Of a stretch of DNA of 64,000 bases, positions 1 through 64,000 are shown one piece after another. Location: contig NC_086386.1 in NCBI RefSeq assembly GCF_036588685.1, forward strand, positions 39,742,001 to 39,806,000. Reading direction: 5' to 3'. The notes below the pieces were generated by a model. That model had not been told where the DNA came from. It did not search any database and saw nothing but the letters and a program-made list of their open reading frames with translations. Position 1 is the stretch's first letter. Every line of letters begins with the position of its first letter. The DNA comes from Mytilus trossulus. Taxonomy: Eukaryota. The position numbers were made by a program, and so were the translations under genes.

Positions 1-1837
1 AAAAACATCACAAAAATAAATAACCCTTTTTTGTAGATCGTCAATGTGTCTAAGCCAATGTACATGGTTTCAATATATAATGTGAAATAAATCTGGTTCA
101 CTTAAGAATGACTTTAACCATGTTAACACTCCATAACACCAGCCCCGACAAACTTGGTAAAGACGATGGAAATGTGAAGAATTGACAGATGGACGGGCGG
201 ACCAACGGAACATAGTGAAACAAGACAGATAACAACAGCTCACCTTACCAACACTAGAACAAAATGTATTAGATTTTGCAAACGAAAATTTCTAATTTCT
301 ACGTGATTTTTAGGCAGTTAAGCTGCCTTATGTGAGCACCCTGGATTTGGGTCCCCCCCTGGGATTTTTTGAAAAAGTGCCATTGCTCTGATCTGGCAGG
401 TCTGGTAGATTCTTTATAACTAATTAATTAGACATTTTTTTCACACTTTTTGTTATGTAAAACAATAATTATAAAGAAGATTACCTTAAATGATCGTCGA
501 TTTTCCCAAAACAATTGATGTTCCCCATTTGAAAAAGTGCCGATTAAAAAGTTAAGCATAGCTTTTTATCGTCTGTGCTTTTGATGGAGATGTAAGTGAA
601 CTATTATAAGAATAATTTCATTGCAGAAAATGTTTGTAATGAAGGCATTAAAAGTTGCCAAATGGCGCATGGATATTATTTTGCGGCTATCAGTGACGCC
701 GTTGAATTGGGTGGATTCCATCTTAATAAACAGGTATATATTTAAAAGCATTGTCTTGCTTCCTGTCTGTATAAGTTTAATTTGTGAGAATACTTGATTA
801 TTTCATTTCTGATCTTAATCTTTATAGGTGAAGATATGTATTTTATTTAATTATTTAATGCAAGCTGATGTTATTTGTCATGCCAGTCGTGTCTCTCCGT
901 CGTGTATACCCCAAAACATTACACTCGATCAGGGCCTTGGAATTTTAATCGGGACCTCATTTGAATACGTATTTATAGATTTTGTCGATGTCAATCATGT
1001 CAATTAAAGGTGAAATGCAAAGGTTTTTAAAAACTTTCTTTGTTTCATATTTTAATAAATTGTTTAAAATAAATACTAAAAAATATATTGGTAGTCGTAT
1101 GTGTGTCCTCGTAATACCTACATGTATAAAACAGGTAACTTCATGGTTAATTGGGGAAAGTGCAACATGATTGTCTCCCTTTGTTCTGGAATGCTGGTGA
1201 CGTCATTCGTGTCCTCTCATTATGTAAACAAACAAGCACGGCCTTGAATATGTGAACGACAATACAGTGATACACAGCTACGGACTATAGATTCACAGAC
1301 GATGAAAGTGAACAGATAGACATTCCCAAGGTTAAACTATGCCAGTACAATCATACATGTATGAACCTGTAAGTCAGAGCCAGAGGATTGCTGGTGCCCT
1401 AATCGGTAACTGGATAAAGAAGCCAACATTTTCTACATCTGATGGTGAAGATGGAAACGAAATAGATCTTTAACAGCCTGCTGGCTTCAAAATCTCTCAT
1501 CACATGCTCATGGTGCGTAAAGTAGATAGTAAAATAATGTTTTTAGGCATAATTTTTGTGAGTCCAAGATTACTCTGACATCCAGTGGGTGTTTTATAGG
1601 ACAAGCTTGGGCCCTCAATATGACCCCAGTTTGTCTGGCAAAACAGTCGTTGGACGTCAGAGTCATCTCGGACATTTTTTTTGTAATCATAGAATAATGA
1701 TGTAAATAGGTTGGTATACACAGTACATGTACATTGCAACCTTTAGCTGTTGAGGGACGGGTTGGCAACGAACATGAGAAATTGAGGGGGAGTAGGGATC
1801 GAGATGTAATTGTCAATATCCAGAAGCAATATTCCAT

Positions 1838-4310
1838 GGGTTACACTAATGTCCTGACAATGTCCTGACAATGACCTGACAATGTCCTGACAGAAATGAA
1901 AATGCTTAATACTTTTTTATTATTGGAAGGATTTACTTGAAATTTGGAATCAAGCAAGATGAGAACTTATATTTAATAAATAAAATTTAAAAAAAATAAA
2001 AAAATATTTTTAAGAGTTAGAAAACTTGACCTGACCAACTTGACTTTGAAACTACTAATGTCCTGACCAATATGAAACGGCTAAAAATGTTTTATTATTG
2101 ACAGGATAGACTTCAAATTCGATATCAAGGAAGATTAATACATTTGATACAAAAATATAAGAAAAAATAAGAAAATAAATATTTAAGAGTTAGAAAACTT
2201 GACCTGACCAACTACGTACTCCCGTGACTATTGTCCTGACCGATGTAAAATGCTAATTACTTTTTTGTAATTTGAAGGTTCGACTTCAAATTTGATGTCA
2301 GGGAAGATTCTAACATTGAATACAGAGATATAAGAAAAAATATTTAAAAAACTAATTTTAAGTGTTAGAAAACTTGACCTGACCAACTACGTATTTCCCA
2401 TGACTAATGTCCTGACCAATGTAGAAAATGCCTAAAACTTTTTTATTCTTTAATGTATGGATTTCAAATTTGATGTCAAGGTAGATTATAATACTAAATA
2501 TATTGATGCAAAAAAAAGATTAAAAAAGATAATTTAAAGAGTTAAAAAGTTGACCTGACCAACGTTGACACTGCTCTGACTAATGTCCTGACCGATGCAG
2601 AAAACTTTTTATTATTAAAAAAAATGACTCAAGTTCCTTACCAAGGAAGATGATAGCAATAAATATAGGAATTTATGAGAGAAAAAAAACGCTGAAATTT
2701 TTTATTTTTTTATTTTTTTGAAATGTTAGAAAACTTGACCTGACCAACTTGATAATTGTCATGATGAATGTCCTGACCGTTATAAAGATATCAATAACCT
2801 TTTTGTTATTTATTGGGATATTACCAAGTTAGGTATCAGGGAAGATTACAACACTTAGTATAAGCATGTAAAAAAAATATTTTAAACTTGACCTCACCAA
2901 TGTTTACCTTGTCCTGCAATGTTCTGACTATGAAGAAAAGACAAATATTATATTACTGGTTTTTATTTCTCTATCTAAAGACAGGCCGCTAAAGACAGAA
3001 TATACTAAATTCTTTAAATGAGATTGATCTTTTTTTTATTTAAACATAGTAGAGAAAGAACTTGGATGCACTTTTTATTATTCGTAATATATGTGTATAA
3101 GAAAGGTAAAAGACAGTGACATGATAAAATTATATTTCTGTGTGATTCTAACATAATTTTACTTTGAATGCTTGTAAAAACAATATATTGACATCAAAAG
3201 AAGCCCATTTCCTGTCCTTTTTTTTGTATGTTTATGTTATTTGACATGTTTAATCCCTCCTTAACTAAACAACAAAAAATGAGTGAAATAAATAAGATAA
3301 TATAGTTATGTAAACACTACAATTTGTGTTAATTTTAATTAATGTATGTGTGAATAAATTTTAATTATTCATGTCACTGTCTTTGGACTTAATTGCATTC
3401 TGTTCATCTTTAAAATCCTTTCATATTAAATGTAGAAAAGGTGCATTTACTTAGTATCTACAGCATCTCTAATCACATATCACTTTTCTCAGTGATATTA
3501 AATTTAATAATATCCCTTTCAATAACAAAAAAGTTATTGAACGGTCAGGACATTCGTCATGATATAAAGGTCAAGCTGGTCAGGTCAAGTTTTCTTACAT
3601 TTAAAAAAATAACAAACATTTTTTTCATAAACTTTAATTATGAATATTATAATTTCCCTTGGTAAGGATCTATAATTAAGTCAATTCTTTCAATAACAAA
3701 AAAGCAATTAACATTTTCTACATTGATCAGGACATTAGTCAGTGCAGAGTCGACGCTGGTCAGGTCAAGTTTTCTAACACTTAAAATAAGTTTTTTTAAT
3801 ATTTTTTCTTATATCTCTGTATTCAATGATAGAATCTTCCCCCTGACATCAAATTTGAAGTCGAACCTTCAAATAACAGAAAAGTAATTAGCATTTTACA
3901 TCGGTCAGGACATTAGTCACGGGAGTACGTAGTTGGTCAGGTCAAGTTTTCTAACTCTTGAAAATATTTATTTTCTTATTTTTTCTTATATTTTTGTACC
4001 AAATGTATTAATCTTCCTTGGTATCGAATTTGAAGTCTATCCTGTCAATAATAAAACATTTTTTAGCCGTTTCATATCGGTCAGGACATTTGTAGTTTCA
4101 AAGTCAAGTTGGTCAGGTCAAGTTTTCTAACTCTTAAAAATATTTTTTTATTTTTTTAAAATTTTATTTATTAAATATAAGTTCTCATCTTGCTTGATTC
4201 CAAATTTCAAGTAAATCCTTCCAATAATAAAAAAAGTATTAAGCATTTTCATTTCTGTCAGGACATTGTCAGGTCATTGTCAGGACATTGTCAGGACATT
4301 AGTGTAACCC
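1838..4310. mobile_element. Foldback/MULE-like non-autonomous DNA transposon with long modular TIRs
   Basis: Ends GGGTTACACTAATGTCCTGACA...TGTCAGGACATTAGTGTAACCC; 9-bp TSD ATATTCCAT at 1829-1837 and 4311-4319; arms built of ~175-bp subrepeats (ACTTGACCTGACCAAC...TAATGTCCTGACC); no transposase ORF. Confidence 0.9.
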
Positions 4311-4336
4311 ATATTCCATCAATTCATAAATCTTAC

Positions 4337-4423
4337 CAATTTCTTCAAATGAGCAGCTTGCTCTTTGTGAAAGTCAAGCTTATGCAGAGAAGTTGGACGG
4401 TGTTTGTCAACCCAAAGACTCAT
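4337..4423 (-). CDS. RFC3: Replication factor C subunit 3, first coding exon (rest of gene not found, probably off the left edge)
   Basis: Translates MSLWVDKHRPTSLHKLDFHKEQAAHLKKL, matching the conserved RFC3 N-terminus (human MSLWVDKYRP...LDYHKEQAAQLRNL); 87 nt followed by a phase-0 GTAAGA donor. Confidence 0.88.
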
Positions 4424-4689
4424 TTTTAAACCTCTTAGATTTCTGTTTTCTTTTTCAAGTTTAACCCGCGCAATATTCTGGGTGTAAAAGATTAATTTGA
4501 GCAAACGTAAGTTGTATGATTTTAAAAACGCATAAGCGATCTCAAGAAATAACTGTAAACATAAAACAATGTCCGAATAAATATGAAAGTATTCCGGATA
4601 ATAGAGGATCTCCTGTCAATGTTTAGCAGGATATACTGTTCCCAGGTTTTAGCATTTGTCGAATAAATAAATTAAAAAAATATGATATT

Positions 4690-6350
4690 AAATAAATTTG
4701 TTAACACAGAAAACAGAGTCATAAAACAGCGAAACGCAATATAGGTTAGTGACCATAACCTAGAAGTTGAAATGGGAAGATATAAAAAGGCAGTGGCTAT
4801 TTGACCGGCACCGGCAAAATAGCAAATTTGCTATTTAGCCGGCACTGAATAAAACTGTTCATTTATGTGATTTATAGCAGAGAATAAAAAAGCTTAATAA
4901 TAATTTAAAATAACTTATTCACAATATCAAGCATTTAAAATACTGTACAATCAAAAATAAAATATTGAAGATGTTCATAAATAAATAATTCATAACTTTA
5001 TAACATTAATTAAAAGCATGAAATCACATTTGTATATACATTACTAAATATATTTTTTTCTAAAATATTTATTAAAAAGATGCACATCTGTGTAAAATCT
5101 ATGGTTTAAAGATCCTGCTACGCTATAAAAATAGTACTATGTAAAACTACGTACATCATAAAAAAGACAATATTAAAAGTTGTTTTCTACGAATTTCAAA
5201 AAGACACATGATTTCACATTTGCAATTGATACAAAACCAAATCTTTGCCTTTGGAAATTGTTTCAGTCTAGCACAAGATAAAAGTTGCCACTGCAAACAG
5301 GAACTAAACACATTACACTGAGTGAGGAAATTTCTTAAAGCACGAAATACAGGGAGACACAAATTATGTCACAGCAAATGGCTAGTCTTTCATCCGAAGC
5401 TACTGGTGGTGAATACCAAAAAGAGATTAGATGTTATTCAGAGCATTTCAAATTTTTGGAGTCCCGACCTCTATGGTTCTTGAAGTTCTAATGTCTTTTT
5501 GGTATTTAAGGTGGTACCCAACACATTCGCAACTTTTAATATTGTCTTTTTTATGATGAACATAGTTTTACATAACACTATTTTTATAGCGTGGCAGGAT
5601 ATTTAGACCATAGATTTTACACAGATTTGGACATCTTTTTCATAAATATTTTAGAAAAAATTATATTTAGTAATGCATATACAAATGCGTTTTCATGCTT
5701 TGAACTAATATTATAAAGTTATAAATTATTTATTTATAAACATCTTCAATATTTTATTTTTGATTGTTCTGTATGTTTAATGCTTGATATTGTGATAAAA
5801 TGATTTTAAATTATTATTAAGCTTTTTTACTCTCTACTAAATCACATCAATGAACAGTTTTATTCAGTGCCGGCTAAATAGCAAATTTGCTATTTTGCCG
5901 GTGCCGGTCAAATAGCAAATCTACTATTTAGCCGGTGCCGGTCAAATAGCCACTGCCATATAAAAATGTACCCAGAGATCAAAGGTTATGTAAACTTTGT
6001 AATAAAATTGATGATGAATACCATTTTTTACTATACTGCAAACTAAACTCAACTTTAAGAGATTACTTATTTTTTAAAGATTAATAATTTAAATCCTGAT
6101 TTTACAAATTATCAACCACTTTTAAAGCTAAAACAACTTTTAAATCCTAAATCTGAGCTTTTGACAGAAATTGGTGACTTTATAAAGCAATCATTAAAAT
6201 TGCGAAAATGAGGTCCATGTCCATCAAAGGCTACATTAATTACCATTTATAACTATGTTTTTTTTATGTTTATATTTGGAATTCTTCACTGTCTGTATTA
6301 AATGTTGTATTTGTGTTTGCTTGACCCATATGGGTGTATTTTTGCAAATA
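4690..6350 (+). mobile_element. 3' fragment of a non-LTR retrotransposon, split by the 4789-5957 element
   Basis: Removing the nested element and one TSD restores in-frame SDHNLEVEMGRYK|NVPRDQRLCKLCNKIDDEYHFLLYC, the same type of C-terminal motif as the 13556-13996 LINE ORF; boundaries approximate. Confidence 0.7.
4789..5957. mobile_element. MULE-like non-autonomous element with long TIRs
   Basis: TIR GGCAGTGGCTATTTGACCGGCACCGGC, arms ~350 bp; 9-bp TSD ATATAAAAA at 4780-4788 and 5958-5966. Confidence 0.9.
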
Positions 6351-6371
6351 AATTGATATAATTAAAGATAC

Positions 6372-6411
6372 CAAGGATTTGTATAGTTAGATCTAACTAT
6401 ACAAATCCTTG
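6372..6411. mobile_element. 40-bp perfect palindrome with 7-bp flanking direct repeat (TIR-only mini element)
   Basis: CAAGGATTTGTATAGTTAGA|TCTAACTATACAAATCCTTG flanked by AAGATAC on both sides. Confidence 0.7.
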
Positions 6412-6514
6412 AAGATACAAACAAAATTAGTTTGAAGAAAAGGGGGTTAAAAATGCCCTTTCCCAAAGTGCATATGCCTATGACACAAATGAGCATCTAC
6501 ATTCATCGTATGAA

Positions 6515-8700
6515 AAATACACTAGATCTCTTTCTCACTAATTCACCAAGTCTAGTTCAGAGGGTAGATGTCCTCCCGGGTATATCAGACCATGACATAT
6601 GGTCTTCACAGAGTTTGACATGAATGGGCATGAATACCATCAAATTTAAGGAACAAGAAATTTAAGACCCATACCACATTATAAGAAAGCAAATTGGGAA
6701 GGTTTCAAAGAAGACCTTACAGCACTACATAAACAACTGAGTCAAATGTATAAATCTAAAATCATAAATGCAAATGACATGTGGGTATATATAGAATAAA
6801 AAATGCTCTGCTCAAAGGAATAAAAGATCATATGCCACAAAAAATCCAAGAAGAAAAATAAACACCCATGGATAAATAGTAATCTAAAAAAAGCTGACAA
6901 AAAGACAACAACGACTCTACAAAAGAATGAAGAAATCACAAGATCCTAAAGTCAAAGAAGAATATAAAGCCCTAAAGAAAGATGTACACAGAAAACAACG
7001 TAATGCGTATTGGCAATACATCGAAGATATTATCACTCCTCAAAACGATGAGAAACCATTTGAGGGATCGAAGAAATTCTGGTCTTTTGTTAAACATATA
7101 GGGAAAGAAATGATTGGCATAACAGTACTTATGAAAGAAGGAAACTGTTCACTGAACCAGCGGAAAAAGTTAACAACATCCTTAATGCACAATTTCAATC
7201 TGCATTCTCTGACACTTTCACAAAAGATCAATGTATATCATCTAAGCGAATGAAAACTAAGAATACATCACCAACTATGAAAAACATAACCATAACAACA
7301 GAGGGCATAGACAAACTACTGAAAAACTTGAACCCAAACAAATCACCAGGTCCGGATGGAATATCACCTAGAATCCTCAAAAAACTACACAGTGAGACAG
7401 CACCTCTCCTATAGTTATTGTTTTCAAAATCCCTAGATACTGGAGTGGTTCCAGATGACTGGCGTTCAGCTAACGTGTCTCCGGTCTACAAGAAGGGCCA
7501 AAAGTATACTGCTTCAAACTACAGACCAATCTCACTCAATTTGCTGTAAAGTATTGGAACATATAATTGTATCATCAATTATGACCCATGGTGAAAACAA
7601 CAAAATTCTTTACAAATTTCAACATGGTTTCAGGAAAGGCAGGTCCTGTGAAACTCAGCTCATCGAATTTATTGACGACCTAGCTAATAACATGAACATG
7701 GGACAACAAACAGATGTGCTGATAATGTACTTTGCTAAGGCCTTTGATAAGGTCAACCACAGTTTACTAGTAAACAAACTACATACTTACGGAATAAAAG
7801 GCAACACAAACAGGTGGATAAAAAACATGCTGAGTGGAAGAACACAAACTGTTGTACTAGAAGGATGCAATTCAACATCAGTCCCTGTTGACTTAGGAGT
7901 ACCACGGGGCTCAGTCCTTCTATACTACATCAACGATCTGCAAGAAGATTTAAATGCTACAGTTCGCCTGTTTGCAGATGATACCATCGTCTACCTGACA
8001 ATAACATCAAAAGACAGTGGAACATTTTTACAAGAAGACCTTGATAAATTAGCTGAATGGGAACAATTATGGTGCATGAAATTCCACCCCGACAAATGTA
8101 ACATATTGAGGGTAACAAACAAGAAAACACCAATTCAAACTTCATACAACCTCCATGGTCATAATTTGGAAGAAGTGCAGGCAGTCAAATATTTTGGTCT
8201 CACCATTCAAAACAACCTAAAATGGGATCAACACATGCATACAACAGATAACTGACAAAGCAAATAAAACACTCGGATTCCTGAGGAGAAACATCAGAAT
8301 ATCATCAACAAAATTAAAAAGCCAAGCTAATATTGGACTAGTAAGACCACAATTAGAATATGCCGCATCTGTTTGGGACCCAGCAACAAAAGAATCAATC
8401 TACAAAATAGAACAGATACAAAGAAGAGCTGCAGGATACGTGACAAATAAGTACAAACCTACTGCAAGTGTCACAGAAATGATAGACCACCTAAAATGGA
8501 AACCACTGCAACAACGAAGAAAGGAAACCAGACTAGCGATGTTCTATAAAATAGAGAATAATATGGTATCAATAGAGAAAGAAGGACGAATCACACCATC
8601 AGTAAGAAAAGGGATAAATATACATTCTAAGGCATACCAAGTACCGCACTCACGTATTGATGCACACAAGACATCATACTTACCACAGACTATAAGACAG
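6515..8700 (+). mobile_element. Degraded CR1/L2-group LINE ORF2 (reverse transcriptase) remnant
   Basis: Frameshifted ORFs 6927-7253, 7455-8255 and 8440-8742 with QHGFRKGRSCETQL, FAKAFDKV, GVPRGS and LFADD motifs; absent from the paralogous region near 18265-18495. Confidence 0.88.
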
Positions 8701-9143
8701 AAACAGAAACAAATGTATCCGTATCGCATTAGATCCGACTGAATGAAACCAAGCTGTGTTTTCCAATAGTGTCATGTCTATGCGAGTCTGAGACTACTTT
8801 AACACTGTTTTATAGTAGTCACATTGTGACTCAGTATGCAGTTGCGGTTCCAGGGGTTCAGAGGTTTGAGCCACCTTTTTTTTCGATTACTGCTTTTGAA
8901 TAGGAACATATGGTTGCCCCCTCCCCACAGGCACATTTGTCTCTGAAAAAAAACTTATATATACAATAATATAACACTAGGATTTTTTTTTCTGAGATAA
9001 GTGCCTGTGTCCCTCACCACACACACACACACAGCTATCCCGGATTGGAAGCCGTTTTTTAAAAAAAAATGGCCTGGATCCTCCCCTGTCAGTATTGCAT
9101 TATACTGTGTCACAGTCTAACAGACGTATATTTAAAGAAACTA

Positions 9144-9712
9144 TGTTTTAACAATATTATACAAATATAGCCTTTGTATGAGGTCGATACAAGGATATAT
9201 TGACCTGAAAGAAGTATATTGACTGAGGACGAAGTCCGAGGTCGATATACTTCTTTGGGTCGATATATCCTTGTATCGACCTCATACAAAGGCTATATTT
9301 GTATAATATTGTTAAAACATATTAATTTCCGACCATATTTGTATCAAAATCGTCATTTAGTTTTGTTGGAATTTTATAGATATTACATTTTCTCCTTGAC
9401 AATAACAACATATTAGTTGTTATTTCATTTACTACTTTTTTTATATCTTATATATTCGAAGATTTTTTTCGTCAAATAATCGATCACAGATATTATGTGT
9501 TTCAAAACGTTAAACAATATCCTGAAATTCATTACATGACGTCACAAAGTATATCGGTTTTTAGATATTCTAAAAATAACCGTGCGATATGCGTTTTGCA
9601 GGTCAATATGTTTTTTGCTATCCGCCGTTTTCTCTCTACCTTCGAAAATATAGTTTAACATGTGACTATCCTTAAACGAATCAAATTTGTTAAAATATAC
9701 GAATTAATAATA
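9144..9712. mobile_element. Unclassified non-autonomous element with ~180-bp hairpin (9144-9321), just upstream of LITAF-like gene 1
   Basis: Near-perfect inverted repeat around GAGGACGAAGTCCGAG; ~550 bp present here and absent at the paralogous position ~18945. Confidence 0.65.
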
Positions 9713-9820
9713 TGATAGTATATAGTCTCGGTTGATAGCATTACAACTTTAAATCATTGGTTTTTAAATCGGACATATATTTCGTTTGACACAATCTATA
9801 TCTAAACCGACTTAATAAAT

Positions 9821-12800
9821 ATGGATAAGGGATCACCAAATCCACAGTCGCAGCCTCAACAACAGTACGGCCAACCTCCACAGCAGTATGGTCAGCCTCC
9901 ACAACAGTATGGTCAGCCTCCACAACAGTATGGTCAGCCTCCACAGCAGTATGGTCAACCGCCACAGCAGCATGGTCAACCTCCACAGCAGTATGGTCAA
10001 CCGCCACAGCAGCATGGCCAACCGCCACAGCAGTATGGTCAACAACCCCAACAGCATGTCCAACCTCCAAACCAGTACGGCCAGCCTCCACCAGGTAAAC
10101 AGTCAGCTTTTATATGTTATTTTTGTTTAATTTTCGAACAATTTTCTACATTAATGTCAATAGAATTGTATATTGGTTCGTTTTCCGTTTTATTAAACGT
10201 GTACTACTATAACGACAGTAAATTGTTGAAAGGTGGAAAAAGGACATGAATTTAGAATTTTATCTACTAGTATACGCTTTATTAAAGGTATTAAGTCGGT
10301 CGACATGAAGTTTAGTTAAATGTTAAAATTTTAAATAACTGTTCACCCAAGACTTTTATATGAAAATATTATAGTTGACACTGTACACAAAACAATATAT
10401 CATATGGTTCCAGGTCGTTCTTCCTTCAATAATGACCCAAAACCTGTACCACATAGCCAGCGATACAATGCCCCGAAAAAAACCAAATGTTAAACATTTT
10501 AAAAGAGAAAACTAACGGCTTCATTTGTATACAAAACAATGAACAAAAAAAATAATATGATATAAAGAATCAAAGTGAATAAACTGTGTCTCTTTAACGA
10601 AAAAAACAACCACACAAAAGCTAAAGCGCGATTGAGATCCACACTGACCAAACTTAAACTTTTGTCTTTACAATATTTAAAGAGAACACAAATGACTGAA
10701 CAGCGAACGTCATAATGAGTTAAACCTTCAAATTAAGTAAACCACCATTGATAACAATAATTATGATATATGGTTATAAAAGAATGTAAAATTTCTGACT
10801 ACAAAGAAATGAAATTGTATGAGTTATATTTTTTAAATCCATTACTTTGCATTAGGAAAAAATGTTTGTCGAACAAGAAGTCAAACAAGAAGCACTAATT
10901 GGCTAAACTTAGTACACATGTTCCCTATGATATATGATCTTTCCAATCTAATTAAAATATTGATCTCTGATTACGTTATTAAAATATTGATCTAATCAGA
11001 GATCAATATTTTAATTAGATTGATGATCTTTCTAATTTTAATGCCAAATTAGCGGAGATTTTACCCAAATTTCACGGTTCACTGGACATAGAAAATTATA
11101 GTGTGGGTGCATCCGTGTACTTGGGACATATTTTGAATACAGGTATTATACCTGAAAATTGGACTTCTGGTATTATTAAACCAGTTTTCAAAAACAAGGG
11201 TTGTAAAATTGATCCTGATAACTATAGAGCAATTACGCTCATCAGTTGCCTTGGGAAACTTTTCACATGCATTTTAAATACTAGACTGAATATTTTTTCT
11301 AATGAACTGAATATTATATCTGAGAACCAGACTGGATTCCGTAAGGGATATTCTACACAAGATAATATTTTTGTATTACATGCACTTATTGAACTGTATT
11401 TTTCTTTTGGGAAGAAACTCTTTTGTACATTTGTGGATTTTAGAAAGGCATTCGATACTGTTTGGCGTACAGGGCTGTGGAAAAAATTACAAAAAAGTGA
11501 AATCAAAGGGAAATGTTTTAAAGTTGTGTATAATATGTACAGTGGCATTAAGTCTTGTGTTCAATTTAATGACTCTCAGTCAGAATTCTTTCCATGTCTA
11601 ACAGGTGTTAGACAGGGGACCTGTTAGACAGGGGGAGAATTTATCACCTTTTCTCTTCTCGATCTTTTTAAATGATCTTGAAGACTATTTTTGTCAGCTT
11701 GATGGACTTCCCTTAGAATTAGTTAAAGAGAAACTTGAAAGTGAATTACATATTTTTTATAAAATTTTCATTGTATTATATGCTGATGACACAGTTATCT
11801 TAGCAGAGAGTAAAGATAGTTTACAAAAAGCACTTGATGTATTTCAGTCTTATTGTTCATTGTGGAAACTACAAGTAAATGTAAATAAAACCAAGGTTAT
11901 CATCTTTTCTAAAAGAAAAGTAAACCACAATTTAAGTTTTACATTACAAGGTCATATTCTTGATATTGTAGATACATACCCTTACCTAGGTGTTATATTT
12001 AAATATAATGGTACATTTATTGAGACAAAAAAAAACCTTGTAGAACAAGCAGAAAAGGCAATGTTTTGTGTTTATAAACTTATCAGAAATGAGTCTATAC
12101 CTGTTGATATCCAATTAAAGCTTTTTGATTCGATGATAGAACCAATTTTATTGTATGGTTCAGAAATCTGGGGATAGTACGAAAACCTCAAAACTATTGA
12201 GCAAATCCATTTGAAGTTTTGTAAAAGAGTACTCAAAGTAAGGAACACTACGCCAAATTTTATGGTTTTAGGTGAGCTTGGGAGATTTCCCCTCGAAATT
12301 AAAGTTAAACTTAGAATGGTATCATTCTGGACAAGACTTGTACAAAATGATACTAAACTAAGTAGTATTTTATATCAACTGATGTTATCCTTACAAAGTA
12401 AAACTAAAAATACCTTCAAATGGATTAAATATGTAGAAACTATTTTTGATGAAGTTGGGATGAGTTACATTTTTAGCTCACCTGGCCTAAAAGGCCATGT
12501 GAGCTTTTCTCATCACTTGGCGTCCGTCGTCGTCGTCGTCTGTCGTCGTTAACAATTTTTCAAACATCTTCTCCTCTGAAACTACTGAATGGATTTGAAT
12601 GAAACTTAGCATGATTGTTCCTTAGATTATCCTGCACAAAGTGTGTGCTTTGATTTATGATCCGTCAAAAAACATGGCCGCCGTTACTTAAAATAGAACA
12701 TAGGGGTCAAATGCAGTTTTGGCTTATATCTCAAAAACAAAAGCATTTAGAGCAAATCTGACATGTGGTAAAAATGTTCATTAGGTCAATATCTATCAGC

Positions 12801-15800
12801 CCTGAAATTTTCAGATGAATCAAACAACCAATTGTTGGGTTGCTGCCACTTAATTGGTAATTTTAAGGAAATTTTGCAGTTTTTGGTCATTATCTTGAAT
12901 ATTATTATAGATAAAGATAAACTGTAAACACCAAAAATGATCAGCAAAGTAAGATCTACAAATAAGTTAATATGACCAAAATTGTCAATTGACCCCTTGA
13001 GGGGTTATTGTCCTTTAATGACAATTTTTCACAATTTGTTCATCATATTTGCTAACTTTAAAAAATCTTCTCCTCTAAAACTACTCAACTAAATTCAACC
13101 AAACTTCAACTGAATGATCAGTAGGGTGTATAAAATAAAGTTTGTGCTTTATTTTCTATTTCGTCAAAAAACATGGCCGTCATGGCTAAAAAAAGATCAC
13201 AGGGTAAAATGCAGTTTTTGGCTTATATCTCAAAAACTCCAGCATTTAGAGCAAATAAGACAATATGTTAAAGTATTTATTAGCTCAAGGTCTACCTGTC
13301 CTGTAATTTTCAGATGAATTGGGTAACTGGTTTTTCAGGTATAATGCCCCTGAATTGATGATTTTAAAGAAATTTTGCAGTTTTTGGTTATTATCTTGAA
13401 TACTATTATAGATACAGATCAACTGAACATTTAAATAAATTGAAAAGCCAAAATAATCACTGATGAGAGATTTAACCAAAAAAATTAAGGTGAGCGATTC
13501 AGGCTCTTGAGAGCCTCTTGTTAAAAACCAGTATGCATTTTGTGATAAAATTGTTGTGAAGCAAATTTTATGTGATCAGTTTATACAAAAGTGGTATAGT
13601 GATATACAAAGTTCCTCCCGTGGCCTCTTTTATTCGATGTTCAAAAAACAGTTTTGTTTGGAAAATTACTTATTGAGACTTAGTGAGTTTAATCGAACGT
13701 GGTTAACCAAACTGCGTACATCTAATTTACATTTACCTATAGAAACTGGTCGTTGGTTCAATATCCCAAGGGAAGAAAGAACATGTAACTTATGTACAAA
13801 TGGTATTGGAGATGAATTCCATATTATGTTTATATGTAAAAATGAAAATATTGTTTTATTAAGAAACAAGTACATACCTATGTACTACACAGCTCACCCG
13901 AGCATTATCAAGTTTGAAGGTTTACTCTCTTATTGTAATACTGAACTATACAAAAAGCTATCATTGTTCATCAGAAAAGTTAATGTATTTCTTTGATTTA
14001 TGTCATATCGATCCATATATATTGTATATCTTTTTCTTTATAATCATTCTCTCTGTTTGGTTCTAATGAGCTGTATATATTGATTTAAATATGTTTAATC
14101 GTTCTTCTGTCATGTTGTTTGCATATATTGTATTATATATTTGACCTCATGTTACACGTTTATATGTGTCTGAGTGTTTTCTAATAAATCGTTAAATCGT
14201 TAAATCGGGACACATTCTTGTTTTAATTAGATGGACATTTAGACTAAACAATAAAGAACAGTTCACTTTTACTCTGCTCAAATAAGAAAAAGAAAATGCC
14301 TACCTACCTACCTACCCAACCACTGTCTTTAACTTTGATAAGGAATTGAGCAAACCTACATCATTTTTAAGTGTGGCCTGGTCATCTTCTTAATTGATAT
14401 TTTTTACCGAAAAAAAGGTACGAAAATGCAAACACTGTATTTCTAAAATAGAACTAAATATCCCAAATGCCATATACCTCAGAATTGGAAAAACATATGC
14501 ACATATTCCGTTATAACATTATAGATAAAATATATTTTTTAAATAAGGAGATGGTATAATGGCAAATGAGAAAATAATGCATCACAAACCAAAAGACGAG
14601 AAGCTGATTGTACGGTATGGGATTTGCTCATTGCCGTAGCGTCATGATTAACTATAATTGTGTTCATCATCCCTCATAGTCGAAGACCTCATTGTGACAT
14701 ACATTTTATGTACATGCTTGCCATCCTTTGGTAACTGTTGGTTATTGCTCATTGTCGAAGGCCTCATGGTGACCTATAGTTGCGTACATCATTGTCATTA
14801 TTAGTATCTGTTGATTACTGCTCATTGACAATTATACCACATTTCCTTATTTTTATATTGAACTTTCATTGTTTCATTACAAGATTTCAAGATTTCAAGA
14901 TTTTATTGTACACTCTGACAGTTTACACGGTTACAAGAGGCAGATATACATAATATACAGCTTGACAGAAGTGGTATAAGATTTGTATAATAACAGAATA
15001 AAATTGAAATAAACATATATACAGGTCAATTGAATATAGGTCATCAAACACACCGTAACATACGGTTGTTTGACACGTGATTTAAACGATCAAAACAAAT
15101 TCACATAGCATGACATACATACATATATATATATTTAATTAATTAATATGATTAATTGGATTATAACACACAACTTGAATTAGGTAAGTACTAGACAGTT
15201 TCTTTGATCAAAAATACTTCATGATTTTTTGCAAAAATAATGCGACATTATTGAGTACTTTTATATTACAATAGTATAGCAAACCAAAGAGCTTGTCCTC
15301 TGTTGGATTAAAAAAATAATATCTTGGTATATGCATTTTTCTAATTCTTGCAATATTAGGGTTACAACATACTAGCAGATAATGAAATTCATTTCCTATC
15401 ACCCCCATTACAAGCACACATACAACACAATATCCTAAATATTACAGATTCATGTTTTGTACATTTTAATATATTCACAGCTTACGGTGGTGGGCAGCAG
15501 CAACAGACGTCAACAGTTGTGGTTGGACAGCCGCAGACTTTAGTGTTACAACAAACATACAGAGATTCACCAGTACGTACGACGTGTTCATCATGCAATG
15601 CAGATGTAATGACAGCCATTTCATTTGAAGTAGGAACGATGGCTTGGATAGTGGCGGGATGTCTCTGTATATTTGGGTATGCTATATTGAATGAATAATA
15701 AAACACCATATTCGACTAGTCAGACAAGTTCAACCAACAAAATGCTACAGCATTAAATTTTCAAAGTAAATAGATATAAAAAGATGTGGTATGAGTGCCA

Positions 15801-17229
15801 ATTTTACTCGATCTTCATCAAAGTCACAATTTGTCAAAAGTATACACGAAGCCTCTTTCAGCTATATATCTGTGATGGTATCGACAATAAAATTCAAAGA
15901 TCCATTTTGAAAAAAGGGGTCCAGATGAACATGCCAGACTTATATGTACACCATACCATCATTCCAATACACTAAGTATAGTGGACTATTTGTGCCGAAT
16001 AGTATCCGAGAAACAGAACGTATCATGAAAACTAAACATGTCTGCTCTTTTGTCGGGTTGTTGTCTCTTTGCCACATTCCCCATTTCCATTCTCAATTTT
16101 CTTGACAAAGGAACCATGATTAATGAGCTCTGTCAGACAAATATTTACATCTTCCAATCATATCATACACTTGGCATATTGAAGTATTGGCCATAGTACA
16201 TAAGAGTGGACTAGATCTCAAAAATATAGTATTGACAATTGAACCATGAAAATTCGGTCATGATAAAACGCCAAACGAAAACCACTGCCACCGGATTATC
16301 ATCGCTAAGTCTCGCTTTCTGCGAGTTTGTCTGAAGCGAGAGAGAAACTGAAAAACTAAAAAAAAAAAAAAAAACAACAACAAAAACATGCACTCACATA
16401 ATAAGAATTAAAATATAAAACTGAGATAAGGCGCACACAGTCTGTTTGTGTACCTTGGGTATAGAAAATTATTTGAATTTAAATTGATAAATGTTTTGAA
16501 CTCAGAAATTCAAACCCCCGTTAAATATATATATTCTATACCCAAGGTACACAAACAGACTGTGTGCGCCTTATCTCAGTTTTATATTTTAATTCTTATT
16601 ATATATTTATATATTTATGTCCTTCACTTATATATGAATGGTAGGTGGTTTTAGATCTTAGTATTGAGAAAAATAAATTTGTCTATAAATTGTTTTCAAT
16701 CAATTATTAAAATTATTCAATCATTTATTGAAGTTATTCAATCAATTATTAAAATCATTGAAATAAATTACTTTGCCGTTCAAGGTACATCGTATCCAAT
16801 CTATCTAAATACCATTGCATACTTCTAAAGTGCATTTGGTTAAATGTACCCGATTTACCATATATCATGGTTGAACATTGGGGTCTAATCAAGGATTTTA
16901 AATTAGGGGACTAAAGCGTATATTTCCGTATATTTCCCCCGAGCGAAGAAAGTAAATACAAAAGTTTTGAAGAAAAATTATAGAAATATTCTTTATTAAG
17001 CAAAGAACAACCCATATACCTTTTTCAAAATTAAGGAGGGCACAACGTCACACATACCAGGCCCCGTCTTAATCCACCCCTTAACATTGTATAATCATTT
17101 ATTTGCCTGTTTTTTTTTTGTAGATTTTGGCTTTGTTGTTTTATTCCATTCTGTGTTGACGGCTGTAAGGATGTTGTTCACACTTGTCCAAACTGTAACC
17201 ATATGGTGGGAAGGTTCAACAGAATGTGA
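9821..17229 (+). CDS. LITAF: LITAF-domain protein 1, 191 aa; join(9821..10094,15481..15676,17124..17229)
   Basis: GT-AG junctions give a 576-nt open frame: MDKGSP..(QQYGQPP)x11..[67 protein letters not shown]; AATAAA ~130 nt after the stop. The symbol denotes family, not orthology. Confidence 0.92.
10944..11022. mobile_element. 79-bp mini inverted-repeat element
   Basis: 30-bp TIR CAATCTAATTAAAATATTGATCTCTGATTA; flanking direct repeat ATGATCTTTC; a solo end recurs at 35883-35912. Confidence 0.7.
11129..14206 (+). mobile_element. 5'-truncated LINE (RTE-X/CR1-group-like RT) in intron 1 of gene 1
   Basis: ORFs 11103-11627, 11605-12177, 12211-12470 and 13556-13996 ([47 protein letters not shown]); 3' tail (TAAATCGT)n; probable TSD GGGACA. 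Confidence 0.9.
12473..13522 (+). mobile_element. Helentron-associated (HINE/DINE-like) element nested in the LINE
   Basis: Starts TTAGCTCACCT, (GTC)n microsatellite, subterminal inverted GGTGAGC, 3' hairpin GAGGCTC-type (AGGCTCTTGAGAGCCT), inserted in a T run; LINE coding sequence resumes after it. Confidence 0.85.
14884..15405 (-). mobile_element. LINE 3' end fragment
   Basis: ORF with [11 protein letters not shown] motif; (AATCTTGA)n tail; TSD CATTACAAG at 14875-14883 and 15406-15414; absent in the gene 2 intron. Confidence 0.82.
16398..16602. mobile_element. MITE with ~70-bp inverted arms
   Basis: ATAATAAGAATTAAAATATAAAACTGAGATAAGGCGCACACAGTCTGTTTGTGTACCTTGGGTATAGAA and its reverse complement; only the left arm survives in the gene 2 copy (~26744-26810). 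Confidence 0.75.
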
Positions 17230-19052
17230 TAAAATGACAATGTTTTAAAACACAGCACCAGAGCATTTATATTTTATAATATGAATGAACAGTATAAATT
17301 AAGAGCGCTAGCAAGCTTTTAGACAATTGTATTAACGTATATGGACATTTCTTTAAATAAAAGCAATTATAATTTTGTAGACGTTTTCCTGTACATATAT
17401 CTCTTGTGTAGAGTTGTCAGTCTATCATGCCACATCTACTCAGTAGTTTATATACAACCTATTGATTTTCTCTGTTAAAACATTTGTATTATGTCTGATG
17501 ATTACTACCCATAATTTAATTGCTCAAGCACATAATCAATTTATTTACAATTCATCAGTGACACAAGCAGTTTAAATATAGCACCGAAATGTTATCATGT
17601 AATAAGATTCCGAGTATAAAAAGAGACTGTAATGAACTTTTTTTTAGAAAAACTCGCGTCTTCTGTTTCTGTATTTGTTCTGTTGAGTCACATGTTGATT
17701 GGTTGTGCAGCAAACGCTGTCATAGTTGTGATGTTATGCTATTGTTTCAAAATAAGGGAGAAGTTTGGATCCATTAAAACGTTTAATCCCTCTGCAGGAA
17801 TTTGATGTACACTAGTTGTCAATTGTTTATGTAATTTATACGTGTTTCTCGTTTCTCGTTTTTTTTTATATAGATTAGACATCTGTTTTGCTGTTTACGA
17901 GTACAGTAGCTGCATGTTCAGATAAGAACTTATCGAGTCGACATTTATTGATTAAACTCAGGTGATATTAAAATAATGTTTAACTAGTTCTATTTCAACA
18001 AATTATATCACAAATAAGTAAAGAGTGTTTTTTTTCTTTGAATTTCAATTTGGTGTTGCAATACTTTTTTCCATGTGTATATATTTCAAAAATACAATAT
18101 TATAATAAATAAATTTGTTAAAACAGAAAACAGATCCATAATACAGAGAAATGCAATATAATTAAAATACAAACAAAAACATCGAAAAAAGGAGGGGGTG
18201 GGGAAAAAATGTCCTATCTCAAAGTGCCTATGGCACAAATGATCCTCCGCATTCATCGTATGAAAATAATATGATATAATGTGCTTTGTTTGTTAAATTT
18301 TTTTATTATTCAAAATCTATAACAAAGAATAAATTGACTGGAATTTATATCATCTCAAATTATCTATACAATTGAATTTCAAGGGTAAAAAAATATAAAT
18401 CAGTATACGCAAAAAATGGTTGTGTTAGAAACTGCTCTTTTAGTCAATTCTGAGACATCATATATACGGTATGATAGTCCCAGTCTTCACGTCAAATGAA
18501 TCTGTATTGCAATCAGACTGAATGAAACCATGCATGCTGTGTTTTTTTAATATTGTTAGCATGTCTATCCGAAACTAGTATAACACTGTGTTATAGTAGA
18601 CACATTGTGACTCTTTCATTAAGCACAGTTCACCATGCTGCTTTCAATAGTTTTGTCAAATTGTAAAAACTCAGTATGCAGTGGCGGTTCTAGGGTCCAG
18701 AGGTTTAAACCACATTTTAACGACTCGAATTACTGCTTTTGAATAGAAACATATGCATGGTTGCACCCCCCCCCCCCCCAATAAAAATAAAACCGCGCAC
18801 GCACACACAGTTATCTTGGGTTGAAAGCCGTTTTTCAAAACTTGCTGGATCCTCCCCTGTCAGTATTGCATATATGTCTATTGCGTAATGCTGTGTCACA
18901 GTCTAACAGACTTATATTTATATTCAAATAAACTCTGTTTGAACAATATGATAGTATAGTCTCGGTTGATAGCATTTCAACTTCAAATCATTGGTTTTTA
19001 AATCGGACATATTTCCTTTGACCCAATCTATATCTAAACCGGCTTGATAAAT

Positions 19053-22000
19053 ATGGATAAGGGATCACCATATCCACAGTCGCAGCCTCAACAACAGTAC
19101 GGTCAACCTCCACAGCAGTATGGTCAGCCTCCACAACAGTATGGTCAACCACCACAGCAGTATGGTCAACCGCCCCAACAGTATGGTCAACCGCCCCAAC
19201 AGTATGGCCAGCCACCAGGTAAGAAGTCAGCTTTTATATATTGTTTTTTTTTTTATATTTTGAACCATTTTGTACAGTTATGTTGAATTAGAATTGTATA
19301 TTGTTTCGTTTTCCGTTTTATTAAACTTGTACTACTATAACAACAGAAAAATGTTGAGAGGTGAAAAATAGGGACATGGATTTGTTTTTATCTACTTGTA
19401 TACACTTTATTAAAGGTATTATGTCGGTTCGTCGACATGAAATTTATCAAATATTCAAGTTTTAAATACTGTTCATCCCAACCATTCAGATGAAAATATT
19501 AAATATGACACTGTTTAATGCAATATATTGAATGGAACAATTGTGTTCCTCTTTCAACAATGAGCAAGACCTTTACCGCATTTATACTCGTCAGCAATCA
19601 AATAAATTTCAAACAGTTCAAATGAGAAAACTAACTGCCTGATTTATGCATAAAACAATGAACGAAACACAGATATGATATCAAGCAATACAGTGTGTCA
19701 TTGTAAAAATAAAAAGAACTCAAAAGCAAAAGTGCGTTTGAGATCCATACCGACCAACTTAAACTTATTCCTTTATTCAATGGGGGAAAACTAACTGAAC
19801 AATGTACGTCATATGATAATGAGTTTAAACCTCCAAAATTAACCACCATTGCTGACAGTATAATTATGATATATTATGGCTACATAAGAATTAAAAATTT
19901 AATGCGATATAGAAAGGAAATTATATGAAGACTGTGTTATAACTTTAAAATCAATTACTTTACATAATGACACATTACTTGTTGAACAAGAAGCAATAAA
20001 TGGTCATTCACTATATATTCGCACAACATCCTGTCCACAAGTTAACAATTTTTTTTTTCTTTCTGTGACGTATTAAATTTATAATAAGATCCATTTTGTT
20101 ACAACCTGTGATCAATTTTATTTGGCAATCGCCAATGGCAGTCAGCAGGGTTAAAGAACATCAGTTGTTCGACCCGTTAGTCAAATGCGTTTTGTTTAAA
20201 TATACTTTTTCACTCTTTTGGTCTTTTGGAAAATGTTGTTTGTGCTGTTTTTAGACCCTTCTACAACGAAATTTGTTTGACATGCACACGTATAAAAATT
20301 GCGGTTTTTATCCAACGCAGTCATAGGTTTGAACGTAGTTTTCAATTTAGACTCGTTTATATTTTTTGTTTGGGCATGTATCATATTTTCCCTCCGGTTT
20401 ATATGATCCGTTCATCCTATATATTGACTCTTAAAATTCAAGAGTTAATCTAAAAATGAGGGTACTTTCTCTAAAAATGAGGGTGCTTTTTATATGGCCT
20501 TCCAAATACCGTTTCGATCCCTAACATCACTGAAGAGACATTTATTGTCGAAATCCGGATATGGTGTACTAAAGAAATATTGACACCGAATGTTTGTGGC
20601 ACAACATCCTGTCCACAAGTTAACAATTTTTTTTTTCTTTCTGTGACGTATTAAATTTATAATAAGATCCATTTTGTTACAACCTGTGATCAATTTTATT
20701 TGGCAATCGCCAATGGCAGTCAGCAGGGTTAAAGAACATCAGTTGTTCGACCTGTTAGTCAAATGCGTTTTGTTTAAATATACTTTTTCACTCTTTTGGT
20801 CTTTTGGAAAATGTTGTTTGTGCTGTTTTTAGACCCTTCTACAACGAAATTTGTTTGACATGCACACGTATAAAAATTGCGGTTTTTATCCAACGCAGTC
20901 ATAGGTTTGAACGTAGTTTTCAATTTAGACTCGTTTATATTTTTTGTTTGGGCATGTATCATATTTTCCCTCCGGTTTATATGATCCGTTCATCCTATAT
21001 ATTGACTCTTAAAATTCAAGAGTTAATCTAAAAATGAGGGTACTTTCTCTAAAAATGAGGGTGCTTTTTATATGGCCTTCCAAATACCGTTTCGATCCCT
21101 AACATCACTGAAGAGACATTTATTGTCGAAATCCGGATATGGTGTACTAAAGAAATATTGACACCGAATGTTTGTGGCACAACATCCTGTCCACAAGTTA
21201 ACAATTTTTTTTTTCTTTCTGTGACGTATTAAATTTATAATAAGATCCATTTTGTTACAACCTGTGATCAATTTTATTTGGCAATCGCCAATGGCAGTCA
21301 GCAGGGTTAAAGAACATCAGTTGTTCGACCTGTTAGTCAAATGCGTTTTGTTTAAATATACTTTTTCACTCTTTTGGTCTTTTGGAAAATGTTGTTTGTG
21401 CTGTTTTTAGACCCTTCTACAACGAAATTTGTTTGACATGCACACGTATAAAAATTGCGGTTTTTATCCAACGCAGTCATAGGTTTGAACGTAGTTTTCA
21501 ATTTAGACTCGTTTATATTTTTTGTTTGGGCATGTATCATATTTTCCCTCCGGTTTATATGATCCGTTCATCCTATATATTGACTCTTAAAATTCAAGAG
21601 TTAATCTAAAAATGAGGGTACTTTCTCTAAAAATGAGGGTGCTTTTTATATGGCCTTCCAAATACCGTTTCAATCCCTAACATCACTGAAGAGACATTTA
21701 TTGTCGAAATCCGGATATGGTGTACTAAAGAAATATTGACACCGAATGTTTGTGGCACAACATCCTGTCCACAAGTTAACAATTTTTTTTTTCTTTCTGT
21801 GACGTATTAAATTTATAATAAGATCCATTTTGTTACAACCTGTGATCAATTTTATTTGGCAATCGCCAATGGCAGTCAGCAGGGTTAAAGAACATCAGTT
21901 GTTCGACCTGTTAGTCAAATGCGTTTTGTTTAAATATACTTTTTCACTCTTTTGGTCTTTTGGAAAATGTTGTTTGTGCTGTTTTTAGACCCTTCTACAA

Positions 22001-25000
22001 CGAAATTTGTTTGACATGCACACGTATAAAAATTGCGGTTTTTATCCAACGCAGTCATAGGTTTGAACGTAGTTTTCAATTTAGACTCGTTTATATTTTT
22101 TGTTTGGGCATGTATCATATTTTCCCTCCGGTTTATATGATCCGTTCATCCTATATATTGACTCTTAAAATTCAAGAGTTAATCTAAAAATGAGGGTACT
22201 TTCTCTAAAAATGAGGGTGCTTTTTATATGGCCTTCCAAATACCGTTTCGATCCCTAACATCACTGAAGAGACATTTATTGTCGAAATCCGGATATGGTG
22301 TACTAAAGAAATATTGACACCGAATGTTTGTGGCACAACATCCTGTCCACAAGTTAACAATTTTTTTTTTCTTTCTGTGACGTATTAAATTTATAATAAG
22401 ATCCATTTTGTTACAACCTGTGATCAATTTTATTTGGCAATCGCCAATGGCAGTCAGCAGGGTTAAAGAACATCAGTTGTTCGACCTGTTAGTCAAATGC
22501 GTTTTGTTTAAATATACTTTTTCACTCTTTTGGTCTTTTGGAAAATGTTGTTTGTGCTGTTTTTAGACCCTTCTACAACGAAATTTGTTTGACATGCACA
22601 CGTATAAAAATTGCGGTTTTTATCCAACGCAGTCATAGGTTTGAACGTAGTTTTCAATTTAGACTCGTTTATATTTTTTGTTTGGGCATGTATCATATTT
22701 TCCCTCCGGTTTATATGATCCGTTCATCCTATATATTGACTCTTAAAATTCAAGAGTTAATCTAAAAATGAGGGTACTTTCTCTAAAAATGAGGGTGCTT
22801 TTTATATGGCCTTCCAAATACCGTTTCGATCCCTAACATCACTGAAGAGACATTTATTGTCGAAATCCGGATATGGTGTACTAAAGAAATATTGACACCG
22901 AATGTTTGTGGCACAACATCCTGTCCACAAGTTAACAATTTTTTTTTTTCTTTCTGTGACGTATTAAATTTATAATAAGATCCATTTTGTTACAACCTGT
23001 GATCAATTTTATTTGGCAATCGCCAATGGCAGTCAGCAGGGTTAAAGAACATCAGTTGTTCGACCTGTTAGTCAAATGCGTTTTGTTTAAATATACTTTT
23101 TCACTCTTTTGGTCTTTTGGAAAATGTTGTTTGTGCTGTTTTTAGACCCTTCTACAACGAAATTTGTTTGACATGCACACGTATAAAAATTGCGGTTTTT
23201 ATCCAACGCAGTCATAGGTTTGAACGTAGTTTTCAATTTAGACTCGTATATATATATATATATATATAAAAGTCTATAAAAAGGACCAACCAGCAAATTT
23301 AGTAATTTACTATGTACCGGATCGTCTAGAATAGGCGATACTATGCATGCAGATAAGGAAAAAAATATATCAGTCTAAAGATTTGCACAACGGTACTGAT
23401 ATAAGGTGTTATTAAACGAAAATGTTGTTATAAAATCGTGTTGACAAATATTTCGGCTCAACAAATGGCCTTCTTCTTGTGTCACAAGTTTTAACAATAC
23501 TCCTAAATGTATACGGTATAGGGTTTGATCGTTGTCGAAGGCCTCGCTGTGACCTATATGTGTGTACATCATTGCTCATTGTTGAAGACCTAATGGTTAC
23601 CAATAGCTATGTGCATCCTCGCCATCTTTTTACTGTTGGTTATTGTTCATTGTCGAAGGCCTTATTGTGACCTATAGTTGGGTACATTCTAACCGTTCTT
23701 TGGACACTGTTGCATAGTTATATTGGTCATTGTCGAAATCCACATGGTGACCTATAGTTGTGTAAACCCTCACCAGCCTTTGGTTTGGTAACTTTTGATA
23801 ATTGCTTATTGACAATCAAATCACATCTCCTAATTTTATATTGAGCTTTCATTATGTGTTATTGGTTAACTGTACACACAAACACACGACACGACACAAA
23901 GTCCTAAATATTACAGATTTTTAAGAATCATGTTTTGTACATTTTAATATATTCACAGCTTATGGTGGTGGACAGCAGCAACAGTCGTCAACAGTTGTGA
24001 TTGGACAGCCGCAGACTTTAGTGTTACAACAAACATACAGAGACTCGCCAGTACGTACGACGTGTCCATCATGCAATGCAGATATAATGACAGCCATTTC
24101 ATTTGAAGTAGGAACGATGGCTTGGGTAGTGGCTGGTTGTCTCTGTATATTTGGGTATGCTATATTGAATGAATAACGCACCATATTCGCATCGGCGGAT
24201 CCAGGGAAAATGGGGAAATTGGTTGATTATTAGTATATAGGGAATCACTTAGCATGACTGGAGCACCTTCCCCCCTTTAGGTCAGTCAGCGCTCCCCCCT
24301 TTATGAAAAGTTCTGGATACGCCACTGATTCGTCTTGTAAGATATGTTCTGTAATCAAAATACTTCAACAGGAAATTTTCAAAGTAAATAGATATAAGAA
24401 GATGTGGTATGATTGCCAATTATAGACAACTCGATCTCCTTCCAGGTCACAATTTTTCAAAAGTACACGGAGCCTATGTGTATTAATATATCACTGGCAA
24501 TCGTGTTGTATCAGCTATATACTCTGTGATGAGCACTGGCAATCGTGTTGTATCAGCTATATATCTGTGATGATATCGACACAAGACCTAGCCAAAAAAA
24601 ATCAAAGATCACTTTTGCAAAAAAGGGTCCAGATGTATACATGCCAGACTTATAAATGTAAATGTACACTATACCAATACACAAAATATAAAGTGGACTA
24701 TTTTGTGGATAAAATCCAAGAAACATAACTTAAAATGAAAACTAAACATGCCTGCTCTTTGGTCGGTTGTTGTCTCTTTGACACATTCCCCATTTCCATT
24801 CTCAATTTTATTGACAAATGAACGATAAATGAGCTCTGTCAGACAAATATGTACATCTTCCATTCATTCTATACACCTTGACATATTGAACTATTGGCCA
24901 TTGCACACAATAGTGGACTAAAATTTAACTACATTCAAGTCCATCCGCTCCACAGAGAGTCATATAGTACATAAACATATCACAACCACATCAAAGCTTC

Positions 25001-27205
25001 TTGTGAACATTTGAAGGTCACTACTATGTATTGGCTACCTTAACTACATGTACACAAGCAACCAATTAAATATCGTTTTATCTCGGCTTCTAGTAAGTGT
25101 TCTACAACTAATCTTTCAGTGCTTTTAACAAGTTCATTAACTACTATTAAAGAACTTATCATACACTATTGTAATAAAATATATGAACATAGTGGTATAT
25201 AAACTATATTTGGAGTGTAAGAAATTCTTTGGATGTTTTAGATAAAGTACGTGCTTTTGATGGTCCTTTTGATTCCGTGGACAGTTTTGATTTTTCTACT
25301 CTTTACACTACACTTCCACACTATCTTATTAAACAAAGGTTTCCTATTTAATGAAATGGTCGTTTGGTTAGTTAAGCTGAATGCAAATATATTTTCTGCA
25401 ACTCATTTAAACCCTTCTCCTCTAATGAGAAAGGTAAATACGCTAGATATACTTACTGGAGGTGTGATGAGATCATTTAAGCTGTTAATTTTCTTCTTGA
25501 TAATATTTATGTACGTTTCGGCAACAAAGTTATTCGACAGGTTGTAGGTATCCCCATGTGCACTAATTGTGCCCTTTAATAGCAGATTTGTTTTTGTACT
25601 GTTACGAATCAGTTTGTGACTAAACTCAGTAAAGACTCGTCGAAATTGCATTTAATTGATAAATTCAACAACATTTACCGTTATCTTGATGATATTTTTT
25701 CGTTAAATAATCAAGAATTTTCTCAATATACTGCTGAAATTTACCCCAAGGAACTTACTTTAAATGAATCAAATTTATACGGTAATAACTGTCCTTTCCT
25801 GGATTTAGATATTTAGGTTTTAAACGGGAAACTCCATACTAAAATTTACGACAAAAGGGACGTTTTTTCGTTCCCTATTGTTAATTTTCCATTTTTAGAT
25901 GGTGAGGTGCCTTTGGCACAATCTTACGGTGTTTATATTTCACAGCGCGTTCGCTATGCCCGTGTCTTGTGACGTTTTTGATTTTAACGAACGCAATCTA
26001 TGTATTACTGGTAAATTATTAAACCAGGGATATCGTTACCATAGATAACTTAAAACCTTTACGAAATTTTTCCATAGATATAAAGATTAGGTTTTGAAGT
26101 TTGGTTGTACCTGTAAAATACTTTTTTCAAACGGGATAGCACATCCTCATTTTTACGGAAGTGTTGTTAACCGGACCCGAAAATTTGTCCATCTGATGAG
26201 TTAAGCCTTTTTCAGCTGCTTTTTATAGTTCGACTGTTATACCACTGTACCAGGTTAGGGGAGGGTTTATATATGTGCCTGTCCCAAGTCAGGCGCCTGT
26301 AATTCAGTGGTTGTCGTTTGTTAATGTGTTACATATTTGTTTTTCGTTCAATTTTTATATAAATAAGGCCGTAAGTTTTCTCCTTTAAATTGTTTTACAC
26401 TGTCATATTGGGGCCTTTTATAGCTGACTATGCGGTTTTGGATTTGCTCATTGTTGAAGGCCGTACGGTTACCTATAGTTGTTAATGTATGTGTCATTTT
26501 GATCTCTTGTAGACAGTTGCCTCATTGGGAATCATACCACATCTTCTTTTGTTATAAATCACAAAAATATAGTATTGACAATTGAACCATGACAATTAGG
26601 TGACGATAAAACGCCAGACGAAATTTACCGCCACCGGATTATCATCGCTATGTCTTGCACTCTGCGATTTTGTCTGAAGCGAGAGAAAAACTGAAAAAAA
26701 AAGAAAAAAAAAAACCAACAAAAAAACCCCAACAATACTCACATAATGAGAATTAAAATATTAAACTGAGATTGGCCGCACACAGTCTGTTTGTGTACCT
26801 TAGGTATGGAAATTATTTCAATTTACATTAATAATTGTTTTGAAATTTATCAATATAGACTAAGTTTTATATATGTAACACCTTAACAATAGCAAGTTAG
26901 GGGATGCAAACTTATATTTTCGACGAGCTGAGCGAGTCAAAAACAAAATTTGAAGTAAATTTATAGAAATGTTCTTTATTAATCAGAGGACAACACATGT
27001 ATTGCAAATTTTAGGAAGGCGGATAGCTGCCACGCCCCTGCCTGAATCCGCGCATGAACATTGTACAATCAATCATTTGTCTGTCTTTTCTTGTAGGTTA
27101 TGGCTCGGATGTTGTCTGATTCCATTCTGTGTTGACGGCTGTAAGGATGTTGTTCACACTTGTCCAAACTGTAATCATATGGTGGGAAGGTTCAGCAGAA
27201 TGTGA
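19053..27205 (+). CDS. LITAF: LITAF-domain protein 2, 156 aa; join(19053..19218,23959..24154,27097..27205)
   Basis: 471-nt open frame with GT-AG junctions: MDKGSPYP..(QQYGQPP)x6 [60 protein letters not shown]. Confidence 0.92.
20021..23247 (+). repeat. 578-bp tandem array, ~5.6 near-identical copies, retrozyme/PLE-like
   Basis: Unit start GCACAACATCCTGTCC recurs at 20021, 20599, 21177, 21755, 22333 and 22911; ends in a (TA)n run; each full unit has a hammerhead core. Confidence 0.97.
20524..20567 (+). ncRNA. Minimal type I hammerhead ribozyme (copy 1 of 5; others 21102-21145, 21680-21723, 22258-22301, 22836-22879)
   Basis: ACATCA-CTGAAGA-GACA tttat TGTC-GAAA-TCCGGA-TA^-TGGTGT: stem I, CUGANGA, stem II, GAAA, palindromic short stem III, AUA cleavage triplet. 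Confidence 0.85.
24190..24327. mobile_element. MITE, CAGTGGCGGATCC-type TIR with 5-bp TSD
   Basis: ATTCG on both flanks; empty site with a single ATTCG in the gene 1 paralogous intron (~15710). Confidence 0.8.
24925..26185 (+). mobile_element. Penelope-like retroelement reverse transcriptase remnant
   Basis: Disrupted frames contain MYWLP.LH..PIKYRFISASSKCST, GIPMCTNCA, YRYLDDIF and PFLDLDI motifs typical of PLE RTs; absent from the gene 1 paralogous intron. Confidence 0.8.
26186..26555. repeat. Abundant short interspersed repeat (copies or fragments also near 14610, 23510, 39035, 58980, 60760)
   Basis: Recurrent core TTTGCTCATTGTTGAAGGCCGTACGGTGACCTATAGTTG...CTCATTGGCAATCATACCACATCTTC; class not determined. 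Confidence 0.75.
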
Positions 27206-28479
27206 TAAAAAAAAAATTTTTTCTTAAAAACAACACCAGAGCATTTATATATATTATGAATGAACAGCATACATTAAGACCGCTAACAAGCTTTTATATT
27301 AACGTATATGGACATTTCTATAAATAAAAGCATTATAATTTTGTAGCATTTTCTATCAGATATACTGGTATCTCTTGTGGAGAGTTGTCTCAGTGGCGAC
27401 AATACCACATCTTCTTATTTTTATATGTACCTATTGATTTTCTCTGTAATACTATTTGTATTATATCTGATGATTACTATCCATAATTTAATTGATCAAG
27501 CACATATTAAGCAATATATTAACAATTCATCAGTGATACAAGCAGTAAAAATATAGCACCGAAATTTTATCATATATAACCCCCCCAGATCCGCCACTGA
27601 GAAATAAAGTAGCTCTATTACTGACAATGTGAAGGAGTTGTTAAAAATAATGGCAATGCAGTTTCTGATATTTAATGTAATGATGAACATGCAATGGTAC
27701 ATTCAGTTTATACTGTCTTTACACTAACTTAGTAAGACTACCATATTGAAAGTGGAAGAAAAAAAATAACGCTATAGAGTGTAAAACCCGTTCATATCAT
27801 TTTAATAATATTTCATATCAACGTTGAAAAAATATTTTTCTTTTTGCTGAATTTACAAATCAAAGTGCATTGTTTTGTGTGTTAATATAATACATATGCT
27901 GCACATCAAGCCTTATAAATGGCTCTTAATTGGATCATTAAATGTTCTTTTTCTTATTCAATCATCATGTGATAAAATGCCGCATGTCATGTCAGATTAA
28001 ACGTTTTTTTAAGTTCAAATCTACATTTTGTTATTTTTGTTCATAAGAGGTTGAGATAAGACAAAGAGATATCATTGACAAAATATAACTTTAAATAATT
28101 GGGCAATTTTCCATGATTATAAGGTTGACGACAAAGGTATTTGTTCAACCAATTCAAAAATTATCAACTTTAAAATGTAAATGAATATTTAAATTAAGAC
28201 TTATTGATTGAATACATGGTATCCTTACGTCCATAGTATGTAATTTCTAAGCATAATTTTACCCCTTTTTGTTTCTATCTCCTTTTATTTCTTTATGTAC
28301 TTCTTTATTGTGTGTTATTATTTGGTATAAAATGATATTTTGTTGATTTTAATATTATTTATTTTTTAATTATAATTTTGTTATGATTAGGTATAAAATA
28401 ACCCCTATATAAAAGGCTATTTGGTTCATCATAAACTTGTATCATATAAAACCAGAAAACTAAAAATTTTGTAAGCTGT

Positions 28480-28523
28480 ACGCTAGACGCGCACTTCGTC
28501 TAAAGAAGACTTATCAGGAACGC
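28480..28523 (-). ncRNA. Degenerate hammerhead ribozyme relic (same family as 42921)
   Basis: Reverse strand reads GCGTTC-CTGATAA-GTCT tcttt AGAC-GAAG-TGCGCG-TC-TAGCGT; both core boxes are mutated. Confidence 0.6.
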
Positions 28524-30644
28524 TAACATCAACACCGTTAAAATTGCCATATAAAGTACGAAGTTGATGAAGAACATTGCAAACTTATCATCTAACGTAG
28601 AAATTTGACAAAACATGTTCACTGCATAATATAGTCTGAAGATGAATGCAAACAAATTTGAAACTAGCATATACAAACTTATCCATGCAGACCAGTTTAT
28701 TTAACAATTTTAATTTTGACTTCATGTCACCTTTCATTTTGATAAAATTTAACCTTTTCCTTTTTTTTTGTATCTTAACCTTTTCTTATTTTAATTTTTG
28801 TATCTTAACATTTTCCTATTTTTTTGTATCTTAACCGTTTCCTATTTTTTTTTGTATCTGTAAAACAATACACGAATGAACGACTTTATTTGCTAACACA
28901 CCAAGTGGCCAATATTTAAAGCCTTTTCGGAACAAAGTTAAACATTTCAATGCTAAATTTGTCAGTATAAACATAACCAAACATTAGTATAGACAGAACC
29001 ATCAGTTAGTATATAGAAATAACCAGTGGTCAGTACATAGACATAACCAACAGTCTTTATAGAGATAGAACCAACTATCAGTATAAAGACAGAACCAACT
29101 ATCAGTATAAAGACAGAACCAACTGTCAGTATAAAGACAGAACCAACAGTCAGTATATATAGATAGAACCAATTGTCAGTATATAGACAGAACAAACAAT
29201 CAGTACATAGACAGAACCAACAGTCAGTATAGATAGAATCAACTGTCAGTATAAAGACAGAACTAGCAGTATAAGTATATAGACAGAACCAACTGTCAGT
29301 ATAAAGACAGAACCAACAGTCAGTATATAGACAGAACCAACAGTCAGTATATAGACAGAACCAACAGTCAGTATAAAGACAGAACCAACAGTCAATATAT
29401 AGACAGAACCAACAGTCAGTATATAGACAGAACCAACAGTCAGTATATAGACAGAACCAACAGTCAGTATAAAGACAGAACCAACAGTCAGTATATAGAC
29501 AGAACCAACAGTCAGTATATAGACAGAACCAACAGTCAGTATGAAGACAGAACCAACAGTCAGTATATAGACAGAACCAACAGTCAGTATATAGACAGAA
29601 CCAACAGTCAATATATAGACAGAACCAACAGTCAGTATATAGACAGAACCAACAGTCAGTATATAGACAGAACCAACAGTCAGGATAAAGACAGAACCAA
29701 CAGTCAGTATAAAGACAGAACCAACAGTCAGTATAAAGACAGAACCAACAGGCAGTATATAGACAGAACCAACAGGCAGTATATAGACAGAACCAACAGT
29801 CAGTATATAGACAGAACCAACAGTAAGTATATAGACAGAACCAACAGTCAGTATAAAGACAGAACTACCTGTAAGTATAGAGACATATCCAACTGTCATT
29901 ACAGATATAACCAACTATCAGTATATAGACAGAACCTACTGTCAGTACATATACATAACCAACTATGAGTATAGTATAACAAAGTTTATTGACAGAACCA
30001 AGTATCAGTATATAGACGAACGAACTATCAGTATAGACAGAACTAACGGTCAGTAAAGACAGAATTAACTGTCAGTATAGACAGAACCAACTCTCAGTAT
30101 AGACGGAGATGGAACCAACAGTTAGTACAGATAGAATCAACTGTCAGTATATAGACTGAACTTACAGTCATTATATAAATAGAACCAATAGCCAGTATAT
30201 AGACAGAACCATCAGCCAGTAAATGGACAGCACCAACTATCAGTACATCGACAGAACCAACTATCAGTACATAGACAGAACCAACTATCAGTACATAGAC
30301 AGAACCAACTATCAGTACATAGACAGTACAAACTGTCAGTATAAAGACAGAACCAAAAGTCAGTACATATAGAAAAAACTGTCAGCATAGACAGAACCAA
30401 GTCAGTACATAGACAGAACCAACAGTCAGAAAATAGACAGAACCAACAGTAAGTAAGTAGACAGAACCAACAATCAGTATGTAGACAGATCGAACTGTAA
30501 GTATAGACAGATCGAACTGTAAGTATAGACTGAATCAGCTGTACATAAAATTGAGAATGTATCAAAGAGACAACAGCCCGACCATAGAAAAAAAACCAGC
30601 AGAAGGTCACCTACAGGTCTATATATATATATATATATATATAT

Positions 30645-31449
30645 GATAATTTAGCTGATCTGTAACAATAACATCTTCATGCCTTATATATCATGTACTG
30701 TAGTACGCCGCTAGATTAAAACTGACGTGGAAAGGTAACACATGCCCACCGAGAGCTCTTTTTTTTGAGAGCCTAGGTGGTCGTGTGGTCTAGCGGGACG
30801 GCTGCAGTGCAGGCGATTTGGTGTCACTATATCACAGTAGCATGGGTTCGAATCCCGGCGAGGGAAGAACCAAAAATTTGCGAAAGCAAATTTACAGATC
30901 TAACATTGTTGGGTTGATGTTTAGACGAGTTGTATATATATATATATATATATTGCGAAAGCAAATTTACAGATCTAACATTGTTGGGTTGATGTTTAGA
31001 CGAGTTGTATATACATTATGTACACAGCCATGTATCACCATCATTGATGGCGATCCGATGGATACATCTGTTGTAGAGTTGTCACTTACTCAGACGTACT
31101 TATGCATATAATTATTTTCTGTGACTGTATCTTACATTAATTTGTAGGATCCTTTACTATAGATAATTTAGCTGATCTGTAACAATAACATCTTCATGCC
31201 TTATATATCATGTACTGTAGTACGCCGCTAGATTAAAACTGACGTGGAAAGGTAACACATGCCCACCGAATGCTCTTTTTTTGAGAGCCCAGGTGGTCGT
31301 GCGGTCTAGCGGGACGGCTGCAGTGCAGGCGATTTGGTGTCACGATATCACAGTAGCATGGGTTCGAATCCCGGCGAGGGAAGAACCAATAATTTGCGAA
31401 AGCAAATTTACAGATCTAACATTGTTGGGTTGATGTTTAGACGAGTTGT
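30645..31449 (+). mobile_element. (TA)n-embedded ~441-bp partial-tandem element with tRNA-like head
   Basis: Two segments separated and flanked by (TA)n; A-box-like TGGTCGTG(T/C)GG and B box GGTTCGAATCC at 30771-30866 and 31287-31382. Confidence 0.7.
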
Positions 31450-33320
31450 ATATATATATATATATATATAGACATACCAAACAGTCAGTAAAACTAGACC
31501 CAACAGTCAGTATAGGTTCCCAAACTGTTAATATTGACAGAACTAACTGTTAGTATAGACAGAACCACCCGTAAATATAGACAGAACCATTTTACATTCT
31601 ATTTAAAATAAGATTTATACTTTTTCTTAATGGGTGTTTCTGAAAAAAAACCAATTTATGAATGAACGACTTTGTTGTGGCCAATATTTAAGGACTATTC
31701 GGAACGAAATTAAACATTTCAATGCTTTATTAGTATAGACAGAATTAACCTACAGTATAGACAAAACCAACTGTCAGAATAGACAGAACTAACTGTCAGA
31801 AAAGACAGAACTAACTGTCAGAATAGACAGAACTAACTGTCAGAAAAGACAGAACTAACTGTCAGAATAGACAGAACTAACTATCAGAATAGACAGAACT
31901 AACTGTCAGAATAGACAGAACCGATTATCAGAATAGACAGAACCAACTATGAGAATAGACAGAACTAACTATCAGAATAGACAGAACTAACTATCAGAAT
32001 AGACAGAACTAACTATCAGAATAGACAGAACCAATAGTCAGTATACAGACTGAACTAAAAGTCAGTATGTAGACAGAAACAATTGTCAATATATAGAAGA
32101 TTCAACAGTAAGTAAAAAAGAACCATGTGTCTTTATGTATATAGAACCATCAGTTAGCACGTATGGAACCAAGTTCAGTATATAGACAGAACAAACAGTC
32201 AGTATATAGACAAAACTAAGTCAGTCAAGATAGACCCAACAGTTAGTACAGGTAGAACAAACTATCGGTATAGATAGAACAAACAATCAGTACAGATAGA
32301 ACAAACAATCAGTATTGACAAAACTTACTGTTTGTATAAACAGAACCAACTGTTAGTATAGACAGAACCAACTGTAAATATAGTTACATTTTGTTTTAAA
32401 TAAGATTTTACCTTTTTCTTAATTAGTGTATCTAAAAAAAACAATATATAAATGAACGACTTTTTTTGCCTAAACAAACAGTGACAAATAATAAAGGACT
32501 ATTCTGAACGAAGTTAAACATTCCATAGCTTTATTTGTCAGTAAAGACAGAACCAACTGTCAGTATAGACAACACCAACTATCAGTATAGACAGAACTAA
32601 TTATCCGTATAGAAAGAACCAACAGTCAGAATACAGATAGAACCAACTGTCAGAATATAGACAGAACTTACAGCCAGTATATAGACAGAACCAACTGTCA
32701 GTATATAGAAGATGCAGCAGTCAGTATAGAAGGAACCAATTGTCAGTATATAGACAGAACCAACTGTCAGTATATAGACAGAACAAACAGTCAGTATACA
32801 GACAGAACCAACTGTCAGTAAATAGACAGATACAACAGTCAGTATATATAGATATAACAAATTGTCATAGACAGAAACAATTATCAGTATATGGACAGAA
32901 CCAACAGTCACTATACAAACAGAACTTACTTTCAGTACATAGACAAAACAAACAGTTAGTTTAAAAACATAACCAAACAGTCAGTATATATAGATGAAAC
33001 AAATTGTCAGTACATAGACAGATCCAACAGTTAGTTTATAGACAGAACCAACAGTCAGCACATATAGAACCAACAGGCAGTATATAGACAGAAACAACAG
33101 TCAGTACATAGACAGAACAAACATGTAGTATAAAGACAGAACCAATTATTAGTATAAAGACAGAACCAACTGTCAGTATATAGACAGAACCAACAGTCAG
33201 TATATAGAAATAACCAACTATCAGTATATAGAAATAACCAACTATCAGTATAAAGAAATAACCAACTATCAGTATATAGAAATAACCAACTATCAGTGTT
33301 TAGATAGAACAAACAGTCAG

Positions 33321-33479
33321 CAGGCGCGGATCCAGCCATTTAAAAAGGGGGGGGGGGTCCCAACCCAGAGTAAAGGGGGGGGGGTCCAACATTATGCTCC
33401 CATTCAAATGCATTGATCAGCCAGAAAAAAGGGGAGTTCCAACCCCCGGACCCCCCCCCCCCTTTTGGATCCGCCACTG
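33321..33479. mobile_element. MITE with 5-bp TSD inserted in the minisatellite
   Basis: CAGGCGCGGATCC...GGATCCGCCACTG flanked by GTCAG. Confidence 0.78.
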
Positions 33480-34082
33480 GTCAGTATATAGACAGAACCA
33501 ACTATCAGTATATAGACAGAACCAACTATCAGAATATAGACAGAATTAACTATCAGTATATAGACAAAACCAACAGACAAAACAGATAAAACTAACCGTC
33601 AGTATACCCTGGTCTTATTAACGGTAAATTTGTTACAAAAAGGAAATAAAAAGATACTTTGTTTCCACTGAAAACTAAGGTTTAAATAATTACATGTACT
33701 AGAATTAAATTTCGAAATGTTCCTACATTTGATTAAAAAAAAGTATCTGGAAATAAATAATACAGAAATGTTTGTTCCGAGACAAAACCTATATGCCCCC
33801 ACAACAAATGAATAGTCAACTCTAAGAATGGAGTTTATCATCAACAACAAACATATTAAATTTAAATGTCTACAAAGGAGGGTATTTTCAAGGGGAATCA
33901 TGTGAAAATCATATCAAGTGAATCACTCAAACATTTCAAAACATTTAATACGTGAACTTTAAACAGACCTTTACTGTAGCACCTACGTAACCATCTAACT
34001 CGGTCGAGATAAGATAAGCTTTATTGTTTAAACTGAAAGGACGGGAAAAAAGGGAATCACAGTTAGGATTAAAGCTTCAAAT

Positions 34083-37000
34083 ATGGAGAAAGGATCACCG
34101 TACCCGCAACAGCAGCCACCACCCCAACAGTACAATCAACCTCCACCAGGTAAGGTGTTAATAATACATAGAAAAGTATAAATATATATAGATCAAACTG
34201 TCATATTTTGAAGTGATGTCTTTAACACCCGTATAATGTAATGTTTTTAAAGGGTCCGTGGCTAGGCATTCGTACCCGTCTTAAAAGAATTTTAACTTCA
34301 AAGTTGAGTGACATGTGTTTTTTAACAATTAATTATAGTATTACGTAGCTCATAGAAAAGTATAAATATATATTGATCAAACTGTCATATTTGGAGGCGA
34401 TATCGTTAACACCCGTACAATGGTTAATTTAAAAATGGTCCGGGGCTATGCATGTCACTTAATACATTTGTACATGCCTTTGTCTGAATAAGACGAAATT
34501 GAATGATATTTGTGTTTTCTGTAAAAAAATCGTATTTCAAAAACAAGTATCAATTTCATGGTTATTTCTGGATGTATTGCAAATCTATTTTAATTTTACA
34601 AGGTGTGACTTTTTTTCTGTAACTTTATTAAAGCCGTTTATTGATTCTGTGTTTTTTGGTCCTTGAAACTTTGTATCTATTAAACTTTTAAGCAAAAGTG
34701 AATAAATTATAAATGGTAGGATATTGATCATAAACAATTAGGAAAAACTGAAAGTAGCAAATGTACTATTACTTGGAATGTAGGTATTTTGTAATGGTTG
34801 TTTGCGTACGACCTCATGTTACCTGTTATGTTATGTGTGTCAGTAGCTATAATATACAGAGTTAAAAAGTAGAATCAAGAAATATTGAGTAACACATATT
34901 ATAAGTAACTGTACACTTTAATACAGTGTAAAAGAATTTATTAATAAGATGGTTTATCTTTAATATTCTGTTCTCACACTCAAAACAGATTAAAAAAAAA
35001 ACACAAAAAGAGTGAATCCTTGTACTTATTCTTTATTGATATTTTTTTGTTTGTTTTTAAAGTAAATTCTTCTATAAAGCCTGAAAACCGAAATTGAAAA
35101 AAAAGCTACTGTTCGAAATAGTTCTGTTGACTGATTTTGCTTCAAAATCATAATACTTTAACTCGTATGTTAATAAGCATAATAAGGCTTTAACGAGATC
35201 CTTAATATTTTCTATAAACAAAATTACAATAGTAGTCCAGAAGTAAAATGTGTTTCTAGGTATAGTAAGCAAGTCCATATACTCATAAATGTACTAGAAC
35301 AATCACAAACAATCTCCTGTGGAACAAGTCTGTCTCAGGGAAATAAATCCTTTGAAATTGAGTTCATATACAAAATGAAAAATTAATTGGAATTTGTTTA
35401 AACAGAAACGTCATTCCTTGCTAAATATAAAACATGGTCTAAATGTGAAGCCAAATACAAGGAACTGTTAACTTAAAAGAAGCAAAAAATAAATACTATA
35501 TATAGGAATGCTGTTTACTGTTTGAAATAAGGTTTCTTGGTTACAAAAGTCACAATAGAGTTTCGAGGTGGATCATTGGTGCGAAAGTTAGTATGTCACT
35601 GTAAAATTAGGGTAAATTGGCGAGGGACCAAAAAAATAACCTTACAACGGGCCATCATTGACCCCAAACAGTGTTTGCAAGGGTCCTCTGATGTAACTTT
35701 CCCATTCTAACCGAACATGACTGCAAGATTTTGCAGTCAGACGGATGAATAACTTGGGCGAAGGTTTGTTTTCCGGTTGGAAGTGATGATTAAATTTCTA
35801 TATACCCCAATCAACCCTTGGAGTCTTATGTGTTAATCTTTATAAATAACTTTACATGTATAATTTTTTTTGTAGTAGAGCGTAATCAGAGATCAATATT
35901 TTAATTAGATTGAATAATTTTGCTTTCAGCCTATGCACCGCCTGGTCAGCAGTCTCAAGCCACAGTCGTGGTTACACAGCAGCCAAATGTTTTGCTCCGG
36001 CAGAACTTTCGTGAGGTACCAGTGCGTGTGACTTGTCCATCATGTAGCGCTGATATCATGACCGCAACGCAATTTGAAATCGGAATGCTGACCTGGTTAG
36101 CGGCTGGTATGATATGCCTGTTCGGGTAAGAACACTGTATTTTACAGTCAATTATTCATATAAATTAGGGGTCGATTTGGGTTGAAGTTTTCTTGTTAAT
36201 ATGTCTATTGATTTTTAATTATTTTTATTTTTGTTTGGGTGTTATATTTTCTCTTATTTTGGGCTCTATTTACCGTAATTCAATTATGATTTGAATGCTT
36301 CTTTTTGTAACTTTATTTGGGTGTAAAAAGCGTTGATTGAAGTAAATTTGTATGAATCGTTTATCTTCCAAAGAAATCTCAGTACCATTAGTCAACTTTT
36401 CATGCGTGTTTTTGATATTAACTTTTTTTTTTTTTTTTATATCAAACTATAGTAAATGACTCATACATGTTCAGAGACTACGGTATATCCAATGCAATAG
36501 AATCGTACATACATGTATATTGACCAGCCAAACGCAATAATGTTCCTGCAGGAACATTTAGACCAGTTTTCTGTTGACTTATTTATAGCAGACAATGAAA
36601 AAAATCTGTTAATTATGTGTCAAATGATTTAAGGTAGATCACCAGTATATATTTTTTGAGACCGAATTTTTTTATAATTTGCCAAAATGAAGATTTTACT
36701 ATGCTCTTTTCAAAAATTTAATAAAAAGTATGGGTCACCGTGCTATTTTTCAAGCTATGAGTCGTTGAAAATTGCCAAAATTTGGTTAGTTTGTTCATGA
36801 AAATAAAAAGAAAAAATGGTGTCACCGAACTTGTTTTCTTGATACAAATAAATATAAAAAATTTCCCTATTAGCCCAGTATAAGTTTTGTACTAAAAGAG
36901 TTTTCTCCCCTTTAATGGCTCATTTGAAAAAAATGATTTTAAACCCAAAGAAAATGATATTTTGTTAAAATATTTTGTATAATACAATTAATTAACAAGT

Positions 37001-37296
37001 TTTCTTTAAATAGAAAAAACTTCTAACAATTAAATTGCAAATCTGTCTCCAAATTTGCAGATTTAGGCAAATAACTAGACCGATTTTGTACTGTGATTGT
37101 ACAATCCAAGATGGCGGTATACCATCAATCTACCTTAAATGTATGAACAAATGATGACGTCAAATTTCTCTTTTTTTCTTTCAGGTTATGGCTTGGATGT
37201 TGTCTGATTCCATTTTGTTTAGACGCCTGTAAAGATGTCGTCCACACATGTCCAAATTGTAACCACGTGGTTGGAAAGTATAGCAAATTGTCATGA
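34083..37296 (+). CDS. LITAF: LITAF-domain protein 3, 124 aa; join(34083..34149,35930..36125,37185..37296)
   Basis: 375-nt open frame: [85 protein letters not shown]. Confidence 0.93.
36633..37134. mobile_element. Non-autonomous element with TTAA TSD (Kolobok-like)
   Basis: TTAA|GGTAGAT...ATCTACC|TTAA; short TIR only. Confidence 0.62.
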
Positions 37297-38252
37297 GACA
37301 TACAAAGTTCAAATAACGGTGTTGGAGGTTCAATACCTTGTCATTACATATCACATATATATAACTTTATGTAAATATTTATTTTGTAGCCCTCCTCAAG
37401 TGTGTATTGACCATGACCATTAACACTTTAAGAAAGTGTTAGAAAGGCTTTTAACCCATGGTCTTCCATGGATTTTTTTATATTGTGTATATACTATATA
37501 TAACATGGAATGTAACGTTTATATAAGTTGCTTAATGTTATTCTCAGTTCTCTTTTATATGAGAGGGTGGTATATAGAGAGAGAATTAAGCCGGAATGTT
37601 GAATAAAACATATCACATCAGTTAAGAATATTTGATTGGTAGGTATTTGCCGAACAGACCCTTTTGTGGTTAATTTTCAAACATTCCGAGAACTTCTACA
37701 ATTAATATTTTTATTTTCTCGTAAATGTTTTTATGAAAATTTCTCTATTTGTTCTTTCAAATCGACGTGTTCAAATCATGAAATATATTTTCATTCTCAT
37801 TTCTTAAATGATTTCGATACAAACTCGTAATATGATAATGTGCATGTGAAATGTAAGAACTTTGCTGCCCTTTTTTAAAACTTATTTACATTTTTGTATA
37901 CAACTGTATCCTATATTATGTGTTGCAAGTATTTCTTTTTTTTATCTTGAGTGGGAAAACATATTTCATTTCAGCTCTAACCAGGCCAGAGCATTCATTT
38001 TCACCCTCCTGAAAAATCAAACGAAAGTCCTGTATGTGCCTTACCCAATTAAACATGATTTATTTTTACAAAATTGTATGTTCAGATTTGTATTTAAAAA
38101 TTCAAGTGTTAAATAACAATGGATGTTTTTTTATATATATATTATCAGGCTTATGCTTGTATTATTTGTTCTAGAGGCATTATAAATGGAAATAAAAAAT
38201 CATTGACAGAATTGGATTTTTTCAACACCAAAAATGTTTCGTCAAGTGAATA

Positions 38253-38550
38253 CAGTGGCGGATCCAACCATTTGAAAAGGGGGGGGGTGTCCCAACCCAA
38301 GACAAAAGGGGGATTCCAACAGGCGCGGATCCAGAGGGGGGGTGTTTGAACTCCCCTTTTGTTTGGACGATCAATGCATTTGGATGGGAACATGTAATTG
38401 GACCCCCCCCCTTTTTGTCCTGGGTTAGGAACCCCCTTTTTAAAATGACTAGATCCGACCCTGTCCAACTATATGTCCCCATTCAAATGCATTGATCGTC
38501 TCCAAAAAAGGGGTTCCAACCCCTGGAACCCTCCCCTGGATCCGCCACTG
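38253..38550. mobile_element. Nested pair of CAGTGGCGGATCC-family MITEs (inner copy 38320-38463, inverted)
   Basis: Outer TIR CAGTGGCGGATCCA...TGGATCCGCCACTG; inner copy flanked by TCCAA TSD. Confidence 0.75.
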
Positions 38551-38624
38551 GAAACATACACAAATACAAACAGAATTAACATAATACCATTTTTTTAACG
38601 AACAAAGTGAATGTATAAATGCAA

Positions 38625-39600
38625 ATGGACGTCAAGTTGGTTACTTATTCCCTATTCCCTATTCGTTACCTATTCCCTATTCGCTATTACCTATTCGTTA
38701 CTTATTCCCTATTCCCTTTTCGTTACCTATTCATTAATTATTCCCTATCGTTACCTATTCGTTACTTATTCCCTATAACTTATTCGTTACTTATTCGATT
38801 TTTAATATCCTTCCCCCTTTTTAATTGTTTATACTTTTATATCTGGTAATAGTTCCAAATTTGTTGAGGTAAAATGATCTTTTTATGACCTATTTATATG
38901 TGTTTGTACTCAACCGATCCTTCTACTTTATGTTCGATACTCATTTGTTCCTTATTTGATTTTTATACGTTCCACCTTTTAACTGCTTTATGTTCGTATG
39001 TTTGAAGATGGATGTTGGTTCGAAGGGATGTCATCTCATTGTTGAAGGCCGTACAGTGACCTATAGTTGGTAATTTCTGTGTCATTTTGGTTTATTGTGG
39101 GGTGTTGTCTCATTGGCAATCATACCACATCTTCTTTTTTTATACAAGCGCTAACACGGTGAGTTCATCCCTTCGAACCAAGATCCATCTTCAAACATAC
39201 GGACATAAAGCAGTTAAAAGGTAGAACGTATAAAAATCAAATAAGGAACAAATGAGTATCGAACATAAAGTAAAAGGATCGGTTGAGCACAAACACATAT
39301 AAATAGGTCATAAAAAGATCATTTTACCTCAACAAATTTAGAATTATTACCAGATATAAGAGTATAAACAATTAAAAAGGGGGAAGGATATTAAAAATCG
39401 AATAAGTTACGAATAAGGAATAGGGAATAAGTAACGAATGGGTAACGATAGGGAATAGGGAATAAGTAACGAATTGGTTACGAATAGGGAATAGGTAACG
39501 AATAGGTAACGAATAGGGAATAGGGAATAGGTAACGAATAGGGAATAGGGAATAGGGAATAGGTAACGAATAGGGAATAAGTAATCAACTTGACGTCCAT
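38625..39600. mobile_element. Foldback/MULE-like element with ~410-bp TIRs
   Basis: ATGGACGTCAAGTTG...CAACTTGACGTCCAT; 9-bp TSD TAAATGCAA; subterminal (TATTCCC/TATTCGTTACC)n arrays; spacer is a piece of the common interspersed repeat. Confidence 0.9.
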
Positions 39601-40684
39601 TAAATGCAATGACTTCTCTCAACAAATTAGTTAAAACGATTAAATTGAAAATCGGTCCGGTCTTGCACATCTCAGGAACGATTATGTGCAATAAAGCACT
39701 GATCGACGTCCATATTCATTGACTGTGCTAGTACACATTTTAGTAATAGAGTCTGACTGAAGCCCCATGCACGTGTTTCTCATTGTGTTGAAGACTCATG
39801 GTGACCTTGAACTGCTTTTTATTCTATGGTCATTTTTGACACATTCTTAATTTCCATTCTCAATTTTATTGCATGTAAGTTTTGTCGAATTCCACTCCGG
39901 CCTTTGTTCAGTTCAATGGTCTGATGATACTCAACAGAATCGCATAGATAAAAGTACAGATCGGCAAATTGTTGTCTGTTCAATGTTCAGTGACAGATAT
40001 TCCAGGTCTGTTGATCCAAAATATATAGGGGACTGAGGTGTCAGCAACATTTATGGCTAATCCAGGTTTTTACTTGTTCTACTCCCTACTAGTGCTAAAA
40101 TGTCTTGTGTGTTGACCCTCTCCGTTTCAAAATCCTGGCTTCTCAGAGCATGACTCCGCATTGTGAATTAACTATTGGTGCATGATCGAATAGGGTTGAT
40201 AACTTGATATGATCATTTGGCCTTGCAATAGACCATCGGACCACGAACCTTTGAAGAGTCTTTGCAAGGTTTCTTTCATGTTTGGCATTCCTTTAAATGT
40301 GTGCCTCGGGATGTGTGCACAGGTGCAGTCTAATTAGACGTGGCTACGTACCGCTTAATTTATACATCCCGCATTGCCATACTGATTGTAAAATACAAAG
40401 GAAGGAAAATTCAACATCAAATACTTCACAGAGTAAATATCCATGAATAAACCCACATGTATGAAGCCTCAATGTACTATTCATAAGCTCGCCACACAAA
40501 ATTCAAGACACAAAACGTAAATGTTAACACGCGCCAAGGATGCAGTGACAACAGGTCTCAACTGTAGCGACCTAGTTCTTGACTCCAGGTAATCGACATA
40601 TTGCTTTTACGTTACAGTCACAGTGTTGCGAAACACCCGTTTATTTACATTTTGAAATATTTAAAGAGCGGATTAGAAGAAGAC

Positions 40685-45459
<4,775 letters not shown>

Positions 45460-45759
45460 AGACAGAAGAACCGGAAGTGGCTGGAGATCAAACTTACTAT
45501 TTTAAATGTTTTAAAATTTTACAAAAGTTATTATGAAAGTTTCAATAATGTTTTAACAATTTTTCGTATTGATGTTAGTTTAAACCTACATATGCAATTA
45601 TTTTATTAACACATTTTATTTTAAGGGCATAAAGATGATTATGGAAATACTGCAAGACAGTCTGAAAATTTCAACTTTGAGAATATAAACTAGACGAATT
45701 AGTTTAACCATCAACAGACATATGAAAAATATTACTCCTTAATGTTCTTTGAACTTAGT

Positions 45760-47686
45760 TTTTATACGACCGCAAATTTTGAAAAAATTTTCGTCGTATA
45801 TTGCTATCACGTCGTCGTCGTCGTCGTCGTCGTCCGAATACTTTTAGTTTTCGCACTCTAACTTTAGTAAAAGTGAATAGAAATCTATGAAATTTTAACA
45901 CAAGGTTTATGACCATAAAAGGAAGGCTGGTATTGATTTTGGGAGTTTTGGTCCCAACATTTTAGGAATAAGGGGCCAAAAAGGGCCCAAATAAGCATTT
46001 TCTTGGGTTTCGCACTATAACTTTAGTTTAAGTTAATAGAAATCTATGAAATTTTGACACAAGGTTTATGACCACAAAAGAAAGGTTGGGATTGATTTTG
46101 GGAGTTTTGGTTTCAACAGTTTAGGAATTAGGGGCCAAAAAAGGGCCCAAATAAGCATTATTCTTGGTTTTCGCACAATAACTTTAGTTAAAGTGAATAG
46201 AAATCAATGAAATTTAAACACAATGTTTATGACCACAAAAGGAAGGTTGGTATTGATTTTGGGAGTTTCGGTCCCAACAGTTTAGGAATTAGGGGCCAAA
46301 AAGGGACCCAAATAAGCATTTTTGTTGGTTTTCGAACCATAGCGTTAGTATAAGTAAATAGAAATCTATGAAATTTAAACATAAGGTTTATGACTATAAA
46401 AGGAAGGTTGGTATTGATTTTGGGAGTTTTGGTCCCAACAGTTAAGGAAAAAGGGGCCCAAAGGGTCCAAAATTAAACTTTGTTTGATTTCATCAAAATT
46501 GAATAATTGGGGTTCTTTAATATGCCGAATCTAACTGTGTATGTAGATTCTTAATTTTTGGTCCCGTTTTCAAATTGGTCTACATTAAGGTCCAAAGGGT
46601 CCAAAATTAAACTTAGTTTGATTTTAACAAAAATTGAAACCTTGGGGTTCTTTGATATGCTGAATCTAAAAATGTACTTAGATTTTTGATTATTGGCCCA
46701 GTTTTCAAGTTGGCCCAAATCGAGGTCCAAAATTAAACATTGTTTGATTTCATCAAAAATTGAATAATTGGGGTTCTTTGATATGCCAAATCTAACTGTG
46801 TATGTAGATTCTTAATTTTTGGCCCAGTTTTAAAATTGGTCTAAATTAAAGTGCAAAGGGTCCAAAATTAAACTAAGTTTGATTTTAACAAAATTCAAAT
46901 TCTTGGGCCTCTTTGATATGCTGAATCTAAACATGTACTTAGATTTTTGATTATGGGCCCAGTTTTCAAGTTGGTCAAAATCAGGATCTAAAATTATTAT
47001 ATTAAGTATTGTGCAATAGCAAGTCATTTCAATTGCACAGTATTGTGCAATGGCAGGAAATATCTAATTTCACAATATTGTGAAATAGCAAATTTTTTTT
47101 TAATTAAGAGTTATCTTTCTTTGTCCAGTATAGTAAGAAAGAAATATCTGCAATAATTTTTTTTAATTGGAGTTATCTTTCTTTGTCCAGAATCAACTTA
47201 AATCTTTGTTATATACAATATACAATGTATATTCACTTTTTACTACCAACTGGTAAATTTAAATAATCTTTACCATTCAGTGATAACAAGCAGTTTTTTT
47301 TACATCTTAATATTTTATGATGTATTTAAATGAGTAGTAATTGTTGCAAACTCCATTAGAATATTTTAATTGAAATTTATTTTTGGAATAAGGGAAAGGG
47401 GGATGTGAATAAAAAATTGGGTTCAATTTTTCTCATTTGAAATTTCATAAATAAAAAGAAAATTTCTTCAAACATTTTTTTGAGAGGATTAATATTCAAC
47501 AGCATAGTGAATTGCTCTAAGAGAAAACAAAAATTTTAAGTTCATTTGAATACATTCATTCTGTGTCAGAAACCTATGCTGTGTCAACTATTTAATCACA
47601 ATCCAAATTTAGAGTGGAATCCAGCTTGAATGTTGTGTCCATACTTGCCCCAACCGTTCAGGGTTCAACCTCTGCGGTCGTATAAA
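45760..47686 (+). mobile_element. Helentron-associated element carrying two internal satellite arrays
   Basis: TTTATACGACCGC...GCGGTCGTATAAA inverted ends; (GTC)n; ~160-bp x4 array (45848-46460) then ~130-bp x4 array (46463-46990). Confidence 0.82.
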
Positions 47687-50600
47687 CCATTTGATTTTGG
47701 GGGGGGGGGGGGGGGGGGGGGCTATGTTGTTTTTTTCTGGACAAATTTGAAAAACAATCTTTTTTTTTCGCGACAAGTCGAAAACAATTTTTTTCTTTCA
47801 ATTTAAGCATTACATATAGTGGCAGCTGAGGGTGAAACAAACAATTTTTTGTTCTCAGAATCAAACAAATTATTTTTTACTCCAAAAACTGGAAACAAAC
47901 TTTTTTCCCCCAAAAAAAACATAGCCCCCCCCCCCCCCCCCCAAGAAAATCAAATGGTTGCTGCCTTAGTTGTAAACATTTCATACTTTGGAAAAAAATC
48001 CTTGACAAGTGGAAGTAACTCCAGCAAAACAACAAGATTTTTTGGAAGATATACTAGGAGGACGCCTATTTTTTAACTTTTGTTGTTAACCTATATATGC
48101 CTTATAACTAATGTGCAATTAAATGTTATATACATTATATAATTCATTGTTCACTTTAATCTCATTTTGAAAGTCCCATTCTATTCATTGATCCAGAAAT
48201 TTTACTAGAACGCCATAAGGATGAGGTTTTTGTTGATGTACTGAAACCAGATAAACGTTCAATAAAATTATACCAGTATTTGTGTGGTTCAAATTGCTTG
48301 AAATTTTCATGTTTTTGTCAACATCTCAAGGAAAATATTTGTCGAAATTTTATATAAATTATCTGAGCAAAATATGTTGTAGTAAAAAATAAATCTATTT
48401 TAGTCAAAACGGGGATCTGGTGAATTATAACTGAAACAAAAATGAAAAATATTTTATTTTTAAATTCTCTTCCCACTTTTTAATTATAAGATCTTATAAC
48501 CTACTTTTAATCAAATTTAGAATTCTATTTTTAAACTATACAATGGACTTTGGTTTGATGTTGAAATATAGTAAGTGCCTTGAAACTATTTGTTTTGTTG
48601 TTATCAAGCCTTTTACCATTTATTTTTATCTTTCATTTTCTTTTATTATTGTGTACTAAGTTATCTGATTAGTTTTATTCTTTTATGTTTTTACTGTTTA
48701 TTAAAAAAAATTATATGTGATTATAATAAAGTATTTTATCATCTTCTCATTATTTATTCTTCAGTAAGTGTATTTTCATTAATTCTGCTTCTGCTTCTGC
48801 CAAGTAATGGCCACAATCAACGGACTGATTATACTGCCATGGTTTGGTGCGCATAATCAGGACACAGCACCTAATATCTTTTACACTGGGATTTTTAAAA
48901 ATACTTCAACATTTGGCTTTTCTAGCCTGCATATACATAGTTAGGGTTTATTTAAACATTTTATTTTCTCATTAAAAAGGTTGTGCATGGGTTATATGTC
49001 AATTAGACAGCAATATGACCATCCTTAGCCAATTTAATTAAAATATAGATCATTATTATTAGATTATTAGATATGAATTTAAATTAGATTGAATCATAAC
49101 AATTGAAAAAAGACCTCGAGGTCGAGATAGATTGATTGGTCGTATCTTAACTTCCATTGAGAATTGTTTCATCATGTTCAGGAACAGAAAAAAAACCTAA
49201 TAAAAAATACAATACATAGGACCTGCAGTAGGGGATGTCTGGGTTGAAGGTCGGTGAAATTTGACGTACGTTCATTTTGACTGTGTTGGATGTACAAATA
49301 CGCAGCCACGCGCTCTCAGAATAGGGACGTTAAATCCGATGTCTTGTGCAGAAAGGTTCCACGCTGTCTGCATGTCAAGAATACCAACAACAACACTTGG
49401 ATGGTTGAGGAGGAGGTACAATTTTGGCCTGTTGAAAGGCAAAATTTCGGTCCAAAATTGAAATTCGAATTACATGGGTTTAACTGCCGGTCGGAAGAAG
49501 ACCTGTAATGACAACATGTTTCTATTACTCTTTTATTGTGAAAAATTAGGGAGGGGTGTGGATACATACACACAACACAGCTGGTATACTAACTCACCCC
49601 AATTTAAAAAAAAAATCCCATATTGATTTGACCACCATACCATAATTTGTAAATTCTTGTCAACGAGGTAGTACTATAGTATATGGAATTTCTTTGTAAT
49701 TTCTTCATATAAGCACATCTCGCAGTGAAAAAAAACTTTTATACTAAAAGGGACATTTTCGCGTCTTATCTGCCCAACTAGTGTCTTCATGCTTTCAAAA
49801 ATGTTTGCACTGTTTTGTTGAGAGTGACATTTATATATTGGTCAGTGAAAAACGTTGGACGCAGTGAATTGAAATTTAAATGACAACGTAGAGCATATTT
49901 TATTTCAAAATGATAAATAAGGTTTAAACGGAATATAACAATGTTTCCTTCGACGAAGACCAGCATCCGTCTCGTATTGAAAATTTACATTTCTGTAAAT
50001 GGAATTTAATCTTAAATTAGTCATGAGGATCCACATGTTTAATGATAACAAGTTTTCTGTTGTCTTTTTTTCACGAATTTATGAAAAAAGTATGTTCACC
50101 CGTTTAACATCTGAAAATGAAAACTATTTGAATAAAAGAAGTATTTGGTTATCAAAATCAGAAATCGACAGATAAAAGGTTTGTTAATACAAGATAAATA
50201 CTTGTTTGAAAGGTCAGACAACTTGAAAACACCTACAATGTAAATAAAGTTAAGATAACGTGTAAAGGGACGTTTTTGTAGAAAGGGAGATAACCATGAA
50301 AAAAATTACATATCTAATAAAGTCACAATTTGTAACCTCCCTTGTATTTAAATACTTGAAATATTGCAAAATTTTATTAAATTAAAAGTGGCTACAAATC
50401 AAACAAAAAGGAAGTGTGTGTTAATGAACATTTAACAAAGAGGACGGTAATTTTGATGTCATTACTTTAATAGTAAACAATGTTCCAAGGTGATTATATT
50501 GTTGCCGTTTGATTAGGCGTTCAGTAGCAAGTATTTCATGCATATTTTAAGAACAATTCAAGCAATCAATCAATTAGGTAGGTTCTGCAGAATTTGTTTC

Positions 50601-51981
50601 TTTTGGAGGGAAGGTATGTGGTCTGTCATTTGACACGATGGCTTGGTAGGCAGGGTCTTGGGCGTTTCTTTTAAAAATATCCCTAGAAGACCTACTACCC
50701 CTGTTCCTCCCAATGTTATCATATGGCTACCTTTTCCAGTAACGTACAAAGATCGTGCCGCTCTCTTATGTGCATCTGAGCGATTTTTTCAGTTATTTTT
50801 TTTTTTTTTACAGTGTGGGGTTTTCCGTTCGTTAAGTTACGTCAATACTTTGTAATTTTCAACGGTTCTGCTATAAAAAGTTGTCTGCAGCATGGTATAA
50901 TCAATGGCAATGACAGAAAGAGGCACAAAAGACTAATAAAACAAGGAAACACAAAAGGCATAATACCTGATTCCGTTGAACAGATTGAACAACACATGAA
51001 AATGCGTCACTAATATTTATACATTAAGTGTTTGAACTTTTTTTTTTAATAAATGCAAATTGTATAGAAAGAGTTTGCACGTCTTGATCGTTTATACTGT
51101 AAATCCTTAATTTTTTTAAAACCTAAAGATAGTTTTTTCGTTGAAACCGATATGTCTTTGCAATTTAAATTTATACTACAAACTTGACAAAGTTGCTTCT
51201 ATGAACTTTTCCTCACATAGTTTATGAGTCCGACCGAGTCGTTAACTATTAACACTGGAACTTTTTATTTGCAAAACACTCATTTCCAAATTCTTCCGCG
51301 CCGCCTCAAATTAAAGCTACAGTGTCGTGTATATAACCAAAATGTGCGGAATGACATGGGATTTAATAATTTCATTGGTTTTCTGTTTCCAATCTATTTT
51401 TTCTGCAATTTGATTTATATAAACATCTAATTTTCAATATCCCATGGGACAGGGCAAAATTCCATGGGATTGACCATTATCCCATATAGTTCCATAAAAA
51501 CAATACCAATCATTCTTAATACAGATACGCAAATAATATTCTTTTTAGGTCAAGGTCTTATTATTTTTTCCCGCATTTATAGAAAACATTAGTTAAACAA
51601 GTTTGGAAATAGAACATACGGCTTGTAAATTGTATACGTGTACCATCATCAATGCATACAAATGAGCAACTATTTACTTATGGTTAACTTCGTATACCTG
51701 AATACACATGTTTCTGTCACGCTCCATCGGTATTCAAAAAGTAAATGTGTTCATATTACTTTTTATTTCAACCCATTTACTTTTCCTTTACACCTTTTAC
51801 ATAACCACCCTTTGCAATGTTTAATGAGTCGTGCAGAGAAACCCACTACAGTAAAGAATAAATCAACATAACATTACAGTTATAAGAAGTATAATAACGT
51901 CGAAAATGTATTTGCCCATGCAGAATTAGAAAAGGTGGCATTCAAATTTTTTGTACGACAACTTTTTTGTATGACATCTCA

Positions 51982-52825
51982 AAACTAGAGGCTCTCAAGA
52001 GCCTGTGTGGCTCACCTTGGACTATATGCATATTGAACAAAGGACACAGATGGATTCATGACAAAATTGTGTTTTGGTGATGGTGATGTGTTTGTAGACA
52101 TTACTTTACTATCACTCTTGCTGTTACCAATATATCTATTTATAATGCACTTTGCCTAGTATTTAGAGAGAAAAACATTTTGTAAAATATACCAAAAATT
52201 TACCAAATATGAAAGTAGTTAAATTTTACTATAAAGGGCAATGACTCCTAGCCAAAGGGGTCAATTGACCATTTTGCGCAATACATGTTGACTTATTTGT
52301 AGATCATTATTGCTGTTTTAAGTTTATCTATATAGACTATCTATAATAACATTCAAGATAAAAAAATTCCTTAAAATTACTAATTCAGGGGCGGAAACCC
52401 AACAACCGGTTGTCCAATTCATCTCAAAATTTCAGGGCAGATAGATCTTGACTTGATAAACAATTTTACTCACGTTAGATTTGCTCTAAATGCTTTGGAT
52501 TCAGAGTTATAAGCCAAAATCTACATTTTAACCCTATGTTCTATTTTTAGCAATGGTGGCCATCTTGGTTGGCTAGCCTGGTCATCAGTATATACCCCAA
52601 TGATAGTTGTGTTCAAGCTTGGTTAAATTTGGCCCAGTAGTTTCACAGGAAATTTTTGTAAAAGATTACAAAATTTAAGAAAAAAATGGTAAAATTGTCT
52701 ATAAAGGGCAATAACTCCTTAAGAGGTCAACTGAACATTTTGGTCATGTTGACTTATTTGTATATCTTACTTTGCTGAACATTATTGCTGCTCACAGTTT
52801 ATCTCTATCTATAATAATATTCAAA
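51982..52825 (-). mobile_element. Helentron-associated element fragment related to 12473-13522
   Basis: Begins with hairpin GAGGCTCTCAAGAGCCT and GCTCACC; body is reverse-complement similar to 12670-13030. Confidence 0.75.
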
Positions 52826-55341
52826 CGGCCAATTTTCTAACAATATACTATCCATATTAGAAAAACAAACAAAACAAAGATAAACCTACGAAATTACAGT
52901 ACTACAGGTCTACTGGCTTGGAAACAGATGCATACAGAATTTGATGGGGTAAATATATATAGTGCATCATAAGCCTATGAAGGCTGGCTGACCTAAAATA
53001 TGTTTCATAATTGTATAATAATGTTATATCAGGCTGCAATTTAATAACACAATGTACATAATATACAAAAAGTTGTTCAGATTGCCAAGTCACAATCAGA
53101 GACGGAAAGACGTAGAATTTGGTAGCAATATTTTACTGTACGGCCTACGACAATGAGCAAAAGCCATAAAGCATAGAAAGCTATAACTGGCACCAAATTG
53201 AGAAATCAATCGTTAATAAAACACACTCTCTGACAACATATCAAACAACCACGGTCTCCACGTGCTCGCTTTTAACCAACGATATTCATAGAAGGGTATA
53301 GTAGGAAAGTTATTTATATTTTGAAAAACTAAATCAATGCAAGTACCCATAAAATCTGTCGGTGTACATGTGTTTCTGCTTTTTTTGTAACGAAAGTCTG
53401 GCCTACAATCCTGCTTCCTGCTGACAGCAATTTGGAGCAAAGATAAGTTAAAAACAGTCATATTACTGCCTCCTACAATGCAATAAAAAATGTGTTCCTC
53501 TTTTGGCACTTGGGTCCCAGCAAGGTTCGATATGAAAGGTTTCCTCGCAGTTTATTAGGTATCGCATCTATATCAGATTTTCACGACATTGAATTACTTC
53601 AATTTTTTTTTCTTCCGAACAATGTGTTATACTTCTTAAACTATATGACTAGTAAAATAAAGATAGCTTAACTACAGCCTATATTCACAAGAGTACAGTG
53701 AAAAAAAACATTAAAGGAACAAGCAGTCGTAAACAAAATACTATATAATTAGTTTACGAGAATATCAAACTTGTCTCGAGACAGTTTCTGGAAAAGAAGC
53801 TGCCATGTATTAGTCTATTATGCAACTTCATTGCATTTTGAATCGGTGATTTGTTCTCTTCATAAGTTGTTGATAGTTTGAAGAACTGTACAGATCTCTG
53901 GACACTTTTCTGACAGAAGCGGGAACCGTTATGAACAGTTCTGTTATACAATTCACAACAAATAGGCCAGGGGCCGGGGGGGATTTCTAACATTAATGAT
54001 TATGGTACCGAAGCACATATGTATTATTTCAAAAGAATATAAAGTGCGATGTGAACTCGGGTACATAAAAACACTCCCAATACAATGAAAAAAACACTAT
54101 GTTGTTGTCATGAACTAGTAGTTATAACATAAGTTCTAAAATAAAACGAATGAAATATTCTGCAATACATTATTTCCACTAGAATTTTTTTTTATCAAGT
54201 ATTTTTTCTTGATGAACTATAAAAGAGGGTATATAAAATAATTGTTATTACAGGGATTAAATATTACAGCATAGTTTATAATAAAATTTCCAGAGGAACT
54301 TCAAAAATCTGGTATGAGGAACATTTAAACGTTGACAATGCAATACAAATATTTTACCTGTTATAAAAACCACGGAAGTGTTCCTCGACCAGTACTATTG
54401 TCTTAATGTCAAAGGATAATAATGTATCATAATAGCTAATGTAGTATTTTTTTTTTATAATAATCACGGAACCATAAGAAGAATATTTTTCTTCAAGAAT
54501 ATTTAAAATCAGAATTGGACATTTTAAAACGGAGAAAGAAAAGTTAGTCAGCTGTGCATCACAATGAAGATCAGTGGCTGATTAAGATGTGTATAGGTGT
54601 ATGCCACCCAATTTTGTTTTTTGAGAAATTATTGCAATATATTGGTTAAAATCGTTTCAAATAATTTCGTCTCGCTACTCTTTGCGGTTTTATTTCGACT
54701 ATTTGGAACAGCTAGTCTACGCCTTCCAAAGACACCCGATACGCACCAAGCAAGAGAGTCAAATTCTGATAACACAACCAAAGACATGTAGAATATATTT
54801 GTTAAGACTGATTTGATAATCAAATTTGCATAAACATGCAAAAACTATGACAATGAAACGTATAACTGTCTGTGCTTAAAGTACATAGTTTATTTAATCA
54901 GGCCTCGATCAGTGATTCCCTATATAATCATCCAAATGTTTCCAACTAAGAGGGCAGGCAGTCTCTCCTTTAAACATGCCTCTGGTGAATCAATGAATAC
55001 AATTTACAAAAAAAGACCGGAAGAAGTCTATAGAAGTGTTTGATTTTCAATGAATTTTACGCGTACCCTTTTATCGGTCATTTTTCCTCTTTATTCACAA
55101 AGGGATATCTCATCCTGCTTCCTTATTGCGCGCGTCTTCACATTTATAATTTGGATGTTTCTTTAACGGTTCCTTTAACTCTCTGGTTGTAAATCAACAA
55201 TATAACAATACAAAAATTAATACTTCTGTATTTTGTAATTTCCCCTGGACTTTGTTAAAACGTGCCAGTGCTCATCTTAGTACACGTTTACCTGACTAAT
55301 TAATACGCATCCGCATTTAACGTAGTATTTCCTTCAACAAA

Positions 55342-58300
55342 ATGGAAGCGCAAGGTAAGACGTTTCATCTACTAAAGATCAGTTGTCATAATTTGTTTTA
55401 TGTAATATATACATTTATAGAATATAAAGAAATAAAAGGTATAAAATAGACAAGGTACTTCGTCAATAAAAATCACTTAAATGTTATAAAACTGTATATT
55501 TATTTTTCTAAATAGAAGGAAATATGACAATAAGCTTAACTGATATACGTTTTTTTATCTTTTTTTTCCCTTCGTTTTTCTTCTGCTTTTCCCCTTAACT
55601 TTTCTTAAGTTTTGTTTTCACTTTTTAAGCGTTTTTTTTTTTAATAATCTTAGTCTCTTCTATATAGTAAAAAAAAATAATTCATAGTAATTACCTGATG
55701 ATAAACGACATAAGTTTTTACAATCTTATCCAGAAGTCATGCACGTAAAAGTTTTTGACAATTAAAAAAATTAACACTATTTATTTCAGTAGAAACTGTA
55801 AGTTGTACAGACAACTGAAATATGTCGTTTTTCAAAATCTGAAACAATTTTATAAATGAAAGCAAACGGCCTATTTCAAACTTAACCAAAAACATATTTC
55901 ACGGACAACGGCAGCCGTTTGACATGCACTTAAGTATGTGGCGGGACTAAAGATGTCCTATGGTGAAAAAACACTGACAACATCAAACCAAATGTTCAAT
56001 TCGATTGGAAAGGGTTCTACTCCTCAAATCTGCATGTGCAGACAAAGACACAACTAACACATTTAAGTACTATATACACAGAAGGTTACTGTAAACTTAC
56101 TAAATTCTAAAGAGTAATCTTGTTCCCAGGGACTATCTATCCCTCTTGTAACATAGCTCTTTGTGGACCTTTCTTTACTTTCGAAAAATTGTGTTTCAAA
56201 CCCCATTGTGCAAGGATAAATCACCAACGTTCCCGGATGTGTCAAAAAATTAGAGAAAGAGGGAAAAAACACATACTTTTACTATTCGTAGTTCCCATAT
56301 TTACTTTTAGGTAATCTCGGTTAAAGAGGCAAAAAAAAAAAAAAAACAACATTTACCACTGTCTCTGAGGTCATGATACAATGTTCCTGTTATAATGGAA
56401 TTAGTTTTACATATAATTTCAAATTATCACATATGATAAAGTTACATGTATGACTATGTTAACTTTGTAGTTTCGGTGAACCCTGATATTTCTTTATACT
56501 ACTCCCTCAAATTTAAAAAGTAAAAGTAGCCCTACTCTGAAACAAAAAAGTGCTTATGATTTCTTTGTTTCCTTAAAGTAACCGACCTATTTGTAGAAAT
56601 GAAACTTTTGGGGAAAATTTCTAACCAAAATTTACTTGTCTATGAGTTTGCATTAAAAAAAAATCAGGATAAATGCGCTCCATTGTATACTGATTTAACA
56701 TTTCCAGAAAATCAGGATTTATTTTGGTAGTACCTCAGTTTGAGATGTCTTTTTTTTCTTATAAGACTTTAAAGGTAGGTTGAACATTGGCATTTAGAAA
56801 GATGATACATGTACAATTCAGGATATACCTGTTTTCTAATAATCAAAACTTTATATAAAATTAAAGCTGTGAAAATTGCAAAATATGGTTGAACAGATAG
56901 GGATTTTAAATGGTGGTCTAACACCTACATGTATATAATGTATAATAGCTTCTTTCACTTGTATCCAAAAAGCTACATGTAGTTTAATAAATGCATAACG
57001 CCGCGAGTCTTCAAAGGTTAATTTCTGACAAAATATAATATTACTTTCCGATGGATTGCTATCTTCGCCTAGTAAGTAAAATAACAAAATCCAATGAAAA
57101 AAAAATCACAAAATCCAAAACCATTATAGTAGAAGAAATAGAAATGGTAATTTGGAAAAAAATTATGCAAAAGTCATGAAAAAAATTATCTTTAACTCTC
57201 AGTATTTGCATAATTATTCACACTGTTTGATGTCAAGGGCGACATGCATTGACTTTAATTTGTTTTGTCTGTTACGCATGTAAATGAATTATATGTTTAA
57301 CCTCATGTAACACATTTACATGCGAGTGTTTCCTAATAAATCGGATTCCTCAAAGTAAATTTATGAAAAGAACTCCAAAACAGAGAGGCTTCATTTACAA
57401 ACAATTGTATTTAAAAAAAACCATGACACAATGATTCATTACTGCAATTGAGTAAAATTAAATTTTTTCAGTTGTAATCAAATCGTCATATTCATTTCTT
57501 AGATCATCACCCAATGGCCCCCTCAATCAAAAAGAAAGTCTTTAAAAATATGCTGAACTCCCAGGAAAATTCAAAACGAAAAGTCCCTAATTAAATGTCA
57601 AAATTAAATTTAAGCTTAAATACACCAAACGAATGGATAACAACTGTCATATTCATGAGTAGGTACGTGCATTTTCTCATGTAGAAAATGGTGGATTAAA
57701 CCTGTTTTTAAAGCTAGCTAAACCTCTGACTTATATGGCAGTCGCATCAAATTCCAAATTCAAAAAGTCGTCCTCTGAGAGTGGTCTCGACCTGACTGCA
57801 TTTATAATTTGCAACTGGAATTCAATATTAACATCAATCGGTCCATTAATTAAAAGACATTTAAGATTTTTTTTCAAATAAACCACAGTACGGCTGATAG
57901 AAATTTATATATTTTTTTAAGCACGAGGTGCCTCGTCGCAATCATATGATAAGTCTTTTTACTCGATATTTTAGTAAGAACCGATTAAGAAATGTTTGTT
58001 TTTTGCATTATGATCGTCATTTAAAAAAAATATTTTTGATACCCTTTTCAGATAAAGTCTCCGTGAAGTTTGCGCTAGACATATTTATAATCGTAGACGG
58101 TTTATGAAAACTGCCAATGTACTTTAAAATGTTTAATTTTATTACAGTATTAGATATAACATACAATCTGAATATAAAAGCGGGACCATCTCAAAATATA
58201 AATCAATGCTTCGTCATATGATTGTGACTATGCACCTCGTGATAATAAAAGATATTGGTATCACATGCATTTGTGAACAAAATATGAAAGAAAAGATTCT

Positions 58301-61300
58301 TTCAATATGAATTTACATTTTCATGGCTAGCTATTTAAATCTGTGTGCTATGTACTTAACAACTGCAACTATATTTTTATTGATTAATGTCAATGATATA
58401 TATGAAATAATAGTATGCATGTAGATTCATTAACAGTTTGAATTTCAAGTTTACTACACATACACTGGAAGACTTCACACTAAAATTAAAATATGATATA
58501 GAAAAAGTTAAAAAAAATCGGTCAACATGCTAGGCTGTCAGTGTAATGGTGAGCTATTATAACGCAGCAATAGACCTAAACTACAAAATTTATAAATGTA
58601 TGATGCTTGTTCAATGATATTCAGCGAGGCAAAATGGAGAAAACAAAAGTGGAAAAAAAAGGATGCAAAGCTACAGATATTGTCTGCGCTTATTCTGTTC
58701 CAAGTCAAGGAATTCGTCTGTGGTTGATACTTTCTTTGTTTTTTTTTTAAATTGGTGTTGATGGACACATGTTTCTCAGTAATTCTCAACATGTCGAGAA
58801 TTGTGGCAATTTTTTATTTGTTTCCAAAGGCAGTTGCTTTGGCATGTACAATTAAGTATTCTAATAACATATCACAGTTTTATAAATTGTGTAAGTATTT
58901 AATTATCACTCTAACTAATGGATGCAAGTCCAATCATACCGTCCCAATTTAAAGGAAGGGATATGGGCGCTCGCTAACATGTTTTACTCTGAATGTGCCT
59001 GTTCCTAATGAGGATCATGTTACTCAGTGGATTTCGTTGGTTGCTGTGTAGCATATTTGTTTATCGTTCGTTATTTTGTACAGAAATCAGGCCTTTAGAT
59101 TTTTGATTGAATTATTTTACTTTTGTCATTTCGAGGCCTTTTATATCTTACTGTGCGGTATGGGTTTTACTCATTGCTGAAAACCGTACGTTGACACATA
59201 GGTGTTTATTTCTGTATCATTTGGTCTCTTGTGTATAGATGGCTTATTGACAATCATACTACGTCTCATTTTTATATAAGACATAATTTTTTTTTTTTTT
59301 ATTGTGAAATTTGATTTAAATACACGCAATTTAAATATTTATGAAATTGTCTCCCTAAGCATTTTGTATGAATCGAGCTTTATAGGTTATTCAACACACA
59401 AAAGATCAGAAAAAATAATATAAAATATATGTTTTTGGTGCTTGTCTTTTTTTCAAATTTAATATATGGTTGTCATATAAATCAAAGACATGTTTATATG
59501 TTGTAGCCCCGCCTCCTTATGGTCCACCAAGCTACCCACAAGGCCAGACACAACAGACGATAGTTGTAGCACAACCAACGGTATTGGTGTCCCCACAGTA
59601 CGGCGACTCTCCGGTAAGGATACAGTGTCCGGCATGTAAAGCAGATGTGATGACTTCAACTTCTTGTGAACCTGGGATGCTGGCGTGGATTATTTGTTTA
59701 GTTTTGTTTTTCACTGGGTATGCTGTAAATTCAGAAATTATTGCGCGCATTTATTATTGCGATTGTTGAATATTGAACACAGATCCGATTTGATTATTGC
59801 GATTTCAGGAAAGGTAAAATACAAATTTTGCAAGGGCATTTTTGTGGGGAAAAAACACATATACACCTTATTCTAACATGACGTCCTTCAAACGCTTTGA
59901 GTACACACCCGTGGTAAAATATGAATATATTTCATGGGCTGTTCCCATTGTACCCCCACGTCATATGTTTTTTTAATGAATGAGCGACTCGACGTCATAG
60001 AACAATGACGTCAGAATATAAGCAATTTACGGGAAAATACACGCTTGTGAAACGGAAAATCATCACAACAAGGAAACGTTAACAAATGATGCTAAAATGA
60101 GTTATATTAGCCGTTTTTGTATACATATGAGACATATAAGTACAATAATAATAAGATTAATCTAAAATTATCTAAATATGTTATTATAAATAGTTTAAGC
60201 ATCATCATTTATTCAGTTTGCTCCGTTATTTTACGTCAATTTAATAGTGCGTTAATATATAGGAACGGCAAATAATGCCATCACCTAGAGCGCTTCGATC
60301 CAAAATAATTGCCGTATTTGTCCTATTAGAATCGAAATAATTCATGGGGGCTTGAATATATCTAGATTTTACCACGGGTTGTCCCTTTATGCCGATATTT
60401 TACCCCTCGCTATCGCTCAGGGTAAAATATTTGTCATAAAGGGCCAACCCGTGGTAAAATCACGATATATTCAAGCCCCCATGAATTATTTCTTAAATAT
60501 ATTAACACGTGTCAGTATATTAAAGTATATATGTATATACGATTTTTGGCCGAGACAAGTGCATGTCTGTGAATTAGTTCCATCAAATTGAATGCGCGAG
60601 TTAGAATTTGTCAGCGCATTTTTCGAAAAAAAAAAAAAAATCAGCATCATATGAATAACGGAACAAGTCGGTCAGAAGAAGGACACAGTTTGTTCCCATT
60701 GGAACACCGGTCACTTGTTGAAAACAAGTCATATAAACATATTTGTTTTTCTTTCATTTTTTTTACATAAATAAGGCCGTTAGTTTTCTCGCTTGAATTG
60801 TTTTACATTGTCTTATCGGGGCCTTTTATAGCTGACTATATGCGGTATGGGCTTTGCTCATTGTTGAAGGCCGTACGGTGACCTGTAGTTGAAAGTTATG
60901 GTAGTTTGTAAATTGACATTTTGCTATATTTTCCCATGTATGCAGCATTTATTTATTATGTTTAGTGTGAATGTATTGAGTATAAACATGTGTATACGTG
61001 TATATATGATGTCCTCTTGTACACCTATGTGTCTGATGTTTATTAATAAAGAATTGTCTATTGTCTTTTGTCTACTAGATGTCATTCAATTACAAGTATC
61101 CTCGAATAAGCGTTATTAGTAAAAAAATACTAATCCTTAATGACATTGTTAATATGACCTCTGACCTTGATTGTGTGATTATAGTTTGACCTTGTTTGTG
61201 TGACTATATTTGACTTTGTTAGTAAATATGAATATTTGACCTTATTAGTTAATGTGAATATTTGACATTGTCAATGTAATAATTGACCTTGTTACTTTTA

Positions 61301-61552
61301 AAATGAGAATATTTGACCTTGTCAGTGTGAATATTTGACCATGTCAATGTGAATATTTGACCTTTTTAATATGAGTACATGCATTTGACCTTGTTAATTA
61401 GAGTACTTGACCTTGTTAACACATGTCTGTGATAATATCGTTTCAGGTTCTGGTTATGCTGTATCATCCCCCTCTGTATTGATTCCTGTAAAGATGTAAC
61501 ACACACGTGCCCTAACTGTAGACATGTTGTGGGGAAGTTTAGCCGAATGTGA
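55342..61552 (+). CDS. LITAF: LITAF-domain protein 5, 109 aa; join(55342..55354,59507..59717,61447..61552)
   Basis: Exons 2-3 are clear: APPPYGPPSYPQG..SPVRIQCPACKADVMT..LFFTGFWLCCIIPLCIDSCKDVTHTCPNCRHVVGKFSRM*. The 13-nt first coding exon (CAAAATGGAAGCGCAAG|GTAAGA, phase 1) is less certain. Confidence 0.85.
60335..60492. repeat. ~158-bp hairpin at the end of an unclassified intronic element
   Basis: GAAATAATTCATGGGGGCTTGAATATAT...ATATATTCAAGCCCCCATGAATTATTTC. Confidence 0.75.
61150..61420. repeat. Degenerate ~20-bp minisatellite (ATATTTGACCTTGT core)
   Basis: More than 10 TTGACCTT-like cores immediately upstream of the gene 5 exon 3 acceptor. Confidence 0.75.
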
Positions 61553-61648
61553 TAGCACGTGCCCTAACTGTAGACATGTTTTAGGGAAGTTTAGCCGAAT
61601 GTGATAACACGTGCTCTAACTGTAGACATGTTGCTGGAAAGTTTAGCC
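61504..61648 (+). repeat. 52-bp tandem triplication spanning the gene 5 stop codon
   Basis: CACGTGC(C/T)CTAACTGTAGACATGTT..AAGTTTAGCC starts at 61504, 61556 and 61608. Confidence 0.92.
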
Positions 61649-62719
61649 TAACAGTTGAGACTGAAACTTATCTATAGCGATCCAATCCTCTTTTATATAT
61701 TTTATGGATGTACTTAGGTGAAATTACAAAAAAACTAAAATTTAGAATTGATACTATAAGTTGGAATAGCATTAGTTGAGGAACAAATTAAGCAGATATG
61801 CTAACATTTTTGTAAATAACCTTTTATATGCTATTGCAGTCTTTCATGAAAAAAAATGGATGTTATGGGGCAAACTATTTTACCCTGTATTGAAGGGGGA
61901 AACTAAGAGGTCAGAACATATGACACAAATACCGTAAACCTTACCCAAGTGCATCCTTAAAGCATCGAACAATCATCTTCATTGTGGGGAGGGGGTAGGC
62001 ATTATATAAAAGGCATGAAATTTATTGGGTTTCAACAACACATTATTGGTCATGTATGCTATTAAAAAACACAATTTGCGTTTGAATAAAGTCTATTTTT
62101 TGTCTTAAGAAAATATAACACTCCTCTTCTTTTCTCATAAAGTGTCTACATGTCTTCATTGTAAGCTGTAGGGAATAAATTGATAATAATTGCTTACTAT
62201 GTGAAATACCTGCATTGCTGTAATAATTATTCATACTTTCATGCCGTATATTTTAACAACTTGATTAATATCCCTTTGCACAAATGACCCAACTACTTTA
62301 TAAATCGGTCATATACAATGTATATTTTTCATATTTTGTAGTTTTAATATAAAGAATTATATATCATGTCGTGTACAATAGTGTAGTATACCAACATCAA
62401 CAAACTGAAATGTGTATCAGTATGTTTTTAATTTGTTGAAATACGATATTATAGAGTATAATTGCATACTTATGTTCAAATTCATTGTATTTCATCTTTA
62501 ACATACATTTTGGTTATTAAATTGTGTTTATGATTATCCGGTATCCTTATAGATTTATTCAGTAATATCCAGATTTTCAATGAGATAACTTCATATGGTG
62601 GAAAGCACGAACACATATATCCTTTGAAATGTATGTTTGTATATAATAACTGTACATCCTGTTACGTTCATCTTTATCCAAAACTTTCTTTCTAGTCCTA
62701 AGGGAGCAAAAACATTTAA

Positions 62720-62992
62720 GGTGGTACCTAACACTACAGGGAGATAACTCCGTAAAGTCAGCTAAGCGTTTTAATAACGTTGTGTTGTAAAAGGAATATT
62801 AAGCTTCTCAATTATCAAAATTGGTGTTTGTCAAACTGCTATATAACCAGTGTAATTTTTCTGACAAAACGGTTGGTTCAAAATTTTTGATTTTTTTATA
62901 TTTTTGTTAAAGGGTCTAAGTGAGTACTTTGACAAAATTTTATGAAAATTAAACGATCCAAATTGATCTTAGTGCAAGTGTTGGGTGCCACC
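62720..62992. mobile_element. MITE with TTAA TSD (Kolobok-like)
   Basis: TTAA|GGTGGTACCTAACACT...AGTGTTGGGTGCCACC|TTAA. Confidence 0.75.
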
Positions 62993-64000
62993 TTAACTTC
63001 AGGAGTTGGTTGGGTATTGTTTTTGGGCTACATAAAAAAAGCGCAAAAATTTTTGTTTTTGTTTTTCAATGCTATATATCAGATTTTGTTTTCTCTTCAA
63101 AACTTAAAACTATATAATGTATGGAGAAAATCTTGATTCATTATGTGTTTTTTTTTGTCATCTGCATGACTACACTATTTTGTTCATCAAGGGATCAGTA
63201 CTTTGTTTTAGGAAAAATCTATACCCCTCCATCAAGTTTTAAATTTATTTATTTATGAAATGCACATTTATACCCCTGGGTTGAAGGCATATACAAACAA
63301 TACAATACAATATACACAATAGAAATATTAACATATCAAACATCATATATAAAGTGGTAAAACAGTAATATTAATGCAGGCGTTGTGTTCACTCCCCTCA
63401 GTGCAAATGACTTTTTAATGAACGGAACAGTAATTAAGCTGCATAATATCAAATGAAGATAGCATTAATTGTAATCTATCTGTTTCAGACAAATTAAAGT
63501 ATTCTGGACATATATTATTTATATCTTTTTCAAGCTGATAACGTAAAGATTTTTTAATTTTATATTTTAGGAAAAAGTGGGTTTCATCTTCAACCTCATT
63601 TATATTACAATGTTTACATATTCTATTTTCTCTTTGAATTTTTTTTATATCTACCCCTCTCTATTAAATGGTCGTTCTCTAACATGAGATTCATTTGTGA
63701 CGTCAAGTGAGTAGAATCATATATGTCTATTTCCCTGAACTATAAATAAGAAAATGTGGTGTCAGTGTACATTATTGTTTATGGGTCAGCTGAAGCACGC
63801 CTCCGAGTTAGGGATTTTCTCGCCTGAAATGAGGACCATTTGGTGGCCTTGGCATTTTATTTGATCTTTGGTCGGGTTATTGTCTCTTTGACATTTATGT
63901 TTAATTCTATATAAATTTTGTAATGATATTGTAATTTTAGTTGGCTCAATTTCATGACAGCACGATGCTTCCTGTGACATCGTAACAACAATGTATAGGA

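What the first reader, a model, noticed from the sequence alone, without database searches (positions are those of the whole stretch)
9821..61552. Tandem cluster of five intact LITAF/CDIP1-family genes
Five co-oriented genes share intron phases (1, 2) and intact CxxC/HxCxxC zinc ligands, and none is pseudogenised despite heavy TE traffic. They fall into three types: (1,2), (3,4) and 5. Known: LITAF-domain proteins are monotopic endolysosomal membrane adaptors linked to innate immunity and membrane-protein sorting. Inference: lineage-specific expansion with diversified N-termini and membrane segments.
Basis: partly seen in the sequence, partly recalled or inferred. Interest (0 to 1): 0.7.

Follow-up and report, generated by a model that had tools for sequence, protein, structure and literature searches.

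The report
Mussel LITAF tandem gene array
This is a real but ordinary row of six intact mussel LITAF-family genes (five in the window), likely encoding small zinc-stabilised membrane adaptors for endosomal sorting; its one oddity is a 25-base piece of the membrane segment that was likely copied from the sixth gene into the first.

Summary
Confirmed: five co-oriented three-exon LITAF genes (intron phases 1, 2; GT-AG; CxxC and HxCxxC intact). A sixth lies just past the window, and RFC3 sits head-to-head upstream. All six recur, intact and in order, on a second-haplotype contig, so genes 1 and 2 are true paralogs; both also exist in M. edulis and M. galloprovincialis. Selection is purifying: paralog dN/dS 0.09-0.29; allelic changes 26 synonymous to 5 non-synonymous. 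Spliced junctions were seen for genes 1 and 4; support for 2 and 5 is indirect; gene 3 was not tested. It is not special: genes 1, 2 and 4 equal database proteins already named LITAF/CDIP1 homologs, the genome holds at least 27 such loci with two further tandem clusters, and mussel LITAF multiplicity is published. All five carry PPxY and none PSAP, so they likely act as NEDD4-recruiting monotopic endosomal adaptors. One unreported detail: the first 25 bases of gene 1's last exon match gene 6 (24/25), not its sister gene 2, suggesting micro gene conversion in the membrane hairpin. The scan's only earlier LITAF note in this genome concerned an intronic retrozyme elsewhere.

The parts
4337..4423 (-). 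RFC3 first coding exon, head-to-head neighbour 5.4 kb upstream of gene 1
   Evidence: MSLWVDKHRP start with GT donor; weak Rad17 P-loop hit E 0.042; Walker A and SRC exons upstream of the window, found with recalled motifs
4679..17601 (+). approximate gene 1 duplication unit; homology to the gene 2 unit starts at 4679 vs 18096 and ends at 17601 vs 27576
   Evidence: blastn blocks, mostly non-coding, 74-91% identical
9821..10094 (+). gene 1 exon 1: 21-bp repeat encoding about 11 PPQQYGQ-type units
15481..15676 (+). gene 1 exon 2: completes PPAY, CxxC, first half of hydrophobic segment
   Evidence: joint 15675-17123 GT..AG in runs X7 and X18
17124..17229 (+). gene 1 exon 3: FWL-CCF membrane half, HxCxxC, stop
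   Evidence: spliced model identical to P0079
17124..17148 (+). 25-base patch matching gene 6 (24/25), candidate gene-conversion tract
19053..19218 (+). gene 2 exon 1 (about 6 heptad repeats)
   Evidence: an X3 contig stops at the donor with 274 further letters
23959..24154 (+). gene 2 exon 2
27097..27205 (+). gene 2 exon 3 (LWLGCCL type)
   Evidence: model identical to P0088
34083..34149 (+). gene 3 exon 1
35930..36125 (+). gene 3 exon 2
37185..37296 (+). gene 3 exon 3
40685..40751 (+). gene 4 exon 1
   Evidence: contig loose ends in X3 and X2 equal its 3' end
44572..44764 (+). gene 4 exon 2
   Evidence: joint to exon 3 in 4 of 4 runs
45348..45459 (+). gene 4 exon 3; ends YNRL (YxxL-like)
   Evidence: model identical to P0001
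55342..55354 (+). gene 5 exon 1 (candidate, MEAQ)
   Evidence: strong donor, one of two candidates; inside a 127-base run identical between haplotypes, second longest of 277 runs in that block
59507..59717 (+). gene 5 exon 2 (PPPY, PPSY, CxxC)
   Evidence: an X7 contig aligns 59505-59719 with unaligned ends
61447..61552 (+). gene 5 exon 3
   Evidence: an X7 contig aligns 61446-61540

Best explanation
An old tandem array of six intact LITAF-domain paralogs kept by purifying selection, whose products likely work like human LITAF/CDIP1 as zinc-stabilised monotopic membrane adaptors on endosomes. Shown: the genes, their intact motifs, their presence on both haplotypes and purifying selection. Inferred from the family: the hydrophobic hairpin sits in the cytosolic leaflet, clamped by a zinc ion held by CxxC and HxCxxC, and the disordered Pro/Gln/Tyr tail recruits NEDD4-type WW ligases through PPxY for cargo sorting and tubule scission. 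The paralogs likely differ in expression and partners. Genes 1 and 2 arose from one younger duplication of about 13 kb (gene 1 unit), and gene 1 likely took a short membrane-segment patch from gene 6 by gene conversion.
For: Intact models, phases 1 and 2. All six on contig C26, colinear, 27 blocks, 42.0 kb at 93.6% identity. Allelic changes 26 synonymous, 5 non-synonymous; dN/dS 0.09-0.29 in 13 of 15 paralog pairs, 2 saturated. PPxY in 5 of 5 window genes; 19-residue hydropathy peaks 2.15-2.62. AlphaFold of g4: disordered N-terminus, helix-break-helix (74-85, 92-98) between beta strands, block pLDDT 72-89 over the domain. Family mechanism from passages of PMC5095921 and PMC5142333 and the abstract of PMC8353527. 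Expression: joints for g1 and g4. The published M. edulis LITAF qPCR primers span g4's two junctions with 0-1 mismatches, and that transcript is high in gill, digestive gland and hemocytes (PMC3308963 passages). Conversion: g1 matches g6 at 6 of 6 g1/g2 differences in the patch versus 2 of 9 outside (Fisher p 0.007, post hoc); g2's version occurs in M. californianus.
Against: No localisation, zinc binding or partner binding was tested for any mussel protein. None has the P(S/T)AP motif by which human LITAF is predicted to bind TSG101, and g6 lacks PPxY. Against conversion: g1/g2 differences are not significantly clustered alone (p 0.13); the patch is unusually alike at silent sites among g2, g3, g4 and g6 too (4 of 5 vs 8 of 30 columns, p 0.04), which splice-signal constraint could also give; the one-residue-shorter segment recurs in unrelated loci.
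Confidence: 0.8

Rival explanations
1. The array is an immune arms-race locus: membrane hairpins are diversified and shuffled by gene conversion to evade or decoy bacterial pore-forming proteins that bind LITAF inside the membrane.
For: Mammalian LITAF and CDIP1 are host receptors of a bacterial pore-forming toxin reached within the membrane (PMC13524335 passages). g1 and g2 differ most at the hairpin, and the difference is kept across three species. g1 has 4 non-synonymous of 6 allelic changes against 1 of 26 in the other five (Fisher p 0.002, post hoc). A mussel LITAF rises after Vibrio injection (PMC3039611 passages; which paralog is not known).
Against: dN/dS is far below 1 in every measurable paralog pair, and g1's allelic pN (0.009) is below its pS (0.016). 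None of g1's allelic amino-acid changes lies in the hairpin. The hairpin is nearly invariant among orthologs. No mussel pathogen ligand is known to me.
Confidence: 0.1
2. The proteins are LPS-induced transcription factors for TNF-like cytokines, as much of the bivalve literature assumes.
For: Database names and the bivalve papers describe LITAF this way (PMC3308963 passages).
Against: Every copy has the strongly hydrophobic hairpin. PMC5142333 states that consensus has moved to intracellular membranes and shows membrane anchoring.
Confidence: 0.05
3. Gene 1 is a redundant younger duplicate under relaxed constraint, and part of the array is neutral copy-number turnover.
For: g1 has the highest allelic non-synonymous load and a repeat tract that varies in length between species.
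Against: g1 is intact on both haplotypes, spliced in 2 of 4 runs, and retained in M. edulis and M. galloprovincialis; g1-g2 dN/dS is 0.18.
Confidence: 0.1
4. Copies 1 and 2 are uncollapsed haplotypes (assembly artefact).
For: 92% amino-acid identity in the domain.
Against: Both are present on the second-haplotype contig. The g1-g2 shared blocks are 74-91% alike against 96-98% for alleles in that region. Both exist as separate proteins in other species.
Confidence: 0.01

Closest known systems
Mytilus LITAF proteins already in NCBI/UniRef: M. trossulus XP_063413490.1 (g1), XP_063413491.1 (g2), XP_063412945.1 (g4); M. galloprovincialis LPS-induced TNF factor 3 (AHI17293.1) and 5 (AHI17295.1)
   Same: g1, g2 and g4 models are identical to P0079, P0088 and P0001; factor 3 clusters with g4 and factor 5 with g2
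   Different: No identical entry was retrieved for g3, g5 or g6 (my three searches were not aimed at them). The layout of the array and the g1/g6 patch did not appear in my six literature searches.
Human LITAF (SIMPLE) and CDIP1
   Same: Pro-rich N-terminus with PPxY; CxxC, hydrophobic segment, HxCxxC domain (PF10601)
   Different: No P(S/T)AP motif in any of the six; Gln/Tyr heptad repeats in g1 and g2; two genes in humans against at least 27 here. PMC5142333 dates the LITAF/CDIP1 split to jawed vertebrates, so neither name implies orthology.
Metazoan LITAF expansions (PMC5142333 passages; 13 genes in Helicoverpa, PMC13113599 abstract; 24 fragments in M. edulis, PMC3308963 passages)
   Same: Multi-gene expansion with the canonical architecture retained
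   Different: Here the genomic tandem arrangement, both haplotypes and selection are resolved.

Membership tests
LITAF domain family (PF10601) | Pfam zf-LITAF-like above gathering cut-off | tested here: met
   full proteins of g1, g2, g4; single exons of g3 and g5
LITAF domain family (PF10601) | CxxC and HxCxxC zinc-ligand motifs | tested here: met
   6 of 6 genes in the window assembly; no allelic amino-acid change touches them
LITAF domain family (PF10601) | Hydrophobic segment of about 22 residues between the motifs | tested here: met
   hydropathy 2.15-2.62; helix-break-helix in the g4 model
LITAF domain family (PF10601) | Proline-rich N-terminal region | tested here: met
   predicted disordered in g4
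LITAF domain family (PF10601) | Binds one zinc; monotopic topology with both termini cytosolic | not testable with these tools
   shown for human LITAF (PMC5095921 passages)
LITAF/CDIP1-like ESCRT and NEDD4 adaptors | PPxY WW-binding motif | tested here: met
   5 of 5 window genes; absent in g6
LITAF/CDIP1-like ESCRT and NEDD4 adaptors | P(S/T)AP TSG101-binding motif | tested here: not met
   0 of 6; direct ESCRT-I binding is therefore not claimed
Single-origin local tandem expansion | All six genes form one clade among the genome's LITAF loci | tested here: inconclusive
   3 changes on the best tree; clade not rejected, p-AU 0.243; 76 columns
Positively selected immune array | dN/dS above 1 in some region | tested here: not met
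   pairwise domain-wide values 0.09-0.29; site models not run

The most novel reading that the evidence does not exclude
Mussel LITAF arrays swap short membrane-hairpin cassettes between anciently diverged paralogs by micro gene conversion. This yields sister proteins (genes 1 and 2) with the same tails but different intramembrane faces, selected to alter cargo recognition or to escape or decoy membrane-inserting microbial proteins.
Probability: 0.12. Interest if true: 0.6.

Novelty: already known. Interest (0 to 1): 0.2.

Why it matters
Modestly. It gives a clean map of six mussel LITAF paralogs and likely ties the transcript used as an immune marker in M. edulis qPCR to gene 4. It argues that these proteins are membrane adaptors rather than transcription factors. 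Genes 1 and 2 are a natural pair that differ mainly in the membrane hairpin and tail length, which makes the open question of what the LITAF hairpin recognises testable.

Tried and rejected
Haplotype artefact for genes 1 and 2: rejected. Positive selection across paralogs: not found. Clustering test of g1/g2 differences alone: not significant (p 0.13). Cluster monophyly: unresolved in both trees; one search left out three second-haplotype-like rows and one mis-joined model. No RNA holder was listed on record; all 24 runs are guessed RNA. Rfam scan of the window: 0 matches, so no retrozyme hammerhead at gathering score. No significant solved relative by sequence (best E 0.36) or by fold (best E 0.15). 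The representative search with g5 exon 2 gave generic hits at no more than 56% identity, nothing to confirm its exon 1. The other candidate g5 exon 1 at 50480 was set aside for its weaker donor. The first automated model scan was too strict (6 models) and was redone. Joint 19217-15478 in X18 is read as a gene 1 ortholog with a shorter, gene-2-like exon 1, as in the 169-aa orthologs, not as trans-splicing.
Full report
Observation. A six-frame scan found five + strand HxCxxC exons, each preceded by a CxxC exon. First exons were found for genes 1-4 by an ATG-to-donor scan and a 13-base candidate for gene 5. All five models splice GT-AG with phases 1 and 2 and give open proteins of 191, 156, 124, 123 and 109 aa. 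PF10601 passes its cut-off for the full g1, g2 and g4 proteins and for single exons of g3 and g5. A sixth intact gene (138 aa) follows beyond the window. An RFC3 gene lies head-to-head upstream (the RFC3 motifs were recalled).

Artefact test. Contig C26 of the same assembly is colinear with the window: 27 blocks, 42.0 kb, 93.6% weighted identity, with many kilobase indels. I read it as the second haplotype. It carries all six genes intact. The blocks shared by genes 1 and 2 are 74-91% alike, against 96-98% for alleles in that region, and both genes exist as separate proteins in M. edulis and M. galloprovincialis. Homology between the two units begins at 4679 versus 18096, just upstream of the RFC3 start.

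Expression. All 24 listed runs are guessed RNA and kept as contigs; five different runs were laid, four per call. The g4 exon 2-3 joint appears in 4 of 4 runs and contig ends in 2 runs equal the end of g4 exon 1. The g1 exon 2-3 joint appears in 2 of 4 runs. The two LITAF primers of PMC3308963 fit across g4's junctions. One has 1 mismatch to both g3 and g4; the other has 1 (window) or 0 (C26) to g4 and 6 to g3; both have 5 at best on unspliced DNA. That paper (passages seen) reports the transcript high in gill, digestive gland and hemocytes, and 24 LITAF fragments in M. edulis; its Table S6 was not read.

Selection and age. Allelic differences over six genes are 26 synonymous and 5 non-synonymous; 4 of the 5 fall in g1 (Fisher p 0.002, post hoc; g1 pN 0.009, pS 0.016). 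Over the domain, dN/dS is 0.09-0.29 for 13 of 15 paralog pairs and 2 are saturated. dS is 0.19 for g1-g2 and 0.86 or more for all other pairs, including g3-g4 at 1.42.

Context. The genome search gave 69 exon matches from 150 of 270 candidates scored. From the fetched stretches I built 25 further domain models. One was mis-joined and three lie on contigs that look like second haplotypes, leaving 21 plus the six here, so at least 27 loci. Six models lie within about 40 kb on C3 and five within about 110 kb on C7, so this is one of three tandem clusters. The tree neither shows nor rejects one origin for the six (p-AU 0.243). g1, g2 and g4 are identical to proteins that NCBI names LITAF or CDIP1 homologs of Mytilus trossulus, and g4 and g2 cluster with M. 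galloprovincialis LPS-induced TNF factors 3 and 5. PMC5142333 (passages) already notes multiple metazoan expansions.

Mechanism. Shown: motifs, hydrophobic segment, PPxY in 5 of 5 window genes (in g1-g4 a PPAY straddles the exon 1-2 junction), no P(S/T)AP in 6 of 6. Predicted: disordered tail and a helix-break-helix between beta strands in g4. Inferred from human LITAF and CDIP1 (passages of PMC5095921 and PMC5142333, abstract of PMC8353527): a zinc-clamped monotopic hairpin in the cytosolic leaflet of endosomes that recruits NEDD4-type ligases and supports sorting and tubule scission. A role of LITAF in membrane repair after pore formation is recalled, not read here. The receptor role for a bacterial pore-former comes from passages of PMC13524335.

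The one odd detail. Genes 1 and 2 are sisters, yet the first 25 bases of g1 exon 3 match g6 at 24 of 25 (next best of 26 other loci: 18), while g2's first 28 match g3 at 27. At all 6 g1/g2 differences in this patch, including two silent sites and a codon gap, g1 equals g6, against 2 of 9 elsewhere (p 0.007, post hoc). g2's version is the common one and occurs in M. californianus; g1's is fixed in M. edulis and M. galloprovincialis. I put micro gene conversion from g6 to g1 at about 0.6. Against it: the differences are not significantly clustered alone (p 0.13), the stretch is silent-site conserved among several cluster genes, and the shorter segment recurs in unrelated loci. Six literature searches (listings and abstract starts only, open-licence library) showed no description of this array or of LITAF gene conversion; subscription journals are not covered.

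Verdict. Real, intact, expressed at least in part, already annotated, and typical of a known expansion. Interest 0.2.

Noticed in passing
G000:C14:39809834-39821397 (L010-L011): Sixth intact LITAF gene of the array, 138 aa, with GYPQ-type repeats and no PPxY; also intact on C26.
   Followed up: yes
G000:C26:about 404,500-482,500 and 220,146; C17:4.59-4.61 Mb: C26 duplicates this chromosome region as a second haplotype; C17's two LITAF loci pair closely with C8's two. Gene counts from this assembly are likely inflated.
   Followed up: partly
window 20021-23253: 578-bp tandem array (5 full copies at 99.7% or more identity plus a partial one) in gene 2 intron 1; C26 has only about 0.76 kb across this gap.
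   Followed up: partly
window 45764-47965: 2.2-kb insertion in the gene 4 3' region, absent from C26 and skipped by contigs of runs X7 and X2: a polymorphic element, likely in the 3' UTR.
   Followed up: partly
window 61503-61648: 52-bp tandem repeat (2.8 copies) copying the last codons and stop of gene 5 into its 3' UTR; present and diverged on C26.
   Followed up: partly
window 6888-8742 and 11019-13996: Two broken non-LTR retrotransposon (RVT_1) copies, one upstream of gene 1 and one in its first intron, the latter split by a 1-kb insertion absent from C26.
   Followed up: partly
window 28960-33600: 22/24-bp satellite between genes 2 and 3, about 3.5 kb longer than on C26; one public M. galloprovincialis model (P0090) appears to run into such a repeat by mis-annotation.
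   Followed up: no
window 18155-19215: A 1328-base contig of run X3 covers 900 bases upstream of gene 2's ATG and then leaves at the exon 1 donor: long leader or read-through from gene 1; a weak hint only.
   Followed up: no
window 1877-2563 and 3690-4300: Inverted arrays of a 173-177-bp repeat in RFC3 intronic DNA, resembling the two arms of a foldback element.
   Followed up: no
G000:C3:55.66-55.70 Mb; C7:36.80-36.91 Mb: Two further LITAF tandem clusters with mixed orientation; several loci elsewhere (C2, C3) have Arg-rich C-terminal tails.
   Followed up: partly

What the first reader, a model, noticed from the sequence alone, without database searches (positions are those of the whole stretch)
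19053..27205. Host pre-mRNA of LITAF gene 2 would carry five self-cleaving sites
The ribozyme array lies on the coding strand of intron 1, while near-identical paralog gene 1 lacks it. Inference: co-transcriptional cleavage could attenuate gene 2, or the LITAF promoter could drive retrozyme RNA production. The gene 1/gene 2 pair is a natural control.
Basis: inference. Interest (0 to 1): 0.7.

Follow-up and report, generated by a model that had tools for sequence, protein, structure and literature searches.

The report
Retrozyme array in one LITAF allele
Five hammerhead self-cutting RNA motifs lie on the transcribed strand of an intron of a LITAF gene, but they belong to a young, abundant jumping repeat that a second copy of the same gene in this assembly lacks, so they are likely a slow-cutting passenger, and the two gene copies would allow a direct test.

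Summary
A 3,226-bp array of 578-bp units (20021-23246) puts five type I hammerhead motifs, predicted cuts after 20561+578n, on the sense strand of the first coding intron of LITAF gene 2. The array is one insertion of a young dispersed family: 2,190 exact ribozyme cores genome-wide, a fixed 3' end at (TA)n and variable 5' ends. It is retrozyme-like, likely copied by a Penelope-like element. Gene 1 is a poor control: its introns are 71-87% identical and it carries its own LINE. A better control is in the same assembly. Contig C26, colinear and ~97% identical (likely the other haplotype), has gene 2 without the array and differs at two exon-2 SNPs. Attenuation is unshown and probably small: the cleavage triplet is AUA, reported as slow, and helix III is minimal. 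However, five sites with in-cis dimer partners could cut 43% of transcripts at a related family's published rate. No RNA from the array-bearing haplotype was seen, and no daughter copy was found. This scan has already reported this family, and sense-intronic retrozymes, on other DNA of this genome.

The parts
19053..19218 (+). LITAF gene 2, first coding exon (PPQQYGQ repeats)
   Evidence: its end is joined to exon 2 in contigs of X8 and X13
19219..23958 (+). first coding intron of gene 2 (4,740 nt, GT-AG)
20021..23246 (+). retrozyme-like array: 5.6 units of 578 bp, 34% GC, no stop-free frame over 90 aa; 5' end at unit position 38, 3' end at position 373 followed by (TA)n
20524..20567 (+). hammerhead 1: helix I 6 bp, core CUGAAGA, helix II 4 bp, GAAA, palindromic helix III, AUA triplet, predicted cut after 20561
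21102..21145 (+). hammerhead 2, predicted cut after 21139
21680..21723 (+). hammerhead 3, predicted cut after 21717 (one private change just upstream)
22258..22301 (+). hammerhead 4, predicted cut after 22295
22836..22879 (+). hammerhead 5, predicted cut after 22873
23247..23268 (.). (TA)n target microsatellite at the fixed 3' end of the array
   Evidence: sequence; same junction at other loci
23269..23502 (.). piece of another dispersed repeat, absent from the C26 copy
   Evidence: high contig depth in DNA runs; alignment gap against C26
23959..24154 (+). gene 2 exon 2; differs from the C26 copy at 23963 and 23987 (markers for allele-specific assays)
24921..26554 (+). decayed Penelope-like RT fragment in gene 2 intron 2; absent from gene 1, present in the C26 copy
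   Evidence: RT motif recognised by eye, no Pfam hit
27097..27205 (+). gene 2 last coding exon
9821..17229 (+). LITAF gene 1 (exons 9821-10094, 15481-15676, 17124-17229; 191 aa); no array
11019..13993 (+). broken LINE-type RT element on the sense strand of gene 1's first coding intron; confounds the paralog comparison
   Evidence: RVT_1, E 1e-17 and 3e-15

Best explanation
The array is a recent copy of an abundant hammerhead-bearing repeat, absent from the second gene 2 copy on contig C26; it likely arrived by reverse transcription at a TA microsatellite and likely cuts too slowly to change LITAF gene 2 output much. Shown: the motifs, their sense orientation in a spliced intron, the family size, the fixed 3' end with ragged 5' ends, and the array-free copy. 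Inferred: (1) a Penelope-like RT/endonuclease nicks (TA)n, starts at a fixed internal point of the RNA (unit position ~373) and copies repeatedly round a monomer circle or along a multimer; (2) Pol II from the LITAF promoter reads through the array; (3) the weak helix III makes neighbouring copies pair through the 8-nt palindrome, and the AUA triplet keeps the rate low, so most transcripts reach exon 2 uncut; (4) later cleavage of the pre-mRNA or the excised intron would release some 578-nt monomers (four per transcript at most) that a host ligase could circularise.
For: Family: 2,190 exact 35-nt cores, control 0; 233 matches in the 39 of 415 candidate regions scored, the 150 listed at 98-100%. 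Fixed 3' end: 22 of 23 arrays in 21 loci and 18 of 21 array pieces in 15 further loci; 5' ends scattered. An array-wide private marker occurs in 8 of 15 arrays with >=3 units; mean difference is 1.7 within and 3.2 between arrays. Array-free copy: C26 is colinear, 93-98% identical over the long gene 1-gene 2 blocks, with no unit hit in 50 kb. One of two distant C26 probes also maps to C14 about 2 Mb on (the other was swamped by repeats). One X4 contig follows the left flank to 20018 and then runs 43 letters unlike the array. Slow cleavage: AUA is reported as slow (PMC3138052 passage); minimal Penelope-type hammerheads show low activity even as dimers (PMC4209133 passages); slow intronic ribozymes are reported not to affect splicing (PMC10919898 passages). 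Helper: an RT family with a C-terminal endonuclease-like domain ends at TA runs in 14 of 15 copies, and 5 of 29 non-seed loci from that search hold the unit within 1.5 kb. Internal initiation is shown for a Penelope-like element in vitro (PMC11167929).
Against: No rate was measured. At 0.1/min, the in vitro rate of the 350-390-bp mussel family (PMC7229834), and an assumed 2 kb/min, 43% of transcripts would be cut before exon 2; at 0.01/min, 5%. Tandem copies supply dimer partners, which raised activity in axolotl retrozymes (PMC7229834). The AUA variant is the most numerous (2,190 against 519), so if spreading needs cleavage it must cut to some degree. No sequence is shared between the unit and any candidate helper, so the helper rests on shared targets only. 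Private markers can also spread by DNA-level duplication, which a 40-kb array shows; 7 of 15 arrays, this one included, have no marker. That C26 is allelic is inferred, not phased.
Confidence: 0.68

Rival explanations
1. The array is a real cis-attenuator: five ribozymes acting as dimers cut a large share of nascent transcripts before exon 2 is made, so the array allele gives clearly less LITAF gene 2 mRNA.
For: All five cores are intact and on the sense strand. They lie 1.1-3.4 kb before the 3' splice site, and summed exposure gives 27-67% cut at 0.1/min for 3.5-1 kb/min. The palindrome duplex is -10.9 kcal/mol and is kept by a double change in a sister subfamily. CPEB3 is a precedent (PMC10919898). 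All four runs laid on exon 2, two of them guessed RNA, carry the non-window letter at 23963, so nothing seen shows the array allele spliced.
Against: AUA triplet; low activity of minimal hammerheads; the borrowed rate is from another family, in vitro at 37 C. The two DNA runs also lack the window's letter, so its absence in RNA reflects genotype rather than silencing.
Confidence: 0.17
2. The locus is an important source: the LITAF promoter drives a major share of 578-nt circles, which reinsert elsewhere.
For: Retrozymes are said to lack promoters and rely on read-through (PMC7761336 passage). Gene 2 is spliced in other individuals. The array holds four complete monomers.
Against: One of the four monomers carries a private change. 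12 other places carry it, but all differ from that monomer at 7 or more other positions or are diverged fragments, so none is a daughter. Three monomers are unmarked and cannot be traced. Hundreds of other loci exist (100 cores in 39 loci on the first 94 Mb of C1, counted), and a 40-kb array holds 5 of 42 units identical to this one.
Confidence: 0.07
3. The AUA ribozymes are practically dead in vivo, and the arrays are multimeric read-through templates or DNA-level satellites; the pre-mRNA is not cut at all.
For: AUA triplet. AUA cores sit in longer runs (100 in 39 loci on C1) than cores with another N17 (45 in 36 loci). DNA-level expansion is visible in the 40-kb array. No Rfam hit.
Against: The core is unchanged in 84 of 96 full units over its last 42 nt, and most changes spare the catalytic bases. 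All three helices covary. Array-wide private markers fit a monomer stage. The run-length contrast is confounded by age.
Confidence: 0.08

Closest known systems
Metazoan non-LTR retrozymes, Mytilus galloprovincialis 350-390-bp repeats (Cervera and de la Pena 2020, PMC7229834; read parts 1-4 of 6; supplement not readable)
   Same: Non-coding, AT-rich tandem repeats with one type I hammerhead per unit, thousands of copies, no LTR features
   Different: The unit is 578 bp (paper: 150-450 bp in general, 350-390 bp in mussel), the triplet is AUA, and insertions have a fixed 3' end at (TA)n. Circular RNA was not shown here. The paper's two mussel ribozyme families could not be compared because the supplement was unreadable.
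Minimal hammerheads of Penelope-like elements (Cervera and de la Pena 2014, PMC4209133; passages)
   Same: Helix I 6 bp, helix II 4 bp, short palindromic helix III predicted to need a dimer
   Different: No RT ORF belongs to the array
Non-autonomous Penelope-like elements and TA-targeting Naiad/Neptune elements (Craig et al. 2021, PMC8557442; passages)
   Same: Head-to-tail copies, 5' truncation, microsatellite targets, no discernible target-site duplication
   Different: No shared sequence with 10 Naiad-search loci or with the elements in 30 loci of the second RT search; Naiads lack hammerheads
CPEB3 intronic ribozyme (Chen et al. 2024, PMC10919898; passages)
   Same: Self-cleaving motif on the sense strand of an intron, racing Pol II to the next exon
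   Different: CPEB3 is a single conserved HDV-like ribozyme with a measured half-life of 2-3 min; this is a young mobile array missing from the second gene copy

Membership tests
type I hammerhead ribozyme | core CUGANGA ... GAAA ... UH | tested here: met
   all five copies; the triplet is AUA
type I hammerhead ribozyme | helices I-III, with helix I open | tested here: met
   39 of 39 cells paired, 5 of 13 pairs changed on both sides, but only 3 sequences
type I hammerhead ribozyme | match to an Rfam hammerhead model | tested here: not met
   the GUC motif at 42927 was missed as well, so the models seem blind to these minimal forms
type I hammerhead ribozyme | self-cleavage | not testable with these tools
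   only assembled contigs were available
metazoan non-LTR retrozyme | dispersed non-coding tandem repeats, GC below 45-50%, one hammerhead per unit | tested here: met
   (34% GC, longest stop-free frame 90 aa)
metazoan non-LTR retrozyme | monomer of about 150-450 bp | tested here: not met
   578 bp; a descriptive range in the paper, which also mentions circles of 150 to over 1000 nt, so filed as a longer family
metazoan non-LTR retrozyme | expressed as linear and circular monomer RNA | not tested
   no RNA run was laid on the full unit, and contigs cannot tell a circle from a tandem
metazoan non-LTR retrozyme | signs of retrotransposition (fixed 3' end, 5' truncation, empty sites) | tested here: met
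   array-free copy, though that copy holds a different insert at the site
autonomous Penelope-like element (array as its pseudo-LTR) | RT-endonuclease ORF flanked by the repeat in a fixed arrangement | tested here: not met
   no consistent ORF beside the arrays in 35 loci; where an ORF is near, the unit lies on either side and strand, separated by TA runs
domesticated intronic regulatory ribozyme (CPEB3 type) | fixed and conserved at the orthologous site | tested here: not met
   absent from the C26 copy and from gene 1
domesticated intronic regulatory ribozyme (CPEB3 type) | measured effect on host mRNA | not testable with these tools
   no RNA from the array-bearing haplotype was found

The most novel reading that the evidence does not exclude
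A segregating retrozyme insertion acts as a natural loss-of-expression allele of a LITAF gene: five in-cis dimer hammerheads cut the nascent intron, lowering mRNA from that allele and releasing circles under the host promoter. With hundreds of such arrays per genome, retrozymes would be a general source of cis-regulatory variation in mussels, measurable within one heterozygous animal.
Probability: 0.17. Interest if true: 0.65.

Novelty: new member of a known kind. Interest (0 to 1): 0.3.

Why it matters
The element type is known, and this scan has met both this family and sense-intronic copies before, so the locus is not surprising. Its value is as a test bed. What retrozymes do to genes they land in, and whether host promoters are their source, appear unmeasured in the papers my searches returned (open library only). 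Here a small, expressed gene has an intact five-ribozyme allele and a likely array-free allele with identical protein and exonic SNPs in one assembly, so a single allele-ratio assay would answer the question.

Tried and rejected
Rfam: no hammerhead hit. Folding argument that the ribozyme is blocked by an upstream complement: predicted, but the penalty (3.6-8.3 kcal/mol) equals that of the GUC family used as control (3.9-8.8), so it was dropped as evidence. The monomer's fold is not unusual (z -1.55). Naiad start hairpin reported by earlier notes for the 355-bp family: no match to this unit in 10 loci, best E 0.055 (one of the ten had an unrelated longest ORF). Gene 1 as control: rejected. Empty site from reads: one informative contig in 1 of 4 DNA runs, while contigs of the other three stop short of the junction; the right junction was unresolved because the tool skipped the repeat. 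Enrichment of 5' ends at the cut site: about 5 of 21 loci by eye, post hoc, not used. Cryptic splice or poly(A) signals in the unit: no GTRAG donor, no strong acceptor, no AATAAA, one ATTAAA per unit. C26 probe at 1.5 Mb uninformative. Genome-wide orientation bias of intronic arrays could not be tested without annotation. The supplement of PMC7229834 could not be read and may hold this ribozyme family. PMC7653742 and the other papers were seen as listings only, except passages of PMC3308963.
Full report
Observation. The window holds five LITAF-like genes. Gene 2 has coding exons 19053-19218, 23959-24154 and 27097-27205. Contigs of two runs guessed to be RNA (X8, X13) join its exon 1 end to exon 2 and exon 2 to its own exon 3. 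In the first coding intron lies a 3,226-bp array of 578-bp units, 20021-23246, with two substitutions among the full units. Each unit has a type I hammerhead on the + strand: helix I of 6 bp, core CUGAAGA, helix II of 4 bp, GAAA, an 8-nt palindromic helix III and an AUA triplet, with N17 at 20561+578n. Rfam misses it. Among three variants (this one, a sister subfamily, and the motif at 42927) all 39 cells pair, and 5 of 13 pairs change on both sides. The organism is likely a Mytilus mussel; that label is my inference plus the wording of earlier scan notes, not a tool result.

What the array is. The exact 35-nt core occurs 2,190 times in the 1.3-Gb assembly (control 0), and 519 times more with another base at N17. 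On the first 94 Mb of C1, 100 cores fall into 39 loci (my count), which scales to roughly 500-900 loci. Arrays end at one unit position (~373, about 200 nt before the next cut site) followed by (TA)n. This holds for 22 of 23 arrays in 21 loci picked for high identity and 18 of 21 pieces in 15 more loci; 5' ends are scattered. This is the pattern of target-primed reverse transcription with internal initiation, as shown in vitro for a Penelope-like element (PMC11167929, abstract and first part of the main text). After masking two slippery tracts, 8 of 15 arrays with three or more units carry a marker in every unit and in no other array; mean difference is 1.7 within and 3.2 between arrays. That fits copying round one monomer circle. 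A 40-kb array on C14, however, shows higher-order DNA duplication, and the marker of one array occurs in 19 of its 42 units, so the test is suggestive only. The closest described family is the mussel non-LTR retrozyme (PMC7229834, parts 1-4 of 6), whose units are shorter; its supplement could not be read.

Helper. The unit shares no sequence with 10 loci from a Naiad-type RT search (N-terminal GIY-YIG) or with a second RT family. Copies of the second family end at TA runs in 14 of 15 cases (11 directly, 3 after a short tail), and 5 of 29 non-seed loci of that search carry the unit within 1.5 kb. By eye its protein has a cysteine linker before a C-terminal endonuclease-like domain, as described for Neptune and Nematis (PMC8557442, passages); I built no tree. 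Naiads also favour (TA)n, so the helper remains open.

The control. Gene 1 matches gene 2 at 164/166, 185/196 and 99/106 aligned exon bases, but it is 35 aa longer. Its aligned intron pieces are 71-87% identical, its upstream DNA matches only in patches, and it has a 3-kb broken LINE on the sense strand of the same intron. Gene 2 has a further RT fragment in intron 2. A difference in expression could therefore not be assigned to the array. A search with the left flank found a second copy on contig C26. C26 is colinear with the cluster, 93-98% identical over the long gene 1-gene 2 blocks, and has no unit hit in 50 kb. A probe 2.8 Mb further along C26 maps about 2 Mb further along C14 (a second probe was uninformative), so C26 is likely an unpurged second haplotype. 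Its gene 2 has identical exons 1 and 3, two substitutions in exon 2, 22 in the 3' region and 4 upstream, and a different ~760-bp insert at the same intron spot; the protein is unchanged. One contig of DNA run X4 follows the left flank to 20018 and continues for 43 letters unlike the array; the other three DNA runs are uninformative. All four runs laid on exon 2 carry C26's letter at 23963, not the window's. No data from the array-bearing haplotype were seen.

Effect on the host. The outcome is a race between cleavage and Pol II reaching exon 2 (PMC10919898, passages, which cite Fong 2009 for fast ribozymes blocking splicing and slow ones having no effect; I did not read Fong 2009). The five sites lie 3,397 to 1,085 nt before the 3' splice site. 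With assumed elongation of 2 kb/min, 5% of transcripts are cut at 0.01/min, 15% at 0.03/min and 43% at 0.1/min; the last is the published in vitro rate of the shorter mussel family. For a lower rate: AUA is named as up to orders of magnitude slower than GUC or GUA (PMC3138052, one passage), minimal hammerheads are weak even as dimers (PMC4209133, passages), and mussels live well below 37 C (general knowledge). For a higher rate: neighbours supply the dimer partner, the palindrome duplex is -10.9 kcal/mol, and it is kept by a double change in a sister subfamily. A predicted blocking helix did not survive its control. I put a small effect at about 0.7 and clear attenuation at about 0.17.

Source locus. 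Read-through from a host promoter is the published model (PMC7761336, passage). One of four releasable monomers has a private change. It occurs at 12 other places, all otherwise diverged, so no daughter was found; the other three monomers cannot be traced. LITAF transcripts are reported as abundant in mussel hemocytes, gill and digestive gland (PMC3308963, passages), but not for this paralog.

Verdict. The feature is real and belongs to a longer family of a known kind of element. Earlier notes of this scan already describe the 573-576-bp TA-inserted family and several sense-intronic retrozymes judged to be passengers. What this locus adds is an array-free copy of the same gene with exonic markers, which makes the host-effect question directly testable. 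Interest 0.3.

Noticed in passing
G000:C26:405000-450000 versus window 7686-52700: An unplaced 4.3-Mb contig is colinear with C14 and ~97% identical here, likely an unpurged haplotype; many inserts differ between the two copies, including two multi-kb inserts in gene 1 intron 1.
   Followed up: partly
window 42846-43005: A 160-bp fragment of another hammerhead family (GUC triplet, core at 42927) is absent from the C26 copy.
   Followed up: partly
G000:C14:22045897-22086484: A 40-kb array of the same unit (42 full units, 5 identical to the window's) with a ~1.08-kb insert at unit position 90 repeated eight times: higher-order DNA expansion and a possible master locus.
   Followed up: partly
genome-wide: Cores with AUA are four times as many as cores with other N17 bases (mostly AUC in the rows listed) and sit in longer runs (2.6 versus 1.25 per locus on C1); a slower ribozyme may favour long insertions, or this may be age.
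   Followed up: partly
L125-L144: Several Penelope-like families with hammerhead-like motifs in the 3' UTR end at (TA)n and cluster with this repeat and with a common inverted-repeat element: TA runs act as nested landing sites.
   Followed up: partly
window 9821-61650: A cluster of five LITAF-like genes; the last is followed by ~52-bp tandem copies of the end of its final exon (61503-61648).
   Followed up: no
window 23380-23500, - strand: A decayed hammerhead-like motif in the repeat fragment right of the array, seen by eye.
   Followed up: no
window 28988-33574: A long 22/24-bp minisatellite that is much shorter in the C26 copy.
   Followed up: no

Follow-up and report, generated by a model that had tools for sequence, protein, structure and literature searches.

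Animal retrozymes make abundant ribozyme-derived circular RNAs, and the route by which these re-enter DNA, together with the enzyme involved, is still open. A tandem array in Mytilus trossulus raises this question in a concrete form. The array is located on contig NC_086386.1, at positions 20021–23247 of the 64,000-nt stretch of DNA analyzed (the window), and each of its full units carries a hammerhead ribozyme (HHR) motif. What kind of sequence is it, and how was it copied into its present position? The array appears, with a probability of about 80%, to be a single recent insertion, made by the steps proposed below, of a retroelement that is non-coding and non-autonomous and belongs with the non-LTR retrozymes of animals. 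Elements of this kind are already known; the 578-bp family to which the array belongs displays an insertion pattern that is unusually clear on the copying into DNA.

The array consists of five full units of 578 bp and one partial unit. The units start at positions 20021, 20599, 21177, 21755, 22333 and 22912 (spacing 578, 578, 578, 578 and 579). Compared with the unit at 20599, taken as reference, the full units carry two substitutions (unit position 155 in copy 1 and unit position 496 in copy 3) and there is a 1-T length change ahead of the last copy; the mean difference inside the array is 0.14%. This agrees with the preliminary description, made from the sequence alone, which gave 5.6 copies with about three differences, no meaningful open reading frame and a (TA)n tract at the right end. 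The longest open reading frame is 75 aa, and the right end adjoins (TA)11. Each hammerhead is preceded by a doubled motif as described, although the motif is 21 bp and not 20 bp long. The doubled-motif region (unit positions 429–503) shows the largest difference between old and young copies of the family. The GC content of the unit is 34%. The array is absent from the TRF output because the longest TRF period is 500. The 5′ end of the insertion is at unit position 1 and the last copy ends at about unit position 337–342 (window positions 23247–23253), the boundary being ambiguous over this interval since the array end merges with the TA repeat. Feature coordinates are in Table 1.

Table 1. Positions of the array, its predicted ribozymes and neighboring features in the window
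Feature	Position	Strand	Remarks
Putative upstream exon, QQYGQPP repeats	19044–19286	+	ORF; no Pfam match
TA-rich target remnant (tatatat) at 5′ junction	20012–20020		
Whole insertion, five full units and 3′-terminal partial unit	20021–23253	+	578-bp element, 5.6 copies
Internal site forming 3′ terminus of family insertions (unit ~310–342)	20330–20362	+	
Doubled 21-bp motif upstream of HHR, unit 1	20449–20489	+	
Doubled 21-bp motif, other units	21027–21067, 21605–21645, 22183–22223, 22761–22801	+	
HHR unit 1	20524–20567	+	Predicted cleavage after 20561 (A17 / stem I 3′ strand)
HHR unit 2	21102–21145	+	Predicted cleavage after 21139
HHR unit 3	21680–21723	+	Predicted cleavage after 21717
HHR unit 4	22258–22301	+	Predicted cleavage after 22295
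HHR unit 5	22836–22879	+	Predicted cleavage after 22873
(TA)11 target microsatellite at 3′ junction	23247–23268		
LITAF-domain exon, first half of zinc ribbon, downstream of array	23997–24176	+	PF10601, E 1.3e-10
LITAF-domain exon, second half	26969–27205	+	PF10601, E 6.3e-13

The hammerhead motif is 44 nt long and is found once in each full unit. All five motifs read ACATCA / CTGAAGA / GACA-TTTAT-TGTC / GAAA / TCCGGA / TA / TGGTGT. The type I core is complete in five of five units (CTGAAGA, GAAA, and a cleavage-site TA in young copies or TC in old copies of the family) and is surrounded by three helices of 6, 4 and 4 bp with stem I open. A covariance model, R1, trained on the HHRs of classical mussel retrozymes alone with the 578-bp family left out, matches all five motifs at 50.3 bits (E ~2e-10). 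Across three families 98.4% of the pair cells are paired, compared with 14–49% in slid controls, and double compensatory changes are present at 5 of 14 pairs and affect stems I, II and III, the independent events being few because just three lineages contribute. Thus the preliminary description was right in assigning one type I hammerhead to each unit, and by sequence comparison the HHR is homologous to the ribozyme of mussel retrozymes, which has been validated by experiment.

The hammerhead search with Infernal and Rfam that had been proposed gave a different outcome. At the gathering score no Rfam family, RF00163 included, matches the window, and searches of 3.5 kb and 91 nt in E-value mode (E ≤ 10) matched no Rfam hammerhead family. 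Classical mussel HHRs in the same genome reach 35–41 bits with RF00163. The same E-value searches displayed a 12-bit partial match to RAGATH-1-HH and chance matches to snoRNAs. The lack of an Rfam match is what a chance resemblance to a hammerhead would give, and the copy number at the locus could in addition be an assembly artefact. However, this is very improbable. The covariation across families and the score with R1 argue against it, the HHR descriptor has no match in 3.84 Mb of simulated composition-matched sequence, arrays of 2–11 units with the same architecture are found at 20 or more loci, each with its own unique flanks, and the array at 20021–23247 contains private variants.

Two details of the predicted cleavage were only partly as first described. 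The AUA cleavage triplet is present but conforms to the NUH rule, and it arose recently, as shown by the AUC in older members of the family. Cleavage was also expected to be best as a dimer. The minimum free energy structure of an isolated 71-nt segment lacks the hammerhead fold (z 0.31), as expected because stem III cannot close alone, and a homodimer cofold, with −26.7 kcal/mol as against −18.2 kcal/mol for a pair of separate monomers, forms stem I in trans and a stem III of 8 bp. Dependence on a dimer is therefore plausible by folding, but the geometry is that of the classical HHR, which is active from a cloned genomic repeat, and a dimer is thus not required.

The 578-bp family, which is young and dispersed, comprises some 1,500 insertions and some 3,100 HHRs. 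For the exact HHR core the count is 3,089 in the 1.3-Gb genome and 0 in the control. At least 233 units of 98–100% identity are found at 25 or more loci on many chromosomes, so that the dispersed copies which a genome search was expected to reveal are indeed present. A total of 1,471 insertions (0 in the control) share a common 3′ end at unit position 342, which adjoins (TA)n and is 379 nt downstream of the predicted ribozyme cut site. The loci that were read, at least 20, have variable 5′ ends, (TA)n on both sides, unique flanks and from 1.7 to 11 or more units per array, and tail-to-tail inverted pairs occur among them. Both junctions are intact in hundreds of insertions because the family is young enough. 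Since the 3′ end is fixed, the 5′ ends are variable and the arrays are multi-unit, the pattern is the signature of target-primed reverse transcription (TPRT) in which a multimeric or circular RNA is copied from one constant internal position. These findings extend the preliminary description in three points: (TA)n is the target, the 3′ end is internal and fixed, and the 5′ ends are random.

The setting of insertion 5′ ends by ribozyme cleavage was considered and rejected: 5 ends at unit positions 533–557 gave a hint among 22 loci, versus 6 of about 1,471 genome-wide.

Old copies of the family have the 3′-end region and the HHR equally conserved as their two least-diverged parts, the low divergence of the HHR being partly an ascertainment effect. 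The HHR consensus of old (86–93%) and young subfamilies is the same except for a permitted change at H17. Fixed differences between old and young number 15, of which one is in the HHR, and are too few for a test of constraint.

An ordinary satellite or minisatellite, amplified in place through unequal crossing-over and dispersed as DNA through (TA)n recombination or through Helitron or MITE capture, with no role for RNA in copying, would also be tandem and head-to-tail. It would be more homogeneous inside arrays than between them, as is the case here (0.43% versus 1.35% family-wide), and a 40-kb cluster on C14 does show higher-order duplication. The birth of satellites from the ends of Penelope-like elements (PLEs) by unequal crossover is discussed in a preprint (bioRxiv 10.64898/2026.07.22.740005). 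This origin is nevertheless improbable. One exact 3′ end in about 1,471 dispersed insertions with arbitrary 5′ ends indicates TPRT and not crossover or cut-and-paste; terminal inverted repeats and Helitron ends (5′-TC, CTRR-3′) are both missing from the insertions; and the family has high strand-specific transcription and the same target sites as a PLE.

The 578-bp family displays several traits of animal non-LTR retrozymes: tandem units with one type I HHR each, no coding capacity, GC below 50% and dispersed multiple copies. The closest comparison is with the non-LTR retrozymes of Mytilus galloprovincialis (~350–390 bp; Cervera & de la Pena 2020, PMC7229834), whose 44-nt HHR has an identical geometry: stem I has 6 bp, stem II has 4 bp and a loop of 5 nt, and stem III is a 6-nt palindrome. 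The two families share a tandem, non-coding, AT-rich and dispersed make-up and occur together in the M. trossulus genome, where insertions of the classical family, too, stop at one internal 3′ position, differ in their 5′ ends and have AT-rich flanks. Outside of the HHR there is no sequence similarity between them. The published Mytilus retrozyme primer 109D has no match in the window when up to 3 mismatches are allowed. The units differ in length (578 bp versus ~358 bp in the classical family), H17 is A in young 578-bp copies, unlike in the classical retrozymes, and the 3′ end is 379 nt past the cut site and not ~42 nt. In the classical family, the HHR of a cloned genomic repeat is active in vitro (kobs ~0.1 per min), and that family self-cleaves and forms circRNAs in M. 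galloprovincialis (PMC7229834), whereas for the 578-bp family cleavage is predicted from its motif and circles are proposed. The unit was thought to be longer than in typical animal retrozymes; this is so for the 170–400 nt range of the 2020 paper, but the unit falls inside the 51–972 bp consensus range of the vertebrate families in the preprint.

Vertebrate non-LTR retrozymes, newt satellite 2 and the axolotl retrozymes (PMC7229834; bioRxiv 10.64898/2026.07.22.740005) also have tandem HHR units, whose short stem III may let two hammerheads act as a dimer, and have been put forward as non-autonomous PLE derivatives. The preprint covers only vertebrates and a few outgroups and gives no analysis of insertion ends in Results part 1 and Discussion. 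The 578-bp family, in contrast, is from an invertebrate, and its target site and fixed 3′ end are readable from about 1,500 insertions. The LTR retrozymes of plants (PMC4918200) are likewise non-autonomous, HHR-bearing and expressed as RNA, which is processed to unit length. However, they have type III HHRs within LTRs, a PBS and a PPT, 4-bp TSDs and Gypsy-type mobilisation. The 578-bp arrays have no LTR-type terminal repeats at their flanks and directly adjoin (TA)n.

The proposed course of copying is as follows. Arrays would give rise to multimeric transcripts in the sense of the HHR. The ribozymes, acting singly or as pairs joined by the palindromic stem III, would cut these into 578-nt monomers, which a host ligase would close into circles. 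A (TA)n-specific Penelope-like reverse transcriptase (RT) with a GIY-YIG endonuclease would nick a TA repeat and begin cDNA at the fixed internal RNA site. The RT would then travel round the circle several times, or follow an uncut multimer, before it leaves the template. Head-to-tail units would result, in an array whose 3′ end is fixed and whose 5′ end is random.

The 578-bp family is transcribed on one strand and across unit junctions. Raw RNA reads cover the unit at a depth of 200–700x in two of four runs, with 0 in the flanking intron; these reads represent the whole family and are not provably from the locus at 20021–23247. The strand bias at the HHR is approximately 50:1, assuming a dUTP-type library. 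Reads span the unit junctions and also the 3′ junction into (TA)n. Together with the dispersed family and the homologous HHR, this transcription upholds the earlier view of a multimeric retrozyme-type insertion. The claim that transcripts are cut into exact 578-nt monomers did not fare as well: reads traverse the predicted cleavage site with no dip in depth and no significant pile of molecule ends. Reads with a loose end within 2 nt of the site number 8 and 13, and some run into adapter.

The same retroelement could also be copied without circles. The template would be a long uncut linear multimer, and the HHR would be hitch-hiking or a weakly active relic of a PLE pseudo-LTR. This is a possible but doubtful alternative. 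It is in agreement with reads that cross the cleavage site and the unit junctions with few ends, and the cut site shows no enrichment of insertion 5′ ends. The monomer fold is not rod-like: the linear unit has a z of −1.55, with 7 of 100 shuffles equally good, and the circular unit (−119.5 kcal/mol) has 55% of its bases paired, whereas described retrozyme circles are highly self-paired. PLE transcripts are themselves multimeric with an internal RT start (PMC11167929), and Naiad PLEs, which lack an HHR, proliferate well (PMC8557442). Against it, the HHR consensus is kept from old to young copies, the HHR covaries in three families, and the mussel sister family accumulates chiefly as circRNA (PMC7229834). 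Moreover circles would also give unbroken coverage over the site, and in short reads on a tandem reference circles and uncut multimers look alike.

Insertions of the 578-bp family have a PLE-type anatomy: a microsatellite target, a fixed internal RT start, 5′ truncation, and tandem and inverted copies. In PLEs, reverse transcription begins at constant positions inside the RNA and the nicks fall in AT-rich DNA (PMC11167929); their insertions are biased to (TA)n, show 5′ truncation and can be tandem or inverted (PMC8557442). PLEs, with their pseudo-LTR hammerheads and the internal RT initiation in PAc (PMC4209133, PMC8557442, PMC11167929), share with the 578-bp family microsatellite and AT-rich targets, 5′ truncation, partial tandems, tail-to-tail inverted copies and an RT start that is internal, fixed and located downstream from the HHR. 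Unlike PLEs, the 578-bp family has no open reading frame and consists of many full rounds of a short unit, not one ORF-bearing unit with a partial repeat.

The M. trossulus genome contains many intact open reading frames of 900–1,056 aa with GIY-YIG. A Neptune-like PLE (RT-EN) in this genome ends at (TA)n; of 20 arrays, 14 have its 3′ end no more than 2 kb away, and four of eight loci of this PLE family contain fragments of the 578-bp family. It is the likely mobiliser of the 578-bp family. Its 3′ UTR and the 578-bp unit show no similarity beyond chance except for the 7-nt TTTAGAC, which is near the 3′ ends of both. In the unit, TTTAGAC is contained in a predicted 11-bp hairpin of the site at ~310–342; the hairpin stops 3 nt short of the fixed end and is only weakly better than shuffles (z −1.7). 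The preliminary description had also proposed a search for PLE-attached copies; no HHR was seen in the PLE loci that were readable, and 12 loci with GIY-YIG matches have no similarity to the unit. GGATC-type cores, at first candidates for PLE pseudo-LTRs, are instead old decayed copies of the family in which RT open reading frames are absent.

A (TA)n target, a fixed internal 3′ start and random 5′ ends after several rounds of the unit are the prediction of PLE-type internal initiation on a circular or multimeric template, and the pattern suggests that one particular PLE, which targets (TA)n, is the helper. The general proposal that PLEs mobilise retrozymes becomes directly testable, since both the RNA site and the DNA target are now specified. 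A more specific version is offered tentatively: the approximately 1,500 events may record rolling-circle TPRT, in which a Neptune-like PLE with specificity for (TA)n works in trans, copies the HHR-processed circle from a fixed internal start and recognises only the short TTTAGAC/hairpin signal a few nt ahead of that start, the classical mussel retrozymes following the same rule. If true, an RT-entry site would be defined for the first time in an animal retrozyme, and the internal initiation that an anole PLE displays in vitro would have its counterpart in an invertebrate.

As to the host gene, the array is very likely sense-oriented within an intron of a LITAF gene, as judged from the plus-strand LITAF exons downstream and the QQYGQPP open reading frame upstream. 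Here the preliminary description is supported by the LITAF exons, the upstream exon and the splice structure being putative. The copy in the LITAF intron is probably a passenger that is neutral for the host gene.

The units of the tandem array start at positions 20021, 20599, 21177, 21755, 22333 and 22912 and are spaced 578, 578, 578, 578 and 579 bp apart, which bears out the preliminary description. The array is absent from the TRF output because the longest period in that output is 500. The estimate of 5.6 copies also holds. The sixth copy is partial, ends at about position 337–342 of the 578-bp unit and runs into a (TA)n tract, which had likewise been recorded at the right end. About three differences between copies had been counted by eye; with the unit at 20599 as the reference there are two variable positions in the full copies, plus one extra T preceding the last copy. 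The mean difference among the units is 0.14%, near the lowest of 18 arrays compared. The array has no meaningful open reading frame, as first noted, the longest being 75 aa, and the doubled motif described as 20 bp is a 21-bp motif found twice in every unit. With LITAF zinc-ribbon exons downstream on the + strand and an open reading frame of QQYGQPP repeats upstream, the array very probably lies in an intron of the LITAF gene and is sense-oriented to it, as originally proposed.

Coordinates of the array, its gene context and related elements (window positions unless a locus or contig is named)
Feature	Position	Strand	Remarks
Left junction of array	20020|20021		short tatatat remnant just before
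First hammerhead motif	20524–20567	+	44 nt
(TA)11	23247–23268		right end of array
QQYGQPP-repeat open reading frame	19044–19286		upstream of array
Coding tandem repeat, 21/42 bp	19083–19217		QQYGQPP heptads, in putative upstream LITAF exon
LITAF zinc-ribbon exons (PF10601)	23997–24176 and 26969–27205	+	downstream of array
Decayed classical-type hammerhead	28480–28523	−	core changed to CTGATAA and GAAG; 42.8 bits
441-bp tandem or permuted element	30620–31470		also in loci L030, L024, L040 and others
Half-unit fragment of classical ~358-bp retrozyme	42836–42998	+	stops at the usual 3′ position of that family, then atatata
Intact hammerhead of this fragment	42921–42964	+	69 bits (model R1)
Third retrozyme family, ~348-bp unit	L020:3680–4640		nested amid old 578-bp family arrays
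Cluster of 578-bp arrays (L004–L008, L011, L012)	G000:C14:22.046–22.086 Mb		~40 kb
Open reading frame of a Penelope-like element (L037)	G000:C6:40256835–40257335		547 aa open; 51% identical to the L044 reverse transcriptase
578-bp array directly adjoining this frame	C6:40254352–40256478		

One hammerhead ribozyme (HHR) per full unit had been described, and one is found. From 5′ to 3′ it consists of a 6-bp stem I, CUGAAGA, a 4-bp stem II with a 5-nt loop, GAAA, the palindrome UCCGGA (neighbours A15.1 and U16.1), A17 and the 3′ strand of stem I. The Infernal/Rfam search that had been suggested gave no report for the 578-bp family HHR at any threshold tried, and the predicted fold of the lone HHR segment is without a hammerhead. 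The latter is expected because stem III (AUCCGGAU) is unable to close a hairpin.

Three lines of sequence evidence, i.e. exclusion of chance, validated relatives and an independent model, indicate that the motif is a true hammerhead. A descriptor of the core and three stems has 0 matches in 3.84 Mb of simulated sequence with matched composition, and a chance origin is excluded. The classical mussel retrozyme of ~358 bp (Cervera and de la Pena 2020) is also present in the genome, where its HHR gives RF00163 matches of 35–41 bits about 357 bp apart. Loop 2 excepted, this HHR is that of the cloned Mytilus galloprovincialis Mg353 construct, which is capable of self-cleavage and whose family builds up as circRNA (PMC7229834). 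A third family, with a unit of ~348 bp, has an HHR intermediate between the 578-bp and classical types, with UGCGCA as stem III. The 44-nt geometry is common to all three families; 98.4% of pair cells are paired across them vs. 14%–49% with slid partners, and double-sided changes, which affect all three stems, are seen in 5 of the 14 pairs. Model R1, a covariance model built from the classical and 348-bp HHRs only, finds exactly the five array motifs in the 64-kb window (50.3 bits, E~2e-10), with two additional matches, the intact and the decayed classical copies.

Two HHR segments are predicted to pair, with stem I formed in trans and stem III extending over 8 bp; the predicted energy is −26.7 kcal/mol vs. 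−18.2 for two monomers. Because this predicted pairing is energetically favoured, a dimeric mode is plausible. The predicted fold of the monomer is unremarkable (z −1.55).

Dispersed copies are found by the proposed genome BLAST, with at least 233 unit matches of 98%–100% identity; matches of the family occupy at least 25 loci and most large contigs of the 1.3-Gb assembly. There are 3,089 exact copies of the ribozyme core vs. 0 of a reversed control. Older copies (86%–93% identical) carry an AUC triplet, so the AUA cleavage triplet is a recent change. The core of old copies has decayed randomly, as expected after insertion. Divergence in old copies is lowest in the HHR region and at unit positions 301–350; the HHR value is partly biased by the route by which loci were found, and positions 301–350 are free of such bias. 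In the contig C14 cluster one foreign sequence interrupts the arrays repeatedly at unit position 53. The cluster is a higher-order duplication of array plus insertion, so DNA-level amplification took place later than retro-insertion.

Junctions were read at more than 20 array loci. The 3′ end invariably falls at unit position 342 (…TTTAGACTCGTNTATAT) and blends into (TA)n, and the 5′ ends lie anywhere in the unit (positions 1, 33, 51, 95, 107, 181, 202, 250, 308, 394, 428, 456, 471, 506, 520, 533, 539, 547, 557 and others), also with (TA)n just before them. Copy number ranges from 1.7 to 11, and some insertions are tail-to-tail within a single TA tract. Across the genome the 3′ junction is present 1,471 times vs. 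0 in the control, and units are three times closer within arrays than between arrays. The combination of a constant 3′ end and random 5′ truncation is the hallmark of target-primed reverse transcription. The fixed end lies inside the monomer that the ribozyme defines, 379 nt beyond the predicted cut site, and the arrays exceed one unit; judged from these junctions, the template must therefore have been circular or an uncut multimer, and reverse transcription must have started at a set internal site. Linear processed templates predict 5′ ends clustering at the cut site, and only 6 of about 1,471 are located there. An internal start seems to be general for mussel retrozymes, since the classical family here also has a fixed 3′ end, ~42 nt beyond the cut, with variable 5′ ends and AT-rich flanks. 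The classical copies read (L014, L015, L017, L018, L041 and window 42836–42998) give the 3′ end as …TTTGATAACTATTTAC, found in seven of eight well-matched copies (≥90% identity).

Penelope-like elements (PLEs) initiate reverse transcription internally, at fixed RNA sites, and nick AT-rich DNA (PMC11167929); their insertions favour (TA)n, are subject to 5′ truncation and include partial tandems and inverted copies (PMC8557442). The 578-bp family insertions resemble them in internal start, (TA)n, 5′ truncation and the presence of tandem and inverted copies. Many intact PLE open reading frames are present in the genome. The 3′ UTR of a Neptune-like PLE (locus L044) terminates in …GTTTAGACGAGTTG at (TA)n, and 14 of 20 young 578-bp family arrays have this 3′ end no more than 2 kb away. 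Four of the eight loci of this PLE family contain 578-bp family fragments, typically tail-to-tail in a common TA tract. A target and machinery common to the two elements is supported. Descent of the 578-bp family from this PLE is unsupported: the unit has no homology to it except TTTAGAC close to both termini, and the portions of PLE loci examined contain no HHR.

Four raw RNA runs with the same species label were aligned to positions 19300–20660. The intron flank of the array has zero depth in all four. Two runs, X21 and X22, display 200–700x depth over the full unit, from about 6% of reads, and are one-stranded; at the HHR the first mate is on the minus strand about 50:1, which means HHR-sense RNA given the usual dUTP library type. 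This deep, strand-biased coverage vs. the empty flank shows that the family is actively and directionally transcribed. The other two runs, X23 and X24, show low two-stranded coverage, mostly at unit positions 60–340 (window 20082–20357), as expected for read-through of 5′-truncated copies. The contrast between the two pairs suggests tissue- or sample-specific activation. Reads span the unit boundary, with periods of 573–577, and in all four runs the element 3′ end into (TA)n. The RNA reads show neither a depth dip nor a significant end pile at 20561|20562, the predicted cleavage site; loose-end reads within 2 nt of it number 8 and 13, some reaching into adapter.

The element is of the retrozyme type, as had been inferred: it displays the testable features of an animal non-LTR retrozyme and behaves like these elements (PMC7229834). 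The family is a useful mechanistic read-out of this known kind of element. It is distinct from the published 350–390-bp mussel retrozymes, with only the ribozyme in common. The unit is longer than these, as the statement on typical animal retrozymes implied, but not outside the known range, since lengths of 51–972 bp are reported for such families in a 2026 preprint (bioRxiv 10.64898/2026.07.22.740005). No description of the 578-bp family was found in the literature, which leaves the absence of one unproven.

The 441-bp element is made up of two parts, one of 344 bp that terminates in GTTTAGACGAGTTG(TA)n and one of 93 bp that terminates in CTCAGACGTACT(TA)n. The longer part matches the Neptune-like PLE 3′ UTR in L044 (1960–2278) at 95% identity, and the shorter is possibly a PLE “tail” separating two reverse transcription start sites.
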